IMG/VR virus record: IMGVR_UViG_3300020049_005939
Coordinates: 1-64,000 of that record
Direction: 5' to 3' (one strand)
Origin: a virus
Lineage: Duplodnaviria; Caudoviricetes
Length of the DNA: 64,000 nucleotides
The position numbers and the translations under genes are program-made. Shown piece by piece: positions 1-64,000 of the stretch (its first letter is position 1; each line of letters begins with the position of its first letter). The notes beneath the pieces are model-generated. The model made no database searches and was not told where the DNA came from. It worked only from the letters and a program-made list of their open reading frames with translations.

Positions 1-261
1 GATGATAAACGATTGCCTACTAAAGAAGAATGGGAAGAAGCAGAGAAGCATGAAATTAGATTTGTATTACCTAATTTTAATAATAAGTGGTTCTGGTCTT
101 CGTCAGTTCACCCCGACTACTACAATTGCGCCTACATCTTCGTTGGGCGCGATGGACACATCAACAACGGTAATCGCTACTTCGACTTCTACCATTCGGT
201 CCGTTGCATTTCGAGTAAATCGAATAAGGTGTCTCTGGCGTTGGTGAATTATAATGAATAA
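1..261 (+). CDS. DUF1566/Lcl-type C-type-lectin-fold protein, copy 1 (5'-truncated), DGR-like variable region at about 79-210
   Basis: RLPTKEEW...FWSSS...AY.F.G..G...SVRC motifs; near-identical DNA to 12050-12270 and 15735-15940. Confidence 0.8.
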   Translation, partial: DDKRLPTKEEWEEAEKHEIRFVLPNFNNKWFWSSSVHPDYYNCAYIFVGRDGHINNGNRYFDFYHSVRCISSKSNKVSLALVNYNE

Positions 262-928
262 CTTTAAAGTCATCGGTTGTGATACAGATTCTATTCTTTT
301 TTGTAAAGAAAACGAATCAGTGTTTACTACTGACGAACAAGAACAGTTGTTAGGAGATATTAACTCTAAACTTCCCGCTCGAATTAAGTTTGAGCACGAC
401 GGCATCTTTAAACGTGTCATCATTCTTAAAGCTAAGAACTACATTCTTTATGACGATAAACTTAAAATCAAAGGGTCAGCTCTTAAAGCGTCCACTAAAG
501 AAAAAGCCTTAAAGGATCTTATCTCCGATCTCATTTGGACAATGATCAAAGAAGAATATAAGTACCTTGATATATACAAAAAGTATGTATTGGAAGCTCT
601 TAATGTACAAGACATTAGTCGCTGGGCGTCCAAAAAGACAGTAACCCAAGCGGTGCTTAACCCCAAAAGAACCCAGGAGCAGAAGATCCTCGACGCTTTA
701 CAAGGGTATGAATACTCCGAAGGTGATAAGAAATACTTCTACACTAAACAAGATGACTCATTGGGTCTTATAGAAGGGTTTAATAACGATCACAACAAAG
801 AGAAGTTGCTCTCTAGAATTTATAACACATTTAAAATCTTTGAAAATGTCATTGACATGAACGACATTCCTAAGTATCATTTAAAGACTAAGAAAAAAGA
901 ATTAATGGAGTTTATTAAAAATGTTTAA
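254..928 (+). CDS. polB: Family B DNA polymerase, C-terminal subunit (motif C, thumb)
   Basis: VIGCDTDS (motif C), ILKAKNY and KIKGSALK (KxY and KG motifs). Confidence 0.85.
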   Translation: MNNFKVIGCDTDSILFCKENESVFTTDEQEQLLGDINSKLPARIKFEHDGIFKRVIILKAKNYILYDDKLKIKGSALKASTKEKALKDLISDLIWTMIKEEYKYLDIYKKYVLEALNVQDISRWASKKTVTQAVLNPKRTQEQKILDALQGYEYSEGDKKYFYTKQDDSLGLIEGFNNDHNKEKLLSRIYNTFKIFENVIDMNDIPKYHLKTKKKELMEFIKNV

Positions 929-1151
929 TGTTTCAGACTTAAAAAAGATCATTGATGAAATGATTAGTAGAAAAATTACAACCTTTGAAGTATTAGTTGA
1001 TGAAAAAAGCAATGGATATATCAGTGTATATGGAATAGGAAAAATAAAAATTAATTTTTACACTGATAATGGAACCTTTTCTATTTTAAGAGACGAACCT
1101 GAAAATAGATTAACAGGTTGTGGAACTGTTTCAGATTTGAAAAAACTATAA
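921..1151 (+). CDS. Hypothetical protein
   Basis: 76-aa ORF coupled to its neighbours. Confidence 0.6.
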   Translation: MFNVSDLKKIIDEMISRKITTFEVLVDEKSNGYISVYGIGKIKINFYTDNGTFSILRDEPENRLTGCGTVSDLKKL

Positions 1152-1154
1152 ACT

Positions 1155-1580
1155 ATGCCTCACCATGATTGGTCAGACAAATCTTTTGATTGGAAAGGAC
1201 TAAGTCAAGCTATTCGTATTATTGAAAATTGGCATAGATTTGCACGAATTGGATGTAATATCAAAGAAAAGTATGGCACCATTAGATGCGACTCGTCATT
1301 TTTTGACGGCTCCTTACATAGTCTAGTATTTCCCGGCCATTATTTCTATCGGTGGTCTGATAAGGTGTATGCTCTTGAGAGCAGGTTAACGCCTATAATC
1401 TGCTTTTTAAGGATAGATTCTCTAATTAGAGCTTTACAAATTCCATTTTATACATTAGGCTATTACATAGCTATGAAGAAGTATCCACATATTAAAGATG
1501 AGATTTGCGTGGACGCTAGTCATCCACAGTGGATTATTGGTGGTAACAAAATACACAAAAAGTATTGGACAAATATATGA
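1155..1580 (+). CDS. Conserved phage hypothetical protein
   Basis: IKEKYGTIR motif common in phage proteins. Confidence 0.6.
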   Translation: MPHHDWSDKSFDWKGLSQAIRIIENWHRFARIGCNIKEKYGTIRCDSSFFDGSLHSLVFPGHYFYRWSDKVYALESRLTPIICFLRIDSLIRALQIPFYTLGYYIAMKKYPHIKDEICVDASHPQWIIGGNKIHKKYWTNI

Positions 1581-1873
1581 AAATAGTAATTAATACTTGT
1601 TATGGTGGGTTTGGTTTAAGTGAACAAGCCTTAAATATGATTAAAGAAGTTAAACGTCAAGGTAGACTCGCAGATTCCGATCCAGATTTATTTAAATACG
1701 ACTTCAAAAGAAATGATCCGATTTTAATCTCAGTTGTTGAAGAGCTAAAAGAAAAAGCTAACGGAAATTATGCTTCTCTTAAAATTGTGGAGATACCAGA
1801 CGACGTTGATTGGATTATTGCAGAATACGATGGACAAGAACATATCGCAGAAAAGCACAGGACTTGGGAATGA
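1577..1873 (+). CDS. Conserved phage hypothetical protein
   Basis: KIVINTCYGGFGLS...RNDPILISVVEEL...LKIVEIPDDV...EYDGQE pattern. Confidence 0.7.
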   Translation: MKIVINTCYGGFGLSEQALNMIKEVKRQGRLADSDPDLFKYDFKRNDPILISVVEELKEKANGNYASLKIVEIPDDVDWIIAEYDGQEHIAEKHRTWE

Positions 1874-2100
1874 AACTTAAATATTTTGTATACATTATCT
1901 ACTGGGCGGTTCTTACACCATTTATCTTTGTTGTGGTCCACAATACCCTAGCCTTGCGAGATAAGATCGCTCGGATTGAAGTTCTTGACAAGCTACAAGA
2001 AACGTGTGAAGATAAGGTAATGGACAATATAGACACTACTTTTGTAAAAGCTCACAATCTTTGTAAAGCTAAGATCAAAAGAGAATTCCCAAATGAGTGA
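1870..2100 (+). CDS. Small membrane protein
   Basis: N-terminal hydrophobic helix; ATG overlaps the previous stop. Confidence 0.55.
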   Translation: MKLKYFVYIIYWAVLTPFIFVVVHNTLALRDKIARIEVLDKLQETCEDKVMDNIDTTFVKAHNLCKAKIKREFPNE

Positions 2101-2344
2101 AAGTAGACTGTTTAAACGTATTGAAAAAACTGAAGTAGTGGTCATGTGTTTGGAATGTGGCCAAATTCTTTTTGCAAGATCAGTGCGTGATTTTGTGATG
2201 TGCTCTTGTAAGAACGAATGTTACATTGATGGCGGAAGAGATTACATCCGACGAGGAGCGATGCGGTTAAATAACACACAGATGTTAAATCTTAAGCCTC
2301 TTAAAGAAGTTAAAGAAACTAAAAAGAAACCGAAAAAGAAATGA
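2093..2344 (+). CDS. Zn-binding phage protein
   Basis: CLEC...DFVMCSC...IDGG..YIRR. Confidence 0.65.
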   Translation: MSESRLFKRIEKTEVVVMCLECGQILFARSVRDFVMCSCKNECYIDGGRDYIRRGAMRLNNTQMLNLKPLKEVKETKKKPKKK

Positions 2345-3444
2345 ATAACCTTTCTCATTCAGCAGCATCAAAGTATATGGATTGTGCTCAGTCATACAAG
2401 TACTGGTACATAGATAAACTTCGTCCTAAGACGCAGAAAGCCGCTCTTCTTTTCGGATCAGCAGTTGATAAAGCTGTTACCTCTATGTTCAACACACTAA
2501 AGACTGGTGTAGAAGAACATAAACCTGAAAATGTGTTTGAATATGCTTGGCGTTTTGCTGATGTTAATGGAGTTAACACCCATTTACCAGATTGTATAGA
2601 CATTGTGTATGCTGATTCTGACTTTGATTTTGAACTTTTAGGAAATGAACAAGTAAAAAATCTCGAAGAGCAGTTTAAATTAGATAACGCTGAAGAAAAA
2701 TTAAAAGCGGTTTACACTGAAAAGAAACGAGTTGGATTTGATCGGCTCAATCTTAAAGATAAAGAACTTTTAAATAAAGCAAATTGGATGTGTCTCTTTC
2801 AAAAGGGATTGCTCATGATTGAAGCAGTCAAAAGAGACTTTATTCCTAATATAGAAAAAGTATACGCAACCCAAGTTTATGTAAAGCTTGAGAACCAAGA
2901 CCAAGATAAGGTTATCGGATTTGCCGACCTCGTTGCCAAATGGAAAGGTTACGATAAACCCATCATCTTTGATCTTAAGACTTCAACTAGGGACTATGAA
3001 CCTGACTCAGTTCTTGTGTCTCCACAATTAACTTTGTACGTCCATTCTCTTTCTGATCAATTTGATCACACTAGAACCGCAGGATTTTTAGTTTTAAAAA
3101 AACTAGTTTATAAGAATCGAGTTAAGGTGTGTTCTAAATGCGCTGCCGATGGTTCGGGAGGCCGCCACAAGACCTGTCCAGAGCTAGTTAACGGCGACCG
3201 CTGTAACGGAGCGTGGCTTGAGAAGATCAACCCTGAAGTCAAGACACAAATGATCATCAACGATATCCCAGAACAAACAGAAGACATCGTATTAGAAAAC
3301 TTTGATAATATTAATCTTAGTATTAACCACGGTATTTTTCATAGAAACTTTCAAAGCTGTATCAAACCCTACGGTAAATGTCCTTACTATGGACTATGCT
3401 ATAAGAATGATATGGACGGATTAGTAAAGAAGGAAGATAAATAA
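2341..3444 (+). CDS. PD-(D/E)XK Cas4/RecB-like exonuclease
   Basis: SHSAASKYMDC, GFADL, IFDLKT, QLTLY, C-terminal C...CPYYGLC cluster. Confidence 0.85.
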   Translation: MNNLSHSAASKYMDCAQSYKYWYIDKLRPKTQKAALLFGSAVDKAVTSMFNTLKTGVEEHKPENVFEYAWRFADVNGVNTHLPDCIDIVYADSDFDFELLGNEQVKNLEEQFKLDNAEEKLKAVYTEKKRVGFDRLNLKDKELLNKANWMCLFQKGLLMIEAVKRDFIPNIEKVYATQVYVKLENQDQDKVIGFADLVAKWKGYDKPIIFDLKTSTRDYEPDSVLVSPQLTLYVHSLSDQFDHTRTAGFLVLKKLVYKNRVKVCSKCAADGSGGRHKTCPELVNGDRCNGAWLEKINPEVKTQMIINDIPEQTEDIVLENFDNINLSINHGIFHRNFQSCIKPYGKCPYYGLCYKNDMDGLVKKEDK

Positions 3445-3641
3445 TGCAACTTGTAATCGGTATTCTAATTGGATTAGTAGTGGCTACACTACCAAACTAT
3501 CTAACCCCTCCGAAGGAGGAACCAAAGGTTGAAACAACTAACTGTTGCGAAGAACTTCAGCAACTATTTCCAAATGGTCGCGAAACGAATGATCAATTGG
3601 TTATTGAACCTGTATTTGAGGACACAAATGAAGAAAAATAA
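3444..3641 (+). CDS. Small membrane protein
   Basis: N-terminal hydrophobic segment. Confidence 0.5.
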   Translation: MQLVIGILIGLVVATLPNYLTPPKEEPKVETTNCCEELQQLFPNGRETNDQLVIEPVFEDTNEEK

Positions 3642-3873
3642 ATCAGAACCAAGTGAAGAGCATATCCACGTTGAGAAGAAAGAATTCCCAAGAAAAGCAA
3701 TTGCAGCATTAAAGCATCCCGATGGCAGCATTCAGTTAGTCGAGATTGAATTTGATCCAGTAACTAAAGAAACTGGTCAAATGACCTTTGTCAATCTAAA
3801 TCCTAACACAATGATCGCTAGGGATGAATTCAGGGTTAAAGCTGTTTCACATAACAAGGAATTGTTCGGATGA
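3628..3873 (+). CDS. Hypothetical protein
   Basis: In-frame ATG with GAGG upstream. Confidence 0.55.
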   Translation: MKKNKSEPSEEHIHVEKKEFPRKAIAALKHPDGSIQLVEIEFDPVTKETGQMTFVNLNPNTMIARDEFRVKAVSHNKELFG

Positions 3874-3932
3874 CCAACTTTTTATATCTAATGTCTATTG
3901 CATCTTCACAACTTATCATGTTTCATTTTATC

Positions 3933-3961
3933 TTGACAGTATCATGGAACCATGGTATTCT
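3933..3961 (+). promoter_or_regulatory. Sigma70-type promoter
   Basis: TTGACA-17 nt-TATTCT with TG extension; the spacer holds the inverted repeat CATGG-AA-CCATG. Confidence 0.7.
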
Positions 3962-4026
3962 TTTATTGTTAGTGAATATGATTACTATGTTAACTGTCCC
4001 AGTGAATAAATTGGAGAAAAAATAAT

Positions 4027-4683
4027 ATGTCAGAAACTAAATTAATTTATCAAAAGATGTCAGCAGTAATGAAAGACATTGGTCCTGTAAGTAAAGATCA
4101 GTTCAACACGCATCAAAAGTTTAAATTTCGAGGTATTGACCAATTCGTTAATGCGCTTCACCCAGCGTTGGTAAAACATGGAGTATTCATGACTCCAGAG
4201 TGTGTATCGTCAACTAGCGAGTTGCACCAAGTAACCCGTTCTAGCGGTAGTGCTGGAGTGGATAAACATGTGGCACTTCTAATGAAGTTCCACTTTTACG
4301 CGGAAGACGGATCATCCGTAACTGTCGGCCCTATTCCTGCTGAAGGACTTGATGGAGGGGATAAGGCTACAAACAAAGCATTGAGTGCAGCTCTTAAGTA
4401 TGCTCTAATTCAAACCTTCAGTGTTCCTACAGAAGATATGGAAGAAGCTGATAAAGAAAGTCCTACGCTAAGTAGACCAAAAGCAACGCAAACAAGTTCT
4501 CCCACCCAAACGGCGACTCCTTCTGCTGCACTAACAACTAGCGCCCCTGCTAGTGATGCAGCGGGAGGGTCACCTAAGACCGCATCTTCATTTCGTAAGC
4601 CAAAGTCAGCCCCGTTGTCCAATGGCAACGGAACATCGAGCGGTGCAACAACAGCACTAGTAAATGAGGATGGATGGGTATAG
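4027..4683 (+). CDS. ERF-family ssDNA annealing protein
   Basis: KFRGIDQFVNALHPALVKHG and DKATNKALSAALKYALIQTFSVPTED; low-complexity tail ending in W-V. Confidence 0.8.
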   Translation: MSETKLIYQKMSAVMKDIGPVSKDQFNTHQKFKFRGIDQFVNALHPALVKHGVFMTPECVSSTSELHQVTRSSGSAGVDKHVALLMKFHFYAEDGSSVTVGPIPAEGLDGGDKATNKALSAALKYALIQTFSVPTEDMEEADKESPTLSRPKATQTSSPTQTATPSAALTTSAPASDAAGGSPKTASSFRKPKSAPLSNGNGTSSGATTALVNEDGWV

Positions 4684-4892
4684 AATCAAAAGAGGATATT
4701 CTCAAAGAGATAAATAGACTAAATGTTTTACTACAGAAGCCACTCTATGCGTTTAAATGGACAACTAAAAGTAAAATTAAACATTTAGAACTTGAATTAC
4801 TAAGATACGAAAGTCCTTTTAAATTTTATATTAAAACATTTATAAATTACGTTCACTTTAAATACTACGAGATTAAATATGGAAAAGAATGA
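4674..4892 (+). CDS. Hypothetical protein
   Basis: Coupled ORF. Confidence 0.5.
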   Translation: MGIESKEDILKEINRLNVLLQKPLYAFKWTTKSKIKHLELELLRYESPFKFYIKTFINYVHFKYYEIKYGKE

Positions 4893-5301
4893 TCACATTG
4901 AAGAAGCTCAGATAATTGTACCAGAAGGTACTGGAACTATCACCGTTACTCCCCTTGATCCAAATGCGGAGCAAAACGCCGAAGATCCAGTGGCTATTAC
5001 CGCAGGATTGTATAGCATGTATTGGCCGCGTTTAAAGGGCATGGTTAATAACATGTCTAACAAAGAATTACTTCGACTAATCGAGAACATTTTTGAAGTG
5101 CCTTTGATTAGAACTCAAATTACTACTAATATTGAAAAAGAAAAGAATGCATACTATATTGCCGATAGACTACTTGAAGGTAAATATATTATGATCATGG
5201 ATACATATGCAAAGAATTTCGAGCAGATGAATAAAGCTGCTGATGAAATGGAAGTAACTAAACAACAAACTCAAGGAGAAGTAAATGGCACTCAAGCGTA
5301 A
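4879..5301 (+). CDS. Hypothetical protein
   Basis: Coupled 140-aa ORF. Confidence 0.6.
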   Translation: MEKNDHIEEAQIIVPEGTGTITVTPLDPNAEQNAEDPVAITAGLYSMYWPRLKGMVNNMSNKELLRLIENIFEVPLIRTQITTNIEKEKNAYYIADRLLEGKYIMIMDTYAKNFEQMNKAADEMEVTKQQTQGEVNGTQA

Positions 5302-5548
5302 AGTAATCGGTAGTTTCTGTAAGAACAAAGATCCCAATAAGGCTAACTATATTAAAGTTAAGGATGGAGTAACTCTACTACCTAACTCATATATTAGTTT
5401 GGAGTCTAAAGCTTTTCAGCTTAAGAAGCTAGATGAAGCTTTGGCAGCAGGCAAATTGAGTGCTGAGATGGTTGAGAAAATTAAAGAAAAGGTTAATAAA
5501 ATGCCCGATTGGGTTCTTGCTGAAGCGGTTCAATTGGTTGAAGGTTAG
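5285..5548 (+). CDS. Hypothetical protein
   Basis: GGAG SD; 87 aa. Confidence 0.6.
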   Translation: MALKRKVIGSFCKNKDPNKANYIKVKDGVTLLPNSYISLESKAFQLKKLDEALAAGKLSAEMVEKIKEKVNKMPDWVLAEAVQLVEG

Positions 5549-5657
5549 ACAACTTGGCGGCATCGGCCCCTTTAAGCTCGCGGGAAGTTGTCTTATCTGG
5601 ATGCATAGACATCCAGAGAAGGGTAAGGGTTCATAGGATCGCATCCTTGCCCTTACC
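5547..5657 (+). other. Three consecutive stem-loops (structured intergenic element)
   Basis: AGACAACTT/AAGTTGTCT (9 bp), TCTGGATG/CATCCAGA (8 bp), GGTAAGGG/CCCTTACC (8 bp) plus inner GGAT/ATCC. Confidence 0.6.
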
Positions 5658-5680
5658 TATATTTTTAATAAGGAGAATAA

Positions 5681-6019
5681 ATGATTCAATTCTTTCATCA
5701 AAGAGAATCTGGTAATGAACGGACTTATGCATTAGATGTCCCCTCGATTGATGCTATCGAAATGTATAACATCAGTACTCCCATTAGTATAGCCTTGGGT
5801 ATGGCCAGATGCAACCAAATGGATCAGTATTGCAAAAAGACCGGAAGAGAACTAGCTATTCAACGGATCATAGAACATCAATTTATTGTTAGACATGTTC
5901 ATAATCTGGCAGATGGTCTATATTTAGATTTGTTTAGTCTTGACAATAAGACTGCTATTAGACTAAGATTATTGAAAGGGTCAGATAAAGTACACTTTTT
6001 AGACGCACACACTATTTAA
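5681..6019 (+). CDS. Conserved phage hypothetical protein
   Basis: GMARCNQMDQYCKKTGRELA matches the common phage G.A.C...D.F.K..GR..A motif; AAGGAG SD. Confidence 0.65.
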   Translation: MIQFFHQRESGNERTYALDVPSIDAIEMYNISTPISIALGMARCNQMDQYCKKTGRELAIQRIIEHQFIVRHVHNLADGLYLDLFSLDNKTAIRLRLLKGSDKVHFLDAHTI

Positions 6020-6036
6020 AAGTCTTTGGAGGACAT

Positions 6037-7941
6037 TTGAAATACGTTAGACTTTGCAATTCAGTTAGAGACACAGGAAGACTTGTATTACCAGAGCAAG
6101 TAGCAGATTTAGTAACATCCGATAAAGACTGGTACACTTCTTGTTTTTACTATGATGACAAACAATTCGAGCAGTTTAAACAAACGGGCACTATTAAAGG
6201 TATTAAAGAAGTAACCACCAATAAACTCTGGTTTGACTTTGATAATAAGGATAACCCAGAAAAGGCCCGAGAAGCCGCTTTAACGCTCGTAAACAGGCTA
6301 CAAGAGCAGATCCCAGTTAAAGACATCGAGCTATACTTCTCAGGAAATAAGGGCTATAACGTCAACCTGACTCTTACTAAGTGGTATAGTCCTAAACAAG
6401 TAGCAGAGGTAGCTCGCTACTTCGCTAAAGACCTACCTCTTGACTGGTCCATGTATGATCATTCCCAGCTTCTTAGGGTACCTGGCACTAAACATAATGT
6501 CAGCGGTCTTTATAAAATTCCCCTAACCCTACAACAGTTAACAAATCTTAACACTAATTCCATTAAAGAGATCGCTCAATCACTTGAGAATGTCACTTCT
6601 GACTTTCATTGGGATAAAGCTACTTTAAACGATAGTCTATTTGTGTCTAAAGAAGTTGTTAAAGACATTAAAGAAGAGCTTGACCCTGAACTAAAACGTA
6701 AACCTTATAACTGGAAAGATTATAAATGGGCATTAGCCCAGGGTAACTTCGGGGATGAGCCTGGAGAACGCCACCACGTTATGATGATCCTAGCGTCTAC
6801 CTGTAGGGCTATGGGTTACGATAAGACCATGACCTACTACATGTGTAAAAGTGCGCTTAAAAAGCAAGCTGCTCGCACTGGTAGGGATGAATTTCCTAAA
6901 GAAGAGCTATGGGACAATATTATCGAAGCTTCAGTATTCTCCGATTCTTGGACTGGCGGACAATATTCACCTAAGAATGATCCGTGGTTAAAGAACTACT
7001 GTGAAAAGAACGGGTTTATTATAGAAGACTCAGAGGGTAACGTAACTAGCATTACCCAAGCCTTTGACCAATTTAAAAACTACGCAGTTAATATCGACGA
7101 CCTGACTATTAAGTCGGGCATTCCGTCTTTAGACGCAAAGCTCCGTATGACTACAGGCATGAGCATTGGTCTAGTGGCGGCGCCAGGAGTAGGTAAAACG
7201 TCTATTGCAATTCAAATTCTTAACAACATGTCTAAAGCGGGACATAGATCAATCTTTTTCTCATACGATATGTATAGTGCTCTTGTTTATCAAAAGCTTG
7301 TACAAAAGCATATGAACATGTCATCAGATGACATCTTTAAGAGTATGGCTGACCCCACCTTCCAAGCTAGGGTTCAGAAGATTATTGGAGAAGAATATAA
7401 GAATGTTGACTTCTGCTTTAAAGCTGGACAGACAACTGGCGACATCTTAGAAACAATTAGAGAATCGGAAGATAAGAGTGGACAGAAAGTTAAGTTTGTT
7501 GTAATGGATTATAACGAACTAGTTATTAGTGACCACAATGATCCAACTGCTTCCAGTTCTTATGTGGCACAAAAGATGCGCGAATACGCAAACGTGCATC
7601 ATATGTGTGTATTAAGTTTGTTTCAACCCAACAAAATGGCTGGCAGTCCGTCCGATGAAATCACGTCTTACAGAGCGGCCAAAGGCTCTAGTGCTATTGA
7701 GCAGAGTGTGAGCACCATGCTTGGAATGAGCAGACCGGGGTTTAATCCTAATAAACCCGAAAATGACATCTTCACTACTATTAAATGTCTTAAAAATCGT
7801 ATGGGACCTATCTTTAGTCTTGACTACTACTGGGACGGTCTGAGAGGATCTATTGAAGAACTTAGTGATGATGAAAGAAAAGAATTGAAACGGCTTAGAG
7901 AAGAAAAAGCCGGAGAGACTAAAAAAGAAGACTGGGTATGA
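6037..7941 (+). CDS. AEP-type primase fused to DnaB/SF4-like helicase
   Basis: WFDFD, FSGNKGYN, LLRVPGT; APGVGKTS, FFSYDM, VVMDY, LFQPNK, KNRMG; TTG start after GGAGG. Confidence 0.85.
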   Translation: MKYVRLCNSVRDTGRLVLPEQVADLVTSDKDWYTSCFYYDDKQFEQFKQTGTIKGIKEVTTNKLWFDFDNKDNPEKAREAALTLVNRLQEQIPVKDIELYFSGNKGYNVNLTLTKWYSPKQVAEVARYFAKDLPLDWSMYDHSQLLRVPGTKHNVSGLYKIPLTLQQLTNLNTNSIKEIAQSLENVTSDFHWDKATLNDSLFVSKEVVKDIKEELDPELKRKPYNWKDYKWALAQGNFGDEPGERHHVMMILASTCRAMGYDKTMTYYMCKSALKKQAARTGRDEFPKEELWDNIIEASVFSDSWTGGQYSPKNDPWLKNYCEKNGFIIEDSEGNVTSITQAFDQFKNYAVNIDDLTIKSGIPSLDAKLRMTTGMSIGLVAAPGVGKTSIAIQILNNMSKAGHRSIFFSYDMYSALVYQKLVQKHMNMSSDDIFKSMADPTFQARVQKIIGEEYKNVDFCFKAGQTTGDILETIRESEDKSGQKVKFVVMDYNELVISDHNDPTASSSYVAQKMREYANVHHMCVLSLFQPNKMAGSPSDEITSYRAAKGSSAIEQSVSTMLGMSRPGFNPNKPENDIFTTIKCLKNRMGPIFSLDYYWDGLRGSIEELSDDERKELKRLREEKAGETKKEDWV

Positions 7942-8270
7942 TTAATTTTATGACTAAAAAGAAAAACAATAAACTTGATCTAATTGACAACTCCTTTCTT
8001 GGAGAGTACATTAGACTTATATTAGAACCCGTTACACGACTATCACATGCTAAGGGTGATGAAATGATTGACTCGGAGACAAACATAGCTATCGATGGTT
8101 ATCTTTTGGAGAAAGACGATAATTACTTCTATTTGGGATCAACAGCCGGATCGGTGACACAAGCTATTCGACGAGATCTTGTGATGATTATTCAGACTGA
8201 ACTAGATAAAGATGAATATTCTGAATATCTAGATAAACTTGAAACTCCTAAAAAGGGAGAGTTTAACTAA
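7938..8270 (+). CDS. Hypothetical protein
   Basis: Coupled ORF. Confidence 0.6.
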   Translation: MINFMTKKKNNKLDLIDNSFLGEYIRLILEPVTRLSHAKGDEMIDSETNIAIDGYLLEKDDNYFYLGSTAGSVTQAIRRDLVMIIQTELDKDEYSEYLDKLETPKKGEFN

Positions 8271-8476
8271 TGCTTCTTTATGAATTTACTATTATCCATA
8301 ACGAATGTCTAACTGACGAACCCGTGAACATTAGAGTTAAAAATATTTTAGAAACACAAGCTCATGAGCAATTGTGGGCATTTGGATACACATATTATAT
8401 AGGTAAACCTAAATTTCTTCCAGGGGGAGATTTAGAGTATATGGTTACTGTGTCAGGAGAATATGATAATGAATAA
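8270..8476 (+). CDS. Hypothetical protein
   Basis: Coupled ORF with GGGAG SD. Confidence 0.55.
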   Translation: MLLYEFTIIHNECLTDEPVNIRVKNILETQAHEQLWAFGYTYYIGKPKFLPGGDLEYMVTVSGEYDNE

Positions 8477-8741
8477 GTATGGAAATATACCAGAAGAAGT
8501 GTTGTATACTGAGTTTAGAGACATTGACGAAGACCCTGCTTCTTTAAAAGACCTCATTGATTTCTGTCTTGAAGACGACGAATTCATCATTGACGCTAAA
8601 TGGCACATGTCTATGTCTCATGAACAGGAAGCGTACTTAGAATCATTTACAGCATGGACAGAAAATAACGTGTTGATGTTGATTATTAACGGAACGCTTG
8701 GCGCTTACTTAGCAAAGGTAAAGAGAAACCCACAATGGTAG
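8463..8741 (+). CDS. Hypothetical protein
   Basis: Acidic 92-aa ORF. Confidence 0.55.
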   Translation: MIMNKYGNIPEEVLYTEFRDIDEDPASLKDLIDFCLEDDEFIIDAKWHMSMSHEQEAYLESFTAWTENNVLMLIINGTLGAYLAKVKRNPQW

Positions 8742-9034
8742 GATTGTTAGTATTTTCTTTATATGTAATAATTGCGCTAGTTGTTTACATTGGCCTGTAT
8801 TTACATAGAGAAAAAATTAATCAAGTTCCCGGAGATTTTTTTGAAGTTCCGATGGCTCTTCTTTGGCCAGCTATGGTTCCTTTTGCTGTTTTTTTTGTTT
8901 TTGTTGTTTATCCGATAGGTCTAGGATTTAACAAACTTAATAAAAAACTAGATGTCTATAAAAATCATCTTGAGTTAATGAAAAGTGATAAAGAATACGC
9001 ATTAAAATATAGGATGAAAAGAAAATTCAAATGA
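8735..9034 (+). CDS. Membrane protein (weak shared C-terminal helix)
   Basis: Two hydrophobic segments with a LLWP motif; paralog-like to 11286-11594. Confidence 0.6.
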   Translation: MVGLLVFSLYVIIALVVYIGLYLHREKINQVPGDFFEVPMALLWPAMVPFAVFFVFVVYPIGLGFNKLNKKLDVYKNHLELMKSDKEYALKYRMKRKFK

Positions 9035-10569
9035 GTAATCCATTAATCTATGGGAAAAATCCTATTGAACGAGTTGTTTCTGTAGAACCTATGGATGATT
9101 ACTGTGAATTATTTATTGAGCATTCGGATCACATTGAATCGAAGATCGTACCACATAGGTATTGGATACTGTCTCATTCAGACTTAGGCGGATGCTCCAA
9201 GCTTAAAGGTAACCTTCACTATAAATACGGTAAACAGTTTACTCGCTGGAGTGACTATCTGAATTACAAAAAGAAGCACTACAACGCTGACACATATTTA
9301 TCTTTTGACTTTAAAGAAGCGTTCATGATTAAAGATGGGGTAACCTACTTCAAAGGTCTTACTCCTAAAGATGTTTCTATATTATCATTCGATTTAGAGA
9401 CAACATCACTTAGCCCTAATACCGATTCAGCAAAAGTCCTTCTCATTAGTACTACATATAGAAAGAACGATAAGATTGAAAGAAACTTATTTTGTTATGA
9501 TGAATATAATACTCAGGGTGATATGCTCGAAGCCTTTTGTGAATACGTTAGAGAGCTTAATCCATCTATTCTAACCGGCCATAATATAATGGGGTTCGAT
9601 CTTCAGTACCTACAAGGCATTGCTGATAAGGAAGGTATTAAGCTTCATTTAGGGAGAGATGGATCTGCCGCAAGATTTGATGAAAGAGAATCAAAGTTTC
9701 GCAAAGAAGCTGCTCAGTTTATTCATTTTAAGAAATGTAGAATTTACGGTAGAGAAATCATTGACACTATGTTCTTGTCTATTAACTATGATAGAGCAGC
9801 TCGCAAATATATAAGCTACGCTTTGAAAAGTATTATTAAACAAGAAGGTTTGGAAAAAGAAGACCGGACTTTCTACGACGCTAACAACATTCGTCATAAC
9901 TATAAAGATCCGGTTGAATGGGAAAAGATTAAAGAGTACTGTAAGGACGACTCTGACGATAGTTTAAAGCTGTTTGATTTAATGATTTCGCCATTCTTTT
10001 ATTTGACCCAATCAATTCCTAAGTCTTTTCAACAGATGAACGAGTCAGCTAGCGGATCGCAGCTAAACTCGATGCTAGTTAGATCATACCTACAGGATGG
10101 CCACAGTATTCCAAAGGCTGATGTTGCTGAAAAGTTTGAAGGTGCCATTTCACACGGTGTTCCCGGAATTTACACAAACGCCTTTAAGATTGACGTGGCT
10201 TCTTTGTATCCATCTATTATGCTTGAGTATGGAGTGTACTGTAAAGCAAAAGATCCTAATAAGAACTTTCTTAGTATTCTAGAGATTTTTACAACAGAGC
10301 GACTAAAGAATAAAAAACTGTTTAAAGAAACTAACGATGAGAAATACGATTACATCCAGAACGCGCAAAAGATTGTGATTAACAGTCTTTATGGATTTAT
10401 GGGAGCAGAAGGATTAAACTTCAACTACCCAGAAGGGGCAGCGTTTGTTACTAAGAAGGGAAGAGAAATCTTAGGACAAGCGATCGAATGGGCAACTGGA
10501 ATGAATTACAAGGATTGGAGAAACACCTTTGAAGAAAAAGAAGACGAAATCGAAGAAGAAGTTGTTTAG
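9031..10569 (+). CDS. polB: Family B DNA polymerase, N-terminal subunit (3'-5' exonuclease, motifs A and B)
   Basis: SFDLETT, GHNIMGFDLQYL, YCKDD, DVASLYPSIM, KIVINSLYGFMG; ends before motif C. Confidence 0.9.
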   Translation: MSNPLIYGKNPIERVVSVEPMDDYCELFIEHSDHIESKIVPHRYWILSHSDLGGCSKLKGNLHYKYGKQFTRWSDYLNYKKKHYNADTYLSFDFKEAFMIKDGVTYFKGLTPKDVSILSFDLETTSLSPNTDSAKVLLISTTYRKNDKIERNLFCYDEYNTQGDMLEAFCEYVRELNPSILTGHNIMGFDLQYLQGIADKEGIKLHLGRDGSAARFDERESKFRKEAAQFIHFKKCRIYGREIIDTMFLSINYDRAARKYISYALKSIIKQEGLEKEDRTFYDANNIRHNYKDPVEWEKIKEYCKDDSDDSLKLFDLMISPFFYLTQSIPKSFQQMNESASGSQLNSMLVRSYLQDGHSIPKADVAEKFEGAISHGVPGIYTNAFKIDVASLYPSIMLEYGVYCKAKDPNKNFLSILEIFTTERLKNKKLFKETNDEKYDYIQNAQKIVINSLYGFMGAEGLNFNYPEGAAFVTKKGREILGQAIEWATGMNYKDWRNTFEEKEDEIEEEVV

Positions 10570-10822
10570 TTGCTCTTACCTTGGTGTAAAATGCTGGGTT
10601 CTTGGTGATGCCTGTGCCACAGGGACTATTAGCCGAGTTCCAAGTACAATGATACCCCCCGCTAAGTTTGAAATATCTAGAATCTCTGATAAAGAAACTT
10701 CATATTATATAGATTTTGATGACTTTGAATTTAGTCCTCGCGTATCCGAGAAAACATTCAGAAAAGAATGGACTGAGCATAAACTTAAAGAGAAGCTATC
10801 AGAGGTATTTGATGAAACTTAA
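10529..10822 (+). CDS. Small protein with shared C-terminal helix; paralog of 46937-47215
   Basis: YLGVKCWVLGDAC; tail FRKEWTEHKLKEKLSEVFDET; start uncertain. Confidence 0.65.
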   Translation: MKKKKTKSKKKLFSCSYLGVKCWVLGDACATGTISRVPSTMIPPAKFEISRISDKETSYYIDFDDFEFSPRVSEKTFRKEWTEHKLKEKLSEVFDET

Positions 10823-11066
10823 ATGCGATTACACTAGTTATAAATGGTGGATGTTAAATGACCTAACCGGCTACACAGACCGACTTTATTTGGGTACTCC
10901 GACTAAGGTGAATACAACATGCCATACTAAATATTTTATTTCTATAGTAAGAGGCAAAAGAATATATGTCATTAATGGCATACCCACAACAAAAGAAGAA
11001 TTCTATAAACAATTTCGCGATGAACCTATTAGAATAATGAGAAAAATATTTGATGACAAGGATTAA
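10812..11066 (+). CDS. Small protein with degenerate shared tail
   Basis: YKWWMLND; tail EEFYKQFRDEPIRIMRKIFDD. Confidence 0.6.
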   Translation: MKLKCDYTSYKWWMLNDLTGYTDRLYLGTPTKVNTTCHTKYFISIVRGKRIYVINGIPTTKEEFYKQFRDEPIRIMRKIFDDKD

Positions 11067-11289
11067 ATACATCAAACACAAAGGATACACAGAATCTAAA
11101 CACTGGTATTTCCTTAATAACACCCTCTACAAGATCTATATCAATGATAACACTTTATATTTAAAATCTATGTCAAATCAATTGACTGTTATAGAAAAAG
11201 ATGTTACAATTAGTAAGGCTAAGAAATTAGCTAAAAAATATTTAATGGATAATAAAGTTAAATTTTATGATGGGATTAGATTAAAATGA
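11050..11289 (+). CDS. Hypothetical protein
   Basis: Coupled ORF. Confidence 0.55.
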   Translation: MMTRIKYIKHKGYTESKHWYFLNNTLYKIYINDNTLYLKSMSNQLTVIEKDVTISKAKKLAKKYLMDNKVKFYDGIRLK

Positions 11290-11594
11290 CTATCTTTCTT
11301 TACATCCTTGAGGGTATGTTTGCCTACACCCTAACGGCCTTAGTTATATTTGGATGGTTGACATATAAAGATCCTATGGATGAGAGGATAAACTATTTAT
11401 TGTCCTGGGTGTGGCCGATCACCTTTTCACTGGCTGTGCTTTTTTGGCTAGTAAAACCATTCAGTTTTGCTTTTACTAGTGTTCAAATCTGGGCGCAAGA
11501 GAAACGCAAACAAAGGGACCATTTCTTATCCTTATCTCCAGAAGAACAGTCTAGATATAAACTTCAAAAGAAATTAAAGAATAACTTTAAATGA
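11286..11594 (+). CDS. Membrane protein with shared C-terminal helix
   Basis: Two TM segments; tail RYKLQKKLKNNFK. Confidence 0.65.
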   Translation: MTIFLYILEGMFAYTLTALVIFGWLTYKDPMDERINYLLSWVWPITFSLAVLFWLVKPFSFAFTSVQIWAQEKRKQRDHFLSLSPEEQSRYKLQKKLKNNFK

Positions 11595-11881
11595 CACATC
11601 ATGAATTTGTATCAGCGGATATGCATACGTTAAGAGTAGCAACTAAAAACTATCCTAATGGTGTGCCTGCTTTTTATGAAAAACAAAACCTATATGAATT
11701 ACATACTAAATATCTCATACACACCTCTCTTCATTGCCCAGATAGCTGGGCAGTTAAAACTCCCTCTGGTTACGTTTCATATTGGCTTAATGGAAAACAA
11801 TGCATAACACCCGATGAAATTAATCCAATACTTGCAATGGAAAAAATGAAAGATGTGTTTTCGGACGTAGACGATGATTAA
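11591..11881 (+). CDS. Small protein with degenerate shared tail
   Basis: Tail MEKMKDVFSD. Confidence 0.6.
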   Translation: MTHHEFVSADMHTLRVATKNYPNGVPAFYEKQNLYELHTKYLIHTSLHCPDSWAVKTPSGYVSYWLNGKQCITPDEINPILAMEKMKDVFSDVDDD

Positions 11882-12287
11882 ACTAGAACCTAACACATTA
11901 GTTCAGTCTGCTTCAGGACATGAATGGAAATTCATTGAGTATTACGATGGTGACAAAGAGAAGTGGATGGACATGAAGACTGGACTAGTTTGGTATGATG
12001 TTGAGGATGGTATGATGAATCATCGTAAAGCTATTGAACTATTTAACACTGATGATAAACGATTGCCTACTAAAGAAGAGTGGGAAGAAGCAGAGAAGCA
12101 TGAAATTAGATTTGTATTACCTAATTTTGACAATATGTGGTTCTTGTCTTCGTCGGTTCACCCCGGCTTCTCCAATGTCGCCTACGTCTTCAGTGGGCGG
12201 GATGGCGACATCGTCACCGGCCTCCGTGACGTCGCCGGCTATTCGGTTCGTTGTATTTCGAGTAAATCGAAAAGGGCGCGGCGCTAG
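11874..12287 (+). CDS. DUF1566/C-type-lectin-fold protein, copy 2, DGR-like variable region at about 12129-12257
   Basis: DMKTGLVW, RLPTKEEW, FLSSS, AY.F.G, SVRC; no signal peptide. Confidence 0.8.
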   Translation: MIKLEPNTLVQSASGHEWKFIEYYDGDKEKWMDMKTGLVWYDVEDGMMNHRKAIELFNTDDKRLPTKEEWEEAEKHEIRFVLPNFDNMWFLSSSVHPGFSNVAYVFSGRDGDIVTGLRDVAGYSVRCISSKSKRARR

Positions 12288-12333
12288 CGTGGAATAATCA
12301 TAAGATGCTTAAGAAACTTAAGGATATCTTTTA

Positions 12334-12621
12334 ATGAAAAAAATGTTTTTATTTTTCAATACAATGAATAGATATAGAATAGTTGGAAACATTGTTCATA
12401 TATCTACCCCAAGAGAATCAAACAAAAAAGAACACCCATTATCCCGAGAATTATTTCGAGAAAGAGCATCTAAGATCTTTGTTGTTTGGAAATTTTTGTT
12501 CCCCGAATATGAATATAACGGAAAAAAAGTTTCTAGAGAAACCTTCAAAAAAGAACTAAAAAAATATACCGAGAAACAAAGATTAACACTAAAATTAATG
12601 AATTCTTTCGATGAAACTTAA
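12334..12621 (+). CDS. Small protein with shared C-terminal helix
   Basis: Tail FKKELKKY...RLTLKLMNSFDET. Confidence 0.6.
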   Translation: MKKMFLFFNTMNRYRIVGNIVHISTPRESNKKEHPLSRELFRERASKIFVVWKFLFPEYEYNGKKVSRETFKKELKKYTEKQRLTLKLMNSFDET

Positions 12622-12970
12622 ATACTTTAAATTAGCAAAAAAGATGTCCAAGTTTAGCACCCATTCCCAGCATCAATTGGGAGCGGTCATAGTTCGTAAA
12701 ACTCAAATAGTTGGGTTAGGTTTTAATCAAATTAAAACTCATAGCAAAAGCCCCCATCCATATAAGTCTATACACGCAGAGTTCTCTGCTATTCTCAATA
12801 GTGGAGAATCTGATCTAAAGAATCACGATATTTACATCTATAGAGAAAAGAAAGATGGAACACTGGGAGATTCTTTCCCTTGTACAGTTTGTCTTAAAAT
12901 GTTAACAGATCTTAACATAGGTAACATCTTTTACATTAAAAATAACCAATTTGAGAAGCATCGTGTATAA
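12611..12970 (+). CDS. Zn-dependent cytidine/dCMP-type deaminase
   Basis: LGAVIV, HAEFSAI, PCTVC. Confidence 0.85.
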   Translation: MKLKYFKLAKKMSKFSTHSQHQLGAVIVRKTQIVGLGFNQIKTHSKSPHPYKSIHAEFSAILNSGESDLKNHDIYIYREKKDGTLGDSFPCTVCLKMLTDLNIGNIFYIKNNQFEKHRV

Positions 12971-13238
12971 ATCGGGGTATTGTATAGATGGGTGGCATTC
13001 TAAGCGATATTACATATTTAATGACGTAATGCTCATTGGTAGAAAAATCCAAAGATCGGCTTTAGTCGCTTCTAATGCTACTCATTGGAGTGTCATTTAT
13101 GACAAGTATAATTGTTTTTTCTTAGTAAATGGAGTAACGGATAAAAAACACTTGACAAGAATTTCTATAAAAAAAGAGTTGCAAAATAGAAAACTTAAAC
13201 ATATACTCATAGATGTCTTTAAGGAGGACAAAGAATGA
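12951..13238 (+). CDS. Small protein with shared C-terminal helix
   Basis: Tail IKKELQNRKLKHILIDVFKED; start uncertain. Confidence 0.55.
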   Translation: MRSIVYKSGYCIDGWHSKRYYIFNDVMLIGRKIQRSALVASNATHWSVIYDKYNCFFLVNGVTDKKHLTRISIKKELQNRKLKHILIDVFKEDKE

Positions 13239-14308
13239 AACCAACTAAGATTTTTGATATGATGGATTTGGCAATGCGAGCAAGGGATTTGGGATTAACC
13301 TTTAACCCCCTTTTTGTGGGACCCCCGGGGTTAGGTAAGTCGGAGATTGTTCAACAATGGTGCGGTAAAGAGAAGATTCCATTTATTGATCTACGAGCTG
13401 CTCTTTTGGAAGCTCCCGATCTAATCGGCTTCCCTGTTGTAACAATGATCGCCGGTAGACAGACCACCGTACACGCTACGCCCGACTTTTGGCCTACAGA
13501 AGGCAGAGGAGTCATCTTCCTCGACGAAGTTAATAGGGGAACTACAAGCGTTATGAACTGCTTCATGCAGCTACTAACTGATCGTAAAGTTAAACAATAC
13601 ACCCTTCCACAAGGATGGGTTGTTGTTGCGGCCATTAACCCTGAAAACGCGGAGTATGACGTTAATACTATGGACCCAGCTCTTCGAGATCGATTTGAGC
13701 TATTTGAAGTATCTTATGATAAGTCTTCTTTCATGGAATTCATGAAGTCTAATGACTGGGATAAATCTGTAGTCAATTTTATCGAATCTAATGTGTGGCA
13801 ATACGTTCGACCAGAAGAGTTGAGCAATGTCCCTGGAGCTAAGTACCTATCTCCACGAACCTTCTCAAAGCTCAACACTGCGCTTAAAGCGGGTATTAAC
13901 TCTAAAGAAGATGAATTGATTATCTTTGAATCAGTTCTCGGACGAAATACAGGCTCTTCTTTCTTTCATTTTCGACATAACGAGTCTCCTGTGCTATTTA
14001 AAGACTTAGTTACCGATACTAAGAATGCTCTTAAGAAACTCAAGAAGTACAGCAATCCTGAGGATCTTAAGAATGGATACATCAGTGTTACTGTTAAGGA
14101 TATTATCGAGAATGATGGAGAACCAACTTTAATCACTGACGAACTGTTGATTGATATCCTTAAGATTATTCCTGCTGACCAAGCTCCCCAATTGGTATTG
14201 GACCTAGCCCTTAAACGCGGCGACCATAAAGGGGAAATCTTCGAACGACTTAAGAAAGATAAAGATCTTAAGAAGCTACTTTCTACTATACTTCACCATA
14301 AAGGGTAG
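13235..14308 (+). CDS. MoxR-like AAA+ ATPase
   Basis: GPPGLGKS, FLDEVNR, AAINP, MDPALRDRF. Confidence 0.9.
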   Translation: MKPTKIFDMMDLAMRARDLGLTFNPLFVGPPGLGKSEIVQQWCGKEKIPFIDLRAALLEAPDLIGFPVVTMIAGRQTTVHATPDFWPTEGRGVIFLDEVNRGTTSVMNCFMQLLTDRKVKQYTLPQGWVVVAAINPENAEYDVNTMDPALRDRFELFEVSYDKSSFMEFMKSNDWDKSVVNFIESNVWQYVRPEELSNVPGAKYLSPRTFSKLNTALKAGINSKEDELIIFESVLGRNTGSSFFHFRHNESPVLFKDLVTDTKNALKKLKKYSNPEDLKNGYISVTVKDIIENDGEPTLITDELLIDILKIIPADQAPQLVLDLALKRGDHKGEIFERLKKDKDLKKLLSTILHHKG

Positions 14309-14336
14309 TGTATAGTAATTGTATTGGAGGTAATTA

Positions 14337-15560
14337 ATGGAAGATCTAAAGGGAAGACAACTAGCATCTGCTATCTATAAACTGCTGAGTGATGAACCTT
14401 TCTATGGGGCATTCTTACAATCGTTAACTATTTTTTATAGTGAAATGGTTCCGACTGCCGCTATCTTTTTTGATAAACATTCTAAAGAATTTAAAATTAC
14501 TATCAATGATAAATTTTTTAATTCATTAGTGTTGGACGAAAAGGCTGGGGTTCTTCACCATGAGGTTCTTCATTTTGTTCATAAACACATGCTTCGTTTA
14601 TTCACAAGCGAATGTATGAATGATAGAAATGAAATGATGTTGAGAAATGTCGCCGCTGATATGGCAATTAATCAACAGATTAAAGTCTTACCTAAAGATT
14701 GTGTAGATTATAAAAAATGGAAACTTAAGTCGGGAGAAATTTTTCCACCCAACCAAACTTCTGAAACTTATTTAGATTTGCTTCGTAACAACAAAGAAGC
14801 CAATAAAGATAAGTTTAAGCAAAAAGGTGAAGATGGCGAGGATGGAGAACCAGGAGAAGGGGAAGGTGTTTTCGATAAACATTTCTACGATAGTCTTACT
14901 GACGAAGAAAAGCAAAAGTTTCTAGATGAATCTAAAAAACTGATTCAAAGAAGCATTGAGAAATTGAATCACGATTACTCAAAGGTGCCTCAATCCGTTA
15001 AAGATCTTCTACAAGACATTGATGGGATGAATACTAATATTAATTATAAACAGATTCTTAAGAATGCTATTAAGAAAACTGTGTCTTGCCAGGATAGGTC
15101 CAGCACATGGAAACGTCCAAACAAACGGTACGGAGTGTACTCCCCCGGAACAAAGCTTGGTAATCTACCGCAATTAGATTTCTATATTGACACTTCGGGT
15201 AGTATTTCTTACAAAGAACTTAGTTCATTTTTAAATATTATGAATGAGTTTTTGAAGGTTGGTGTAAGAACTTGCGATCTGTTCTTGTGGCATACGTCTG
15301 TATATAAACATAAGAAACATAAAAAAAATAACCCATTTAAAGAAAATGAAGTTGAAGCGGGTGGGACTGACATCAGCGAAGCGATGGCTTCTATTAAGAA
15401 ACGTAGACCCGACCTTGCCATTATTTTAACCGATGGATACTACGAGATGGCTAATGTGGCAATCGACTCTCAAGTAATCTTTATTATCTCCGAAGGAGGC
15501 AATATGAATCACCCATTAGCTAAAATTGGAAAGACTATTGGATTTGGTGGATTAAAATGA
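14337..15560 (+). CDS. Putative metallopeptidase-vWA domain protein (DUF2201-like), AAA partner
   Basis: HEVLH zincin motif; MIDAS residues DTSGS, GGTD, TDG. Confidence 0.85.
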   Translation: MEDLKGRQLASAIYKLLSDEPFYGAFLQSLTIFYSEMVPTAAIFFDKHSKEFKITINDKFFNSLVLDEKAGVLHHEVLHFVHKHMLRLFTSECMNDRNEMMLRNVAADMAINQQIKVLPKDCVDYKKWKLKSGEIFPPNQTSETYLDLLRNNKEANKDKFKQKGEDGEDGEPGEGEGVFDKHFYDSLTDEEKQKFLDESKKLIQRSIEKLNHDYSKVPQSVKDLLQDIDGMNTNINYKQILKNAIKKTVSCQDRSSTWKRPNKRYGVYSPGTKLGNLPQLDFYIDTSGSISYKELSSFLNIMNEFLKVGVRTCDLFLWHTSVYKHKKHKKNNPFKENEVEAGGTDISEAMASIKKRRPDLAIILTDGYYEMANVAIDSQVIFIISEGGNMNHPLAKIGKTIGFGGLK

Positions 15561-15955
15561 AAAAACTAGAGCCTAATACATTAGTTCAGTCTGTCTCTGG
15601 TCATCAATGGAAGTTCATTGAATATTACGATGGTAATAAAGAAAAGTGGATGGATGTGCAGACTGGACTAGTTTGGTATGATGTCGAAGACAAGTCAATG
15701 GATCATTATAAAGCTATTGAACTATTTAACACTGATGATAAACGATTACCAACTAGAGAAGAGTGGGAAGAAGCAGAGAAACATGAGATTAGATTTGTAT
15801 TACCTAATTTTAACGATAAGCGGTTCTGGTCTTCGTCGGTTCACCCCGACTACTCCTATTACGCCTACTACTTCGTTGGGCGCGGTGGAGGCTTCGGCCA
15901 CGGTGTTCGCGGCTTGGTCTACGACGGTTCGGGCCGTTGTGTGGGAAAACTATGA
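15557..15955 (+). CDS. DUF1566/C-type-lectin-fold protein, copy 3, DGR-like variable region at about 15812-15943
   Basis: DVQTGLVW, RLPTREEW, FWSSS, AY.F.G, GRC; high DNA identity to copy 2. Confidence 0.8.
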   Translation: MKKLEPNTLVQSVSGHQWKFIEYYDGNKEKWMDVQTGLVWYDVEDKSMDHYKAIELFNTDDKRLPTREEWEEAEKHEIRFVLPNFNDKRFWSSSVHPDYSYYAYYFVGRGGGFGHGVRGLVYDGSGRCVGKL

Positions 15956-16137
15956 AAAACACTATACTAGAATATAACACTGGTGAATATCTAGGTCAAC
16001 TTGGTGAGAATCGATTTCTCTTTACAAAAGGTTCCACTAACCATATACTATTTACAATGAAGTCAGAAAAAGAAATCCTTTTTGATTTAGCTAAAAAACA
16101 ATTAGAGGAAGTGTTTAATGATGAAGAAACTGATTAA
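15952..16137 (+). CDS. Small protein with degenerate shared tail
   Basis: Tail LAKKQLEEVFNDEE. Confidence 0.55.
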   Translation: MKNTILEYNTGEYLGQLGENRFLFTKGSTNHILFTMKSEKEILFDLAKKQLEEVFNDEETD

Positions 16138-16654
16138 GTATGGAATAGTATTTAAAGTATTTACCGCTATCTGTCTATTTCCAAACACTTCTTATCCTAG
16201 AGAGAAGAGTAACGAACTAAGTGTTGCATATGGATTGGGGGTATTTAACTCGGCTAAATCTTCGATTGCTGAAACTAAAACAGCTAATTTGGCTTATCGT
16301 TATTTTCTAGTCCCTGGAATTTACCTACAAAGTCGAGCAGGGTTTTGGGGTGATGGATCTAGAAATGAAAATAGACGCAGTAGTAGCTACGGATCATTAG
16401 GTCCAGGTATTGAGGTAGATCTTAAGCCGATTGAGCTTAGGAGTGGGTGGGGGGTAGCGTACATTAGTACTCCCGACAGTTTTTTAGGTGCCCGCATCCC
16501 TCAATTTAATGGCGATTTATACGTTGGAGTAAGGGATAAGAACTCTAATGGTATTGGGATGTCATATGGTCATATTTCCAATGCGGGAATTAAACCAGGG
16601 GTAGTTAATAAAGGTAGAGATTTCTTAGTTTTAGAAATATCTAAAAAGTGGTAA
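16118..16654 (+). CDS. pagL: PagL-like lipid A 3-O-deacylase / acyloxyacyl hydrolase outer-membrane barrel
   Basis: Signal peptide, alternating beta strands, HISNAGI...NKG motif, terminal aromatic W. Confidence 0.7.
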   Translation: MMKKLIKYGIVFKVFTAICLFPNTSYPREKSNELSVAYGLGVFNSAKSSIAETKTANLAYRYFLVPGIYLQSRAGFWGDGSRNENRRSSSYGSLGPGIEVDLKPIELRSGWGVAYISTPDSFLGARIPQFNGDLYVGVRDKNSNGIGMSYGHISNAGIKPGVVNKGRDFLVLEISKKW

Positions 16655-17050
16655 ATGAAACGTAAATACTACAAAGAAGACTTTATAGAATTAAAATTAC
16701 CTAACTTAAATTCTTTAAGGGGTTCAACTAAAAAACAAATGGGACCTATGGAAAAACTCCAAGATTGGTTTATTAAAGAAGTTGGATTAGAAACTGCTAG
16801 AGGTTCTTGGTTAAAGCTTCATCTCCGATTAGAAGAAGAAAAAAAGATTGACAAACTTACTTACAAGTATTGTAAATCTAAATACCCTTGGGTAACTAGA
16901 CAAGGTGCAAATTCAGCAGTGGCCATGTATAATCTACAACTTGCTCCCGCTAGTTTTTTATCAAACCCTAAATGGACCCGGAAGGGTTACGCTTATCTTA
17001 AAAAAGAACCAATTGATAAACTGAAAGAGGCATTTCCATATGAAGTATAA
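16655..17050 (+). CDS. Hypothetical protein
   Basis: 131-aa ORF. Confidence 0.6.
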   Translation: MKRKYYKEDFIELKLPNLNSLRGSTKKQMGPMEKLQDWFIKEVGLETARGSWLKLHLRLEEEKKIDKLTYKYCKSKYPWVTRQGANSAVAMYNLQLAPASFLSNPKWTRKGYAYLKKEPIDKLKEAFPYEV

Positions 17051-17279
17051 AGTAGTCTCCTTTAACGGCGAGCGTTGCTTACCCATTAAAAGTAAACCTC
17101 ATTTAGAAGATGCCCTAAAATTACAGGAAGATTACGGGTTATTTCATTTAACTCTTGACGAAGTTGCTGAAACATGGGAAACTTATTCAGAAGACTACTA
17201 CTGCGCTAGTTGGTTAGTCGATAATAAAGAATCAGTCGAAGAAGCCTTCGGCGTTCAATTGGAGGAAATTAAAGAATGA
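17040..17279 (+). CDS. Hypothetical protein
   Basis: W..YSEDYYCASWL pattern seen in small phage proteins. Confidence 0.6.
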   Translation: MKYKVVSFNGERCLPIKSKPHLEDALKLQEDYGLFHLTLDEVAETWETYSEDYYCASWLVDNKESVEEAFGVQLEEIKE

Positions 17280-17395
17280 AATTGTTTCTATATTTAATTA
17301 TTGTTACCAGTCTATGTGGGTGTGTTACACTAACCACACAAGATAAAGTTAATCCAAATCCACCTTTCTTTAAAGAAGGAAAGTATCAGCGATGA
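17276..17395 (+). CDS. Small lipoprotein (39 aa, below the ORF-track cutoff)
   Basis: MKLFLYLIIVTSLCGC lipobox-like signal; GGAGG upstream; overlaps both neighbours by ATGA. Confidence 0.6.
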   Translation: MKLFLYLIIVTSLCGCVTLTTQDKVNPNPPFFKEGKYQR

Positions 17396-18417
17396 GATCC
17401 CTAGCTTTTGATGATGTCTTAATTCTACCAAAATTTTCATCTATTCAATCTAGAGCTGATGTTAGCTTAGTTAACACTTTACATGATCTTAACTTGGGTG
17501 TACCGATTATTTCGAGTAACATGGATACTATCACTGAAGTCAATATGGCTAAAGCTCTCAATAAAGTTGGAGCAGCGGGAGCTTTGCATCGCTTTACAAG
17601 CATCGAGAATAATGTAGAGATGTTTAAAGCGTCCGAATGTAATCCAATTGTGTCCATTGGAGTGGGAGACAAAGAATTTGAACGAGCTAAAGCTCTGATA
17701 GAAGCCGGAGCAACTAAAGTTCTTATCGATGTTGCTCACGGAGCATCCATCCAGACTGTCCAGCAGTACGACAGACTGCGCGTTGCTTACCCTAGTCTAT
17801 TCATCATTGTTGGCAACTTCGCAACGTATGAGTCATTTACAGCGTTTATGAGTCATTCCACAAGCGGGTTTCCACCAGACGCACTGAAGCTCGGGCTAGG
17901 CGGCGGAGGACTTTGTAGCACAAGAGTTGTCACCGGATGCGGGTTGCCAACATTGGCTACACTTCTTGACTTTAGAGCAAAGACAAAGATTAAATTGATT
18001 GCCGATGGCGGCATCAAGAACTCTGGTGACATAGCTAAGGCTTTAGCCGCTGGCGCTGATTATGTAATGCTTGGTAGCCTACTAGCTGGGACGTATGAAA
18101 CCCCCGGAGAATTGCTGTCCCGACAAGAAGAGGGCAGTGGGTCATCTGAGTCTTATAAGATTTACAGAGGGTCCGCATCTAAAGAGTCATACGAAGCTCA
18201 GGGTAAGACTGCCACACATAGGGCACCCGAAGGTGAAAGCACTAAAGTTGCATACAAAGGACTTGTAGGTAACGTAATCCAGAACCTAGAAGGTGGGCTA
18301 AGGTCTGCTTTGTCTTATGTAGGAGCTACTAATCTAACGGAGTTTAAAGAAAAAGCACAGCTAGTAGAAATATCCACTTCGGCTCATTTAGAATCTAAAC
18401 CGCACACAAAAGGATAA
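17392..18417 (+). CDS. IMP dehydrogenase / GMP reductase (no CBS domains)
   Basis: FDDVLILP, SSNMDT, IDVAHG, GLGGGGLCSTRVVTG with catalytic Cys, IADGGIKNSGDIAKAL, YRGSAS, PEGES. Confidence 0.9.
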   Translation: MRSLAFDDVLILPKFSSIQSRADVSLVNTLHDLNLGVPIISSNMDTITEVNMAKALNKVGAAGALHRFTSIENNVEMFKASECNPIVSIGVGDKEFERAKALIEAGATKVLIDVAHGASIQTVQQYDRLRVAYPSLFIIVGNFATYESFTAFMSHSTSGFPPDALKLGLGGGGLCSTRVVTGCGLPTLATLLDFRAKTKIKLIADGGIKNSGDIAKALAAGADYVMLGSLLAGTYETPGELLSRQEEGSGSSESYKIYRGSASKESYEAQGKTATHRAPEGESTKVAYKGLVGNVIQNLEGGLRSALSYVGATNLTEFKEKAQLVEISTSAHLESKPHTKG

Positions 18418-18418
18418 C

Positions 18419-19396
18419 ATGAGTAAATTCGTTGTTAAGAAGGTTACTAATATGTACATGACTCAGGAAGGCTTAGAGCTTCCTGAAAGTGATTTCTCAC
18501 ATATGACCCCGGACGGTCATTTTATTCAGTATGATTATATTGAAGACGAAAACTCGACCGATGTGATTGTTGAACCCGGCATTTGGAGTATTAAGAAAAG
18601 TTCAATGGGTATGTATCTTAACAAGACTTCTTATGTTAAGGATAACATTCTCGAAGAGTTTGTAAATACTAAACAGATTGAAGAAGCGGTGGATTGCTTT
18701 ATTGAAAATATTCATATTTATCCTGAACTTGGATATGAAGTGGCGCGAAGGGCGTTACTATTATACGGCCCTCCCGGTGTAGGTAAGAGTACAGCAATTA
18801 CTAAAATTATCAGTAAATACGATAGGGACGGTAAAACTGCGGTTTTGACGTGGCCGACTGACGTTCTTGATGCTTACGAAGTAAAAGAATTTATTAAACG
18901 ATTTAAGTACAAAGATGTAGAGAAACTCTTTCTTATTGCTGAGGACTTAGGTGGAGTAGAAGCATCACAAGTTAAACTGAAAAGTTCTTCGTCTATGTTA
19001 TCTCTTCTAGACAATCAAGAAAAGACATTTACCCTACCTATTTTCATTATCGCCACAACTAATCACCCTGAGATTTTTCATGGTAATATCGCAAACCGTA
19101 AAGGCCGGTTTGACGACCGAATGGAAGTAACTTCCCCAGACGGAGAAACCAGAAAAAAACTGTTAACCTTCTTCAGTAAGGGACAAGCCCCCGAAGACGC
19201 TCTTAATTTGATGGCTAGCGACAAGTGTAAAAAGTTTCCTCCTGCTCACATTAAAGAAGTGTACGTTCGTCATAGACTTCGTAAAAAATCAATGAAAGAT
19301 GTTATTTTAGAGCTTATTAAAGAAGACGTTGAGTTTGAAAAAGAATTTGCTAAGACTAAATCTGTTGGAATGGGATTAAGTTCTTTCGATGATTAA
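18419..19396 (+). CDS. Classic-clade AAA ATPase
   Basis: GPPGVGKS, IAEDL, ATTNHPE, RKGRFD. Confidence 0.85.
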   Translation: MSKFVVKKVTNMYMTQEGLELPESDFSHMTPDGHFIQYDYIEDENSTDVIVEPGIWSIKKSSMGMYLNKTSYVKDNILEEFVNTKQIEEAVDCFIENIHIYPELGYEVARRALLLYGPPGVGKSTAITKIISKYDRDGKTAVLTWPTDVLDAYEVKEFIKRFKYKDVEKLFLIAEDLGGVEASQVKLKSSSSMLSLLDNQEKTFTLPIFIIATTNHPEIFHGNIANRKGRFDDRMEVTSPDGETRKKLLTFFSKGQAPEDALNLMASDKCKKFPPAHIKEVYVRHRLRKKSMKDVILELIKEDVEFEKEFAKTKSVGMGLSSFDD

Positions 19397-19601
19397 ACCG
19401 CAACATTCTTGGAGAATGAATAAATATAACAATGGAATATCTGGGGTCAATAGGATGTCGTATCCTATTAATAGCAACGGTTACGCAATAAGAAGAGAAA
19501 TGGTATATCTTAATAAATATCAATTAAACGAAGAAAAAGACGACGATATAGAAAGAATTATTGCCGACATAGAAAACGACTTTGGTGATTTAGATGAATA
19601 A
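19389..19601 (+). CDS. Hypothetical protein
   Basis: Coupled ORF. Confidence 0.5.
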   Translation: MIKPQHSWRMNKYNNGISGVNRMSYPINSNGYAIRREMVYLNKYQLNEEKDDDIERIIADIENDFGDLDE

Positions 19602-19791
19602 AAGAAAATCACGGATAAACCTAGAAGACGCTTACATAGAAACCTTGGATGCTTTTGTTAATCTAAGAGAAGATAAAGTCATATCATTTGAACGATTTAC
19701 CAAAGACCGAATGAAACCATCAAATAAAAAAAGCATAAAAGATATCGTTAGGGAATTTAGAGAACGACTTAAAAATGACAAAAATTTATAG
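19594..19791 (+). CDS. Hypothetical protein
   Basis: Coupled ORF. Confidence 0.5.
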   Translation: MNKRKSRINLEDAYIETLDAFVNLREDKVISFERFTKDRMKPSNKKSIKDIVREFRERLKNDKNL

Positions 19792-20017
19792 TCTCGATAA
19801 GCTCCAAAAAGCCCGTCTTATGCGTAAAGACCTAGAGAAGCTAGTGCATGTGCTACAGCTTAACCTAAGCGGCCTAAGTCAATATAAGAAGTATAAAGAT
19901 ATTGGATTGCTTTTAGATAATATTCTTGACACAAAGACCCTCCTTGAGATACATTTAAATAGTATTAACCGATTCATTGATAGCAAAGGACTAGTTAATG
20001 ACCAATTTAAAGACTAG
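19775..20017 (+). CDS. Hypothetical protein
   Basis: Coupled ORF. Confidence 0.55.
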   Translation: MTKIYSLDKLQKARLMRKDLEKLVHVLQLNLSGLSQYKKYKDIGLLLDNILDTKTLLEIHLNSINRFIDSKGLVNDQFKD

Positions 20018-20309
20018 TAAATATTACAAGAGGAAAGCCGATAGAGCACTTGCGGACAGCAATAGGCTCCTAAAAAGAGTAGCAATGGATATCTTGGTCG
20101 ATTTAACTGATGAAATTAATAAAGCTTCTGAGAATGGTTGCAAACGAACAACCATTAAACTTCCTCTTAATCTAGGTAACAATATGAAGCTTTTGGAACT
20201 TGAAAGAGGAATTTTAGTTTCTATACTTAACCAACCCCTTCATAAACGTGGGTTTAGTACCGAAACTGATGAATGCTTAAAATTTTTTACAATTAGTTGG
20301 GATAATTAA
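19998..20309 (+). CDS. Hypothetical protein
   Basis: Coupled ORF. Confidence 0.55.
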   Translation: MTNLKTSKYYKRKADRALADSNRLLKRVAMDILVDLTDEINKASENGCKRTTIKLPLNLGNNMKLLELERGILVSILNQPLHKRGFSTETDECLKFFTISWDN

Positions 20310-20797
20310 TGAGTAATAAATGTAAAGTTAAAAGCTGTAAAAAAACTTCTCGTAGATTGGGCAGGTGTTACCAACACATGTCTTTGCCTATGAAAAAAGT
20401 TTTACTAGCTAAAGAAACCGCTAATTCTTATTTGTACGAGAAAACCGTTAACGGATTTCTTATGAGGGCATATAGAAATATGACTTCAAGAGTAAAAGGT
20501 ATTCAAAAAAATAAAGCACATCTTTATGTGGGTAAACCAATTCTTTCTAAAGAAGATTTTTATAATTGGTCTAGAAATAACCCAGATTTTCTTAGATTGT
20601 ATAAACTGTGGACTTCGGCCAATTACGATAGACGGTTAACTCCTTCAGTTAATAGAGTAGATTCGAAAAAAGGTTACACCTTAAATAACATGGAATGGAT
20701 TACTAATTCGCAAAATTCAGCCTTGTCTTCGGTAACAAGAAAACTTAAGGATAAAGAACGTCAACAAATCTATAAAGTATTAGGAGTTGGAAAATGA
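20309..20797 (+). CDS. HNH-like (betabetaalpha-Me) endonuclease-related protein
   Basis: N-terminal C..(..)C...C..H; PSVNRVDSKKGYTLNNMEWIT resembles the SIDRID...GY...N motif. Confidence 0.6.
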   Translation: MSNKCKVKSCKKTSRRLGRCYQHMSLPMKKVLLAKETANSYLYEKTVNGFLMRAYRNMTSRVKGIQKNKAHLYVGKPILSKEDFYNWSRNNPDFLRLYKLWTSANYDRRLTPSVNRVDSKKGYTLNNMEWITNSQNSALSSVTRKLKDKERQQIYKVLGVGK

Positions 20798-21540
20798 AAA
20801 AAAATAAATTAGAAAAGATTCTTATTGTTAGTGATACCCATCGACCTTACCATAATAAAAAAGCGTGGGCTTTGATGCTAAGGGCAGCAAAAGAATTCAA
20901 ACCTGATACGGTTGTGATTATGGGAGACTACGCAGATTTTTTTGACGTGTCTTCCCACTCTAAAAGTCCTGAACGTCGGTTTCAATTAGCTGAAGAGATT
21001 GCCGATGTGAAGGTCGGCCTACAAGAATTGAAAGATCTGGGAGCAAGTAGACAAATTTTTATTGAAGGTAACCACGAAAATAGACTAGTTCGGTACCTAG
21101 CCGATAAAGCTCCCGAACTGTTTAAACTAATTAACATACCTGATATTTTAGAACTTAAGAAGTTTGACTTTGAATATGTTCCTTATAAAGAATACACCAC
21201 TATTGGTAAGATGAATTTTACCCACGATCTAGGACAAGCAGGCAGAACGGCTCACCTAAAGGCTTTGGATAGCTTCCAAGACAATATTATCATTGGACAT
21301 GTTCATCGTATGCATTACTCTGTTGAAGGCGATGCTAAGGGCGTTAAGCATCTCGGAGCTTCATTTGGTTGGCTTGGTGATGAAAATGAAGTTGATTATA
21401 TGCATAAGGCAAAGATTAAACGCGAATGGTGTTTAGGATTTGGTATTGCATACCATAATAAAACTACTGGCAATGTTTATGCTGTTCCAGTTCCTATTAT
21501 TGAAAATACTTGTCTTATTGAGGGTAAATTAATTAAATGA
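20794..21540 (+). CDS. Calcineurin-like metallophosphoesterase
   Basis: SDTH, GDYAD, GNHE, THD, GHVH. Confidence 0.9.
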   Translation: MKKNKLEKILIVSDTHRPYHNKKAWALMLRAAKEFKPDTVVIMGDYADFFDVSSHSKSPERRFQLAEEIADVKVGLQELKDLGASRQIFIEGNHENRLVRYLADKAPELFKLINIPDILELKKFDFEYVPYKEYTTIGKMNFTHDLGQAGRTAHLKALDSFQDNIIIGHVHRMHYSVEGDAKGVKHLGASFGWLGDENEVDYMHKAKIKREWCLGFGIAYHNKTTGNVYAVPVPIIENTCLIEGKLIK

Positions 21541-21842
21541 TTAAGTTCATTTACACAGAAGGGTCAAAATTTTATATTGTCGGCGAAATCTGTGTAAGAA
21601 AATTATTATATGAAACTGAAGAAATATATGATGACGAACGACTTAGAAATCTTATGGTTCACAATCACTATTTCAACAATACAGTTTACGCCATTGAATG
21701 TAATCCAGATAAAGAGCATAGATACTTTATTCCTGGGGATCTGACCGGTAGCGTTGCTTCAATTGTATCAGAAGAATTATTCCGGCATCATTGGAAAGAA
21801 TATAGACTAAAACAGAAAATGAAGGACATATTCAATGAGTAA
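21537..21842 (+). CDS. Small protein with shared C-terminal helix
   Basis: Tail FRHHWKEYRLKQKMKDIFNE. Confidence 0.7.
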   Translation: MIKFIYTEGSKFYIVGEICVRKLLYETEEIYDDERLRNLMVHNHYFNNTVYAIECNPDKEHRYFIPGDLTGSVASIVSEELFRHHWKEYRLKQKMKDIFNE

Positions 21843-22158
21843 CCAAAACTATTACACCGTTTATTCCCATGCCGTATCCTCTAACGATATCACCATTGGA
21901 ACTTCAAGTACAACACCAAATACAAATTTATCAGTGGAGGACCATTTACGACGCGAGTTAAAATCAACGTCCTTAAATTTTAAAGATTTTAGAATGAGAT
22001 ATGTAACAAATGATTACCCATCGGCTTATAATAGTTTTTATGAATATAAATTTGTAAATGAACATACTGAATATAGATATAAAACAACTTACGATTTAAT
22101 ATCCTTTATTAAAGAAGAACAAATGAAAGAACTTATGAAAGAGACATTTAATGAGTGA
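21835..22158 (+). CDS. Small protein with degenerate shared tail
   Basis: Tail EQMKELMKETFNE. Confidence 0.6.
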   Translation: MSNQNYYTVYSHAVSSNDITIGTSSTTPNTNLSVEDHLRRELKSTSLNFKDFRMRYVTNDYPSAYNSFYEYKFVNEHTEYRYKTTYDLISFIKEEQMKELMKETFNE

Positions 22159-22456
22159 GCAAGGCGGAACAAAATTTGATCAGGATAAGTCCCAATGGCA
22201 CTTACTACCATTCGATGCTTTAGAAGATGTAATTAAAATTTTAGAACTAGGACAAGTAAAATACGGTAAATTTAATTGGAAAAAAGGATTTACACGTAGT
22301 AGACTAGTCGATGCTACATTTAGACACTTGACAAGTTACGTAAGTGGTGATAGGATTGATAAAGAATCGGGATGCTCGCATTTAGCACATGCGGTATGTA
22401 ACCTACTTTTCATGATTTCATTAGAAAAAACAAATAAGTTAGAGGAAGATATATGA
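22151..22456 (+). CDS. DUF5664 dATP/dGTP diphosphohydrolase-like protein
   Basis: GTKFDQDK..W.LLP, KYGKFNWKKG, RHL, DKESGCSHLAHAVCN. Confidence 0.85.
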   Translation: MSEQGGTKFDQDKSQWHLLPFDALEDVIKILELGQVKYGKFNWKKGFTRSRLVDATFRHLTSYVSGDRIDKESGCSHLAHAVCNLLFMISLEKTNKLEEDI

Positions 22457-22701
22457 ATCTTAGTAAAATACAAGAAATATCCTTAGAAAATGTTGGACCA
22501 GAGGTTAGCAGGGAATTAAATAGAATTGAACAACTAGTATCAAGTAGAGCATACGAAGGACATTTTAATGTCGAAGCGTCTACACACGCGGACCTTCTTG
22601 ATCGAATTAAAACTCACCTAGAATTTGACGGGTTTAAAATACAAACACTTAGATTTGAACTTAATGGATTAACACATATCCTAATCGACTGGAGTAAATA
22701 A
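22453..22701 (+). CDS. Hypothetical protein
   Basis: Helix plus terminal I.W strand, like 19998 and 22703. Confidence 0.55.
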   Translation: MNLSKIQEISLENVGPEVSRELNRIEQLVSSRAYEGHFNVEASTHADLLDRIKTHLEFDGFKIQTLRFELNGLTHILIDWSK

Positions 22702-22702
22702 T

Positions 22703-22948
22703 ATGAACGCAAGAGAAGCAAATAAATTAATGAAACTAACTAGAGAAAACGCAGTTCAAAAAGAACTAAATGGCATCTTTGCTGAAATTAAAGAGGCTTT
22801 AGATGTTGGACTAGACAATATTAATAAAGACATTAAATATGGAGAGGATACAACATCTCTTCTTAGAGAACTTAATTACTTAGTTACTAATAACATTACT
22901 TCATATCCTTTGGCCACAAGCGTTAATATTTCATGGAGAAACGTATGA
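22703..22948 (+). CDS. Hypothetical protein
   Basis: MNAREA...ISW pattern common in phages. Confidence 0.55.
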   Translation: MNAREANKLMKLTRENAVQKELNGIFAEIKEALDVGLDNINKDIKYGEDTTSLLRELNYLVTNNITSYPLATSVNISWRNV

Positions 22949-23388
22949 TTTTAAAAGTTGTTAAATTAAACAGTGAAGCTGTTACGCCAACTAGAAACTA
23001 TCATGACGACGCTGGGCTTGATCTACATGCCCTTCATGACACCTTTATTCCTTTAGGAAAAACGGTATTAGTTAAAACTGGGATTGCTATTAATATTCCA
23101 ATTGGTCATGTCGGTAAGATCGAAGATCGCTCTAGCATGGCCCTTAAAGGTATTCGAACTGGAGCTGGGGTCATTGACCCAGGTTACACGGGAGAAATTG
23201 GGGTTGTACTACATAATTTGAACAACCAGCAAGACCACAATATCGGTCGATTAGGTTTTACGGTTAAGGTCGGCGATAAAATTGCACAACTACTTCTACT
23301 TGAAACTAGAACATTTGAATTAGTTGTTCAAGATACTTTGGATACAACTCCTAGATCAAATTCAGGATTTGGCAGTTCAGGTCGTTAA
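22945..23388 (+). CDS. dut: Trimeric dUTPase
   Basis: AGLDL, RSSMA, GVIDPGYTGEI, IAQL, RSNSGFGSSG. Confidence 0.95.
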   Translation: MILKVVKLNSEAVTPTRNYHDDAGLDLHALHDTFIPLGKTVLVKTGIAINIPIGHVGKIEDRSSMALKGIRTGAGVIDPGYTGEIGVVLHNLNNQQDHNIGRLGFTVKVGDKIAQLLLLETRTFELVVQDTLDTTPRSNSGFGSSGR

Positions 23389-23410
23389 TAAATAGAAACG
23401 AGTTTACTCC

Positions 23411-23572
23411 TTGGGTAAAAAACAAAAACAGAATAAAATTGAAGCCGCTATTAAAGGTAAATGTCCTAAGTGTTATGATGGTAAATTAATTACTATTGAG
23501 CTACCTGGGCGAAGTTTAAGAAAATGCGATAACTGTAATTATCGAGAAAAAGCAGTGCTACATCGTGATTAG
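23411..23572 (+). CDS. Small Zn-ribbon protein (53 aa, TTG start)
   Basis: CPKC...CDNC. Confidence 0.5.
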   Translation: MGKKQKQNKIEAAIKGKCPKCYDGKLITIELPGRSLRKCDNCNYREKAVLHRD

Positions 23573-23909
23573 TAAACGAGCCTTTGTTATTGCAACACTA
23601 AGACGCGCTAGTTATAGGTGGCCCGCTAGAACCGAGGCAATGAGACTTGCTAGGGTTGAGCGCGGGCTATACAAATGCGCTATGTGTACAAAAGTTCACA
23701 CTAGATCTAATATTCAATTAGACCACATATTACCTGTCATATCTCTAAAAGGGTTTAAGACGTGGGATGAGTACATTGATCGACTCCTATGCGATCCTGA
23801 AGGCTTTCAGGTACTTTGTAGGCCCTGCCACGACGCGAAAACTAAAGGTGAAAATAGTTTAAGAAAACAATTGACAAAATCAACTAGAAAGGTTAAGCTT
23901 AAAAAATGA
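23565..23909 (+). CDS. HNH endonuclease
   Basis: CAMC, QLDHILPV, QVLCRPCH. Confidence 0.85.
   Translation: MISKRAFVIATLRRASYRWPARTEAMRLARVERGLYKCAMCTKVHTRSNIQLDHILPVISLKGFKTWDEYIDRLLCDPEGFQVLCRPCHDAKTKGENSLRKQLTKSTRKVKLKK
23871..23899 (+). promoter_or_regulatory. Sigma70-type promoter candidate
   Basis: TTGACA-17 nt-TAAGCT upstream of the 23906/24032 genes. Confidence 0.45.
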
Positions 23910-24025
23910 ACGATATTAGTTTAAAAACAATGATTAAGTTATCAGTAGTATTTTATTTAACACATGGTGCAATTACCTTTGCTGGACTTGTTTTAATTGG
24001 CCTATTAAGTTCTTTGAAAGGATAA
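23906..24025 (+). CDS. Small TM peptide (39 aa)
   Basis: Fills the gap between the HNH and ClpP-like genes; hydrophobic. Confidence 0.4.
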   Translation: MNDISLKTMIKLSVVFYLTHGAITFAGLVLIGLLSSLKG

Positions 24026-24031
24026 TTCGTA

Positions 24032-24790
24032 ATGAATATTAAAAATTTTATTTTATCAGTTTCAGTGGGAGTAGCGTTGACTACTCTCCTTTTCTCTTTA
24101 AGGGATGTTCAAGTCCTCCAATCCCCATCTCTTAAAGATGATGTCATTCGGGTAGCTCTTCCCCCTTCTACCCAACCATCAGCTATTCCCACTGACCCCC
24201 TATCTGGAGCTAAAGTTATTAAAAAGCTTCAACTAAACACCGATCGAGTGGTAAATTTATCTGGTCCTATTATGGACTCGCACGTTGCTGTTGAGATTTC
24301 TAGCAAATCTTCTTCAGAAGAACCTCTGTATGTTTTAATTAATTCACCTGGAGGCTCTATTTTAGCGGGAGAACAGATTTTATCCGCAATCGAATCGTCT
24401 AAGTCTCCAGTCTACACGGTTTGTATTGGAGTATGTGCTTCTATGGCAGCGATTATCTCTCAGTATGGTAAAGAACGATATGGAGTAGACCGAAGTGTTC
24501 TTATGTTCCACGACGCTGCTGGTGGGGTTCAAGGTTATCTTCCACATATGACCTCTCTAATTGAGATGCTTAATAAGAAAATTGATAAAATGGACTCTTT
24601 TATAGCTAGACGAGCAGGATTGTCTTTAGATGCCTTTAAAGCTGAACAATCAAAAAATATCTGGATTGATTCGGAAGATGCTGTCCGTCGTAATTTTCTA
24701 GACTCATTAGTTAGTCTTAATCAAGATATCATTAAACAAGAAGCTACCCCAACGGAGAATAGAACTAAACAATTCTATTTGAATAATTAA
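24032..24790 (+). CDS. ClpP-like (S14) protease with N-terminal membrane anchor
   Basis: INSPGGS, CASMAA (Ser), MFHD (His); N-terminal TM plus Pro-rich linker. Confidence 0.8.
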   Translation: MNIKNFILSVSVGVALTTLLFSLRDVQVLQSPSLKDDVIRVALPPSTQPSAIPTDPLSGAKVIKKLQLNTDRVVNLSGPIMDSHVAVEISSKSSSEEPLYVLINSPGGSILAGEQILSAIESSKSPVYTVCIGVCASMAAIISQYGKERYGVDRSVLMFHDAAGGVQGYLPHMTSLIEMLNKKIDKMDSFIARRAGLSLDAFKAEQSKNIWIDSEDAVRRNFLDSLVSLNQDIIKQEATPTENRTKQFYLNN

Positions 24791-24791
24791 T

Positions 24792-25067
24792 ATGGATCTT
24801 ACCCAAGTTCTTCTTTTAGTAATCGCTGGTCTAGGAACCTGGTTGTTCTTTGAACGCAGGAACAATGGGGAACTTGGGTCCACTATTAATAAATTAAATA
24901 CTCTAGATAAACTTAAAGATTTAACACACGCTACTGAAAAGACCGAAGAACAACTTAAAGCTGAAGAAGCTGATAGACAAGAAATTATCAATAAGCTAAA
25001 TAAATTAGCAGAGAAGGCTTCAATTGAAGACATTAAAAAATTCTTTAATACTCCTGATAAGTCTTAA
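24792..25067 (+). CDS. Membrane-anchored coiled-coil protein (i-spanin-like?)
   Basis: N-terminal TM followed by coiled coil. Confidence 0.45.
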   Translation: MDLTQVLLLVIAGLGTWLFFERRNNGELGSTINKLNTLDKLKDLTHATEKTEEQLKAEEADRQEIINKLNKLAEKASIEDIKKFFNTPDKS

Positions 25068-25428
25068 TCTTGTAGCAGGATCATCCTTTGCTGAAGAGAA
25101 AGTCGATTACCTTGAAAAAGGTACCCCGATGCCCTACTCTGGGTTTGTTTTCCCAGTCTCTAAGGCTCAGGATTGCCGCCTAGCTCTAATCGAGAAAGAG
25201 CAATACGAAGCTATTAAGGCTTCTTACGACCGAAGCATTAAGCTTTACAAGACGACTGAACGAATCAGTGATGACAAGATGCTTGCTCTCAGTCAAGAAA
25301 ACTTTAACTTGAGTACTCAATTATCAGAAACAAAAAGTTCTAGCCAATACTCCAACATTCTGTGGTTTGGCTTAGGAGTTCTCGCTACTGGATTATCCAT
25401 ATATGGGGCGAAACAAATTATTAAATAA
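25024..25428 (+). CDS. Secreted coiled-coil protein with C-terminal TM (spanin-like?)
   Basis: Signal peptide (SFA-EE), coiled coil, C-terminal hydrophobic helix. Confidence 0.45.
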   Translation: MKTLKNSLILLISLNLVAGSSFAEEKVDYLEKGTPMPYSGFVFPVSKAQDCRLALIEKEQYEAIKASYDRSIKLYKTTERISDDKMLALSQENFNLSTQLSETKSSSQYSNILWFGLGVLATGLSIYGAKQIIK

Positions 25429-26086
25429 AGCTTCCGAAGAAGATCTTCTAAAGTTATTAGAAGAAGGAGCATCGGAACTAGTCATCGAAAATACTACAGA
25501 CATTGTAGATTTTCTAGGTGAATTTAAATTAGAACCAGGTAATAGCCGGATTTACATACCGACTCTTTATAAACTCTATCTGTCCTGGTCAGATATTAAA
25601 CTTGGTATAGTTGATTTTAAACTTCAACTAAGCAAGTTTTTGAGAGTAACTAATTATTACTTTCATGTGAATAAAAATGCTCTTACTTTTAAACGAGAAA
25701 TACACAAGTTTTTATTTAAAACAAAGCAGTATAAGCTCGGATATAGACAGGCTTCTAAATTTAAAGCTTTTCTAAAAAGTAAAGAGATCGAAGGTGACGA
25801 TCAATGGATGAGTGAAGTATGTCTTTACCATCTATTTGATAAATGGACCTTTGAACAAAATAAAAGTAATTTAATGAATAAGATAAGTTTTGCTGTATTG
25901 TGCAAGATTTATCTTCAATATAAAAAAATTGAAGGCATATACTATTTTCGTATTAGCGAAAAGGTTAATAAATATATGTCTAAAGAACAACAACTAGAGA
26001 TGATGCAACGTGACAAACAAAAAAAAGACAAGAAGATCAGACAAAAAGTATCCCGCCTTAGCAAAAGGTTTCAATCTAAAGCTTAG
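25403..26086 (+). CDS. Hypothetical protein, possibly with two winged-helix repeats
   Basis: LYKLYLSW and LYHLFDKW repeats. Confidence 0.45.
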   Translation: MGRNKLLNKASEEDLLKLLEEGASELVIENTTDIVDFLGEFKLEPGNSRIYIPTLYKLYLSWSDIKLGIVDFKLQLSKFLRVTNYYFHVNKNALTFKREIHKFLFKTKQYKLGYRQASKFKAFLKSKEIEGDDQWMSEVCLYHLFDKWTFEQNKSNLMNKISFAVLCKIYLQYKKIEGIYYFRISEKVNKYMSKEQQLEMMQRDKQKKDKKIRQKVSRLSKRFQSKA

Positions 26087-26414
26087 ACAAGATCTAATTG
26101 ATTACGATTATATCGATAAGCTTAATGATAAAGAGAAGAAATTCTTAAATCAGTTTACTGAAGAATACACTAATGCTTCTTTTAAGAAGGGTAAGCGTCC
26201 TTTAAATAAGAAGATTCAAACTGAGAAAGACTGTTACGATAGAAACAATGCTAGGAATAGATGCATCCTAACGCGAGCAAAGGCAGCGGGGGCAGTCATT
26301 AATGAACTTGATGACATGGCTAAGGTAGTCAAAAGAAAGACACATAACCCGGAGAATGAGTTAATAAATAAGATTGATAAGTCTAGGGAGCCGGAGGAAG
26401 GCGATCATTCTTAG
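26010..26414 (+). CDS. Conserved phage hypothetical protein
   Basis: DYDYIDKL...FTEEY...YDRNNARNR. Confidence 0.6.
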   Translation: MTNKKKTRRSDKKYPALAKGFNLKLRQDLIDYDYIDKLNDKEKKFLNQFTEEYTNASFKKGKRPLNKKIQTEKDCYDRNNARNRCILTRAKAAGAVINELDDMAKVVKRKTHNPENELINKIDKSREPEEGDHS

Positions 26415-26778
26415 AGCCAAGTTGCTTCATGACTTCTTTGAAGATATCCATCCCTAATATTTCATTAGCGTTCTCGATAAGAGATTTAAACTCAACCATA
26501 CCAATTACGCCGCTAACTAAAGAGACAATAGAAATTGCGTTGCCAACTAGATTAATTTGGACTAAATATCCGGTTATAACAACTGTCTGATATACAAACA
26601 TTTTAGTTATAGTTCGACCTAAAGCAGCGGATGTTATCTTTTCTTTACGCTTATGAGCTGCCATTATCCCAGAAAGCATGTCAGCTACAACTAAGATGCC
26701 TACAGTTATTAATATTGCTTTAATCGGTGCTAAAGCCGCTAAAGCTGATAAAGCAAGAGCAATCATCCATTGTTTCAT
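26383..26778 (-). CDS. Holin-like membrane protein
   Basis: Three hydrophobic segments; ITS..L.RT..K and SLIEN motifs typical of phage holins. Confidence 0.7.
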   Translation of the reverse strand: MKQWMIALALSALAALAPIKAILITVGILVVADMLSGIMAAHKRKEKITSAALGRTITKMFVYQTVVITGYLVQINLVGNAISIVSLVSGVIGMVEFKSLIENANEILGMDIFKEVMKQLGSKNDRLPPAP

Positions 26779-26779
26779 A

Positions 26780-28600
26780 TTATTTCTCTTCCTTACCAAA
26801 GATGGCCTCGCGAGCCTTTGGGTTCTGTGATATACTAAAAATAGCAGCGTTTACTTTGCCCTGATCGCCAACTTGTAGCGCATCGGACAGCATTCTACTT
26901 AGGTTCTCCATACCAGAAACAGTACCTAATTCAGTACCAATTTCGGATAGTTTTTGCTTTGGAGCATTTGTTAAAGTTCTAACTTTGTTTTCTCCAGATT
27001 TAACTACTAATCCAACTTTGTTGGCAATACTGTAAGGAACACCTTTACTTACTAATGTTCCAAGTCCAATTTCTTTAACTGGGTTAAGACCGGATTGTCT
27101 GTTTACACCAGCAATGTACTGAGCAATTGCAGCTTGGTCACTAGATTTTTGAAACCCTTTACCTAATTCCTTTACGTCGCCAAAGTTTTCAGCTACAATA
27201 GGATTAGTTTCTGATAAACCTGAAATGTTTTCTTTTAATTGGTTTAATAGATGTCGTTTTTTAGCTGAATTGTATCCAGATAGTCCAGCTTCTTCGATAG
27301 GACTTTGAATGGATTGTTGAAGTTTAAGGTCTGGGTTTTTTAAACGACCAAAACGAACACCACTAATCTCGGGGTCAATACCTTTACCAATTAATGTCTC
27401 TGGAACCATCTTACGAAATTCGTCAAATTGTTCAAAAGCTTGTTTAATTTTAGGATCAGTCTTAAGAGTGGAAACAATACCCTGTCTAAAGTCCGTTAAT
27501 AGTTTACGGGTCTTATTAGCTGAAGTACTATTGTCACCTCTTAGTGAACCAAGCATTTCGTCAGTTTTATCTCTAACGCTTAATAGTTCTTCAGGAGTAA
27601 GTTGTTTAGCTTTAACTTTACTTAGCAAGTTGGCAGCGTCCGGGTCGCCAAGAAAGGCGGGATTTTTCATTAAGTTATCATCAAGAGCAGATGACATAGA
27701 CTCAAGTTCAGGACCAATGTCAAACATTCGATTAGCGTCCTGGGCTTCTTTAACCGCATTACCAACCCGTTGACCAAGCATGTCGTCAGTTTGGGTAATC
27801 TTATCCATCAAAGACTGTGTGGCTTCAGTGGGTCTATTCAAGAACCCTTCCCCACGTCCCACATCTTTAGCAATGTTTGTTCCGGCTTTACCTTCTTCGT
27901 AAGAAGCTTTTAGCTGTCTTAAAAAGGGTGCATCTTCTACAATACCGCTACCCATTTTACCCAGGTTCTCTACTCCCCTTTTAGCAGATCCTAGTCCAGA
28001 AGCAACACCGGAAATGGCAGCGCCCCCAGCACCAGCAATAGCAGCTCCTTGAGCCATGTCAGGAAGCATTCCCATGCCTTCTTGTTCAGAGCTTCCAGCT
28101 CCTTCAATAGCGCCAATGGGAGCCATTTCTAGAGCACTTGCGGCCATACGACCACCAATGCCTGATTCTAAAGCAGCACCCATCGCAGGGCTAAAGCGAG
28201 CGGCTAATCCAGCAGCAGCTTCTCCAGAACCAACCCCAGGCATAGCAACAGCAGGTAGCACGCTTCCAGCAACTAATCCTGTAGTGTAGGATGCTGGGTT
28301 AGCTTTTTCAGCTTTTTTATACTTTTCTCGTTCAATATCACGATAAGTAGAATAAAGTTTAGCCAAATCCTGCATTTCATTTTCAGTGGTTCCAACGTCG
28401 TAAAGAGCTTTAGCTCCACCTGTTAGCTCGTCGGCAAACCCCGCCGATGCTCCCTGAGCAGCGCCCATCATGGCAGATTCAGCCATAGGCATACCACTGT
28501 CAGCTTCAGCTTGACGTTCAGTGTAACCTTTAGTTTGATCAAACTTAGGCTTATCTAAAACTTGAAATGGTTTATTCGGATCAAACTTGGGTTTGTCCAT
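26780..28600 (-). CDS. Internal virion (ejection) protein
   Basis: Starts with KFDPNKPF repeats; Ala/Gly-rich; podovirus gene order. Confidence 0.6.
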   Translation of the reverse strand: MDKPKFDPNKPFQVLDKPKFDQTKGYTERQAEADSGMPMAESAMMGAAQGASAGFADELTGGAKALYDVGTTENEMQDLAKLYSTYRDIEREKYKKAEKANPASYTTGLVAGSVLPAVAMPGVGSGEAAAGLAARFSPAMGAALESGIGGRMAASALEMAPIGAIEGAGSSEQEGMGMLPDMAQGAAIAGAGGAAISGVASGLGSAKRGVENLGKMGSGIVEDAPFLRQLKASYEEGKAGTNIAKDVGRGEGFLNRPTEATQSLMDKITQTDDMLGQRVGNAVKEAQDANRMFDIGPELESMSSALDDNLMKNPAFLGDPDAANLLSKVKAKQLTPEELLSVRDKTDEMLGSLRGDNSTSANKTRKLLTDFRQGIVSTLKTDPKIKQAFEQFDEFRKMVPETLIGKGIDPEISGVRFGRLKNPDLKLQQSIQSPIEEAGLSGYNSAKKRHLLNQLKENISGLSETNPIVAENFGDVKELGKGFQKSSDQAAIAQYIAGVNRQSGLNPVKEIGLGTLVSKGVPYSIANKVGLVVKSGENKVRTLTNAPKQKLSEIGTELGTVSGMENLSRMLSDALQVGDQGKVNAAIFSISQNPKAREAIFGKEEK

Positions 28601-29916
28601 TATTCGTATTCTCCGGTAGCTTCGTTTAGAGTGTAAACATGGCCACCTTGTGTGACAGTTTTAGGTTTATTTAAAGATTGGGGTGATTTAGGTTCTTGAG
28701 AAGGAGATGACATATCTCTAAATTCTTCAACATCCTTACCAGATTTTTGAAGATTATTTAATTTAACATTCTTCATGCTTTGCACTTCTTTTACGAAGGC
28801 TTTAGCTTTAGATACGAAATTGTCATATGTGTCGGTTGATCTAGGTAAGTTTGCTTCTAAACGAGCAATCTCTTTCATGCCTGCCCCTGCACCAGTAATT
28901 AATTTTCTATACGCATCTTGCATTCGACCTATTGTTGATCTAAATGCGACTTGTTCCGATGGAGTTAACATGTCTGGTATGCGACCATCGACCGGACCAA
29001 CCCATTCGGATTTATCTCCAAGAGATTCTAAAACATTTTGCATTTTAGTAGCAGACTCATCAAATTGTGAAATTTCTTCCACTTGTTTAGGATTAAGTTG
29101 AGCTTGCTTTTGGTGAACTTCATCTTGTCTGTCACGCTTGGCATCCATACGTTGCATAAGGGCTAATGCAAGATTTTGTTGTTTCGCTAGGCGATCATCT
29201 TGACGAATTTGTTGCTGAACAGCAGCAGGTAAAAGCTTTTCACCTATAGCAGCAGTGAAGTCACCTTTAACATTAACTCCGGTTCTAGCTAAATAATTTT
29301 TATACGCTTTTGAAATAGCACTATTAGGATCAAACTTTTGTTGCTCAATTTGTTTTTCAAAATCAGTAACAATACTCTGAGCTTGTTTAATATTATTATC
29401 AAATTGTCGAAGAGCTGGTTCGCTAGGATTTGCCATCGCGATACCCGCACCAACAATAGAAGCAGATGCTCCTAATTGATTAGCAAGAGTAGCAATGTTT
29501 TTAGCTTTTTGAGCTTCGATTAAATGATCAACACTTCCCCTGTCGTCTTGACCCACATCAATACTGATAGGTTTAGATTCTTGTGGTTTAAGAAGTTTCA
29601 TGATACGCTCCATCGAGGTATCTTGAACTTCTCTATTAGAAGGAGGTGCTACTGGAGCTTGGGGAGGGGGTAAAACTTGTTCATCCAAAGGCTGTAAAGA
29701 AGGTTGTGGAGAAGGTGCCCTAGCTTGGAGAACAGGTTCTTGAGGGACTTCAATAGGAAACCCTTGACTTACCGAAGATTGATTCATGTAAGGAGCTAAA
29801 GGATTAGCTTCTTCTACAGGTTGATTAACAACAGCATTTGGATCAAAGGCTTGTTGTATTTCAATTGGTAATTCATCTTCTTCAAATCTATTGAGAAATC
29901 TATTGTAGTCGGCCAT
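28600..29916 (-). CDS. Internal virion (ejection) protein
   Basis: Helical Q/K-rich; C-terminal G..Y...E..GEYE; gene order. Confidence 0.6.
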   Translation of the reverse strand: MADYNRFLNRFEEDELPIEIQQAFDPNAVVNQPVEEANPLAPYMNQSSVSQGFPIEVPQEPVLQARAPSPQPSLQPLDEQVLPPPQAPVAPPSNREVQDTSMERIMKLLKPQESKPISIDVGQDDRGSVDHLIEAQKAKNIATLANQLGASASIVGAGIAMANPSEPALRQFDNNIKQAQSIVTDFEKQIEQQKFDPNSAISKAYKNYLARTGVNVKGDFTAAIGEKLLPAAVQQQIRQDDRLAKQQNLALALMQRMDAKRDRQDEVHQKQAQLNPKQVEEISQFDESATKMQNVLESLGDKSEWVGPVDGRIPDMLTPSEQVAFRSTIGRMQDAYRKLITGAGAGMKEIARLEANLPRSTDTYDNFVSKAKAFVKEVQSMKNVKLNNLQKSGKDVEEFRDMSSPSQEPKSPQSLNKPKTVTQGGHVYTLNEATGEYE

Positions 29917-29918
29917 AA

Positions 29919-31016
29919 TTATCCGCCGCCGTATGCTTTACGGTCTAGTTCGTTTTGTCGTTCTTGCCACGCTTGTTGATCTGCGGCTCTTTGGGCAGCG
30001 GCAGCGTTAGATGCTTCTCCCGCTGTTTTAGTAGCACTAGCTGCGTTCTGTTGTCCAACAAACCCAGCCCCAGCGCCAGCAGCAGATCCAACTCCTGATC
30101 CAATGTTAGACCACATCTGACCAGTTTGAGCAGCTCTTTGTTGTGCAACATTAGCGGATTGATTTAATGCCCCAGCTAATGCCCCACCGCGTGCTAATTG
30201 GCTTTCCCAGTTCATTTGCTGACCTTGCATTTGTCTAGCTTTTTCGGAATTTTGAGCTTGGGTATTACGATTCATAATATCTTGAAGATTAGTTAAATTA
30301 AATTGTTGAGCTTGATTTTTAGCTCCAACATTTCTTGACTGAACTCCAAGTTGATTTTGTACATCAAACTTTCTAAATTCGTCAGCAGCGCCTTCGCGAG
30401 CCTTGTTAATATCAAATTCTTGTCCTCGGATTTGACTACCAAGAGTACCAGAAGCTTGTAAAGCCTGTAAAGCTCTTTGTGAAGCTTGTGCTCCGATTGT
30501 GTCGGATTGTTCCGAAGCTTGTTGAGCGCCAGCTTGTGCATTAGACAACTGTGCAGCTAGGTCAGCCCCAGATCCACCAATACCACGGGCTTGCATGTTT
30601 TGTTGAATTTGAGCAGATTTAGCTTGCATGTCTTGCTGCACTCTAGATCTAATTTGATTTAGTGCTGCGCGATCTTCGGGACCTAGACCAGTCACTCCGC
30701 GTTTACTAATAAGATCCAAAGCTTTCATCTGAGCTTCTCGTAAAGCTGGATCTTCTTTAATCTGTGATACTCTAGATACACCAGCATCGATATTTTGTTC
30801 TAATTCTGGTGTAAGAATACCCGCTTGTCTATATTCATTAAGAATAATTTGTTTAGACAAATCAGGAGGAGCACCGACTGCTTCAATGCTTTTTAATGCT
30901 TTATCATTAGCAGCTTGTGCTTTCTTCCTGTCGGAAGCAGAAGACATGTTGCCAATAATTCCACCTAAAATTGGTGCTACAACTGCTGCGCCGATCAGCG
31001 CCCCGCCTAATGGCAT
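29919..31016 (-). CDS. Internal virion / DNA-transfer protein
   Basis: N-terminal hydrophobic Gly/Ala helix; Q/A/G-rich. Confidence 0.65.
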   Translation of the reverse strand: MPLGGALIGAAVVAPILGGIIGNMSSASDRKKAQAANDKALKSIEAVGAPPDLSKQIILNEYRQAGILTPELEQNIDAGVSRVSQIKEDPALREAQMKALDLISKRGVTGLGPEDRAALNQIRSRVQQDMQAKSAQIQQNMQARGIGGSGADLAAQLSNAQAGAQQASEQSDTIGAQASQRALQALQASGTLGSQIRGQEFDINKAREGAADEFRKFDVQNQLGVQSRNVGAKNQAQQFNLTNLQDIMNRNTQAQNSEKARQMQGQQMNWESQLARGGALAGALNQSANVAQQRAAQTGQMWSNIGSGVGSAAGAGAGFVGQQNAASATKTAGEASNAAAAQRAADQQAWQERQNELDRKAYGGG

Positions 31017-31017
31017 A

Positions 31018-31407
31018 TTATACTAACCTTCCTAAATGATAATACTTCTCTGGAGCAGGGTTTAGTCCGACTTCCATGAATAAGTCTCGAAGAGAATCTC
31101 TTGGAGTAGAAGTGAGAATAATCTCAGCCCCTAATTGTTTTGCTTCTTTATCTAAAAAATCAATAAGTTCTTTTAAACTTTCTTTTCTACTAACTTTATC
31201 CGAGTCAGGGTTGACCATAAGACCTTCAATCCAATACATCTTACTGTCGCCCATTTGAAACAAACAACCGAAAGCTTCGGGTTGCCCATTCTTTTCATTA
31301 ACAAAACTTAAACTAGTTAACCAGCTAACTGGAGTAACGGGTAGCTCCCATTTCACTGCCCACGAAGCCAACATTGAGTGGTCTTGAGTTAAGAATGGTC
31401 TAATCAT
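31018..31407 (-). CDS. GNAT-like acetyltransferase-fold virion-region protein
   Basis: Size, WIEGLMVNP strand and position between the nozzle and ejection genes. Confidence 0.5.
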   Translation of the reverse strand: MIRPFLTQDHSMLASWAVKWELPVTPVSWLTSLSFVNEKNGQPEAFGCLFQMGDSKMYWIEGLMVNPDSDKVSRKESLKELIDFLDKEAKQLGAEIILTSTPRDSLRDLFMEVGLNPAPEKYYHLGRLV

Positions 31408-32780
31408 TATAACCCATCTCCATAGCCACGTTGAGCACCACGGTTGTAATGTGCAGCGATATCTCCAGCTCCAAACCTATTAAACTGATCCATATTAAAC
31501 CCTAATGTACCAGATTTATACGCTTGGTAAGAATCTAGAGGGTTAGTAAATTCTTGAGTTCCGCCACCCAATCTAGCTAAAGCATTTAATTGTGCTCTTT
31601 GTAATTGATTAGAAAGTCCGCCCCGGTTAATATTTTGAGCTTCAGATGCGCTAAATCCACCTAAAACACTTTGTCCTAAAGCATTTAAATCGATAGCATT
31701 AATTTTATCTTTAGCTTGTTTAAACTCTAGGTTAGCGTAACGAGCATCTTCCATTCTTTTTTGAATTTCTTGATACCCAGGATTATTAGGACCAATTCCG
31801 CGTTTTTTTAATCCCTCTAGTTGGTCCCAGTAATTACGGGCGTTATTTTCAGAGTCGGTAATTTTTTGATCGATACCAGAAGTCCCCATTTTTTTAAATC
31901 CAGAGACTAAATTGTAATTACCTCTTAAAGTTGAAATTTGGTTTGGATCTATTAAACCGGACTGAGCGGCAGCATTGATTGCGCCCAATACATCCCCACC
32001 TTTAACTTGAGCATCAATGTTAGCCCAAGCGTTTGCTCTAGCGTCTTCTTGCTGCTTAGCTGTTTGCATTCTAGTGTTAATGTATTGGTTTAATGGGTTT
32101 TCAATACCACTAATACCGCCAACTACTTCTTTTCTAAACTGTTCACCAGTGTCAGCGTAGTGACCGCCTAAGGCGCTTGCTTGCTGTTCAGCAGCTCCGA
32201 CCTTAGCATCAAGTCCAATGGTTTGTCTTCGAGCTTGTGCTAATTGATTACTTTTATCTTGATTTAAAAGCGTGGAGTCAAAACTTTTAAGTCCTTGATT
32301 GTAACCTTGGTTTCCACCAACATACCTGCTCAATAAATTTTGACGACCACCAGAGCTAGTGGTTTGTTGTCCAAGATTTTCAGCTTCTTGAGCGGTACCC
32401 CGAAGTTGGTTCACGTTAGCAACAGCACCAAGATTTAAAGGTCCTTTATAACCACCTCTAAATACACCAAACTTTTGCTCAGCATCACCCATTTCTTGTT
32501 CATTTAGAAGATTTCCACTTCCAATACGACTCAAGACGTTCTGAGAAATCTGTTTATTAGCATCGGTGGCTACGTTACTTTTAGTGGCCTGCTCATTAAA
32601 CTGGGTTCCAGCTTGTTGAGTTTGTTGCTTATTTTGTTGAGCTTGACCAGAAATGTTACCACCAATAGTGGACGCAAGTCTATTCTGTTTATTAGCGTCT
32701 AAAATACGTTGAACATTAGTAAATCCGGTGCCTTGTTTGGACTTAGGATTGACTTGATTTGGTTGGATTATATCGGCCAT
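31407..32780 (-). CDS. Putative internal virion protein
   Basis: Q/N/G-rich; GFTNVQRILDANK motif. Confidence 0.5.
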   Translation of the reverse strand: MADIIQPNQVNPKSKQGTGFTNVQRILDANKQNRLASTIGGNISGQAQQNKQQTQQAGTQFNEQATKSNVATDANKQISQNVLSRIGSGNLLNEQEMGDAEQKFGVFRGGYKGPLNLGAVANVNQLRGTAQEAENLGQQTTSSGGRQNLLSRYVGGNQGYNQGLKSFDSTLLNQDKSNQLAQARRQTIGLDAKVGAAEQQASALGGHYADTGEQFRKEVVGGISGIENPLNQYINTRMQTAKQQEDARANAWANIDAQVKGGDVLGAINAAAQSGLIDPNQISTLRGNYNLVSGFKKMGTSGIDQKITDSENNARNYWDQLEGLKKRGIGPNNPGYQEIQKRMEDARYANLEFKQAKDKINAIDLNALGQSVLGGFSASEAQNINRGGLSNQLQRAQLNALARLGGGTQEFTNPLDSYQAYKSGTLGFNMDQFNRFGAGDIAAHYNRGAQRGYGDGL

Positions 32781-32804
32781 TAAAAATCCCTATTATATAC
32801 TTAT

Positions 32805-32813
32805 AGTTGTTAA
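32805..32813 (-). promoter_or_regulatory. Late-promoter candidate TTAACAACT
   Basis: Same 9-mer recurs at 46688, 51792, 52847 and 60011, each time intergenic and upstream of a late gene. Confidence 0.55.
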
Positions 32814-32814
32814 A

Positions 32815-33228
32815 CTAACCCCAAGCTATTACTTTTATTCTATAATTCGTATTAGCTGTTAAACCCTTTATATTGTTGATTAAAACGTCATTATTGTTCT
32901 TATCGAAGCTAATACCGATACCACCAGGGGGGTAGGTCGTAGAGTTATCTAAGTTGTCAACTCTAATTACACTAAGCCCTTCCAGGGTAGTTTGGGTCGA
33001 ATCTAAAGAAATTGAAGGCGAACCTTGGGGGGCACCATTGGCATCAACTCTAACATCAAAAGTTTTAACCGTAGCTGAAAAGTTATCCTTAAGTGTTAAT
33101 TTTTTGTTAAGAGCATCAAAAAGACTTTCAATAGCAGAATTAATAGAAAACGATAGTTTTTCAACTAAAGGTTGAAAAGTAGAATCGTAATCCTGCTTCA
33201 TTAGTCTTTTAAAGCTACCAAGTTTCAT
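32815..33228 (-). CDS. Structural protein, tail region
   Basis: 137 aa, directly downstream of the nozzle gene. Confidence 0.55.
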   Translation of the reverse strand: MKLGSFKRLMKQDYDSTFQPLVEKLSFSINSAIESLFDALNKKLTLKDNFSATVKTFDVRVDANGAPQGSPSISLDSTQTTLEGLSVIRVDNLDNSTTYPPGGIGISFDKNNNDVLINNIKGLTANTNYRIKVIAWG

Positions 33229-36200
33229 TATCTGTAAGCCCTTGTCGAGATAGCCACATTACCCGTTACAGTAGCACCATACACTTCGTATTTTTCTCTT
33301 GCAACTGAATGTCTCATTCCAAATAATAAATACCTACAACGGATCATATTTCTAGGAACTAAAGTTCTAAACGGTGCGCCATTTGACCCGCCACCGAAGA
33401 AATGTTCACCAAAATTTTGATGACCAAATATACCATTACCATCCCCTAAGAAATCAACAGACGCTTCGCTTGGGATTAAATCGCTGCTATATGTTGCTGT
33501 AGCTCTAGTGAAGGCTTTATTTGCAAACATAATAGTACTTTCGTATAATTGCTTATCGGAAAGAGCATCCTGCATTGTAATAGGGGAATACTGGAATTCA
33601 GATTGAATAGCTTTATATATGGTAAATGCGCCTTGAATGTATTCTAATGTTAGATTTAATGTAATAGTTTTAGAAAATTTGTTAACACCAAATACAACCG
33701 CTTCTTGAATAGTGTCGTTTACATTAAGCATGTAATTCGAAAATCCAACCCCAAGATCAGCGTTTAATAGATTAATTAAATCATTAAAATTGGAACGCAT
33801 GTCGGAGAATGCCACTGACGTTGGTGATATAGCGGTGTATGTTGCGGCTAGAGTTGCTCCAGGTTGAGCTAGTCTTCCAGAGTCTAGAGATATTTTTGTG
33901 ATAAGAAGATCTAAGTTTGTATTTAGACTACCACCGGGAACCATTTTTAATATCGAGAAGTAGTTCGAATCAGATAGCAATCCATCAGTATCGAGCTTCT
34001 TTAACAACATATTAAATTCGTAAATAGATAAGAATTGCTCTTGAACAATCGAATCACCTATTTCAATATTATCAACATCAGAAAGAATGAAGGTGTTACC
34101 TAGTAATGAATTCTGTCCTAGGGTTGAGTCGTATTGTCTATCAGCGTAGTCTAATCTTGTGAATGATTTACGTTCAATCTCTGCGTTATTGATATCGCCA
34201 GCTCCTAAGTAGAGCCGATCATTAGGGGGATTTATAATCCCACAAGTGTTACTCTTTGTGATAGTCGTCCAAGAATTAGTTAGATTGTTGTACCTATAAG
34301 CAATAGTCGCTCTGACATCATCAGTTTTACTTACAGTCCAAACTATATAAGAGTTATCAGACTGATATCCGATACCCCATGTGGATGTTCTAAAATTTGT
34401 GTAGTTAGAAGAACCTAGTTTTAGAATTTCAGTATCGATCACCCTTGAGATGGCCCCGCCCACACCAGCTTCGCTGAGTTTAATAATTCCCTGCGTGGTC
34501 CATCCGTACAACTCGTTGTTACAGACATCAACACTATCATCAGCAATAAGGATACAAGAATTATCGAATAAGCTCAATACCCAAGGAGAAGTTTCTCCCG
34601 AAATACGATACAGTCCATCAGTTTTAAATACGAATAAACTATCTCTAAGTGGGAATATTCTTAAAATAGGTTGATCTTCTGAGCCAACGTCTAGATAATT
34701 TAATAAAGGGACTGCTTCTGGTTGCTGGAATTTAGAATAGTAAATTCTATTTTGTTTCTGTTCATTCTCAGAAGTGGAAGCATTGGTTGTGTTAATCAAA
34801 GCACCAGCAGTACCGGAGACAGTGATAGGACTTCCGATTCTAAGTGTGGTAGGACTTAAAACCGTAACAGTCCACACTCCATCAATATTGGGAGTTGAAT
34901 TGGAACCATCTATAATAATTTTATTACCAGAGACTAATCCATGTGCAGTTGATGTAGTGATGACCATTGTGGCCGCCGAACCTGTGGAAATTGTGCTAAT
35001 GACTACTTCTGGTGAAACGTCAGGATTGAAAGAAGATCCAGTGTTACTATTATTAGCGACCACATAAAAAGGATCAATACCTAAAACTCTTGCTTCAAAG
35101 AGAGCCTGACCAGGCACGCTTGTACTTGACGATAGATAAAATGCGTATGTTAGATCTGAAGGATTTCTATTAACCATCCGAACGAAGCTTCGCATAGTCT
35201 CATCTACGGCTCTAGCTGGAGAAGCTAGATCTGATAAAAGAACGTCTAAAGCTCCGACTGTGATTGTAGACACTGTAAATCCAGCATCCGATACAACTTC
35301 CGTTACTGAAGTAGATGGTCCATAACCTACGTTATATAAACTGAAAGTTGCTCCAGTTCCTAGAGTACTAAAATGAGCAGAAGGAATGGCCGCTTTAACT
35401 AAGGTTGCTACGGCTGAAGCAGTCTCTCCGCCACCTATATTAATTTGAATACCAATTTTATTAGCTAAAGCTGGATCAGTAGAGGCTGATTTTTTAAACC
35501 AAACATAATATTGATTTCGATCAAAAGCTGAATTTAATGTAAAATAATCACTGGTTCCAGCGGATACATACGCAGATCCAGCAACAACTGTAATATCAGT
35601 TTGTTGAGCACTTACTTTTTCCCCTGCTCCCGGTGTAACAGTTGAGAATGTGAATGGAGTAGTTTGATCGGAAATATTAGCGCAATCACCGAAGTCATTA
35701 TTAGTTATAGTGACATCAGCAGTAGTTGGAGTACCAGTCGTAGCTGTAAAATCTTCGGACACTGCCCCAATATATGCAGCGGTCTTGGAGGCTACCTGAG
35801 CAGCGGTATCAGCAGCTAACACGTAGACTTGAATACCAGTTCTTCCAGATACAGCGGGGTCAGTATTACCACCTTCAACATTGTACCAAACGTAATACTT
35901 ATTTAAATCGTTTGCACTATTCAAGAAGAAATAATCCCCAGCACCACTAGCAGTAAGACTCGATGCTACCGTGGTAGTTACTCGACTTACCTCTTGAACT
36001 CCAACAACAAATTTGTAGGTATTAGAAACAGTGCTATTGGCTATTGTAATAGTTGGAACAATACTCAAATTAAAATCAGCGATTAACTTAGACACACCCA
36101 ACAGGTTGAGTTGTCTTCTGTGTCTAGTGGTTGTGTTGGCGTAGAAAATAACACTTTTGAATCTATTAATGTCCTTAGCCAAAGGAGGAACGTCGTTGGC

Positions 36201-37994
36201 GCTTAGGATACCGTCACCGCTTTGGGGATTAGTATAAAGATTTGCGCCAGCGAATTCAGAAGGAGTCTGATCTTGGATGAGAACATGACCAGAATCTATA
36301 TCCGATTGAGTGGGGTAAGCTTCATAAACCAATTGAAGTTCATCGCTAGGAACTATATCACTAAATGATGCTGCTCCAGTAGCAACCGCAACTGGTGACC
36401 TATAGATTTGGTAGAAGTAATTAAGAGTTACTCCCTGAGGAATAGTGATATCTAAGTCCACAGTTGCGCTAGTCGTGGTTTCAATTGGTTGAATATATGC
36501 AACCGAATCAGCTTCAGTTAAATAAATAACTTTATTTATCAAAGCATCGGCAGCTACTGTTATAGCGCCGTTTCCGGCAGTCGTTGTGAATGTTAGGGTT
36601 GTGGCAGTAAGGCCGGTTACAACTCGTATTCCATTTACTGTCCCAGAGACAGGGGTAAATCCCGATAGATCGATAGATTGACCAGTTCTTAGATAAACCC
36701 TAGGGTCACCGGACGAGAAGGTAATGGTAGCAACACCAGCAGCGACGCTACAAGCGGCAGCATCGATGTTTAAGAAAGTAGTACCTGGGTCATCAGCAAT
36801 AAGAGTTTCCGTAGTTAAATTCTTTAATTCGGTCAAAATGCTGTCAAAATAATCTTGAAGAGCAACTAATTCAGCATCGGTAGAGGGGATAGATGGAACT
36901 GCTGGTTGAGTAATAGCTCTAAACGCTCCGTATTGGATTAATCCTGAACCTGGGTTAACCGTAGCTCCGTAATTAGCTCCAGTAAAGCTAAAGCTTAAAG
37001 AGGTGTTGTCGGAGGTTAGGACGGTTTGAGCACCGTTAAAAGCATTCCCTGGGGCTGTAAAACCATCGATATAGATCTTAGTAGTTGCTGGAACAATTAA
37101 TGAAGGGTTCCCTGATTCAAATGTGATGGTAACTACGTTAGATGTTAACGAATAGTTACCTCCCGCTCCAGTCAAATCGAGCACAGCGGAACCCGAATCG
37201 TTGGCAATCAGAATATCTTTATCTATTTTCTCAGCTAGAGAAATCAAATTAGTTCTAATCTGAGCATCGGAAGAATCGATGGGTAAAAACAACGAGGAAA
37301 TGTAATTTCCATCATTAATCAAACTGCCAGTTCTTTGTGAAAGAATATCAAGTTTAGATAATAGATTATTAAAGTCTCGAATTAAAAGACCCTGGAGTGG
37401 GTTATATATCTCAAGGCGTTGACTTGGAGTTCCTTGAATAAGAATATCATTATTGTCTTTAGTGTTCCAGAGAACTCTATAAGCAACTGCTCCATCTTGA
37501 GTGAGAAAGGATGATTTGCTACCAAGTTCAACATGTAGCTGACCAGTTAAGTCTAGAGCTTTAATCCCGCCAGCTTGGGTGATAAATCCATCAGCAGTAG
37601 ATAATTGATCGGCAGTCTTAGCTGATATTTTCTTAACACCATCTGAAGTGGTGAAATAAAGATTACCATTAGCTTCAATGTGTTTGATTCTAATGCCAGC
37701 TTCGGGTTCAGTGTAAGAACCAGCGAAAGTGCTCCACACCCCAGAGCCGTTGTCAAATATTAGTTTATCTTGGTAATGAGCAAGAATTCTCGCTCTATAT
37801 GCTATGAGCTGCTTGGCTCTATCTGAAGACGATCCAAACGTATCGCCATAGACTTTAAATCCCCGTCTAGGCTCAATCACGTTGTCACGTCTGATTACAA
37901 TATTAGCAGCTTTTCCTAGAGAACCATCTGGTAATTCTAGGTTGTTAGGAGAGGTAGTTAACCCTGCTGCTTTTAAATTGACAATACTTGGCAT
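33228..37994 (-). CDS. Tail nozzle / tail tubular protein with large insertions
   Basis: N-terminal A.NIVI.RD.VIEPRRGF, propeller-type RIYYSK..QPEAVP, LFVFKTDGLYRI; position after the adaptor. Confidence 0.7.
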   Translation of the reverse strand: MPSIVNLKAAGLTTSPNNLELPDGSLGKAANIVIRRDNVIEPRRGFKVYGDTFGSSSDRAKQLIAYRARILAHYQDKLIFDNGSGVWSTFAGSYTEPEAGIRIKHIEANGNLYFTTSDGVKKISAKTADQLSTADGFITQAGGIKALDLTGQLHVELGSKSSFLTQDGAVAYRVLWNTKDNNDILIQGTPSQRLEIYNPLQGLLIRDFNNLLSKLDILSQRTGSLINDGNYISSLFLPIDSSDAQIRTNLISLAEKIDKDILIANDSGSAVLDLTGAGGNYSLTSNVVTITFESGNPSLIVPATTKIYIDGFTAPGNAFNGAQTVLTSDNTSLSFSFTGANYGATVNPGSGLIQYGAFRAITQPAVPSIPSTDAELVALQDYFDSILTELKNLTTETLIADDPGTTFLNIDAAACSVAAGVATITFSSGDPRVYLRTGQSIDLSGFTPVSGTVNGIRVVTGLTATTLTFTTTAGNGAITVAADALINKVIYLTEADSVAYIQPIETTTSATVDLDITIPQGVTLNYFYQIYRSPVAVATGAASFSDIVPSDELQLVYEAYPTQSDIDSGHVLIQDQTPSEFAGANLYTNPQSGDGILSANDVPPLAKDINRFKSVIFYANTTTRHRRQLNLLGVSKLIADFNLSIVPTITIANSTVSNTYKFVVGVQEVSRVTTTVASSLTASGAGDYFFLNSANDLNKYYVWYNVEGGNTDPAVSGRTGIQVYVLAADTAAQVASKTAAYIGAVSEDFTATTGTPTTADVTITNNDFGDCANISDQTTPFTFSTVTPGAGEKVSAQQTDITVVAGSAYVSAGTSDYFTLNSAFDRNQYYVWFKKSASTDPALANKIGIQINIGGGETASAVATLVKAAIPSAHFSTLGTGATFSLYNVGYGPSTSVTEVVSDAGFTVSTITVGALDVLLSDLASPARAVDETMRSFVRMVNRNPSDLTYAFYLSSSTSVPGQALFEARVLGIDPFYVVANNSNTGSSFNPDVSPEVVISTISTGSAATMVITTSTAHGLVSGNKIIIDGSNSTPNIDGVWTVTVLSPTTLRIGSPITVSGTAGALINTTNASTSENEQKQNRIYYSKFQQPEAVPLLNYLDVGSEDQPILRIFPLRDSLFVFKTDGLYRISGETSPWVLSLFDNSCILIADDSVDVCNNELYGWTTQGIIKLSEAGVGGAISRVIDTEILKLGSSNYTNFRTSTWGIGYQSDNSYIVWTVSKTDDVRATIAYRYNNLTNSWTTITKSNTCGIINPPNDRLYLGAGDINNAEIERKSFTRLDYADRQYDSTLGQNSLLGNTFILSDVDNIEIGDSIVQEQFLSIYEFNMLLKKLDTDGLLSDSNYFSILKMVPGGSLNTNLDLLITKISLDSGRLAQPGATLAATYTAISPTSVAFSDMRSNFNDLINLLNADLGVGFSNYMLNVNDTIQEAVVFGVNKFSKTITLNLTLEYIQGAFTIYKAIQSEFQYSPITMQDALSDKQLYESTIMFANKAFTRATATYSSDLIPSEASVDFLGDGNGIFGHQNFGEHFFGGGSNGAPFRTLVPRNMIRCRYLLFGMRHSVAREKYEVYGATVTGNVAISTRAYR

Positions 37995-37997
37995 ATA

Positions 37998-39224
37998 TTA
38001 TAACCTGCGTCTGCCGCGCATACCGCCGTAACGAAGTACAGATTTTCTAGCTAGAACCTTCTGCCCACTTCCTTCGACGCGATTATCTAATATAATACCT
38101 TGTCGTTGCTCCATTTCTTGAATTTTTTGATTACTAATACTAAGACCCGCTTGATCGCCTATAGAAGCTAATATACGGGCAGAAGTTCGTTCTGCCAATA
38201 CGTTATGCAAATCGGTAGGAATTTGAGGGATAATACACTCCCCAGCTAAACAGATGTAATCTCCTACAACTAAATCAGTAGGAACATCACTAGAATTAAA
38301 TGAAATAATAGAAGCTGAGATTCCGCCAGCAGGAATGGTAATATCCATTGCTCTAGTTCTATGGCCGGGTTTAGTCTGTAAGAAATCTATGACCGATCCA
38401 TTTACAATGTTGGATGGGATACTAGCGAACTCAATTCCTTGGTCTGGATCTATAATTAACGACAAAGCATCGCTAGACACAAGCGTCAAGCTCAATGGTA
38501 TGTACTTTATTGTTACAGTGTCAACGCTAGGAGAGCCGTTATCGGCTAACACAATCCCATTGTTACTGATAGCAGTCTTAAGGTTGGTTGCGGTGATAAC
38601 TGAAGTAGCTCCAATTTCAAATTGATTTCCAGTCGGCGCTCCTGCAACAGCTTCAAAATCAATACCCTGTATAGTCAACTTGTCTCCAGGAAGGATGATA
38701 GCGTTGTCAACAGTAATATTTTTTGTAAAGTAGTTTATAGTTGCAGATCTAGTTTCTTCTACTAATAGATTAGGTCTTAAGAAGTAACTAAAAATCATGC
38801 TACCATTTGTTGCTGGAACACCGCTACCGGGAGTCAAGACTACATCATTTCCCTCTAGATAAAATCGCTTATAGGGTAGGTTTGAACCTGACACCCCTTG
38901 AAAGTAAGCTTTATCTTCAGGAAAAATACGAACCATTTCAAATATATTTTGACCATCAAACCAAAATACATCCCTTAATTTCAATCCGATTGCTCTCTCT
39001 GGGATAGGATAGCGAATTCGGTTTGGAGTCATGGGAACTGAAAGAGTAGTAACAAAGTATTCCTCATGATACAACATGACACTAGGAACTTGCGAAATTG
39101 TAAGTTCTTCGTTTAAGAAATCAATGATATCTTGAGCCGAAAACGTGTTTTGGCTAATAGGAAGAGAAATCTTCCGTTTAACAGCACTGATCAAGTCTGA
39201 TGTTGTATACCAAGGAACAATCAT
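37998..39224 (-). CDS. Head-tail adaptor protein with inserted domains
   Basis: N-terminal T.SDLISAVKRKI...FLNEE and C-terminal IPQIP.DLH..L typical of podoviral adaptors. Confidence 0.65.
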   Translation of the reverse strand: MIVPWYTTSDLISAVKRKISLPISQNTFSAQDIIDFLNEELTISQVPSVMLYHEEYFVTTLSVPMTPNRIRYPIPERAIGLKLRDVFWFDGQNIFEMVRIFPEDKAYFQGVSGSNLPYKRFYLEGNDVVLTPGSGVPATNGSMIFSYFLRPNLLVEETRSATINYFTKNITVDNAIILPGDKLTIQGIDFEAVAGAPTGNQFEIGATSVITATNLKTAISNNGIVLADNGSPSVDTVTIKYIPLSLTLVSSDALSLIIDPDQGIEFASIPSNIVNGSVIDFLQTKPGHRTRAMDITIPAGGISASIISFNSSDVPTDLVVGDYICLAGECIIPQIPTDLHNVLAERTSARILASIGDQAGLSISNQKIQEMEQRQGIILDNRVEGSGQKVLARKSVLRYGGMRGRRRL

Positions 39225-39227
39225 TTA

Positions 39228-39632
39228 TTACGCCTTTTCGGACATTTTTTTCTTCATTGCCATCAATTTTTGAAGTTTTCGTTCAAGTTCTTCTGATGAC
39301 ATTTCTTCGTCTTCGGAGTCTTCTTCAGCTTCTTCACGATCCCAGCCGCCAGCCATCAAATCGTCGCCAACTTGATTACCATCTTCAGCATCTTCGACCA
39401 TTTCATCTTGTTCTTTAGAACTGATGATTTCTTTAGCTTTTTCTAAACCTTCTTCAAGTCCTTCTTTAGAGTCAGAAGCAACTGATACTTTTTTCATACC
39501 GTGAAGATTGTCAGTCATAGCATCTTCAGCCATTTTTTTCATATGACCTAGAACGCCTAGTTTTGCTTTTTTCTCAGCATCAGACATCTCTTTGCCTTTT
39601 TTCTTCGCCATCATTTCTTTCATTTTATCCAT
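39228..39632 (-). CDS. Charged hypothetical protein
   Basis: K/E/D/M-rich 134 aa. Confidence 0.55.
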   Translation of the reverse strand: MDKMKEMMAKKKGKEMSDAEKKAKLGVLGHMKKMAEDAMTDNLHGMKKVSVASDSKEGLEEGLEKAKEIISSKEQDEMVEDAEDGNQVGDDLMAGGWDREEAEEDSEDEEMSSEELERKLQKLMAMKKKMSEKA

Positions 39633-39645
39633 TTTATATTCTTTC

Positions 39646-40092
39646 TTATTTAATTAGATTGTGGATTAGTAGACCTAATATACTAATGGTTTGCACAATC
39701 ATCAAACCCATTAAACCTTTTGGTAATTTTGATTCTATCATCTGAACAACATTTGATCCAGTTGAAACTTCTTTAATTTCAATCTCTTTAACAATAACTT
39801 GTTTTTCAATTTCTTTAATTTGAATTTCTTTAACTATAACAGGAACTTCTATTCTCACTATTTGGGTTTCTTTTATAATTACAGGTTTTTCAATTTCTTT
39901 AATTTCAATCTCTTTAACAATAACTTGAGTAGGAACTTCAACAACTTTAATCTCTTGTTGAGGAATCTCAGCTTTAATTGAAAGATTTTCTCCGCCAACT
40001 AAAATAACTCGTTGAGCATCATTTTCCTCATCAAATGTGTAAGTAGGAAGTTGCCCAGGATCAAGAGATGTGTATGAAATATTTTTAGCCAT
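39646..40092 (-). CDS. Protein with VIVKEIEIKEIEK repeats and C-terminal TM
   Basis: Three to four V/I-K/E alternating repeats, also visible as DNA repeats at about 39775-39930. Confidence 0.6.
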   Translation of the reverse strand: MAKNISYTSLDPGQLPTYTFDEENDAQRVILVGGENLSIKAEIPQQEIKVVEVPTQVIVKEIEIKEIEKPVIIKETQIVRIEVPVIVKEIQIKEIEKQVIVKEIEIKEVSTGSNVVQMIESKLPKGLMGLMIVQTISILGLLIHNLIK

Positions 40093-40093
40093 C

Positions 40094-42895
40094 TTATACC
40101 TGTGTTACCACTGCTCTAAAATCAATTTTGGTTTGAACGTGACCAGCAGTAGAAGCCTTACTGTAACGTACTTGTCCAGCAGAAGTAATGTCAAAAGTAA
40201 CCAAGGAGTTATCACCAACGGATTGTGCGGACATTTCCCATATTGGACCAGATTTTTGGGAAGCTGTCAATCTAAAAGTTTCAGATAAATCGGATGTGGC
40301 GTCAATAAAAACAGACACCAAGGCATCAAACGACCTTACGGTAGCATTAGCAAAAGCTAATCCGGTTACGTTAGCATTAGCCACAACATCTGTAGCACTG
40401 GTAAAAGAGGTAAGACTAATGTCCCCAGTGGCAACTGTGGAGTTATCAATGGTAATGCTTCCAGAACCATTAGTAACACTAATTCCGGTACCCGCCGTGA
40501 TAGGATTTAGTGTGTATCCCGTACCATTACCAATTAAAAGATTACCATTAGCAGCGGCGGAGCCGTCTAAGCCCGTACCACCGTTACCTACAGGAAGTAT
40601 AGCAGTAACATCAGTAGTAAGATCGATATCACTGCTAATAACATTTTTAGATCCATCGAGTTTTAGAGGAGTTGATGCGGTTAATGCTGAAAGATTAACT
40701 GTACCGGAAAGAGTTTTATTACCATTAACGGTTTGAGTTCCTTCGGTCATTACGAAAGAAGCATCTGCTCCAGCTTCGGGAGCAGTGTATATCCTATTGG
40801 CAGCTAAATCAGCCACTCTAATAGTAGCGATTTCTGTCCCTGCTCCTTGATTTTGGATAGTAAGATCAGCTTTTAAGTTAACATTGCCGTTAAAGGTCTT
40901 ATCGCCAGCAAAAGTTTGTGAACCAGTTGAGACATCACCAGTGTCAGTAGTGGACGCTAATGCTGATAAGAATACTTTAGTAGCTCCACCGGCTAGTGTT
41001 GCTCCATTAGTAATGAACCAATAATTGGAATAAGGGTCTAGTTTAGCCGAACCTGCCGGTCCGGTGAAGGTTCCGGTAATAGTGGTGTCAACAATTCCAG
41101 AAGGGTCTAAGTCTTGAGCAGCACTGTTTAGTGTTATACCAGCAAGAATATTACAACTGTCAATTAAAGAGTAGTTGTTAGCAGTAATTAACCCATCAAA
41201 CTGCGATCTAGAAGCTAATTGCAATCTTAGGTTGTTGCTATTACCAAAGATACCTCTAAAACGTGAGTTTTTAACATAGGTATTTAAATTACCTACATAA
41301 CCAGAAGTGGTTACATTACCAAAAACTTCACCTTCAAAGTAAAACTCAGAAGTAATCCCAATAGCACCTTGAATAACTAAATCTCCGCTAATACGGAATT
41401 TACTTAGATAAGATTCGTGGGTAGTCATGCCGTCTGTATTAGGGTTAATACTAGTAAAAGCAATGCCAGATCGGATACCGCCTATTGTGGCAGTACCGTT
41501 GTTATTAACTGTAATAGTTCTAGGAGTTCCGCCACTACCCCAGGATGTCCCGGTTAGTGTTCCAACTGCAACCGAACCAACGCAAACTACTATAATTCGT
41601 TTATTGTTGATCTCAATGGTGACATCTTCATCGTATGTGCCAGAAGGGACATATACGGTGTATACCTGTCTAGCATCGGTTGTATTAGTCGCAGATGGGA
41701 TGCTAGTGAAGGCAGCTTGTAGGGTTGAATATGTCTCTATGACGCCATCTAGGGGCTTTACAACAGTAATGCTGTTAGGTTGCCATCTCTGATTGATCTG
41801 TGTCTGAAGAGAAGAAGAAACACCCGAAAGATAACCAAGTTCCGTATCTGTTACAGAAGAAGCGATGGGGATACCGTTAGCATCGGAGATTAGTGCTCTA
41901 GCTGCCGTAATGGCAGCGGCATCAATCATCACTCCAGTAGCGTCGTTGATGACAACTCGATTAGCCGAACCTGAAGCTAGTTTATCTCTAGCGATAGCTG
42001 CGCCTGATTTAATGTCAGCATTTTCTATATTAGAAAGGGTGTTTAAATCAGCATCAATTGTTTTATTTGTGAGAGTTTGGGTTGCATCTTCTAGTACAAT
42101 GTCATCATTGCCCGCGCCAGGAGTTAGTGTAGCAATACCAGCAGTATTAGGGGCTTTAAAAGTCCAAGAGTTTCTATCTCCAGAAGTCTTGGCATATCCA
42201 GTAATAACTGCGTTTTCTTCAATCTCTAATCCAGTATTTGAAGCACTACCAGCTCCGCCGCCATCATTGATAGTAATGAGTTGGTCTGTAACATTAAGAT
42301 TAGTTACATTGTTATTATTGACTGTACCATTAAAGTTAATTGTAGCAGATGCATTACCTAAGTTGATAATGGTCGCATTGCCAGTTCCGATAGCAAGGGT
42401 GGCTGCGGCTGTAGTATCGATCCCACCGTCTGTATATGAAACACCTGTTACAGTTAGATCATTACCAATGGAAGCATCGTTTGTAACAGATAAAGCAGTA
42501 CCGGCGGCGGCGGCAGTAATAACACCGTTAAAAGTCTTATCTCCGCCGAAAGTTTGTGTTGTAGCGGATACACCACCTGGGTTAGTGGCATCGGCAGGTT
42601 GAAGGGTTAATTGAGTTTGAGTGACATTACCAGAGACATTAGAGGTTATTGAATAACCAGAAGCATTTGGAGTAGAACCAAAAGTTGCTGAAGTAAACCC
42701 TGTATCAATCCATTGTGAGGAGGTATTATCCCACACATAGACATGATCAGTACTTTTAACTACTCTAAGTTCACCGTCGATACCTAGAGCAGGTAAAGCA
42801 GCTTCGTTAGCAACTGGGTCACCGAAGTAAGGGGAAGCAGCGCCCGAACCCGTGACATCTAATTGCCCTGTTATTGGATTAAATACTAAACCCAT
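40094..42895 (-). CDS. Tail fibre / spike protein
   Basis: 933 aa, T/G/A/S-rich, TQTLTNKT repeats, beta-helix-like centre. Confidence 0.75.
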   Translation of the reverse strand: MGLVFNPITGQLDVTGSGAASPYFGDPVANEAALPALGIDGELRVVKSTDHVYVWDNTSSQWIDTGFTSATFGSTPNASGYSITSNVSGNVTQTQLTLQPADATNPGGVSATTQTFGGDKTFNGVITAAAAGTALSVTNDASIGNDLTVTGVSYTDGGIDTTAAATLAIGTGNATIINLGNASATINFNGTVNNNNVTNLNVTDQLITINDGGGAGSASNTGLEIEENAVITGYAKTSGDRNSWTFKAPNTAGIATLTPGAGNDDIVLEDATQTLTNKTIDADLNTLSNIENADIKSGAAIARDKLASGSANRVVINDATGVMIDAAAITAARALISDANGIPIASSVTDTELGYLSGVSSSLQTQINQRWQPNSITVVKPLDGVIETYSTLQAAFTSIPSATNTTDARQVYTVYVPSGTYDEDVTIEINNKRIIVVCVGSVAVGTLTGTSWGSGGTPRTITVNNNGTATIGGIRSGIAFTSINPNTDGMTTHESYLSKFRISGDLVIQGAIGITSEFYFEGEVFGNVTTSGYVGNLNTYVKNSRFRGIFGNSNNLRLQLASRSQFDGLITANNYSLIDSCNILAGITLNSAAQDLDPSGIVDTTITGTFTGPAGSAKLDPYSNYWFITNGATLAGGATKVFLSALASTTDTGDVSTGSQTFAGDKTFNGNVNLKADLTIQNQGAGTEIATIRVADLAANRIYTAPEAGADASFVMTEGTQTVNGNKTLSGTVNLSALTASTPLKLDGSKNVISSDIDLTTDVTAILPVGNGGTGLDGSAAANGNLLIGNGTGYTLNPITAGTGISVTNGSGSITIDNSTVATGDISLTSFTSATDVVANANVTGLAFANATVRSFDALVSVFIDATSDLSETFRLTASQKSGPIWEMSAQSVGDNSLVTFDITSAGQVRYSKASTAGHVQTKIDFRAVVTQV

Positions 42896-42904
42896 TCATT
42901 CCTC

Positions 42905-43372
42905 TTAGTCTAAGCGTTCAACTGAATCTACATTGGAGCGAGCAGCATCGTCGTATTCTACTCTAAGTCTAATCAATAAATTGGCAAATTTTGTACTCAC
43001 CGAACCCGAAGCGGTAGCGGCAGCGGTTAAAGTGATTTGATCTGGACCATCAATTGAGAGAATCTGCGTTAAAACTGGAACATTCACACTAAATACATAC
43101 TGACCCACTTTAAGATCAACTTGTGCGTTAGTTAACCCAGTTACAACTGCCGATAGATTGGTGGTAGTAATATTCTGAGTTTTAACTATGTCTAATGAAT
43201 AGAAATCGTCGATAGCTGGGGTAGTCTGTACAATATCTCTATAGACTTTATGACCAACTTTTAGAGCAGCGAAGCCTGAAGTACCGATAGTGCCATCGTT
43301 ATTGTTAGCAGCTTTTTGGAGAACTTGTCCAAAATCTTTTTCACTTAACGGTTTTGAAGTTACATCTGACAT
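42905..43372 (-). CDS. Structural protein
   Basis: Beta-rich 155 aa. Confidence 0.55.
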   Translation of the reverse strand: MSDVTSKPLSEKDFGQVLQKAANNNDGTIGTSGFAALKVGHKVYRDIVQTTPAIDDFYSLDIVKTQNITTTNLSAVVTGLTNAQVDLKVGQYVFSVNVPVLTQILSIDGPDQITLTAAATASGSVSTKFANLLIRLRVEYDDAARSNVDSVERLD

Positions 43373-43373
43373 G

Positions 43374-43553
43374 TTAGCCTTTACTCATTAACTTTTTAAG
43401 ACGTTTAAATGTCGGCAAATTTGAATAAGCCATTTTTCCAGTGTTTTCTTTGGTGTACTCATCAGCTTTTAAAGGACTAAGACCGGGAGCTTTAATACCA
43501 CCACTAGCCACGCCTTTCATAAATCTGAATTGTTTTTTAGAAACAGCAGGCAT
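43374..43553 (-). CDS. Small conserved phage protein (59 aa)
   Basis: MPAVSKKQFRFMKGVA matches the widespread MP..S.KQ..FM.A.A family. Confidence 0.65.
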   Translation of the reverse strand: MPAVSKKQFRFMKGVASGGIKAPGLSPLKADEYTKENTGKMAYSNLPTFKRLKKLMSKG

Positions 43554-43556
43554 CTA

Positions 43557-43829
43557 TTACCCTTTAAAATAATCAAAAACTTTATCAATCAAAGATAGTT
43601 TCTTTGGTTCATAATAGTCTGTTAAATTACCTTCTTTACCTAAAATCCAACTCTCATTGCCGCTACACTTAGCTAGTTTTAATTTTACATCTAAATCATA
43701 ACAATTGTTTGTCACGATCCTTTGTCCATTTTTATAATCAGAGTGATTATAAACTTCACCAACTAAAACATTGTGAAATTTAACCCAATTTTTAAGAATA
43801 GGAGTTTTAAGTTTCATATCCATAAACAA
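43557..43829 (-). CDS. Conserved phage hypothetical protein
   Basis: GEVYNH...NG.RI.T pattern. Confidence 0.55.
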   Translation of the reverse strand: MFMDMKLKTPILKNWVKFHNVLVGEVYNHSDYKNGQRIVTNNCYDLDVKLKLAKCSGNESWILGKEGNLTDYYEPKKLSLIDKVFDYFKG

Positions 43830-44280
43830 TCAATTGAGCTGCGGCTGTACCGATTAGGGTTGCTAAATATTTAGCCGCTGGAGCCTGAAAAAACACATTA
43901 ACTACGTTTTTTGCTATAGAAGAGGATGAACTATTGTTACCGCTGTAAACAGCGACTTCGAAATTCGCATCACCACAAGGGTAAACTGGGCTAGTTGGAC
44001 CAGATGCTGAATCTAATCCAACATCGGTATCACCATATAGTAAAGATGCATGTGTGAATATCGTTGTTGTGTTAGAATGCATATCAATAGCGTGAACTGT
44101 GAAAGTTTTTCCAGCAGTTACTTGATACCCAGATGAACTATTCATTTTTCTTAAAGTAGTATAACGGTTGCTGGTTGCAACCGCTCCACCCAAGATAATG
44201 AGATTAGTTAAATCAACTAGAGTAACTCCATTTACTGTTAGCGTTTCGATGTTCCCGATTGTACCGATTGGTTTTGCCAT
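43807..44280 (-). CDS. Structural beta-sandwich protein
   Basis: YQV.AGK.F motif shared with 44291-44836. Confidence 0.55.
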   Translation of the reverse strand: MAKPIGTIGNIETLTVNGVTLVDLTNLIILGGAVATSNRYTTLRKMNSSSGYQVTAGKTFTVHAIDMHSNTTTIFTHASLLYGDTDVGLDSASGPTSPVYPCGDANFEVAVYSGNNSSSSSIAKNVVNVFFQAPAAKYLATLIGTAAAQLIVYGYET

Positions 44281-44290
44281 ATATTACTCC

Positions 44291-44836
44291 TTAAACTGCT
44301 ACTAATTTGCCGATGACAGTAAACGACAGCCCGCCACCGCCATCTGATTGCATAAACGGAAATAAATTTTGATCAAACACAATTGGAATTTCCCAAGAAC
44401 ACAGCGTAATTATGGACCCTGATGCCGTTGATGGAAGACTGTAGACATACCGCGAAGTGTATCCGCTTTGATACTTTGCACCTGTTGGAACCGTCGCATC
44501 AGCATCCGTAAACGAGGCGGTAGCTGTGCCAAATTGGAAGTTCACTTGAATGTCTAAACCTGGGTTTGTTGCTATCACTTTAACCGCGTGAAATTTAAAA
44601 CCGTTAGGAACTTGGTAAGCTGTCCCGTCCCCAGACGCGCCATCTAGTTGATGTAGCCTGTAGAACTGATTATCGGTTCCTGAGTTAATTTGCGCATGTA
44701 AAGAAATAAATTCCCCAATTGCGCCCGTAGGAATAACAGTTGTTGATTTTATGTTTAAAGTTTGCGATGTACTAGTGACTAAATCTGCGCCACCAATACT
44801 CACTACATTACTTACATTACCTGAACCATTTGCCAT
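44291..44836 (-). CDS. Structural beta-sandwich protein
   Basis: YQVPNGFKF motif; paralog-like to 43807. Confidence 0.55.
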   Translation of the reverse strand: MANGSGNVSNVVSIGGADLVTSTSQTLNIKSTTVIPTGAIGEFISLHAQINSGTDNQFYRLHQLDGASGDGTAYQVPNGFKFHAVKVIATNPGLDIQVNFQFGTATASFTDADATVPTGAKYQSGYTSRYVYSLPSTASGSIITLCSWEIPIVFDQNLFPFMQSDGGGGLSFTVIGKLVAV

Positions 44837-44861
44837 AATTTATTCCTTTATCCTTTAAAAT

Positions 44862-46151
44862 TTATTCTTCAATGGCTTCTAGTAAGTTACCAGTGCCATT
44901 ATCAATGAAAGTTTTTCCGTTTGCTAACCAAATATCCCTGACTACAATACCATCAGCTCCACTGTTAAGAGTAATATCATCCGTCACTTTAACATCTTTT
45001 AAGCTGCTATAATCAGCGGAGCTTGTGAATGTTACTGTTCCAGAGATGATGCTACCATGTCCTAAACCATCAATTTTTAATTGTTTAGACACAGTGATAT
45101 TTGCTGTATGAGTTCCTCTTAGGAAGGTGATTCGATCACCGTTACTAGCGGCAGTTTGAGCACTAGCAAAAGATGAGTAACCAGCAGCACCAGCTAAAAC
45201 GTCTGCGGCAGATCCAACTGTAAATGGGTAGATTGCTGTAAATGCGCTAGTTCCAGTTCCAGCACCAATAACGAAATCAATCATTTCAACACTAAGCGAA
45301 GCGGGTGCTCCACCTGCAATAGAAAGAAGATCTACCGTTAAAATATCACCCGCAACTAGTGATAATGCTGCTGATAAGGATGAGCTAGACGATGCGGGAG
45401 CACTTGAAGCTGAAGCTATTGATGCTGTAGCAGAAGCTAGTAAAGATCCTGATCTATATTGATTCACTTGGATAGTCGTGCTACCTGAAGAACCTGAATC
45501 AATTAAGCTCATGGAAACTGATGTCAAGCTTTGTGTAGCTTGAACCATGTGTGAACCTTCAATGTTTGTATAAGGAATTAGAGCGTTCTCTAAGGTCCAA
45601 CGAACTAGAAGGCTATTAGTTCCGCCAGCGCCAGAACCGATCTCAACTTCAGTACCACCAGCATTTAAGGTGTAAAGCTTATTATCAGCTTTAGCATAAA
45701 TTTTTAATCGACCAGCAGCAGGATTAGTACCCGGGGTAGTAATCTCTAAAACATTTAATTCGGACTCTAAACGGATGTCACCAGTTCCATTTGGATCTAA
45801 TGAAATGTTACCATTAGCGTTAGTTGATGAAATCGTATTACCATTAACATTGATATTATCAACATCAAGATCTGTATTGACTACTACAGTTCCGGTTCCA
45901 TTAGGGGATAGGTTAATATCACCGTTGGTATCTAGGGAAGAAACTGTATTACCGTCAACTTTGATATTATCAATGGTGACTTCTGCTGCCACTTGAGTTT
46001 CAGCAATTAAAGGAGAAGAAGACGAACCGTTGTGAAATCTAATTTTATTATCAGAACTAAGGACTTCTACTTCACCTAAACTGTCTGCTGCGGAAGCAGA
46101 CTTAGGTTTAATCCTAATTCCTTCAAAAAATTTAGTAAAATTTAAAGCCAT
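44862..46151 (-). CDS. Tail fibre-like protein
   Basis: Repeats I.VDGNT.SS..TNG.I.L.PNGTG; C-terminal beta-helix start. Confidence 0.7.
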   Translation of the reverse strand: MALNFTKFFEGIRIKPKSASAADSLGEVEVLSSDNKIRFHNGSSSSPLIAETQVAAEVTIDNIKVDGNTVSSLDTNGDINLSPNGTGTVVVNTDLDVDNINVNGNTISSTNANGNISLDPNGTGDIRLESELNVLEITTPGTNPAAGRLKIYAKADNKLYTLNAGGTEVEIGSGAGGTNSLLVRWTLENALIPYTNIEGSHMVQATQSLTSVSMSLIDSGSSGSTTIQVNQYRSGSLLASATASIASASSAPASSSSSLSAALSLVAGDILTVDLLSIAGGAPASLSVEMIDFVIGAGTGTSAFTAIYPFTVGSAADVLAGAAGYSSFASAQTAASNGDRITFLRGTHTANITVSKQLKIDGLGHGSIISGTVTFTSSADYSSLKDVKVTDDITLNSGADGIVVRDIWLANGKTFIDNGTGNLLEAIEE

Positions 46152-46164
46152 TTAAATACTCCGA

Positions 46165-46653
46165 TTAATTCTGTAATAGAGCCTGTGCTGAAACTGTAAG
46201 TCGTCCAACGTGGTTAGTCGTACCAATTTGAGTAGTGGTAAACTTAACCTGTCCAGTATCAGCTATGCTAAAAACAATCTCGCCATCACCAGCGAAGTTC
46301 TGTATCAATTCCCATTTACTTCCAATAGATCCATTGGGATTGTAAACAACGATAATGTTGCCACTTTCATATGCACTAGAGGTGGGGCTGTCGGCAGTGC
46401 GAAACAGGCTATAACGAATGAACGCAGCTCTCACGAAGGCTGTGGGGAAGTTTAAAGCCTGTATATCCACTGCGGTACCCGGGTTAGACGAGTCGATGTT
46501 AATAACCTGTGGCGACACGTCATAAGGACCCACAACGCCCGATAAGGCTTCGGATACAAGTGTGGCAAATTGTATGACGGCGGGTGCCCAATTTGGGTCG
46601 GCGGCTGAATCGGGGAAATCTATGATTGTACCGCTAATGGTGAGTTGTGGCAT
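46165..46653 (-). CDS. Structural protein
   Basis: 162 aa; C-terminal F.I...GQV..T.T shared with the end of the 40094 fibre. Confidence 0.55.
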   Translation of the reverse strand: MPQLTISGTIIDFPDSAADPNWAPAVIQFATLVSEALSGVVGPYDVSPQVINIDSSNPGTAVDIQALNFPTAFVRAAFIRYSLFRTADSPTSSAYESGNIIVVYNPNGSIGSKWELIQNFAGDGEIVFSIADTGQVKFTTTQIGTTNHVGRLTVSAQALLQN

Positions 46654-46655
46654 TC

Positions 46656-46709
46656 AGTTCCTTAGATTGAACAAAACTATATATAATAGTTGTTAACCAC
46701 TAAGGAACT
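46656..46709 (-). promoter_or_regulatory. RBS-sequestering hairpin with late motif in its loop
   Basis: Perfect 10-bp inverted repeat AGTTCCTTAG/CTAAGGAACT; the 3' arm contains the AAGGA SD of 46653; TTAACAACT at 46688-46696. Confidence 0.65.
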
Positions 46710-46728
46710 AATTGATATGATTGATTAA

Positions 46729-46944
46729 TTAATCTTTAAAGATATCTTTAAGTTTTGTCTTTAATTTATAGGCTCTATATTCTTTAATAAAATCTTCTTT
46801 TCTGAGAGACTTCGAATTATATACCCAATATAAAGTAAAGGCGCTCGTTTTATAAACTCTGAATAATTGATCGTGTCCTTCTTTACTCCACCCACCATTG
46901 ACAAAAATAGCGATATTGTCGCCAATATAAACACCTCTAGTCAT
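46729..46944 (-). CDS. Small protein with shared C-terminal helix
   Basis: Tail FIKEYRAYKLKTKLKDIFKD. Confidence 0.7.
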   Translation of the reverse strand: MTRGVYIGDNIAIFVNGGWSKEGHDQLFRVYKTSAFTLYWVYNSKSLRKEDFIKEYRAYKLKTKLKDIFKD

Positions 46945-47215
46945 TGAAGATGTCCTTTATTTTTTTAGAAAGCTTCAGTTTTAACCATTCACTTCTAAAT
47001 TCATCTTCTGAGACATAGTGATAATCAATTTGGTATTCAGGTCCATGACATTCTTTTTCAGGAAAAATCGTTATCATAAATCTAGGAATGTCATTAGATT
47101 CGTAATTTGTGTCATATTCATCAATTGGAATTTCAATAGCAGTGGAACTGCATGCGTCATTTAATATCCATAACTTATAACCAAGGTATATTGTACTGTA
47201 AAGTTTATTTCTCAT
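46937..47215 (-). CDS. Small protein with shared C-terminal helix
   Basis: YLGYKLWILNDAC; tail FRSEWLKLKLSKKIKDIFND. Confidence 0.7.
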   Translation of the reverse strand: MRNKLYSTIYLGYKLWILNDACSSTAIEIPIDEYDTNYESNDIPRFMITIFPEKECHGPEYQIDYHYVSEDEFRSEWLKLKLSKKIKDIFND

Positions 47216-47423
47216 TAAATATATCTTTTAATTTCTTTTGTAGTTTGTATTTACGATATTCTTTAATGAAGATTTCTTTAGTCACTCGCCCGTCCCAACT
47301 GGGTCCAATAAAATAAGTCTTATTATAAGTGTAGTATCTAAATAAAATATGGTCCTTGGTAATGCCTACCATTGGTGATATTCCAATATTATCCCCGTAG
47401 ATAATCTTATAATACCTATCCAT
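47205..47423 (-). CDS. Small protein with shared C-terminal helix
   Basis: Tail FIKEYRKYKLQKKLKDIFNEK. Confidence 0.7.
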   Translation of the reverse strand: MDRYYKIIYGDNIGISPMVGITKDHILFRYYTYNKTYFIGPSWDGRVTKEIFIKEYRKYKLQKKLKDIFNEK

Positions 47424-47697
47424 TAAACGCCTTCTTTAGTTTAAGAGTTAGTTGATACTTAGCCCATTCCTCGTAAAATTGTTTTTCTGTTATGCTAGTT
47501 GTTGATCCTGGTAACCAGTGTACACGCCTCGGCGCAAAGCCACCACCCGCCAAAAATTTATTAAACATATCTTTGTTCATGTAGTCCGAATTCACAGGTT
47601 TAAAATTTGAAGAAATAGGTCTTAAAGCCCTAACTATAACATTTCCACATACGTAATACCCTATTCCGTGTGATTGTATCTTTTTAAATCCCAGCAT
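47416..47697 (-). CDS. Small protein with shared C-terminal helix
   Basis: Tail FYEEWAKYQLTLKLKKAFNG. Confidence 0.7.
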   Translation of the reverse strand: MLGFKKIQSHGIGYYVCGNVIVRALRPISSNFKPVNSDYMNKDMFNKFLAGGGFAPRRVHWLPGSTTSITEKQFYEEWAKYQLTLKLKKAFNG

Positions 47698-47893
47698 TGT
47701 GCTCCAATAAAGTCCTTTTAATATATAGAAGACAAGAACTTAATTGTGTGTCCATTGAAGGATAATTAATGAGCATGTAGTCAATGTAAATAAGATATCG
47801 TTCGTCTGCAATGTAAACTTTATTACCCAATATGTCAAGTAGCTCTGGATAGCTTAATCCTTTTAAGTAATTTACCCATTCTAGACTAGTCAC
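47684..47893 (-). CDS. Hypothetical protein, probably leaderless
   Basis: GTG start 7 nt after TATAAT. Confidence 0.5.
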   Translation of the reverse strand: MTSLEWVNYLKGLSYPELLDILGNKVYIADERYLIYIDYMLINYPSMDTQLSSCLLYIKRTLLEHNAGI

Positions 47894-47899
47894 AATGAG

Positions 47900-47928
47900 A
47901 TTATATCATAGGTAATGCAAAATGCAAA
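47900..47928 (-). promoter_or_regulatory. Sigma70-type promoter for the small-ORF island
   Basis: TTTGCA-17 nt-TATAAT with TG extension. Confidence 0.6.
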
Positions 47929-48711
47929 CTATTTGTAATACCAGTGGTACCCTCGCGCTCCTACCCGATCTCCCTTGAGTACCCTATTAACTTCTTTGGG
48001 TTTAAATCCATCAGATTCAACATCTTTTAGGTGTTGATATTCCTTAATCTCCCCAGTAGTCATGTGTTTTCTTATGATAGGTTTAAGCCACGATTGTTTG
48101 AATGACCCTATAAGGTTAAGAGCTTCTTTTTTGTAGGACTCAGGGTCATCCGTGGTCTTATAGAACCAACAATAGTCTTGGCCTTTAGCTGATTCTTTAT
48201 TTAGACAGTCGTAGATGGATCTAACTGAGAAACCAGCGCGACGAGCATCGTGTACTCTTTCGTAAAATTTAACATCTCCACTGTAAATGGATACTGATAC
48301 TATTGGAACAGCTCTATGAGCGGACTCTTCCTTCATTCTCGTAATTCGGTGTTGTTTTTTAATCGGATCTTTCCAAGACTCTTTTACTTTATTAGAGATA
48401 TATTCTCTTGGGATTGTGGGTCTAGCTGGGATACAATTATATCCTTTCTGAGTTGTGTACGCTTCGTAAAGTTCTATAAAATAATTTTCTTTTTCAATTA
48501 AACTGGTTCCGAATGGTACTTCGTAAATTAAAGTGAAAGTAAATTTATCAGCTCCATATTTATGGATAGCTTTATGTAAAGGTCTTTGAGATTTTTCATT
48601 AGACTCTAGTTGATGTCTTTTCCACCTATCGTAAGGATTTTGTAAAGATGTTGAACCGATGTAAATTCTAGTATTAACTGAATTTGTTATTTTATATATG
48701 TAACCGGGCAT
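47929..48711 (-). CDS. Free-standing GIY-YIG homing endonuclease
   Basis: GYIYKITN...IYIGST, R...H, E...I, GYN; two NUMOD1-like repeats; ATG at 48711 after GGAG. Confidence 0.85.
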   Translation of the reverse strand: MPGYIYKITNSVNTRIYIGSTSLQNPYDRWKRHQLESNEKSQRPLHKAIHKYGADKFTFTLIYEVPFGTSLIEKENYFIELYEAYTTQKGYNCIPARPTIPREYISNKVKESWKDPIKKQHRITRMKEESAHRAVPIVSVSIYSGDVKFYERVHDARRAGFSVRSIYDCLNKESAKGQDYCWFYKTTDDPESYKKEALNLIGSFKQSWLKPIIRKHMTTGEIKEYQHLKDVESDGFKPKEVNRVLKGDRVGARGYHWYYK

Positions 48712-48730
48712 TATATTATCTCCTAGAGCT

Positions 48731-48770
48731 AGTATAACAAAAGAAAAGGCAGAAGTCAATCTGCCTTTTC
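48731..48770 (-). terminator. Intrinsic terminator after the MCP gene, overlapping a sigma70 promoter
   Basis: 11-bp stem GAAAAGGCAGA/TCTGCCTTTTC followed by TTTT; the loop is TTGACT (-35), then 17 nt, then TATACT (-10). Confidence 0.8.
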
Positions 48771-48799
48771 CATTTGAATAATATTAAGCTAAGCGCTTA

Positions 48800-49856
48800 T
48801 TATGAAGCGTTAACTACGTTACGGACGAGCACGTTATGGCCCGGTGCTGAGCAAAACAATGCTTGATCCGAGAAACAACGTAACTCGTATCCAGCAGAGT
48901 TTTCAAGATCTCGGAAGAACTCGTCGCCCTGACCAGGACGTTTGAACGTCAAGTCAGTTGAACCAATTCTGTACCAATCTTCAACAGCAACTAGGTAAGC
49001 ATAACCTTCTTTAACGTGAATAGAAGGCTCAATTACGAGCGTTCCATTTTGCGAATGGAAAGTTAGCGACTTAGCGCCGTTTTGCATTGACTTCTCGCTG
49101 TACGACTGATCGTACATACGAAGAGCGGCTTGGTCATTCAAGAGGTTCGACCATGCTCGGTTATTAACCAAACATAGAAGTTCTCCGTCTTGACCTTTTT
49201 CTACAGCGCGAGCTGCTGCGTTTGTAAGTTTGTTAAAACTTAGTGCAGCAGAAGCAGCGTCGTAGGTGTTACCTTTGAAAAGGTTATAAGCACTGGTGTC
49301 AATACCGAACAAAGTACCAGACGTAATGCTGATAATTTTATGAATTCCTGCGAATTCATTTCCGTATGCGCCTTTGTGCCAGATAACGTCTTCTGAGTCA
49401 ACAGTTACGACGACGCCAGGAACGGCTGAAGCTAGGGTAAGAGTACGAAGATCCATATCAACCGATTTAATGACTGCTTCACCGCGTGAAGTCAATCCGT
49501 CGTTTGAACGAATTTCGATAGGCATGTTCTCAGAACCTGCCCAAATACCGGGTGCCCATTCGGAAGTACGAATGGTTAGAACTGCGCCTGAAACAGCAGA
49601 GATACGACCGTATCCCATTTGTCCGTAGAGCATTTCGATTTCTAATTTCTTAGCCATCGAACGCAACATGTTAGCAACCAAGAATTTGGTTGCATCCATG
49701 AATGCTTTTTCTCCACCTTGTGCAGCTCTGCTTGCCGAAGAGTAACCAAGGATAGAACGAAGAACCAAAGGATTACCTTTGATTGTCGCATCTTTGATTA
49801 CGCCTGCGACTGGAGCATTCAAGTTGAATGCATCTTCGTCGCTACCGGCAAAGGTT
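48800..49856 (-). CDS. Major capsid protein, exon 3
   Basis: Joins exon 2 as EHG-V-TFAGSDEDAFNLNAPVAG; HK97-like content; downstream of the scaffold gene. Confidence 0.85.
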
Positions 49857-50717
49857 CGTTGCCGGAATGTTATCGCTAAAGCTTTTTATCTCTAGCTTCT
49901 TCTAGTTTCCTAGAAGGTCAGCATATCTTTTCATCCTATATATAGGAGCTGAAGTCTCGTGGCAGAATTATATTCTAGATTATTCTCTAGGTTCATCTGC
50001 TATGCGTTGCGCGTGTGAAAAATCTTTATTTTCTTCACTTCCGCTCTGATTAGCATCGAAAATATATTTAAAAGTGTATCCCTTACTGCTATTTCTTCCA
50101 TAAGCTTTTTTGCAAATGGATACAACATTAGATGGGTTTAAACCGTAATTTAAACATTCTCTAACAGTTTGTAAAATAGTTATTTCTCCAGTTTTAATAT
50201 TTGTCATTTCAATTGGGCGTCCACCTAATCCTCTAGCAATTTTAATTCTTTGCTCGGTAGATCGGACTTCCCCTCTTCGACAAAGGACGGGTTTTCCTTT
50301 TTTAGCTTCACTAATCTTTTTTCTTAATTCATCGGAACAAATTCCGTTTTGTTCGCCGCCAGCTCTATGATTATATCCATTCGGATGCATAGAGTTATTC
50401 GATTGAACAAATTGAACTTCCAATGAATTGAGTTCAGATATAGTGTCAGCAGTTGCAATTTCTTCCACGGTAAAGTTTTGTCTACCGTGTTTTTTAATAG
50501 CACTGCTAATATGCCTATTGCCACGTTTTTCATTACAATGATCTTCAAATCTATCATTAACAGAAGGTTTAGTTGTTTGACCAACATAGACCTTACCGTC
50601 TATCAGATTTGTGATTTTGTAAATTTTACCGTAGCTCATATTTTCGTTTTAGCCTTCCAAGTTTTTACTTCAGTACTTATTGTAACATTACTGTTACAAA
50701 GGGGCAACCTTTATTTT
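49857..50717 (-). mobile_element. Group I intron 2 in the MCP gene (861 nt) with homing endonuclease
   Basis: P1 GGGGU/GCCCC with U-G; P10 AACCUU/AAGGUU; P7 ACGCAUA/UAUGCU; terminal G. Confidence 0.9.
49980..50639 (-). CDS. Intron-encoded GIY-YIG homing endonuclease
   Basis: GKIYKITN...VYVGQT, NGYN, NUMOD3-like SDELRKKISEAKKGK; the 3' end overlaps the ribozyme core. Confidence 0.9.
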   Translation of the reverse strand: MSYGKIYKITNLIDGKVYVGQTTKPSVNDRFEDHCNEKRGNRHISSAIKKHGRQNFTVEEIATADTISELNSLEVQFVQSNNSMHPNGYNHRAGGEQNGICSDELRKKISEAKKGKPVLCRRGEVRSTEQRIKIARGLGGRPIEMTNIKTGEITILQTVRECLNYGLNPSNVVSICKKAYGRNSSKGYTFKYIFDANQSGSEENKDFSHAQRIADEPRE

Positions 50718-50761
50718 ACCCCGTGTTCTAATCCCAAGATAACAGGCTGGTGATATAGATT
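50718..50761 (-). CDS. Major capsid protein, exon 2 (44 nt; alternative start 50773)
   Basis: NLYHQPVILGLEHG+GT, in frame with exons 1 and 3. Confidence 0.8.
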
Positions 50762-51045
50762 TGATATTGTTACCGAAAAGCTGTTAAGGCTTTTCTTCTG
50801 CATATCGCTATGCAGTCCAGACTATATTTTCACCCAGAGTTTGGGTGGCGCGACCTCGCGGAGAAATTATATTCTAATTGTTAAAACAACTTAGTTTCAT
50901 TCTCTAGTCGTTGCGGCTGGCCAAATTTTGATTTTTAGCCTTCACCTCGAATTGTCTCATTAACTACCAGGGATGTCAATGAGAGATTTTCGTTTTTTTC
51001 GCGCTTCCTAAGCTCTAGTTACCTAGAACTTCCGGCAATCATTTC
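50762..51045 (-). mobile_element. Group I intron 1 in the MCP gene (about 284 nt, no ORF)
   Basis: P1 CCGGU/GCCGG with U-G; P7 ACGACUA/UAGUCU; P9 hairpins; 3' end ambiguous (50762 or 50774). Confidence 0.85.
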
Positions 51046-51186
51046 ACCGGGCTGTCGATCCTTAGGAGCGAACTTGATTTTGTTAAGTAATTTAACTCCA
51101 TCTGGAATCAATTCTTTCAGCTTATCTGCATAAGCCTCTTTAAAGAGTCCATTCAGAGTTTGAATGTTATTTGAAGTACTAGACAT
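51046..51186 (-). CDS. Major capsid protein, exon 1
   Basis: MSSTSNNIQTLNGLFKEAYADKLKELIPDG...RQPG; AAGGA SD; spliced product about 413 aa. Confidence 0.85.
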
Positions 51187-51202
51187 TATTTATTTCCTTT
51201 CC

Positions 51203-51655
51203 TTATTCGGCTACAACGTATTCAACTTCAAGTGATGCATCTAAAGTATTTGCAGCAGTGAAGTCAACGGTTGAGTCGCAAGTGAGCATCATATTGCCCA
51301 AGCTTGTTAGTCCATCAGCATCGCCAAGAAATACTGGATGACTTACGCCATCAATACGACTAGCAATACGAGCAGACACCACTTTTGCAACAGCTTCGTT
51401 AGTTTTAACGAGGATGTTGAAGATACCTGTTGCATCAGCAGCAGCTACCGAATACGTGGCAGTTTCGCCAGAGGCTAAAGCGCCACTAGCAGTTGTGATT
51501 TGATCCGTATCCTGAGTTCTGATAAAGAGAACTGCGGGTTCGTCATTCGAAGTCGTTGACGTGCCTGCTGAACCCACTACCAAAAAAGGAATGGATAATT
51601 TTTGGACTTTAAGTTGCCGACTGGAAACTTGTGGGTCCTTTGCATTATAATTCAT
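51203..51655 (-). CDS. Capsid-associated protein
   Basis: Lies between scaffold and MCP; beta-rich. Confidence 0.5.
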   Translation of the reverse strand: MNYNAKDPQVSSRQLKVQKLSIPFLVVGSAGTSTTSNDEPAVLFIRTQDTDQITTASGALASGETATYSVAAADATGIFNILVKTNEAVAKVVSARIASRIDGVSHPVFLGDADGLTSLGNMMLTCDSTVDFTAANTLDASLEVEYVVAE

Positions 51656-51830
51656 AGTTTTTATCCTTTGAATATTTGTTTGTGGTTATATCTAGCTTGC
51701 GCTAGACGTGTTGATTAGTGTCATTTAGGATATCTCTGCTCTGTCTTGCAGGTTACGGAGAGTCGTCACAACACATTGAAAGTCTTATATAAGTTGTTAA
51801 TTTATCTTAATAATTAGATAAATCAATGAC

Positions 51831-52769
51831 TTATATACCGAACATTTGTCTAATAGTTTTCTTTTCAGGAGCAGCCTCAGGCTTTTTAGGGCTAGATTGA
51901 CCAACATCCTTAATTGCTGCCTTAACAGGGACAGGAGGAGCTTGCTTAGCTTTAGCTAGTTGCTTCTTACGAAGTTTACCAACTACATCCTTACCAATAA
52001 TAGACTCAATAACGTCTTCAGGCATCACTGCAAACATTTCCTTAAGATCATTAGTCATTTCTTCACGAACCAAAGGAATGACATCTTCAGGAGTGACATC
52101 CAAACCATTTTGGACAGCCATACTCATGTATTCAGCAATCTTTTTAACAGTATAAGGAGTTTTAGGTAGGTCAGTTTTCTCTAAAGCATTAGTCATGAGT
52201 TGGTCATAACGCTCATATTCACGTTCTTGAAGACGTTCAAACTCTTTAGCGGACATTTCTTCTTTTTCACGCTTAGTTTGTTCTTTAAGTTCTCTAAGTT
52301 CATTCTCAAGCTTCTCTTTTTCAAGTTGTTCAGGAGATTTCCTAGAGTTTTCAATCTCTTCTTCAAGAATTTGAGCAGCGAATTTCTTAATATCGACACC
52401 AATTGAAGGGTCGCTCAAGATTTTCTTAGGGTTTTTCTTAAGTTCATCAATAAAAGAACGGACTTCTTTTTCTAATTGACCATACTCAGCCATACGCTTC
52501 TGGGAAGCTTTAGCTAATTGAGCTTGACGAGTTAGATATTCTCTAGCTTGAGAGTTATCTTCGTCAATTTCGAATGGTAGTTCTTCGTCGTATTCTTTAC
52601 CATCGACTTTTAATTTTAATTTATTGAGTTTTTTCTTAATAGCAGCTTGAACTGCTTCAGGGGCAGCAGCTTGAGGAGAGCCATCAGCATTTAGTTGCTG
52701 AGAAGACTCAGAAGATTCACTATTTTCTAGATTTTGAGGGGCGGGAGCAGAATTATTTTGATTTTCCAT
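51831..52769 (-). CDS. Capsid scaffolding protein
   Basis: KLKVDGKE motif, charged coiled coil, position upstream of the MCP gene. Confidence 0.75.
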   Translation of the reverse strand: MENQNNSAPAPQNLENSESSESSQQLNADGSPQAAAPEAVQAAIKKKLNKLKLKVDGKEYDEELPFEIDEDNSQAREYLTRQAQLAKASQKRMAEYGQLEKEVRSFIDELKKNPKKILSDPSIGVDIKKFAAQILEEEIENSRKSPEQLEKEKLENELRELKEQTKREKEEMSAKEFERLQEREYERYDQLMTNALEKTDLPKTPYTVKKIAEYMSMAVQNGLDVTPEDVIPLVREEMTNDLKEMFAVMPEDVIESIIGKDVVGKLRKKQLAKAKQAPPVPVKAAIKDVGQSSPKKPEAAPEKKTIRQMFGI

Positions 52770-52915
52770 ATATTTTCCTTGATTCGTCCTTTAGAATAGG
52801 ATAGAATAGGTTATATCGTCCTTTATTGGATAGATATTATATAATAAGTTGTTAATTATGTTAGAATTGATTGTAATATCGACAGTTATATTAGCGGCAA
52901 TGAGCTACTTAATTA

Positions 52916-53656
52916 TTACTGACCGCTCTTAAAGCGTTCAATAGCTTTTAAACGGGCTTCTTGCAAACCGGCTTTATTTCTTTGAGCAAAGTCTACTTCT
53001 CTACCGAGTTTATTAGTGGCACGTCTTACGTCGTCCATAGTCATACCCTTTTCACCCTTCATGGCTTGGTCTAGGACTTTATTTGCTTCAGCCATACCCT
53101 TACTGACCTTACTCTCTTCTTTCACGCCTTTAAGGGCTTTCTGGACAGCGGGAAGGGCTTTTGAAGCAGAGGAGTACGCTCGCACTGATCCTTTAGCCAT
53201 ACCCAATCCTTCGGCAACGGGGGCGTTTAAGGCTAGATCGGATACAAACTCTCCAGCTCCTTGTAAAGGGAATTCTTCTTGGCCTGGGGCGCGTAAAGGA
53301 GCACCCGATTCTTCAAGCATTTCATTAAATCGTCTTGAAACTTGACGACTAGAAGTTGGTTTATTAGACCAAGCGGCAGTTAATGGATTTTCTTTATTCA
53401 TAGCAGCAACCGCAGCAGCTCGCATTGGGTTTCCACTAAATCTATCCATTTTATCATTAAGCATGGAGAATCTATTCTTAGGTTCTTCTTTAATTGGAGC
53501 TTGAGGGGGAGCTTCGGGAGCAGGAATTTCTTCCATAGGAGCCCCAGACCGTTGAGCAATCATGAGTTTTTCCATTTTATCAAGTTTAGCTTGATCCGAA
53601 GGACTCATTTCTTGAGATTCTCTTAATTGCTTTAATTGGTTGTAATCAATAGGCAT
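52916..53656 (-). CDS. Hypothetical virion-region protein
   Basis: 246-aa A/E/K-rich ORF. Confidence 0.55.
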   Translation of the reverse strand: MPIDYNQLKQLRESQEMSPSDQAKLDKMEKLMIAQRSGAPMEEIPAPEAPPQAPIKEEPKNRFSMLNDKMDRFSGNPMRAAAVAAMNKENPLTAAWSNKPTSSRQVSRRFNEMLEESGAPLRAPGQEEFPLQGAGEFVSDLALNAPVAEGLGMAKGSVRAYSSASKALPAVQKALKGVKEESKVSKGMAEANKVLDQAMKGEKGMTMDDVRRATNKLGREVDFAQRNKAGLQEARLKAIERFKSGQ

Positions 53657-53719
53657 AGCTATTTTTTCTTTCGTTTAGCATAAGCATCTTTTAGAAGAGC
53701 TTTAAGAGAAGTGAATGTG

Positions 53720-54031
53720 TTAGAAGTTGTTGCCATTTGGATTTCTTCTCATTCGTTCCAAAGCTTTCATTCTTGCTTGTTTTTCAAGTTCAATATCAGC
53801 AGAACCTAACTCAGTATTGGTAATTTTTTCTCGCGCAGTATCTCTAGCATCCAGCGTTGCGTCGCCAACAGCTTGAGTTGCTGATCCCCAAAGTGATCCA
53901 ATTTTATCTGATGCTGCTTTTTTTGCCTTAATTACATCAAGCTTTAACTTATCAGCCGGAGTAAGTTGACCAGAAGCTTCTTGTTTTAGTAAAAAATCAT
54001 AATAATCGTCTCTATTTTGCGCGTCGGCCAT
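53720..54031 (-). CDS. Hypothetical protein
   Basis: 103-aa ORF. Confidence 0.55.
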   Translation of the reverse strand: MADAQNRDDYYDFLLKQEASGQLTPADKLKLDVIKAKKAASDKIGSLWGSATQAVGDATLDARDTAREKITNTELGSADIELEKQARMKALERMRRNPNGNNF

Positions 54032-54491
54032 AGCTATATCCTTTTAATCGTTCTTTCAATTTACGAAATTTTTGTATATACGGATGATTAGTAAGTTTAT
54101 CAGGGGTGATGTCTCTAGGGTCAAGATTATGACCCATATTATGCATGTATGCAGCTTTATCCATGTCGCCGCCTGCGCGTTCAAGGTTTCTATCCATAAA
54201 CGGATTAATTACTTTTTCTTCTAAGTCAGGGTGAGATTCTAATAATTCTTTTAATTGACCTGAGTCCATACCTCTTAAAGGTTCTAACTCGGGATCTAGG
54301 GTGTCATTAACCGATCCCCTAGTTAAAGTTTCTTGAACTGTGTTAGGCATTAGACCATATCTACCAATAGCAGAGTCCCCTGAATGTATACCATTCTGAA
54401 GTTGCTTATGTTTAAAGTTTTTCCCACCGGAAGACTCTATCTGAGCAATCAACTGCTTAAATCGTTCTCGATCTTGTTTATTCTGATCCAT
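54012..54491 (-). CDS. Lysozyme-like / lytic transglycosylase protein
   Basis: IAQIESSGG (catalytic Glu), AIGRYGLMPNT, AAY.HNMG. Confidence 0.75.
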   Translation of the reverse strand: MDQNKQDRERFKQLIAQIESSGGKNFKHKQLQNGIHSGDSAIGRYGLMPNTVQETLTRGSVNDTLDPELEPLRGMDSGQLKELLESHPDLEEKVINPFMDRNLERAGGDMDKAAYMHNMGHNLDPRDITPDKLTNHPYIQKFRKLKERLKGYSYGRRAK

Positions 54492-54823
54492 TAAATACTC
54501 TTACTTGAAATATAACAATTTAATACACCTGTACTTGATGAGAATGTGTAAACTACTCTAATAAATTGGTAATGAGCGCCATTAGAATTGAGCAAATACT
54601 GACTAGCAGCTCCACCGGCAGCTTGGGTAGCTAGAACAAAGAAGTTAACACCATCATTAGATGCTTCAACTGTTAAGTTACCAACTGGAGTCCCAGTCCA
54701 AATAGCATGAACTGCATGGCCAGAAGTATTCCCAATATCAATAACTTCAGAAGTTCGCGTGGCAGACATTGCTACATCTGAAAACACTCGTTTATTTAAA
54801 ACTAACATTGGTAGTAATGGCAT
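54491..54823 (-). CDS. Structural beta-sandwich protein
   Basis: GNLTVEASNDGVNF, IRVVYT. Confidence 0.55.
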   Translation of the reverse strand: MPLLPMLVLNKRVFSDVAMSATRTSEVIDIGNTSGHAVHAIWTGTPVGNLTVEASNDGVNFFVLATQAAGGAASQYLLNSNGAHYQFIRVVYTFSSSTGVLNCYISSKSI

Positions 54824-54832
54824 TTTAATCTC

Positions 54833-55255
54833 TTATTTCTTAATTCTTTGTTTAATTTTGTAATCTCTGATCTCAGCACTTTCGCAAATTGCACCTAAAG
54901 TTTGTTCGGTACCAGGACTTACAGATCCACCTTTAATAACTTCACTAATTTTAGAACACAACTCGTTATCCAGTTGTAAAAGAACTTGATAAAAAGTCGA
55001 ATTCTCTTTTACGCCAACCGAAGGGAGTTGTTGAAGTCTTTGAGCTACTTCTGAATGTAAACTTTGGTATTGAACTGCTTCTTCTCCGAGTAACCCAATA
55101 ATTCGTTCAATAACTGAATCGTAATCACCTTCAACAGTAGAGTAAACTTCACCAAAAAACTCATGATCAGAATGGAATGGAGTTCTTCCGCAGAAATTGT
55201 GTGCCCCATGCGCAAATAACTGAATTAATCGTAACTGCTTTAAAATTTCTCTCAT
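54833..55255 (-). CDS. Ferritin/Dps-like four-helix protein (DUF5856-like)
   Basis: H..H, HSDHEFFGEVY, D..IERIIG ferroxidase-type residues. Confidence 0.7.
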   Translation of the reverse strand: MREILKQLRLIQLFAHGAHNFCGRTPFHSDHEFFGEVYSTVEGDYDSVIERIIGLLGEEAVQYQSLHSEVAQRLQQLPSVGVKENSTFYQVLLQLDNELCSKISEVIKGGSVSPGTEQTLGAICESAEIRDYKIKQRIKK

Positions 55256-55256
55256 G

Positions 55257-55409
55257 TTAATGTCCCAGTCTCAATGCTACACTTAAAATAATATTAACCA
55301 CCACGCTAAAACCGAAAAGCATTTTATACAGTTTAGCTTTTTTTACATGGCTATTATATTTGATAGGTCTATCTACCGAACGGCTATCCATGAATTTAAT
55401 TTTTGCCAT
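55257..55409 (-). CDS. Small membrane protein (50 aa)
   Basis: C-terminal TM; fills the gap exactly. Confidence 0.45.
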   Translation of the reverse strand: MAKIKFMDSRSVDRPIKYNSHVKKAKLYKMLFGFSVVVNIILSVALRLGH

Positions 55410-55410
55410 A

Positions 55411-55941
55411 TTATTGCCTTATAACCTTCTCAGTTGCTTCAGCAATTAATAATTTTCTTCTAAGTTTAAAATAACTATCAAAAATACCAATTTGATTTAA
55501 GTAAACTCGGTTTTTATATGTTTTACCAAAACTAACTATGGTGGCTTCAACCATTAGTGTCGGATCGCCATCTAATATGACCCCAAGTGTAGCTTCAGGG
55601 ATACTTACATACCAATAATTATTAAGTTGTAGCACTCCCGCAGCAGTATAAAGAGGAGTTTCTATCCAATTTGGTTGATCAACTCTAAAGATACTAAAAG
55701 AACAAGACGCGGCAGATAAAACTGAAGAGTTATTCTTCATTAAATAACCGACTAATCTAAAATCTGAAAATGTGGTAGTGTCAAACTCGCCACCAATAAA
55801 TACGGTATTAATAGTAGGTTCTCCTAATGTCATTATAGTCTGGACATCATCGCCTTCGTGTAAAATTACGCTATTTTGGGTAGTTAATTTTAAAAATTGA
55901 CAATCTTCATCAATTGTCATTGCTTTAATTTTAAATCCCAA
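55411..55941 (-). CDS. Hypothetical structural protein
   Basis: 176-aa ORF. Confidence 0.55.
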   Translation of the reverse strand: MGFKIKAMTIDEDCQFLKLTTQNSVILHEGDDVQTIMTLGEPTINTVFIGGEFDTTTFSDFRLVGYLMKNNSSVLSAASCSFSIFRVDQPNWIETPLYTAAGVLQLNNYWYVSIPEATLGVILDGDPTLMVEATIVSFGKTYKNRVYLNQIGIFDSYFKLRRKLLIAEATEKVIRQ

Positions 55942-56950
55942 GTGTTAATCCTCTGTAACTTGTTCTTAATTCTCCATCAATCGTGATACTGATTCTAATA
56001 GTGTAATGTGTTAAGTCAAGTAATGGAGATAGAACTGGAGTAATAATAAACCTTCCGTTACCATCTGCGGCTATTCCAGACTGTGTTAAACCAACAACTG
56101 GAGTTCCAGATGAGTCGTATACAGTGTAGCTAGCCGTACCTAAGCCCGACGAGGCTGCCATATCGTCTACAGATCCCCATAGAGTACCTTGAAATTGATT
56201 AGTGGTGCTAATACTAAACACGCCATGACATTTATATACAACGGATTTTTGAATTAAAGGAACGTAAGCAATTCTATTGGCAGAATCAGCATTAATTGTC
56301 ACTCTAATTAAATAATGATCAAGTGTATTAGACAATGTTGATGCTACTGGAGTAATTTTATACTGACCATTAGCATCGGCGGTTATACCCGACTCTGACA
56401 TTCCGCCAACCAAAGCTCCAGTTTTATCGTAAATAACATAACTAGCTGTTCCAAGACCAGTTGTCATGTTATTAGCATTTTTACTAATCCAAATAGTTCC
56501 TTGTAATTGATCGGAACTATTAATAGTAAAAGCACCTTTTGGTTCGTAAATAGCCGCACCTTCGGCTACGCCGGTTGAAGTGTCGCTTAAAGAAACCGTA
56601 TTAGAGTCCCTATTACCAACACCATCAACGGCTCTTACTCCAACATAATAAAGTGTATCTAAAGATAAATAAGATCCGTCTGCTAACTGAAAAACAGACG
56701 CAGATGTTCCAGTCACAATTTCAGCTATATTAGCTAAAGAAAAAAGACCCGTATTGGTGTAAGCTTGAACGTAAACCTCATAACGAATAGGAGTACTAGC
56801 ATCTGTGGCCACTGACCATGTAGGAAGCAGTTGACCCATTGAACCCATCCCTAACCCTGATATACCAGAGAAAGTTGGAGGTGTCAAGTCAGTAATACAT
56901 GCTTGACTGGATGCTTGGTATACGTTATTGTATACTAACTGATCGGGCAT
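55931..56950 (-). CDS. Ig/FN3-like repeat virion protein
   Basis: YYVGVRAVD..GN motif; two ~85-aa repeats QGT.W...GLGTASY..YD..G...GI.AD.NG...ITPV. Confidence 0.7.
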   Translation of the reverse strand: MPDQLVYNNVYQASSQACITDLTPPTFSGISGLGMGSMGQLLPTWSVATDASTPIRYEVYVQAYTNTGLFSLANIAEIVTGTSASVFQLADGSYLSLDTLYYVGVRAVDGVGNRDSNTVSLSDTSTGVAEGAAIYEPKGAFTINSSDQLQGTIWISKNANNMTTGLGTASYVIYDKTGALVGGMSESGITADANGQYKITPVASTLSNTLDHYLIRVTINADSANRIAYVPLIQKSVVYKCHGVFSISTTNQFQGTLWGSVDDMAASSGLGTASYTVYDSSGTPVVGLTQSGIAADGNGRFIITPVLSPLLDLTHYTIRISITIDGELRTSYRGLTLGI

Positions 56951-56951
56951 A

Positions 56952-59048
56952 TTAATATTCTCTTACTGAAGGTCTAATATCGACTCCAGGAGGGGAAGTA
57001 AAGTTATAACGAATTAAGGTTCCGACTGTGTTTGGTATGACTCCCAATGGTAACCAACTTACTCCGTTGTTAGTAGAGTATTCAAAGTTTGCAGCATTTG
57101 ACACTGTGTTATGATCAATTAACAACACATTAGTTAAATCGTATGCTCTAAAATAAATAGTTGGAACAACTGATGTATATAGACTTTTCAGTCTGAATGC
57201 GCATCTAGTCGGAGATCCTGAGTCGGAATTATCTTTAGAATATTCCCAATTATCCGATATTTCATTTAATGGTGTTACTTGAAGCATTAATTGTCGAAGC
57301 TGTGCTGGGGTTGAGGCATCAAAATTAAAAATGTCAAACAGACATTTAATTTGCATTTGAGTTCCGCTAGAAAAAGCATTTGGACTTTCGTTTAGTCTTT
57401 CTGCGGTTGGAAAACTAGTCCATCCACCAGTAGCAGAACCAAATCCTGATGTTCTATAATAAAACTGTAGTGTTCCAGTTTTTTCAAATAACGCTTCAAT
57501 TGAAGATATTGCTTCTAGCCTTGCTGAATCTAATGTAAAAACTGGTGATATTACATACGAGTAATCAAATTCCGAGTCACTTCTAAAATCCATTACAAAA
57601 ACTCCGCGTTGACCCACGGTGTTCCCGATTATAAACAACCACCCGAGTTGTTCTTCTAAGTTAGTAACAGACAACGCGTTAAAATTAACTGTTTCCATAC
57701 TAGTACCTTCTAGGTACATATTAGAAACTCCGCCCGCTACTTGGCTAATTTGATTATTAACAAATTGTTTTGAAATTATAATACTTGTTGCGGTTTGAAA
57801 TACATACCTATCAACAGTTTGAGAATATTGAAAATTAATATTTGAAGGTGAAACTATTTGATTGGAAGTTCCCAACAAATTCACTGTCTGAAGACTCGGC
57901 CAAGTAACAGCGGCAGCAGTTAATTCTGATACTCTTCCTGTGTAAAGTTGACTAGAGGTTGAAAAACAAATACAAGGAAACCCAGAATTAGCTCCACTTT
58001 GAGGGGTAGAATATTGTTCTGAATTAGTTTGTAATAATGTACCAACTAGAGCAGGTAGGTTTCCAGTTGTAACGTAAGTCATTGTGTTGGATGCACCAAA
58101 TGCGCGTCTTACAGTATGTACACCACTTTGAACACCAGTAGTCGTAATCGATGCTCCGCCGCTTGTTGCTGAAAGTTCAAACGTGTTTGCGGTGACGTTC
58201 CTAGCAAAATAAACAGTTTGAGTTACAGCGTTTGATGCTGTTAATCCTGTTGGTAAAGCGCCAGTGGTGTATAAAGCGATCGGATCGTTGTTAGAATAAC
58301 CGTGAGCAGTTGCAGTAACGACACCAGGGGCGGCAATTGTTATTGTAAATGTTTGACCGGGGGCATCGGGGGAAGTAGAATAATCAAAAGTATGAAATTG
58401 ATGCGTAGCTGCAACACCATTATGAAGATAAATTTTAGTGTTTGCTGTATCTAATGATAGTCCAGCAGCAACAGTCATTACGTGTGATACACCTTGTGCT
58501 GCTGGATTTTGAAGAAAATAAACAGCTTTTTGGTTAGATCCAGTTGCCATTGGTATAGTTGGGAACCCTACTGGAACAAAGTCAGTAGCGGACAAGCCGT
58601 TAATCATAAATACACCGCCATTGATCAACACGCTACCAGTAGTGGCAAGAAAAATTCTTATATTTGACGGGTTTGAATCGTCTACTTTAAATCCTCTTAT
58701 TGTGTGTGTGGTGGCCGCAGTATTTGGCATGTTGAAAAGAATTCTTCCAACGTGAGCGTATGCTCCAGTTGTAAGGTTAAATGTGTACATGACAATAGTT
58801 CCAACGCCTGCTGAAATAGCTGTCGGAATAAACATCCTTCCGTTAGTGGTAACAGTTATGGGGCCAACGGGAACTGCCGTAGTAGGAGCTGTATCCGAAA
58901 AAACATCAATAAAACGGGTTAATTGAGGGCCTAAACCGTCCTCTCCAGACAATAAAGTTTTTTGAAAAGCTCTTCCACCTAAAGAAGTTTTAGTTTGATC
59001 ATAGGTACCAGTGACATCGGCTAATAAATCTATATCTATATTTTTCAT
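56952..59048 (-). CDS. Large virion structural protein
   Basis: 698 aa; beta-rich with FTITIAAPGVVT..AHG insert. Confidence 0.6.
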   Translation of the reverse strand: MKNIDIDLLADVTGTYDQTKTSLGGRAFQKTLLSGEDGLGPQLTRFIDVFSDTAPTTAVPVGPITVTTNGRMFIPTAISAGVGTIVMYTFNLTTGAYAHVGRILFNMPNTAATTHTIRGFKVDDSNPSNIRIFLATTGSVLINGGVFMINGLSATDFVPVGFPTIPMATGSNQKAVYFLQNPAAQGVSHVMTVAAGLSLDTANTKIYLHNGVAATHQFHTFDYSTSPDAPGQTFTITIAAPGVVTATAHGYSNNDPIALYTTGALPTGLTASNAVTQTVYFARNVTANTFELSATSGGASITTTGVQSGVHTVRRAFGASNTMTYVTTGNLPALVGTLLQTNSEQYSTPQSGANSGFPCICFSTSSQLYTGRVSELTAAAVTWPSLQTVNLLGTSNQIVSPSNINFQYSQTVDRYVFQTATSIIISKQFVNNQISQVAGGVSNMYLEGTSMETVNFNALSVTNLEEQLGWLFIIGNTVGQRGVFVMDFRSDSEFDYSYVISPVFTLDSARLEAISSIEALFEKTGTLQFYYRTSGFGSATGGWTSFPTAERLNESPNAFSSGTQMQIKCLFDIFNFDASTPAQLRQLMLQVTPLNEISDNWEYSKDNSDSGSPTRCAFRLKSLYTSVVPTIYFRAYDLTNVLLIDHNTVSNAANFEYSTNNGVSWLPLGVIPNTVGTLIRYNFTSPPGVDIRPSVREY

Positions 59049-59049
59049 A

Positions 59050-59379
59050 TTAAGTTAAATCTTCTTCTGTGGCGTCTGGCTCTCTACAATAATTATTTAA
59101 AATTAATTCTGGAGAAATACATATAAGTTCGTATAAATTAATTTCACGATTAAACATTTTAACAAAAATATTATTAGATTCAAAATGATGAACCTGAAAA
59201 CTAGATCCCCATATAGGATCTTGTTGTATTTGATGATCTAAATCAACGAAATCATTGACATAAATTCTTCTAGGTAAACCATTTGCATCTCTAATACGCA
59301 CCATTTGGGATGCATCTCTATCTAAATCTGAATTAGGAGAATAAATTCCATACTCTAATCCCTCTTCCATTTTACACAA
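59050..59379 (-). CDS. Hypothetical protein
   Basis: AT-rich ORF between structural genes. Confidence 0.5.
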   Translation of the reverse strand: MCKMEEGLEYGIYSPNSDLDRDASQMVRIRDANGLPRRIYVNDFVDLDHQIQQDPIWGSSFQVHHFESNNIFVKMFNREINLYELICISPELILNNYCREPDATEEDLT

Positions 59380-59995
59380 TACTCCAATTAGTTGAATCTA
59401 ATCGATATTGCGTACCAACTAACGTGTATGTAAAAATTTTTCTAGCCGTATTTCCTGAAATAGTTGCGCTGGTGTAATCTATTTGAGTTATTCGTTCTTG
59501 CTTTGTACCAAAGTTTGCCCACGTAATGGCTTCTTGAACATCGTGAGTAGTTAAAATTTGTTGTTTTAAATTATTAACAAAAGCTCTTTTAACACCAGCA
59601 GTTAACCCATTTTCAGAACCAATATTTAAAACACTGGACGGTGTTGCTGTGGTCCCGTCAATGGTAACCGTAATAGGGCTAATGACATTTACATCTAACC
59701 CTTGTTTACCAGAAACATTGGTAGATGTAATTAAATTAACACCGTCACCAATTCTAATACTGTCGTCAGTTTGAGAAATATCAATGAGTACATCACTGAT
59801 AATGTTAACATCTAATCCGTTTTTAGGACCAACGGTTGTTATAGTCGCATCGATAGACCCATCGGTGATTTTAACTTCACCAATTGAAGCAGTGACAGTA
59901 GCATCGACCCTCAATCTGTCGGTTGCTTCGTCGTAAGATTGAACTATAGCTTGGTTAGCACTTAATTGGCTGTATGGAGCATTAGGACCAGGCAT
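59372..59995 (-). CDS. Structural protein
   Basis: K.GLDVN.I repeats; AGGAG SD. Confidence 0.55.
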   Translation of the reverse strand: MPGPNAPYSQLSANQAIVQSYDEATDRLRVDATVTASIGEVKITDGSIDATITTVGPKNGLDVNIISDVLIDISQTDDSIRIGDGVNLITSTNVSGKQGLDVNVISPITVTIDGTTATPSSVLNIGSENGLTAGVKRAFVNNLKQQILTTHDVQEAITWANFGTKQERITQIDYTSATISGNTARKIFTYTLVGTQYRLDSTNWSIV

Positions 59996-60038
59996 TTTTT
60001 CTCCTATTTAAGTTGTTAAATTAGGATTTTATTTAATA

Positions 60039-62135
60039 TTATCTCTGTCTTACATTACCCATAGCAGATGCTTGTAGTTCAGGGTTAGCTAACATCGAAG
60101 CATCCACCTGGGGTATGTTTGGAAGTCTTTGACTTTCAACTCCCGGACCCTGCATTTGGTCTGGGTTTGCGATAATTCCATTAGGTTGAGCCATCATCTC
60201 AGCATTTTGGCTATTTTGTTGGGATTGCTGAGAAGGCGCGCCTTGTGGACCCCCTTGTGGAGCGCCAGGTTGACCCTGTGGAGCGCCTTGTTGCTGCTGT
60301 TGACCCTGTAGGGGTTGTTCACCGAGCATTCCTAGAAGCTCAGGATCGGTGTTTCTTAAGTAATCAATGTGTTGTTGAATATGGTTAAGAACATTTTTAA
60401 CAAGTTCAGGGTTTTTTCTTAGATCTGGATCAGCTATGACGCCTTTGTGTTCGATAATATGCTGTTTATGAGAGTCAATAAGGGCAGCTTGAACTGCTTC
60501 ACCCTCTAACAGCTGCTCATTTTCCGATTTAATCAATAGAAGGTCAGAAGTATCTCCTTCAAACATAGCGTCTAATCTTCCTGTGTTCAATACTTGAAGA
60601 TATTGCTGAGGATTTTTAATTAGATTCATTTGTAGGAGCTGTTCGGCCATCTGAACACGTCCCGCTGTACTTCTCGCTAAGGGGTTCCCCATGTCAACTA
60701 CAACACGGTTAATGGCAGAGATCTTATCTCCGGTAAACTCTTTTAAAAGAGGTCGATTATGTTTACCGACCAACGCGATAACCTTAGGAGTCATTGCATA
60801 GTCTTTAAGAATGTTAATAACGCCAGTCCCACAGTCTTCGATAAGCTTTACATAGCTTTGTTGTAGACCAGACATGAACTGGAGGGCTTGAGACTGAACA
60901 AGAGCTAGAGCTGCGCCGGATTTCAATGAAGCTTCTGGATTTCCTCTAGCCACAGAGTTAACTCCAGAGATAGTTTCAGCGGATTGAATCAATACTTCTA
61001 GGAATTTGAATACCTCAGCAGGGGTTTGAGCCAACTGTAGAGGTTCAGGCTTAACATTACCTTCAATAATGTTCATTCCTTCGGATAATTGAGAAATAGC
61101 AATGTCTGCATTCTTAGGAACGAAGAGACTTTGAACACCAAAGGCATTTTGGTTAGTCATGATGGTACTATAAAGAGCATTAATACACTCTTGGATAGGG
61201 AACACGTCAAACATTGGGCTATAACCATAGGGAGTTCCCATGATATCGCTAGGAGCAATACGATAAATTGGAATTCCTCTATACGGAAGCTTAGTGTCGA
61301 TTAAGTTTGTTCCAGAATCGACGAATAACATGTACCGACCTTCAGGCATGGCGTCAGTTCTTTTGTGATAGAACTCGAAAACAGCAACATCATCAGTATC
61401 GTCATTAGAAAAGTTAGACAATCTATAAACAGAGCTGACGTTTTTAGGTGGAATTGCTCTAATTGCACTTTCGTGCTCGGGATACTTCGCGATTAGATCA
61501 AATCGGTTTTTAAAGCTTCTAACTAGCATCCATTCATGGTTCCAAGACTCTTTAGTGCCATCAACAACCACATCGTATGGAGATAAATTAGAGAATTCAA
61601 CTTCCCCTTCTTTAATTACTTCACCAGTTTCATCATCAATGTCGTATTCGTCGCCAGCGGTGGCGTTCCACTCCATTTTAATAAACCCAGCGCCAAGAAC
61701 AATCGACATTTCACAAGCAGCTTTGATAGAAGCTTCTAGTCCCTTCTCACGCATGTAATAATCAAGGATGCCGTTAGCTAAATATGTCTGAGCATACGAT
61801 TTATAATCAGTATTAATGGCTCTTGCCTCCATTACAGGACGATTAGCTGTAATCATCACATAAATGTGTTGCGCTAAGTTCCTAAAATGATTGACAGGAA
61901 AGGATACTAACTCTCCTTCTTCACCTGTGTAACCAACTGAGTGACCATATCCGGCGTCACCAGCGTAGTCACCGTGGTAAGCTCTCCACATTCTGCTAAG
62001 TTTTTCTAGATAGTGATTAGCTTCCATAAGATTGTAGAAGCTTTTAGACTTATCTAATAAAACTGCTGCGGTTTTATTTGGGTCTTCATATGAAGCAAAG
62101 TATTGCTTAGATTGAGCCGGGGTGCTGTACTGCAT
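60039..62135 (-). CDS. Portal protein
   Basis: Follows the terminase; P22/T7-like features, ETISGVNSVARG, Q/G/P-rich C-terminal tail. Confidence 0.85.
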   Translation of the reverse strand: MQYSTPAQSKQYFASYEDPNKTAAVLLDKSKSFYNLMEANHYLEKLSRMWRAYHGDYAGDAGYGHSVGYTGEEGELVSFPVNHFRNLAQHIYVMITANRPVMEARAINTDYKSYAQTYLANGILDYYMREKGLEASIKAACEMSIVLGAGFIKMEWNATAGDEYDIDDETGEVIKEGEVEFSNLSPYDVVVDGTKESWNHEWMLVRSFKNRFDLIAKYPEHESAIRAIPPKNVSSVYRLSNFSNDDTDDVAVFEFYHKRTDAMPEGRYMLFVDSGTNLIDTKLPYRGIPIYRIAPSDIMGTPYGYSPMFDVFPIQECINALYSTIMTNQNAFGVQSLFVPKNADIAISQLSEGMNIIEGNVKPEPLQLAQTPAEVFKFLEVLIQSAETISGVNSVARGNPEASLKSGAALALVQSQALQFMSGLQQSYVKLIEDCGTGVINILKDYAMTPKVIALVGKHNRPLLKEFTGDKISAINRVVVDMGNPLARSTAGRVQMAEQLLQMNLIKNPQQYLQVLNTGRLDAMFEGDTSDLLLIKSENEQLLEGEAVQAALIDSHKQHIIEHKGVIADPDLRKNPELVKNVLNHIQQHIDYLRNTDPELLGMLGEQPLQGQQQQQGAPQGQPGAPQGGPQGAPSQQSQQNSQNAEMMAQPNGIIANPDQMQGPGVESQRLPNIPQVDASMLANPELQASAMGNVRQR

Positions 62136-62136
62136 A

Positions 62137-63588
62137 TTATTTTCTTTTCCTTATATTGAAAATTTTATTATAAATTTCAACAGAATTTTCGCCTACTCGG
62201 TTAAAGGCATCTTTATTACGAACGTATAAATCTTGTTTATTGTACCCGTACATGGCTGGGTAAGGGTTTTTTTTAAACTGAACTTGTCTAATTAGGTATT
62301 TACCCGCATCTAAAGCATCGTAATGCCCATCATCAGGGGAACGCATGAGCTTCCCGCTCTTTCTATCGCGTTTACCGTTCTTTAAATGTCGGATGAAGGT
62401 TTCACAACGAGGGTTTATAATGATTTTTTGATTTGAAAGCTTTACTCTAAAGTCGTTGAAGGCGGCATCATTGTCGTCTTTCTTAGCCGCATCAAAAAAG
62501 AGTCGGCCATCAGACACTCTCTGTAATTCAGAGGTTACAATGTAGTTAATGTCACTTACCCTATTTGGGGTTCTTAGTTCACCTGTCAAAACATTAGTCC
62601 AAAGGTCTGCTTCTTTTTTAAGAATGTCTGCTGCTAGATTAGGAAGCTTTAAATCGATTCCTTTTACAACAATTTCATCTTCAATAACTACTTTATCAGA
62701 TCTAAAATCGTAATATCCAAATAAAACAACGGTAAGATCCTTATATCCAAGATCCATAGAAACATACGAATCAAAATGAGGAGGTTTTGGCCAATCTTTT
62801 ACAATTAGTTTCTGTAAATCTTCATTAAATTCTGGAAAGACTACACTTTCTTCATCTCTAATAACTTCACAGAGATATTCACGTCGAAATTTAGGTGCTG
62901 TTACCCCACCCATCTCACGGATAATACGATCTACTTGTTCTTTACTTAAAAGAGGATTATCAAAGATAGTTTTTTTAGTTAAAGTTCCATTAAGATCAGC
63001 TTCTTCAATAAATTTATTAAAATCGTGATCGGGATCGGAATGCGGGGTAGAAGCTAAAACAATTTTACCATTAGTGTGAGTAGTAGTTGGTAATAAAACT
63101 GATTTAACAACGTCTTCAAGCTTATCACAGAAACCTGCTTCATCTACCAGCACTAAGTGAGACTTCTGACCCCTTAGACGCTCGTAGTGCCCGCCATCTG
63201 ATCCGGCTAATTGAATCTGACTACCATTACTGAAGTAATAAGTAAACTTACTTTCATTGTATTTTGGTTTTAAGTCATCAGGACAGTCAGCCATTACTTC
63301 ATCAAAGAGTTTTTCAAAGATTGAACGAACGTGAAGCTTAGTATCAGTCATTAATTTAATAATACTGTCTGGGTGACGGATAGCTTGTTCTAAAGCTAGG
63401 ATAGAAAGTAAGTAGGACTTGCCTGTCTGGCGAGCTAGGAGCCAAACTAACGTGCTATTCCCAGGAGATGAATAAAATAAATCATACATCTCTGCTTGAA
63501 CTTTATGGCATTTGAATTTAAGAATTCCTCGTCGCCACAGTTCAGCAATAGCTTGTTCTTTATTTATTTTTAGTGTCTGGGTTTTCAT
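62137..63588 (-). CDS. terL: Terminase large subunit
   Basis: ARQTGKS, LVLVDEAG, LASTP, SMDLG, DALDA. Confidence 0.9.
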   Translation of the reverse strand: MKTQTLKINKEQAIAELWRRGILKFKCHKVQAEMYDLFYSSPGNSTLVWLLARQTGKSYLLSILALEQAIRHPDSIIKLMTDTKLHVRSIFEKLFDEVMADCPDDLKPKYNESKFTYYFSNGSQIQLAGSDGGHYERLRGQKSHLVLVDEAGFCDKLEDVVKSVLLPTTTHTNGKIVLASTPHSDPDHDFNKFIEEADLNGTLTKKTIFDNPLLSKEQVDRIIREMGGVTAPKFRREYLCEVIRDEESVVFPEFNEDLQKLIVKDWPKPPHFDSYVSMDLGYKDLTVVLFGYYDFRSDKVVIEDEIVVKGIDLKLPNLAADILKKEADLWTNVLTGELRTPNRVSDINYIVTSELQRVSDGRLFFDAAKKDDNDAAFNDFRVKLSNQKIIINPRCETFIRHLKNGKRDRKSGKLMRSPDDGHYDALDAGKYLIRQVQFKKNPYPAMYGYNKQDLYVRNKDAFNRVGENSVEIYNKIFNIRKRK

Positions 63589-63988
63589 TAGTTAGAGCCA
63601 ACAACTCGACATCTGATAGTTTTTGAGCTTCAACTCTAATAGTTTTAGGTTTATTTTGAAGCTGTAATAGAATTTTAGAGTAAATTTCAACTTTCCTTGA
63701 TTCTTCTAAGGTCAATTCGCGTTCAATTGAAACATCGCGCAACTTTTGTAGTTGCATTCGACAAATTGACTCTTCATCTGAAGATAAGAACATTTCAGTT
63801 AAAGGTTCTGACTGTTCTTTAACCAATAAAGGAGAAGTTTTGGATAATAGATCTTCTAAATGTTTATTTTTTGTCTCTAAAGACACTAATTGTTTACTAA
63901 TAGACAATATAGTAGCTTGTTGTGCAGTGCAAAACTCTAAAAGAGCAGCGTAGTCAGCAAAGTCTTTACTAATTTCATTAATATTCAT
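63560..63988 (-). CDS. Coiled-coil protein upstream of terL (small-terminase candidate)
   Basis: Position and helical character only. Confidence 0.4.
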   Translation of the reverse strand: MNINEISKDFADYAALLEFCTAQQATILSISKQLVSLETKNKHLEDLLSKTSPLLVKEQSEPLTEMFLSSDEESICRMQLQKLRDVSIERELTLEESRKVEIYSKILLQLQNKPKTIRVEAQKLSDVELLALTNENPDTKNK

Positions 63989-64000
63989 AATTAAGAGAAA

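What the first reader, a model, noticed from the sequence alone, without database searches (positions are those of the whole stretch)
8735..47697. Shared C-terminal helical 'box' on 10-15 otherwise diverse small proteins: candidate modular adaptor or targeting system
Seen: tails of 21537 FRHHWKEYRLKQKMKDIFNE, 46729 FIKEYRAYKLKTKLKDIFKD, 46937 FRSEWLKLKLSKKIKDIFND, 47205 FIKEYRKYKLQKKLKDIFNEK, 47416 FYEEWAKYQLTLKLKKAFNG, 10529 FRKEWTEHKLKEKLSEVFDET, 11286 RYKLQKKLKNNFK, 12334 FKKELKKY..RLTLKLMNSFDET and 12951 KKELQNRKLKHILIDVFKED, with weaker versions in 8735, 10812, 11591, 15952 and 21835. Consensus: FxxE[WY]xx[YH]KLxxKLKD[IV]FN[DE]. The N-terminal parts include soluble beta-rich domains, TM proteins and (see separate finding) a lectin fold, on both strands and in four loci. 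Inference: a variable domain plus a constant docking helix, analogous to F-box/SOCS-box adaptors, recruiting one shared partner (the phage MoxR-AAA/vWA pair, AAA ATPase or ClpP-like protease, or a host factor), or acting as a capsid-loading or localisation tag. Alternative: KD-IF-N(D/E) also encodes AAGGA plus ATG for the next gene, so it could be a DNA-level shuffling cassette. However, 46729 keeps the motif with no downstream gene, and the upstream amphipathic half is not explained by an RBS.
Basis: partly seen in the sequence, partly recalled or inferred. Interest (0 to 1): 0.88.

Follow-up and report, generated by a model that had tools for sequence, protein, structure and literature searches.

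The report
Shared C-terminal helix on phage small proteins
About 28 small early proteins of an uncultured ~85-kb phage have fast-changing, unrelated front parts. All end in the same basic amphipathic helix, whose last turns are written in the same bases as the ribosome-binding site and start codon of the next gene. The family is real and undescribed, and what the helix binds is still unknown.

Summary
Every quoted tail is present. Genome-wide, 28 small ORFs carry the motif: 15 in the window, one running off its end, and the rest in the 11 kb beyond it. One orphan tail remnant lies at 12266-12331.

The shared unit is a 22-25-residue helix with the core [KR]-L-K-x-K-[LM]-K-x-[IV]-F. Tail profiles built from one body group find the other groups above all decoys, always 1-6 residues from the C-terminus. 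The bodies show no cross-group similarity.

The RBS idea is half right. The K-D/K-K codons form the Shine-Dalgarno site and the N-D/E codons hold the next ATG in 20 of 28 cases. However, synonymous codons are randomised among paralogs, other genes show no T preference at the F-codon position, and member 46729 keeps the helix with no coupled gene. So the peptide itself is under selection.

Between strains the bodies change mainly by non-synonymous substitutions (62:20, against 29:57 in neighbouring genes), or are replaced outright. The tails stay the same, and one homology break falls exactly on a tail/start junction.

No Pfam, PHROG, PDB or wider sequence relatives were found. The function, a common handle for one partner or surface, is inferred and not shown. 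Notes from this scan describe the same kind of pattern in jumbo phages.

The parts
8735..9034 (+). Two-TM membrane protein with a weak version of the tail. Its stop overlaps the ATG of the PolB fragment gene (ATGA).
   Evidence: The tail scores only ~1 bit with the cross-validated profiles, against 12.9 with the profile that includes it.
10529..10822 (+). Group A member (beta-rich body) with a strong tail. The next gene's ATG lies in the D-E codons after F.
10812..11066 (+). Group A member. The true start is the ATG at 10812, inside the tail of 10529.
11286..11594 (+). Two-TM membrane protein with a clear tail (Y-K-L-Q-K-K-L-K core, as in 47205).
   Evidence: It scores 13.8 bits with the group-A-only profile, above all decoys.
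11591..11881 (+). Tail member with a six-residue acidic extension after F. It is followed by lectin copy 2.
12266..12331 (+). Orphan tail remnant: a 22-codon stop-to-stop frame ending in ...K-L-K-D-I-F-stop with no gene body. It abuts the ATG of 12334 and is one base out of frame with lectin copy 2 (11874-12287).
   Evidence: score 18.9, joint third-highest in the genome. The truncated lectin is found letter for letter on 4 contigs.
12334..12621 (+). Tail member (weak on its own). The next gene, a dCMP deaminase, starts in the D-E codons after F.
12951..13238 (+). Tail member. F is followed by AAGGAGG and then the ATG of the MoxR-type ATPase gene.
15937..16137 (+). Short weak member. The ATG of the next gene (PagL-like, weak Pfam hit) lies in the F-N-D codons although the ORF runs 5 codons further.
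21537..21842 (+). Group A member with the best tail. The AF2 model is three strands, a helix, three strands and a C-terminal helix at residues 79-99.
   Evidence: The ortholog on L003 has 12 non-synonymous and 1 synonymous changes, none in the last 30 codons.
21835..22158 (+). Tail member; its body is not alignable to the groups.
   Evidence: The ortholog has 19 non-synonymous and 5 synonymous changes, with the tail almost unchanged.
46729..46944 (-). Tail member with no coupled downstream gene (75-nt gap). It keeps K-L-K-D-I-F, but the N codon is K, so there is no ATG.
46937..47215 (-). Group A member.
47205..47423 (-). Tail member (group E).
47416..47697 (-). Group A member (marginal by body, strong by tail).
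   Evidence: Ortholog on L007.
63991..64000 (-). 3' end of ORF 63991-64227, which runs off the window. It is a tail member.

Best explanation
Shown: about 28 small genes of this uncultured phage end in one 22-25-residue helix. The phage record is 74.9 kb, and the same phage appears on an 84.9-kb contig. The helix has an N-cap of the type [ST]-x-[DE]-E and a core [KR]-L-K-x-K-[LM]-K-x-[IV]-F. Its last ten residues have a narrow L/M/I/V/F stripe between lysine-rich positions, with position -2 most often acidic.

Selection on the peptide keeps the helix. The bodies in front of it belong to at least four groups with no detectable similarity: beta-rich, alpha/beta, two-TM membrane, and a remnant behind a lectin gene. 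They change mainly by amino-acid replacements or are swapped between strains.

The last two turns of the helix share their bases with the Shine-Dalgarno site (AAGGA-like, in the K-D, K-K or K-G codons) and with the ATG (in the N-D/E codons) of the next gene.

Inferred: the helix and the translation start of the next gene are inherited as one unit. That unit is the seam at which gene bodies are duplicated, replaced or exchanged in frame without breaking expression of the next gene. This spreads one tail over unrelated bodies.

Also inferred: the helix is a constant handle that takes many variable early (host-directed) proteins to one place. The most likely target is an anionic surface, either the inner face of the cytoplasmic membrane or one acidic hub protein.
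For: Cross-group tail similarity is above all decoys and always C-terminal, while the bodies are unrelated.

Codon choice among identical residues in paralog tails is close to the genome expectation (0.50 against 0.44, and 0.47 against 0.58). L is coded by TTA, CTT and CTA, and F by TTT and TTC.

The F codon is not a general start-site requirement: T at -4 to -2 is 27-36% in 105 other genes against 44-80% after tail genes. Non-member genes with the same 8-nt overlap lack the motif.

In 20 of 28 members the next ATG lies within the two codons after F, even when the ORF continues.

Strain comparison gives bodies 62 non-synonymous to 20 synonymous changes, against 29:57 in neighbouring genes (p = 5e-8). 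The non-synonymous rate is 0.137 per codon in bodies and 0.049 in tails (p = 0.003).

The homology break between strains falls at the 72312-tail/71984-start junction. An island of identity at the 71984 tail sits inside otherwise unalignable DNA.

An orphan tail is kept as the leader of gene 12334.

AF2 predicts a C-terminal helix of about 21 residues in two groups whose bodies have different topologies.

The mean hydrophobic moment of the last 11 residues is 0.52 against a background of 0.28, with net charge +2.2. Two members are membrane proteins.
Against: No partner, localisation or binding was tested. The group B model has low confidence (pLDDT 58), so the claim of different folds rests mostly on sequence and on the two-TM proteins.

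Bodies evolve so fast that one common ancestor cannot be excluded. Only one sharp mosaic breakpoint and one remnant support the seam idea.

Paralog tails share too little DNA identity for ordinary homologous recombination. Between close strains, the 3' 170 nt of 21537 are identical even at synonymous sites, so an added RNA- or DNA-level constraint, or a recent transfer, is possible.

The hydrophobic positions over the whole helix do not form a single stripe.
Confidence: 0.55

Rival explanations
1. All members descend from one small ancestral protein by tandem duplication. The C-terminal helix is simply the slowest-evolving structural element of one fold, packing on the sheet. There is no common partner and no modular swapping.
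For: Members lie in tandem arrays and are of similar size (66-133 aa). Within group A the bodies are homologous. Bodies diverge extremely fast, so similarity could be erased. The helix has the highest pLDDT in the group A model. Many bodies begin with a similar hairpin-like pattern of hydrophobic-x-V-G-x (by eye).
Against: Two members are two-TM membrane proteins, and a remnant lies behind a lectin-type gene. Group B is predicted as helix plus three strands, not the group A topology (low confidence). hhalign finds no relation between the body profiles. The part conserved across all groups is the distal half of the helix, while the proximal half is group-specific (F/W against A/L).
Confidence: 0.25
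2. The motif is a by-product of the next gene's translation start region (A-rich leader, AAGGA, spacer, ATG) read in the upstream frame. It is selected at the RNA or DNA level only.
For: SD and ATG sit inside the tail in 20 of 28 members. AAG is enriched at the K before D (9 of 20, against 29% genome-wide). The orphan tail is kept in front of 12334 with no body. Where no gene follows (46729) the N codon is lost.
Against: Synonymous sites are randomised while L, K, I/V and F are kept. Leu is coded by codons that differ at positions 1 and 3. The 105 other start regions lack the T-rich -4 to -2 and the A-rich leader. Non-members with identical overlaps lack the motif. Conservation extends 15 or more residues upstream of any ribosome footprint. 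46729 keeps the helix uncoupled. In the 71984 ortholog pair the tail has four synonymous changes and keeps most residues.
Confidence: 0.07
3. The helix is a degradation or unfolding tag read by a phage AAA+ ATPase or protease, so that early proteins are cleared at a set time.
For: The phage encodes a MoxR-type ATPase, a vWA partner, a second AAA protein and a ClpP-fold protease. The tag is C-terminal and basic.
Against: The ClpP-fold gene matches head-maturation proteases best. The aromatic residue is not at the very C-terminus and the extensions vary from 1 to 7 residues. Nothing links the genes beyond being in the same genome.
Confidence: 0.06

Closest known systems
Viral multigene families with a variable domain and a constant C-terminal box (poxvirus ankyrin/PRANC F-box-like proteins; cellular F-box and SOCS-box adaptors)
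   Same: There are many paralog-like genes in one virus. The front parts are variable and fast-evolving, the C-terminal module is short and constant, and the inferred role is to bring different cargoes to one partner.
   Different: There is no sequence or profile match. The module here is a single helix of about 22 residues rather than a three-helix box. Bacteria have no SCF or Cullin system. No partner is known.
C-terminal membrane-targeting amphipathic helices (MinD, FtsA type); from general knowledge
   Same: The helix is C-terminal and basic, with about four large hydrophobic residues between lysines and a high hydrophobic moment. It also occurs directly after the TM segments of two membrane proteins.
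   Different: The helix here is longer, its proximal half is group-specific, and it is followed by acidic residues. Membrane binding was not tested.
Translationally coupled overlapping genes (ATGA and 8-nt overlaps with the SD inside the upstream ORF; review PMC12548453, title and abstract seen)
   Same: The SD and ATG of the next gene lie in the last 6-8 codons.
   Different: Coupling alone does not give a conserved 22-residue helix. Other coupled junctions in the same genome lack it.
Conserved gene-boundary 'linker' sequences proposed for modular phage evolution (Susskind and Botstein; lambdoid boundary sequences); from general knowledge
   Same: A short conserved element sits at gene boundaries and coincides with a mosaic breakpoint and with gene replacement.
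   Different: Here the conservation among copies is in the peptide, not the DNA. Whether it promotes recombination is unproven.
Lineage-specific small-paralog expansions with a shared C-terminal motif in jumbo phages
   Same: These are early small proteins with hypervariable bodies and one shared C-terminal helix. In one note the tail is also the place where genes are gained or lost.
   Different: The motifs and phage lineages differ and there is no sequence relation. This phage is not a jumbo phage, yet about one gene in five carries the tail.

Membership tests
F-box / PRANC / SOCS-box adaptors | Match to the Pfam box profiles in the C-terminal region | tested here: not met
   hmmscan of 20 members against Pfam-A at E up to 0.1 gave no such family.
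F-box / PRANC / SOCS-box adaptors | The box binds a shared hub (Skp1 or Elongin type) | not testable with these tools
   No complex prediction or binding assay was available.
Known phage protein families (PHROGs) | Profile match at E <= 0.001 | tested here: not met
   20 members were scanned and only chance-level hits at E >= 0.009 appeared.
Single paralogous family (one fold) | Detectable homology of the bodies once the tail is removed | tested here: inconclusive
   This holds within group A (E of 3e-7 to 1e-3). It fails between groups A, B, D and E (hhalign probability below 1%). The profiles are shallow and the bodies evolve very fast.
Single paralogous family (one fold) | Same predicted topology in different groups | tested here: inconclusive
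   Group A is three strands, a helix, three strands and a helix (pLDDT 74). Group B is a helix, three strands and a helix (pLDDT 58). Two members have two TM segments.
Translational-coupling overlap | SD-like motif and start codon of the next gene inside the last codons of the upstream ORF | tested here: met
   In 20 of 28 members the ATG lies within two codons after F, and AAGGA, AAAGA or AGGGA lies in the K-D, K-K or R-D codons.
DNA-level shuffling cassette / boundary linker | Nucleotide conservation of the element among copies beyond what the protein requires | tested here: not met
   The same-codon fraction is about what genome codon usage predicts.
DNA-level shuffling cassette / boundary linker | Mosaic breakpoints coincide with the element | tested here: met
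   There is one sharp break at the 72312/71984 junction and a tail island, and one orphan tail behind an inserted lectin gene. The sample is small.
Membrane-targeting amphipathic helix | C-terminal amphipathic helix with a basic interface | tested here: met
   The mean hydrophobic moment is 0.52 against 0.28, net charge is +2.2, and 11 of 28 exceed the 95th percentile. AF2 predicts a helix.
Membrane-targeting amphipathic helix | Binds lipid bilayers or localises to the membrane | not testable with these tools
   This needs fusion localisation or a liposome assay.
Sliding-clamp-binding C-terminal peptides | Q-L-[SD]-L-F type motif, and a clamp to bind | tested here: inconclusive
   The consensus lacks Q and has different spacing (columns). 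No beta-clamp or gp45-type gene was found in the record, which is 87% complete. The host clamp was not examined.

The most novel reading that the evidence does not exclude
The helix is a universal docking tag. More than 20 fast-evolving phage early proteins, built on unrelated bodies, are all delivered by this one helix to a single hub, either a host or phage protein or the inner membrane surface. This would be a bacterial-virus counterpart of F-box/PRANC-type adaptor families. Because the tag is co-encoded with the next gene's start site, it would double as an in-frame seam for exchanging the variable heads.
Probability: 0.25. Interest if true: 0.85.

Novelty: new variant of a known kind. Interest (0 to 1): 0.6.

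Why it matters
Small early phage genes are the largest pool of unknown function in virology, and many are expected to be host-takeover or anti-defence factors.

A peptide shared by one gene in five gives an experimental handle on the whole set at once. One bait, one localisation test or one partner search would serve all members.

The double use of the same bases, as the end of a protein helix and as the ribosome-binding site and start of the next gene, is a clear case of dual coding. It could explain how new gene bodies are slotted into a tightly coupled operon without loss of expression.

It also adds a non-jumbo example to a pattern that this scan has noted in jumbo phages.

Tried and rejected
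Pfam and PHROG scans of 20 members gave nothing.

blastn and tblastn against the phage collection gave no relatives of the region or of 21537. TerL has only distant matches, the best being 34% identity to a Silvanigrella phage.

The word-indexed protein search and the exhaustive HMMER search of 1.84 billion representatives found only this phage, two short metagenome fragments (P0009, P0011) and one repetitive 1471-aa protein (P0010). I take P0010 as spurious.

The IMG/VR locus search failed or found nothing. A profile of all 28 members added only one diverged contig.

Foldseek and VIA-align on the group A model found no credible fold (best Z 4.6). The ESM Atlas gave no usable feature hits and only low-confidence structural look-alikes.

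The clamp-binding idea has no support: no clamp gene was found and the motif differs. The reading of the ClpP-fold gene as a partner is weakened, because it looks like a head-maturation protease.

Three literature searches found no description of such a tail.

Chance or composition is rejected by the decoys and by two negative-control sequences.


Full report
**Context.** The window is the first 64 kb of a 74,890-bp virus record with GC 38%. CheckV rates the record 87% complete. The same phage occurs on an 84,930-bp metagenome contig. Genes are tightly packed, on the + strand up to about 26.4 kb and on the - strand from there on. TerL, portal, capsid and tail genes have only distant relatives. 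The best is a Silvanigrella phage at 28-34% amino-acid identity. A PagL-like gene (weak Pfam hit) suggests a Gram-negative host.

- After curation there are 28 members.
- Fifteen are in the window, one straddles its end (63991-64227), and twelve lie in 65.4-73.8 kb (locus L001).
- Anchored on the invariant Phe, the columns read [KR](-9), L(-8, 22 of 28), K(-7), K(-5, 21 of 28), L/M(-4, 26 of 28), K(-3, 20 of 28), D/K/E(-2), V/I(-1), F(0, 28 of 28).
- Upstream there is a group-specific half and an N-cap of the type [ST]-x-[DE]-E.

*Cross-validation.* A profile from group A tails alone scores eight proteins above every reversed or shuffled decoy. Seven of them are tails of groups B, D and E and of membrane protein 11286, and the eighth is the candidate member 16655-17050. 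Each hit lies 1-4 residues from the C-terminus. A profile from group D alone does the same for ten proteins, and group B for one.

*Negative controls.* About 25 small genes in the extra 9.4 kb of the long contig have no hit. The AT-rich Silvanigrella phage has none above 4.6 bits. Members 8735, 15937, 12334 and 72613 are weak when taken alone.

**Is it only the ribosome-binding site of the next gene?** Partly.
- In 20 of 28 members the next gene's ATG lies within the two codons after F. The forms are TTY-AAT-GAN, TTY-GAT-GAN and TTT-AAA-TGA.
- An AAGGA-like SD sits in the K-D, K-K or K-G codons.
- This phase lock holds even when the upstream ORF runs on for 2-5 more codons after the ATG (10529, 10812, 12334, 15937, 66274).
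- So the terminal N/D-D/E, and the excess of AAG at K(-3) (9 of 20, against 29% genome-wide), come from the start region.

The rest does not come from the start region.
- Among identical residues in paralog tails, the share using the same codon is close to what genome codon usage predicts: 0.50 against 0.44 for columns -12 to -4, and 0.47 against 0.58 for -3 to 0. Leu uses TTA, CTT and CTA, and Phe uses TTT and TTC.
- The 105 other start regions of the genome show no T preference at -4 to -2 (27-36%, against 44-80% after tail genes) and no A-rich leader.
- Non-members with the same 8-nt overlap, for example 18419, 19389, 1810 and 71746, lack the motif.
- Member 46729, which has a 75-nt gap and no coupled gene, keeps the helix and has lost only the ATG-bearing N codon.

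The peptide itself is therefore under selection.

**One family or a module on different bodies?** With the tail removed, BLAST and an iterated profile unite 21537, 65485, 10812, 46937, 10529 and 70523, with 47416 marginal, as group A. Other groups are visible by eye:
- group B: 66274, 66805, 67094 and 67347;
- group D: 72312, 72613, 72914, 73192, 73491 and 65765;
- group E: a looser set.

Profile-profile comparison of the bodies gives probabilities below 1% for every pair of groups. Two members, 11286 and 8735, have two TM segments.

AF2 on group A (21537, seven-sequence alignment) gives pLDDT 74. The model is three strands, a helix, three strands and a C-terminal helix at residues 79-99, which is the most confident part. 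AF2 on group B (66805) gives only pLDDT 58. It predicts a disordered N-terminus, a helix, three strands and a C-terminal helix at residues 79-100. No solved fold matches the group A model.

The tail therefore sits on at least a soluble beta-rich body and a membrane body, probably on an alpha/beta body too, and formerly on a lectin-type body (see below). Common descent of the soluble groups cannot be excluded, because the bodies evolve very fast.

**Strain comparisons.** Short contigs from ENA samples carry diverged copies (L003, L006, L007).
- In six ortholog pairs the bodies have 62 non-synonymous and 20 synonymous codon changes. Four neighbouring non-member genes have 29 and 57 (Fisher p = 5e-8).
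- Non-synonymous changes per codon are 0.137 in bodies and 0.049 in tails (p = 0.003).
- L006 is almost 100% identical to the genome over 2.1 kb, apart from a divergent patch in the body of 73192. Alignment is then lost exactly at the junction between the tail of 72312 and the start of 71984. Within the unalignable stretch there is one island of 80-90% identity, which is the tail of 71984. It carries four synonymous changes and keeps most residues.
- The 3' 170 nt of 21537 are identical to L003 while the flanking phosphatase gene differs at about one base in five. This points to recent exchange or an added nucleotide-level constraint.

**The orphan tail.** The frame at 12266-12331 ends in ...K-L-K-D-I-F-stop and scores 18.9, the joint third-highest value in the genome. 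It has no gene body and abuts the ATG of 12334.
- It is one base out of frame with lectin copy 2 (11874-12287).
- Copy 1 (ending at 261) keeps a homologous in-frame extension, with one more base at that point.
- The truncated lectin is found letter for letter on four contigs, so it is unlikely to be an error of this one assembly.

A tail can therefore outlive its body as the leader of the next gene. A lectin-type gene either once carried it or displaced its former body.

**How it most likely works.**

*Shown.* There is a constant helix under peptide-level selection. The bodies are variable, fast-evolving or exchanged. The last two turns are co-encoded with the next start site. There is one breakpoint and one remnant at the junction.

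*Inferred (a), evolution.* Helix and start site are inherited together, so recombination or insertion upstream of the tail yields an in-frame new body on the old tail, with downstream expression intact. This spreads one tail over unrelated bodies.

*Inferred (b), function.* The half conserved across all groups is the distal L...[LM]-K-x-[IV]-F. It has a hydrophobic arc of about 100 degrees between lysine-rich positions, with position -2 most often acidic, a mean hydrophobic moment of 0.52 against a background of 0.28, and net charge +2.2. The proximal half is group-specific (F/W against A/L) and faces another way, as expected if it packs on its own body. This fits a common handle for an anionic surface, either the membrane inner leaflet or one acidic partner. 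It does not prove it. I put about 0.55 on the overall picture and about 0.25 on a true single-hub docking system.

**Comparison and novelty.**
- No member matches a Pfam or PHROG family.
- An exhaustive search of 1.84 billion representatives finds the family only in this lineage.
- The closest concepts are viral multigene families with a constant C-terminal box, C-terminal membrane-targeting helices, coupled overlapping genes and the old idea of a 'linker at gene boundaries'. The tail meets only some defining features of each (see Membership tests).
- Unchecked notes of this scan describe analogous shared-tail families in jumbo phages. The kind of pattern therefore recurs, but this motif and lineage are new, and the dual coding with the start site is documented here in detail.

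**Limits.**
- Gene calls are my own heuristic.
- Codon-change counts are simple counts, not model-based dN/dS.
- The ortholog sample is small, one AF2 model is weak, and the host is unknown.

Noticed in passing
window 12266-12331 (+), with 11874-12287 and 13-261: The orphan tail remnant is one base out of frame with lectin copy 2. Copy 1 keeps a homologous in-frame extension. The shift point is at TCG-AAA-AGG. Whether any ribosomal frameshifting reaches the tail was not tested.
   Followed up: partly
L001:8300-8335 (genome ~72315), compared with L006: A related strain is about 100% identical up to the 72312-tail/71984-start junction and unalignable beyond it, except for a ~60-nt island at the 71984 tail.
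   Followed up: yes
window 21675-21842, compared with L003: The 3' 170 nt of gene 21537 are identical between strains, including synonymous sites. The upstream phosphatase gene differs at about 20% of positions. This suggests recent transfer or an extra nucleotide-level constraint.
   Followed up: partly
L010:1-9400 (84.9-kb contig of the same phage): The record in hand is about 87% complete. The longer contig adds roughly 25 small genes, including SLT, PA14, pentapeptide and DUF559 hits. None of them carries the tail.
   Followed up: partly
window 47900-47928 (-): An extended -10 sigma-70-like promoter (TTTGCA, 17 nt, TG-n-TATAAT) lies just upstream of the five-gene tail cluster. That cluster sits inside the virion-gene arm, next to a GIY-YIG-like gene.
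   Followed up: no
tail column -1, all members: The I/V codon before F avoids a third-position T (ATA, GTG and GTA are preferred, while the genome prefers ATT and GTT). TTC is somewhat enriched for F. This may be avoidance of a T-run in the spacer of the next start site.
   Followed up: no
L001:2057-2287 (-) and L001:1765-2094 (-): The metagenome gene calls show a 76-aa gene (genome 66057-66287) that starts at the ATG inside the tail of 66274. They also give a shorter start (66094) for 65765, which removes its apparent N-terminal hydrophobic segment.
   Followed up: partly
window 16655-17050 (+): A 131-aa protein ends in a tail-like ...K-L-K-E-A-F plus 4 residues. It scores 10.8 bits with the group-A-only profile and may be a 29th, longer member.
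   Followed up: no
window 24032-24790 (+): A ClpP-fold protease that best matches head-maturation proteases lies in the + strand block, far from the portal and capsid genes.
   Followed up: no
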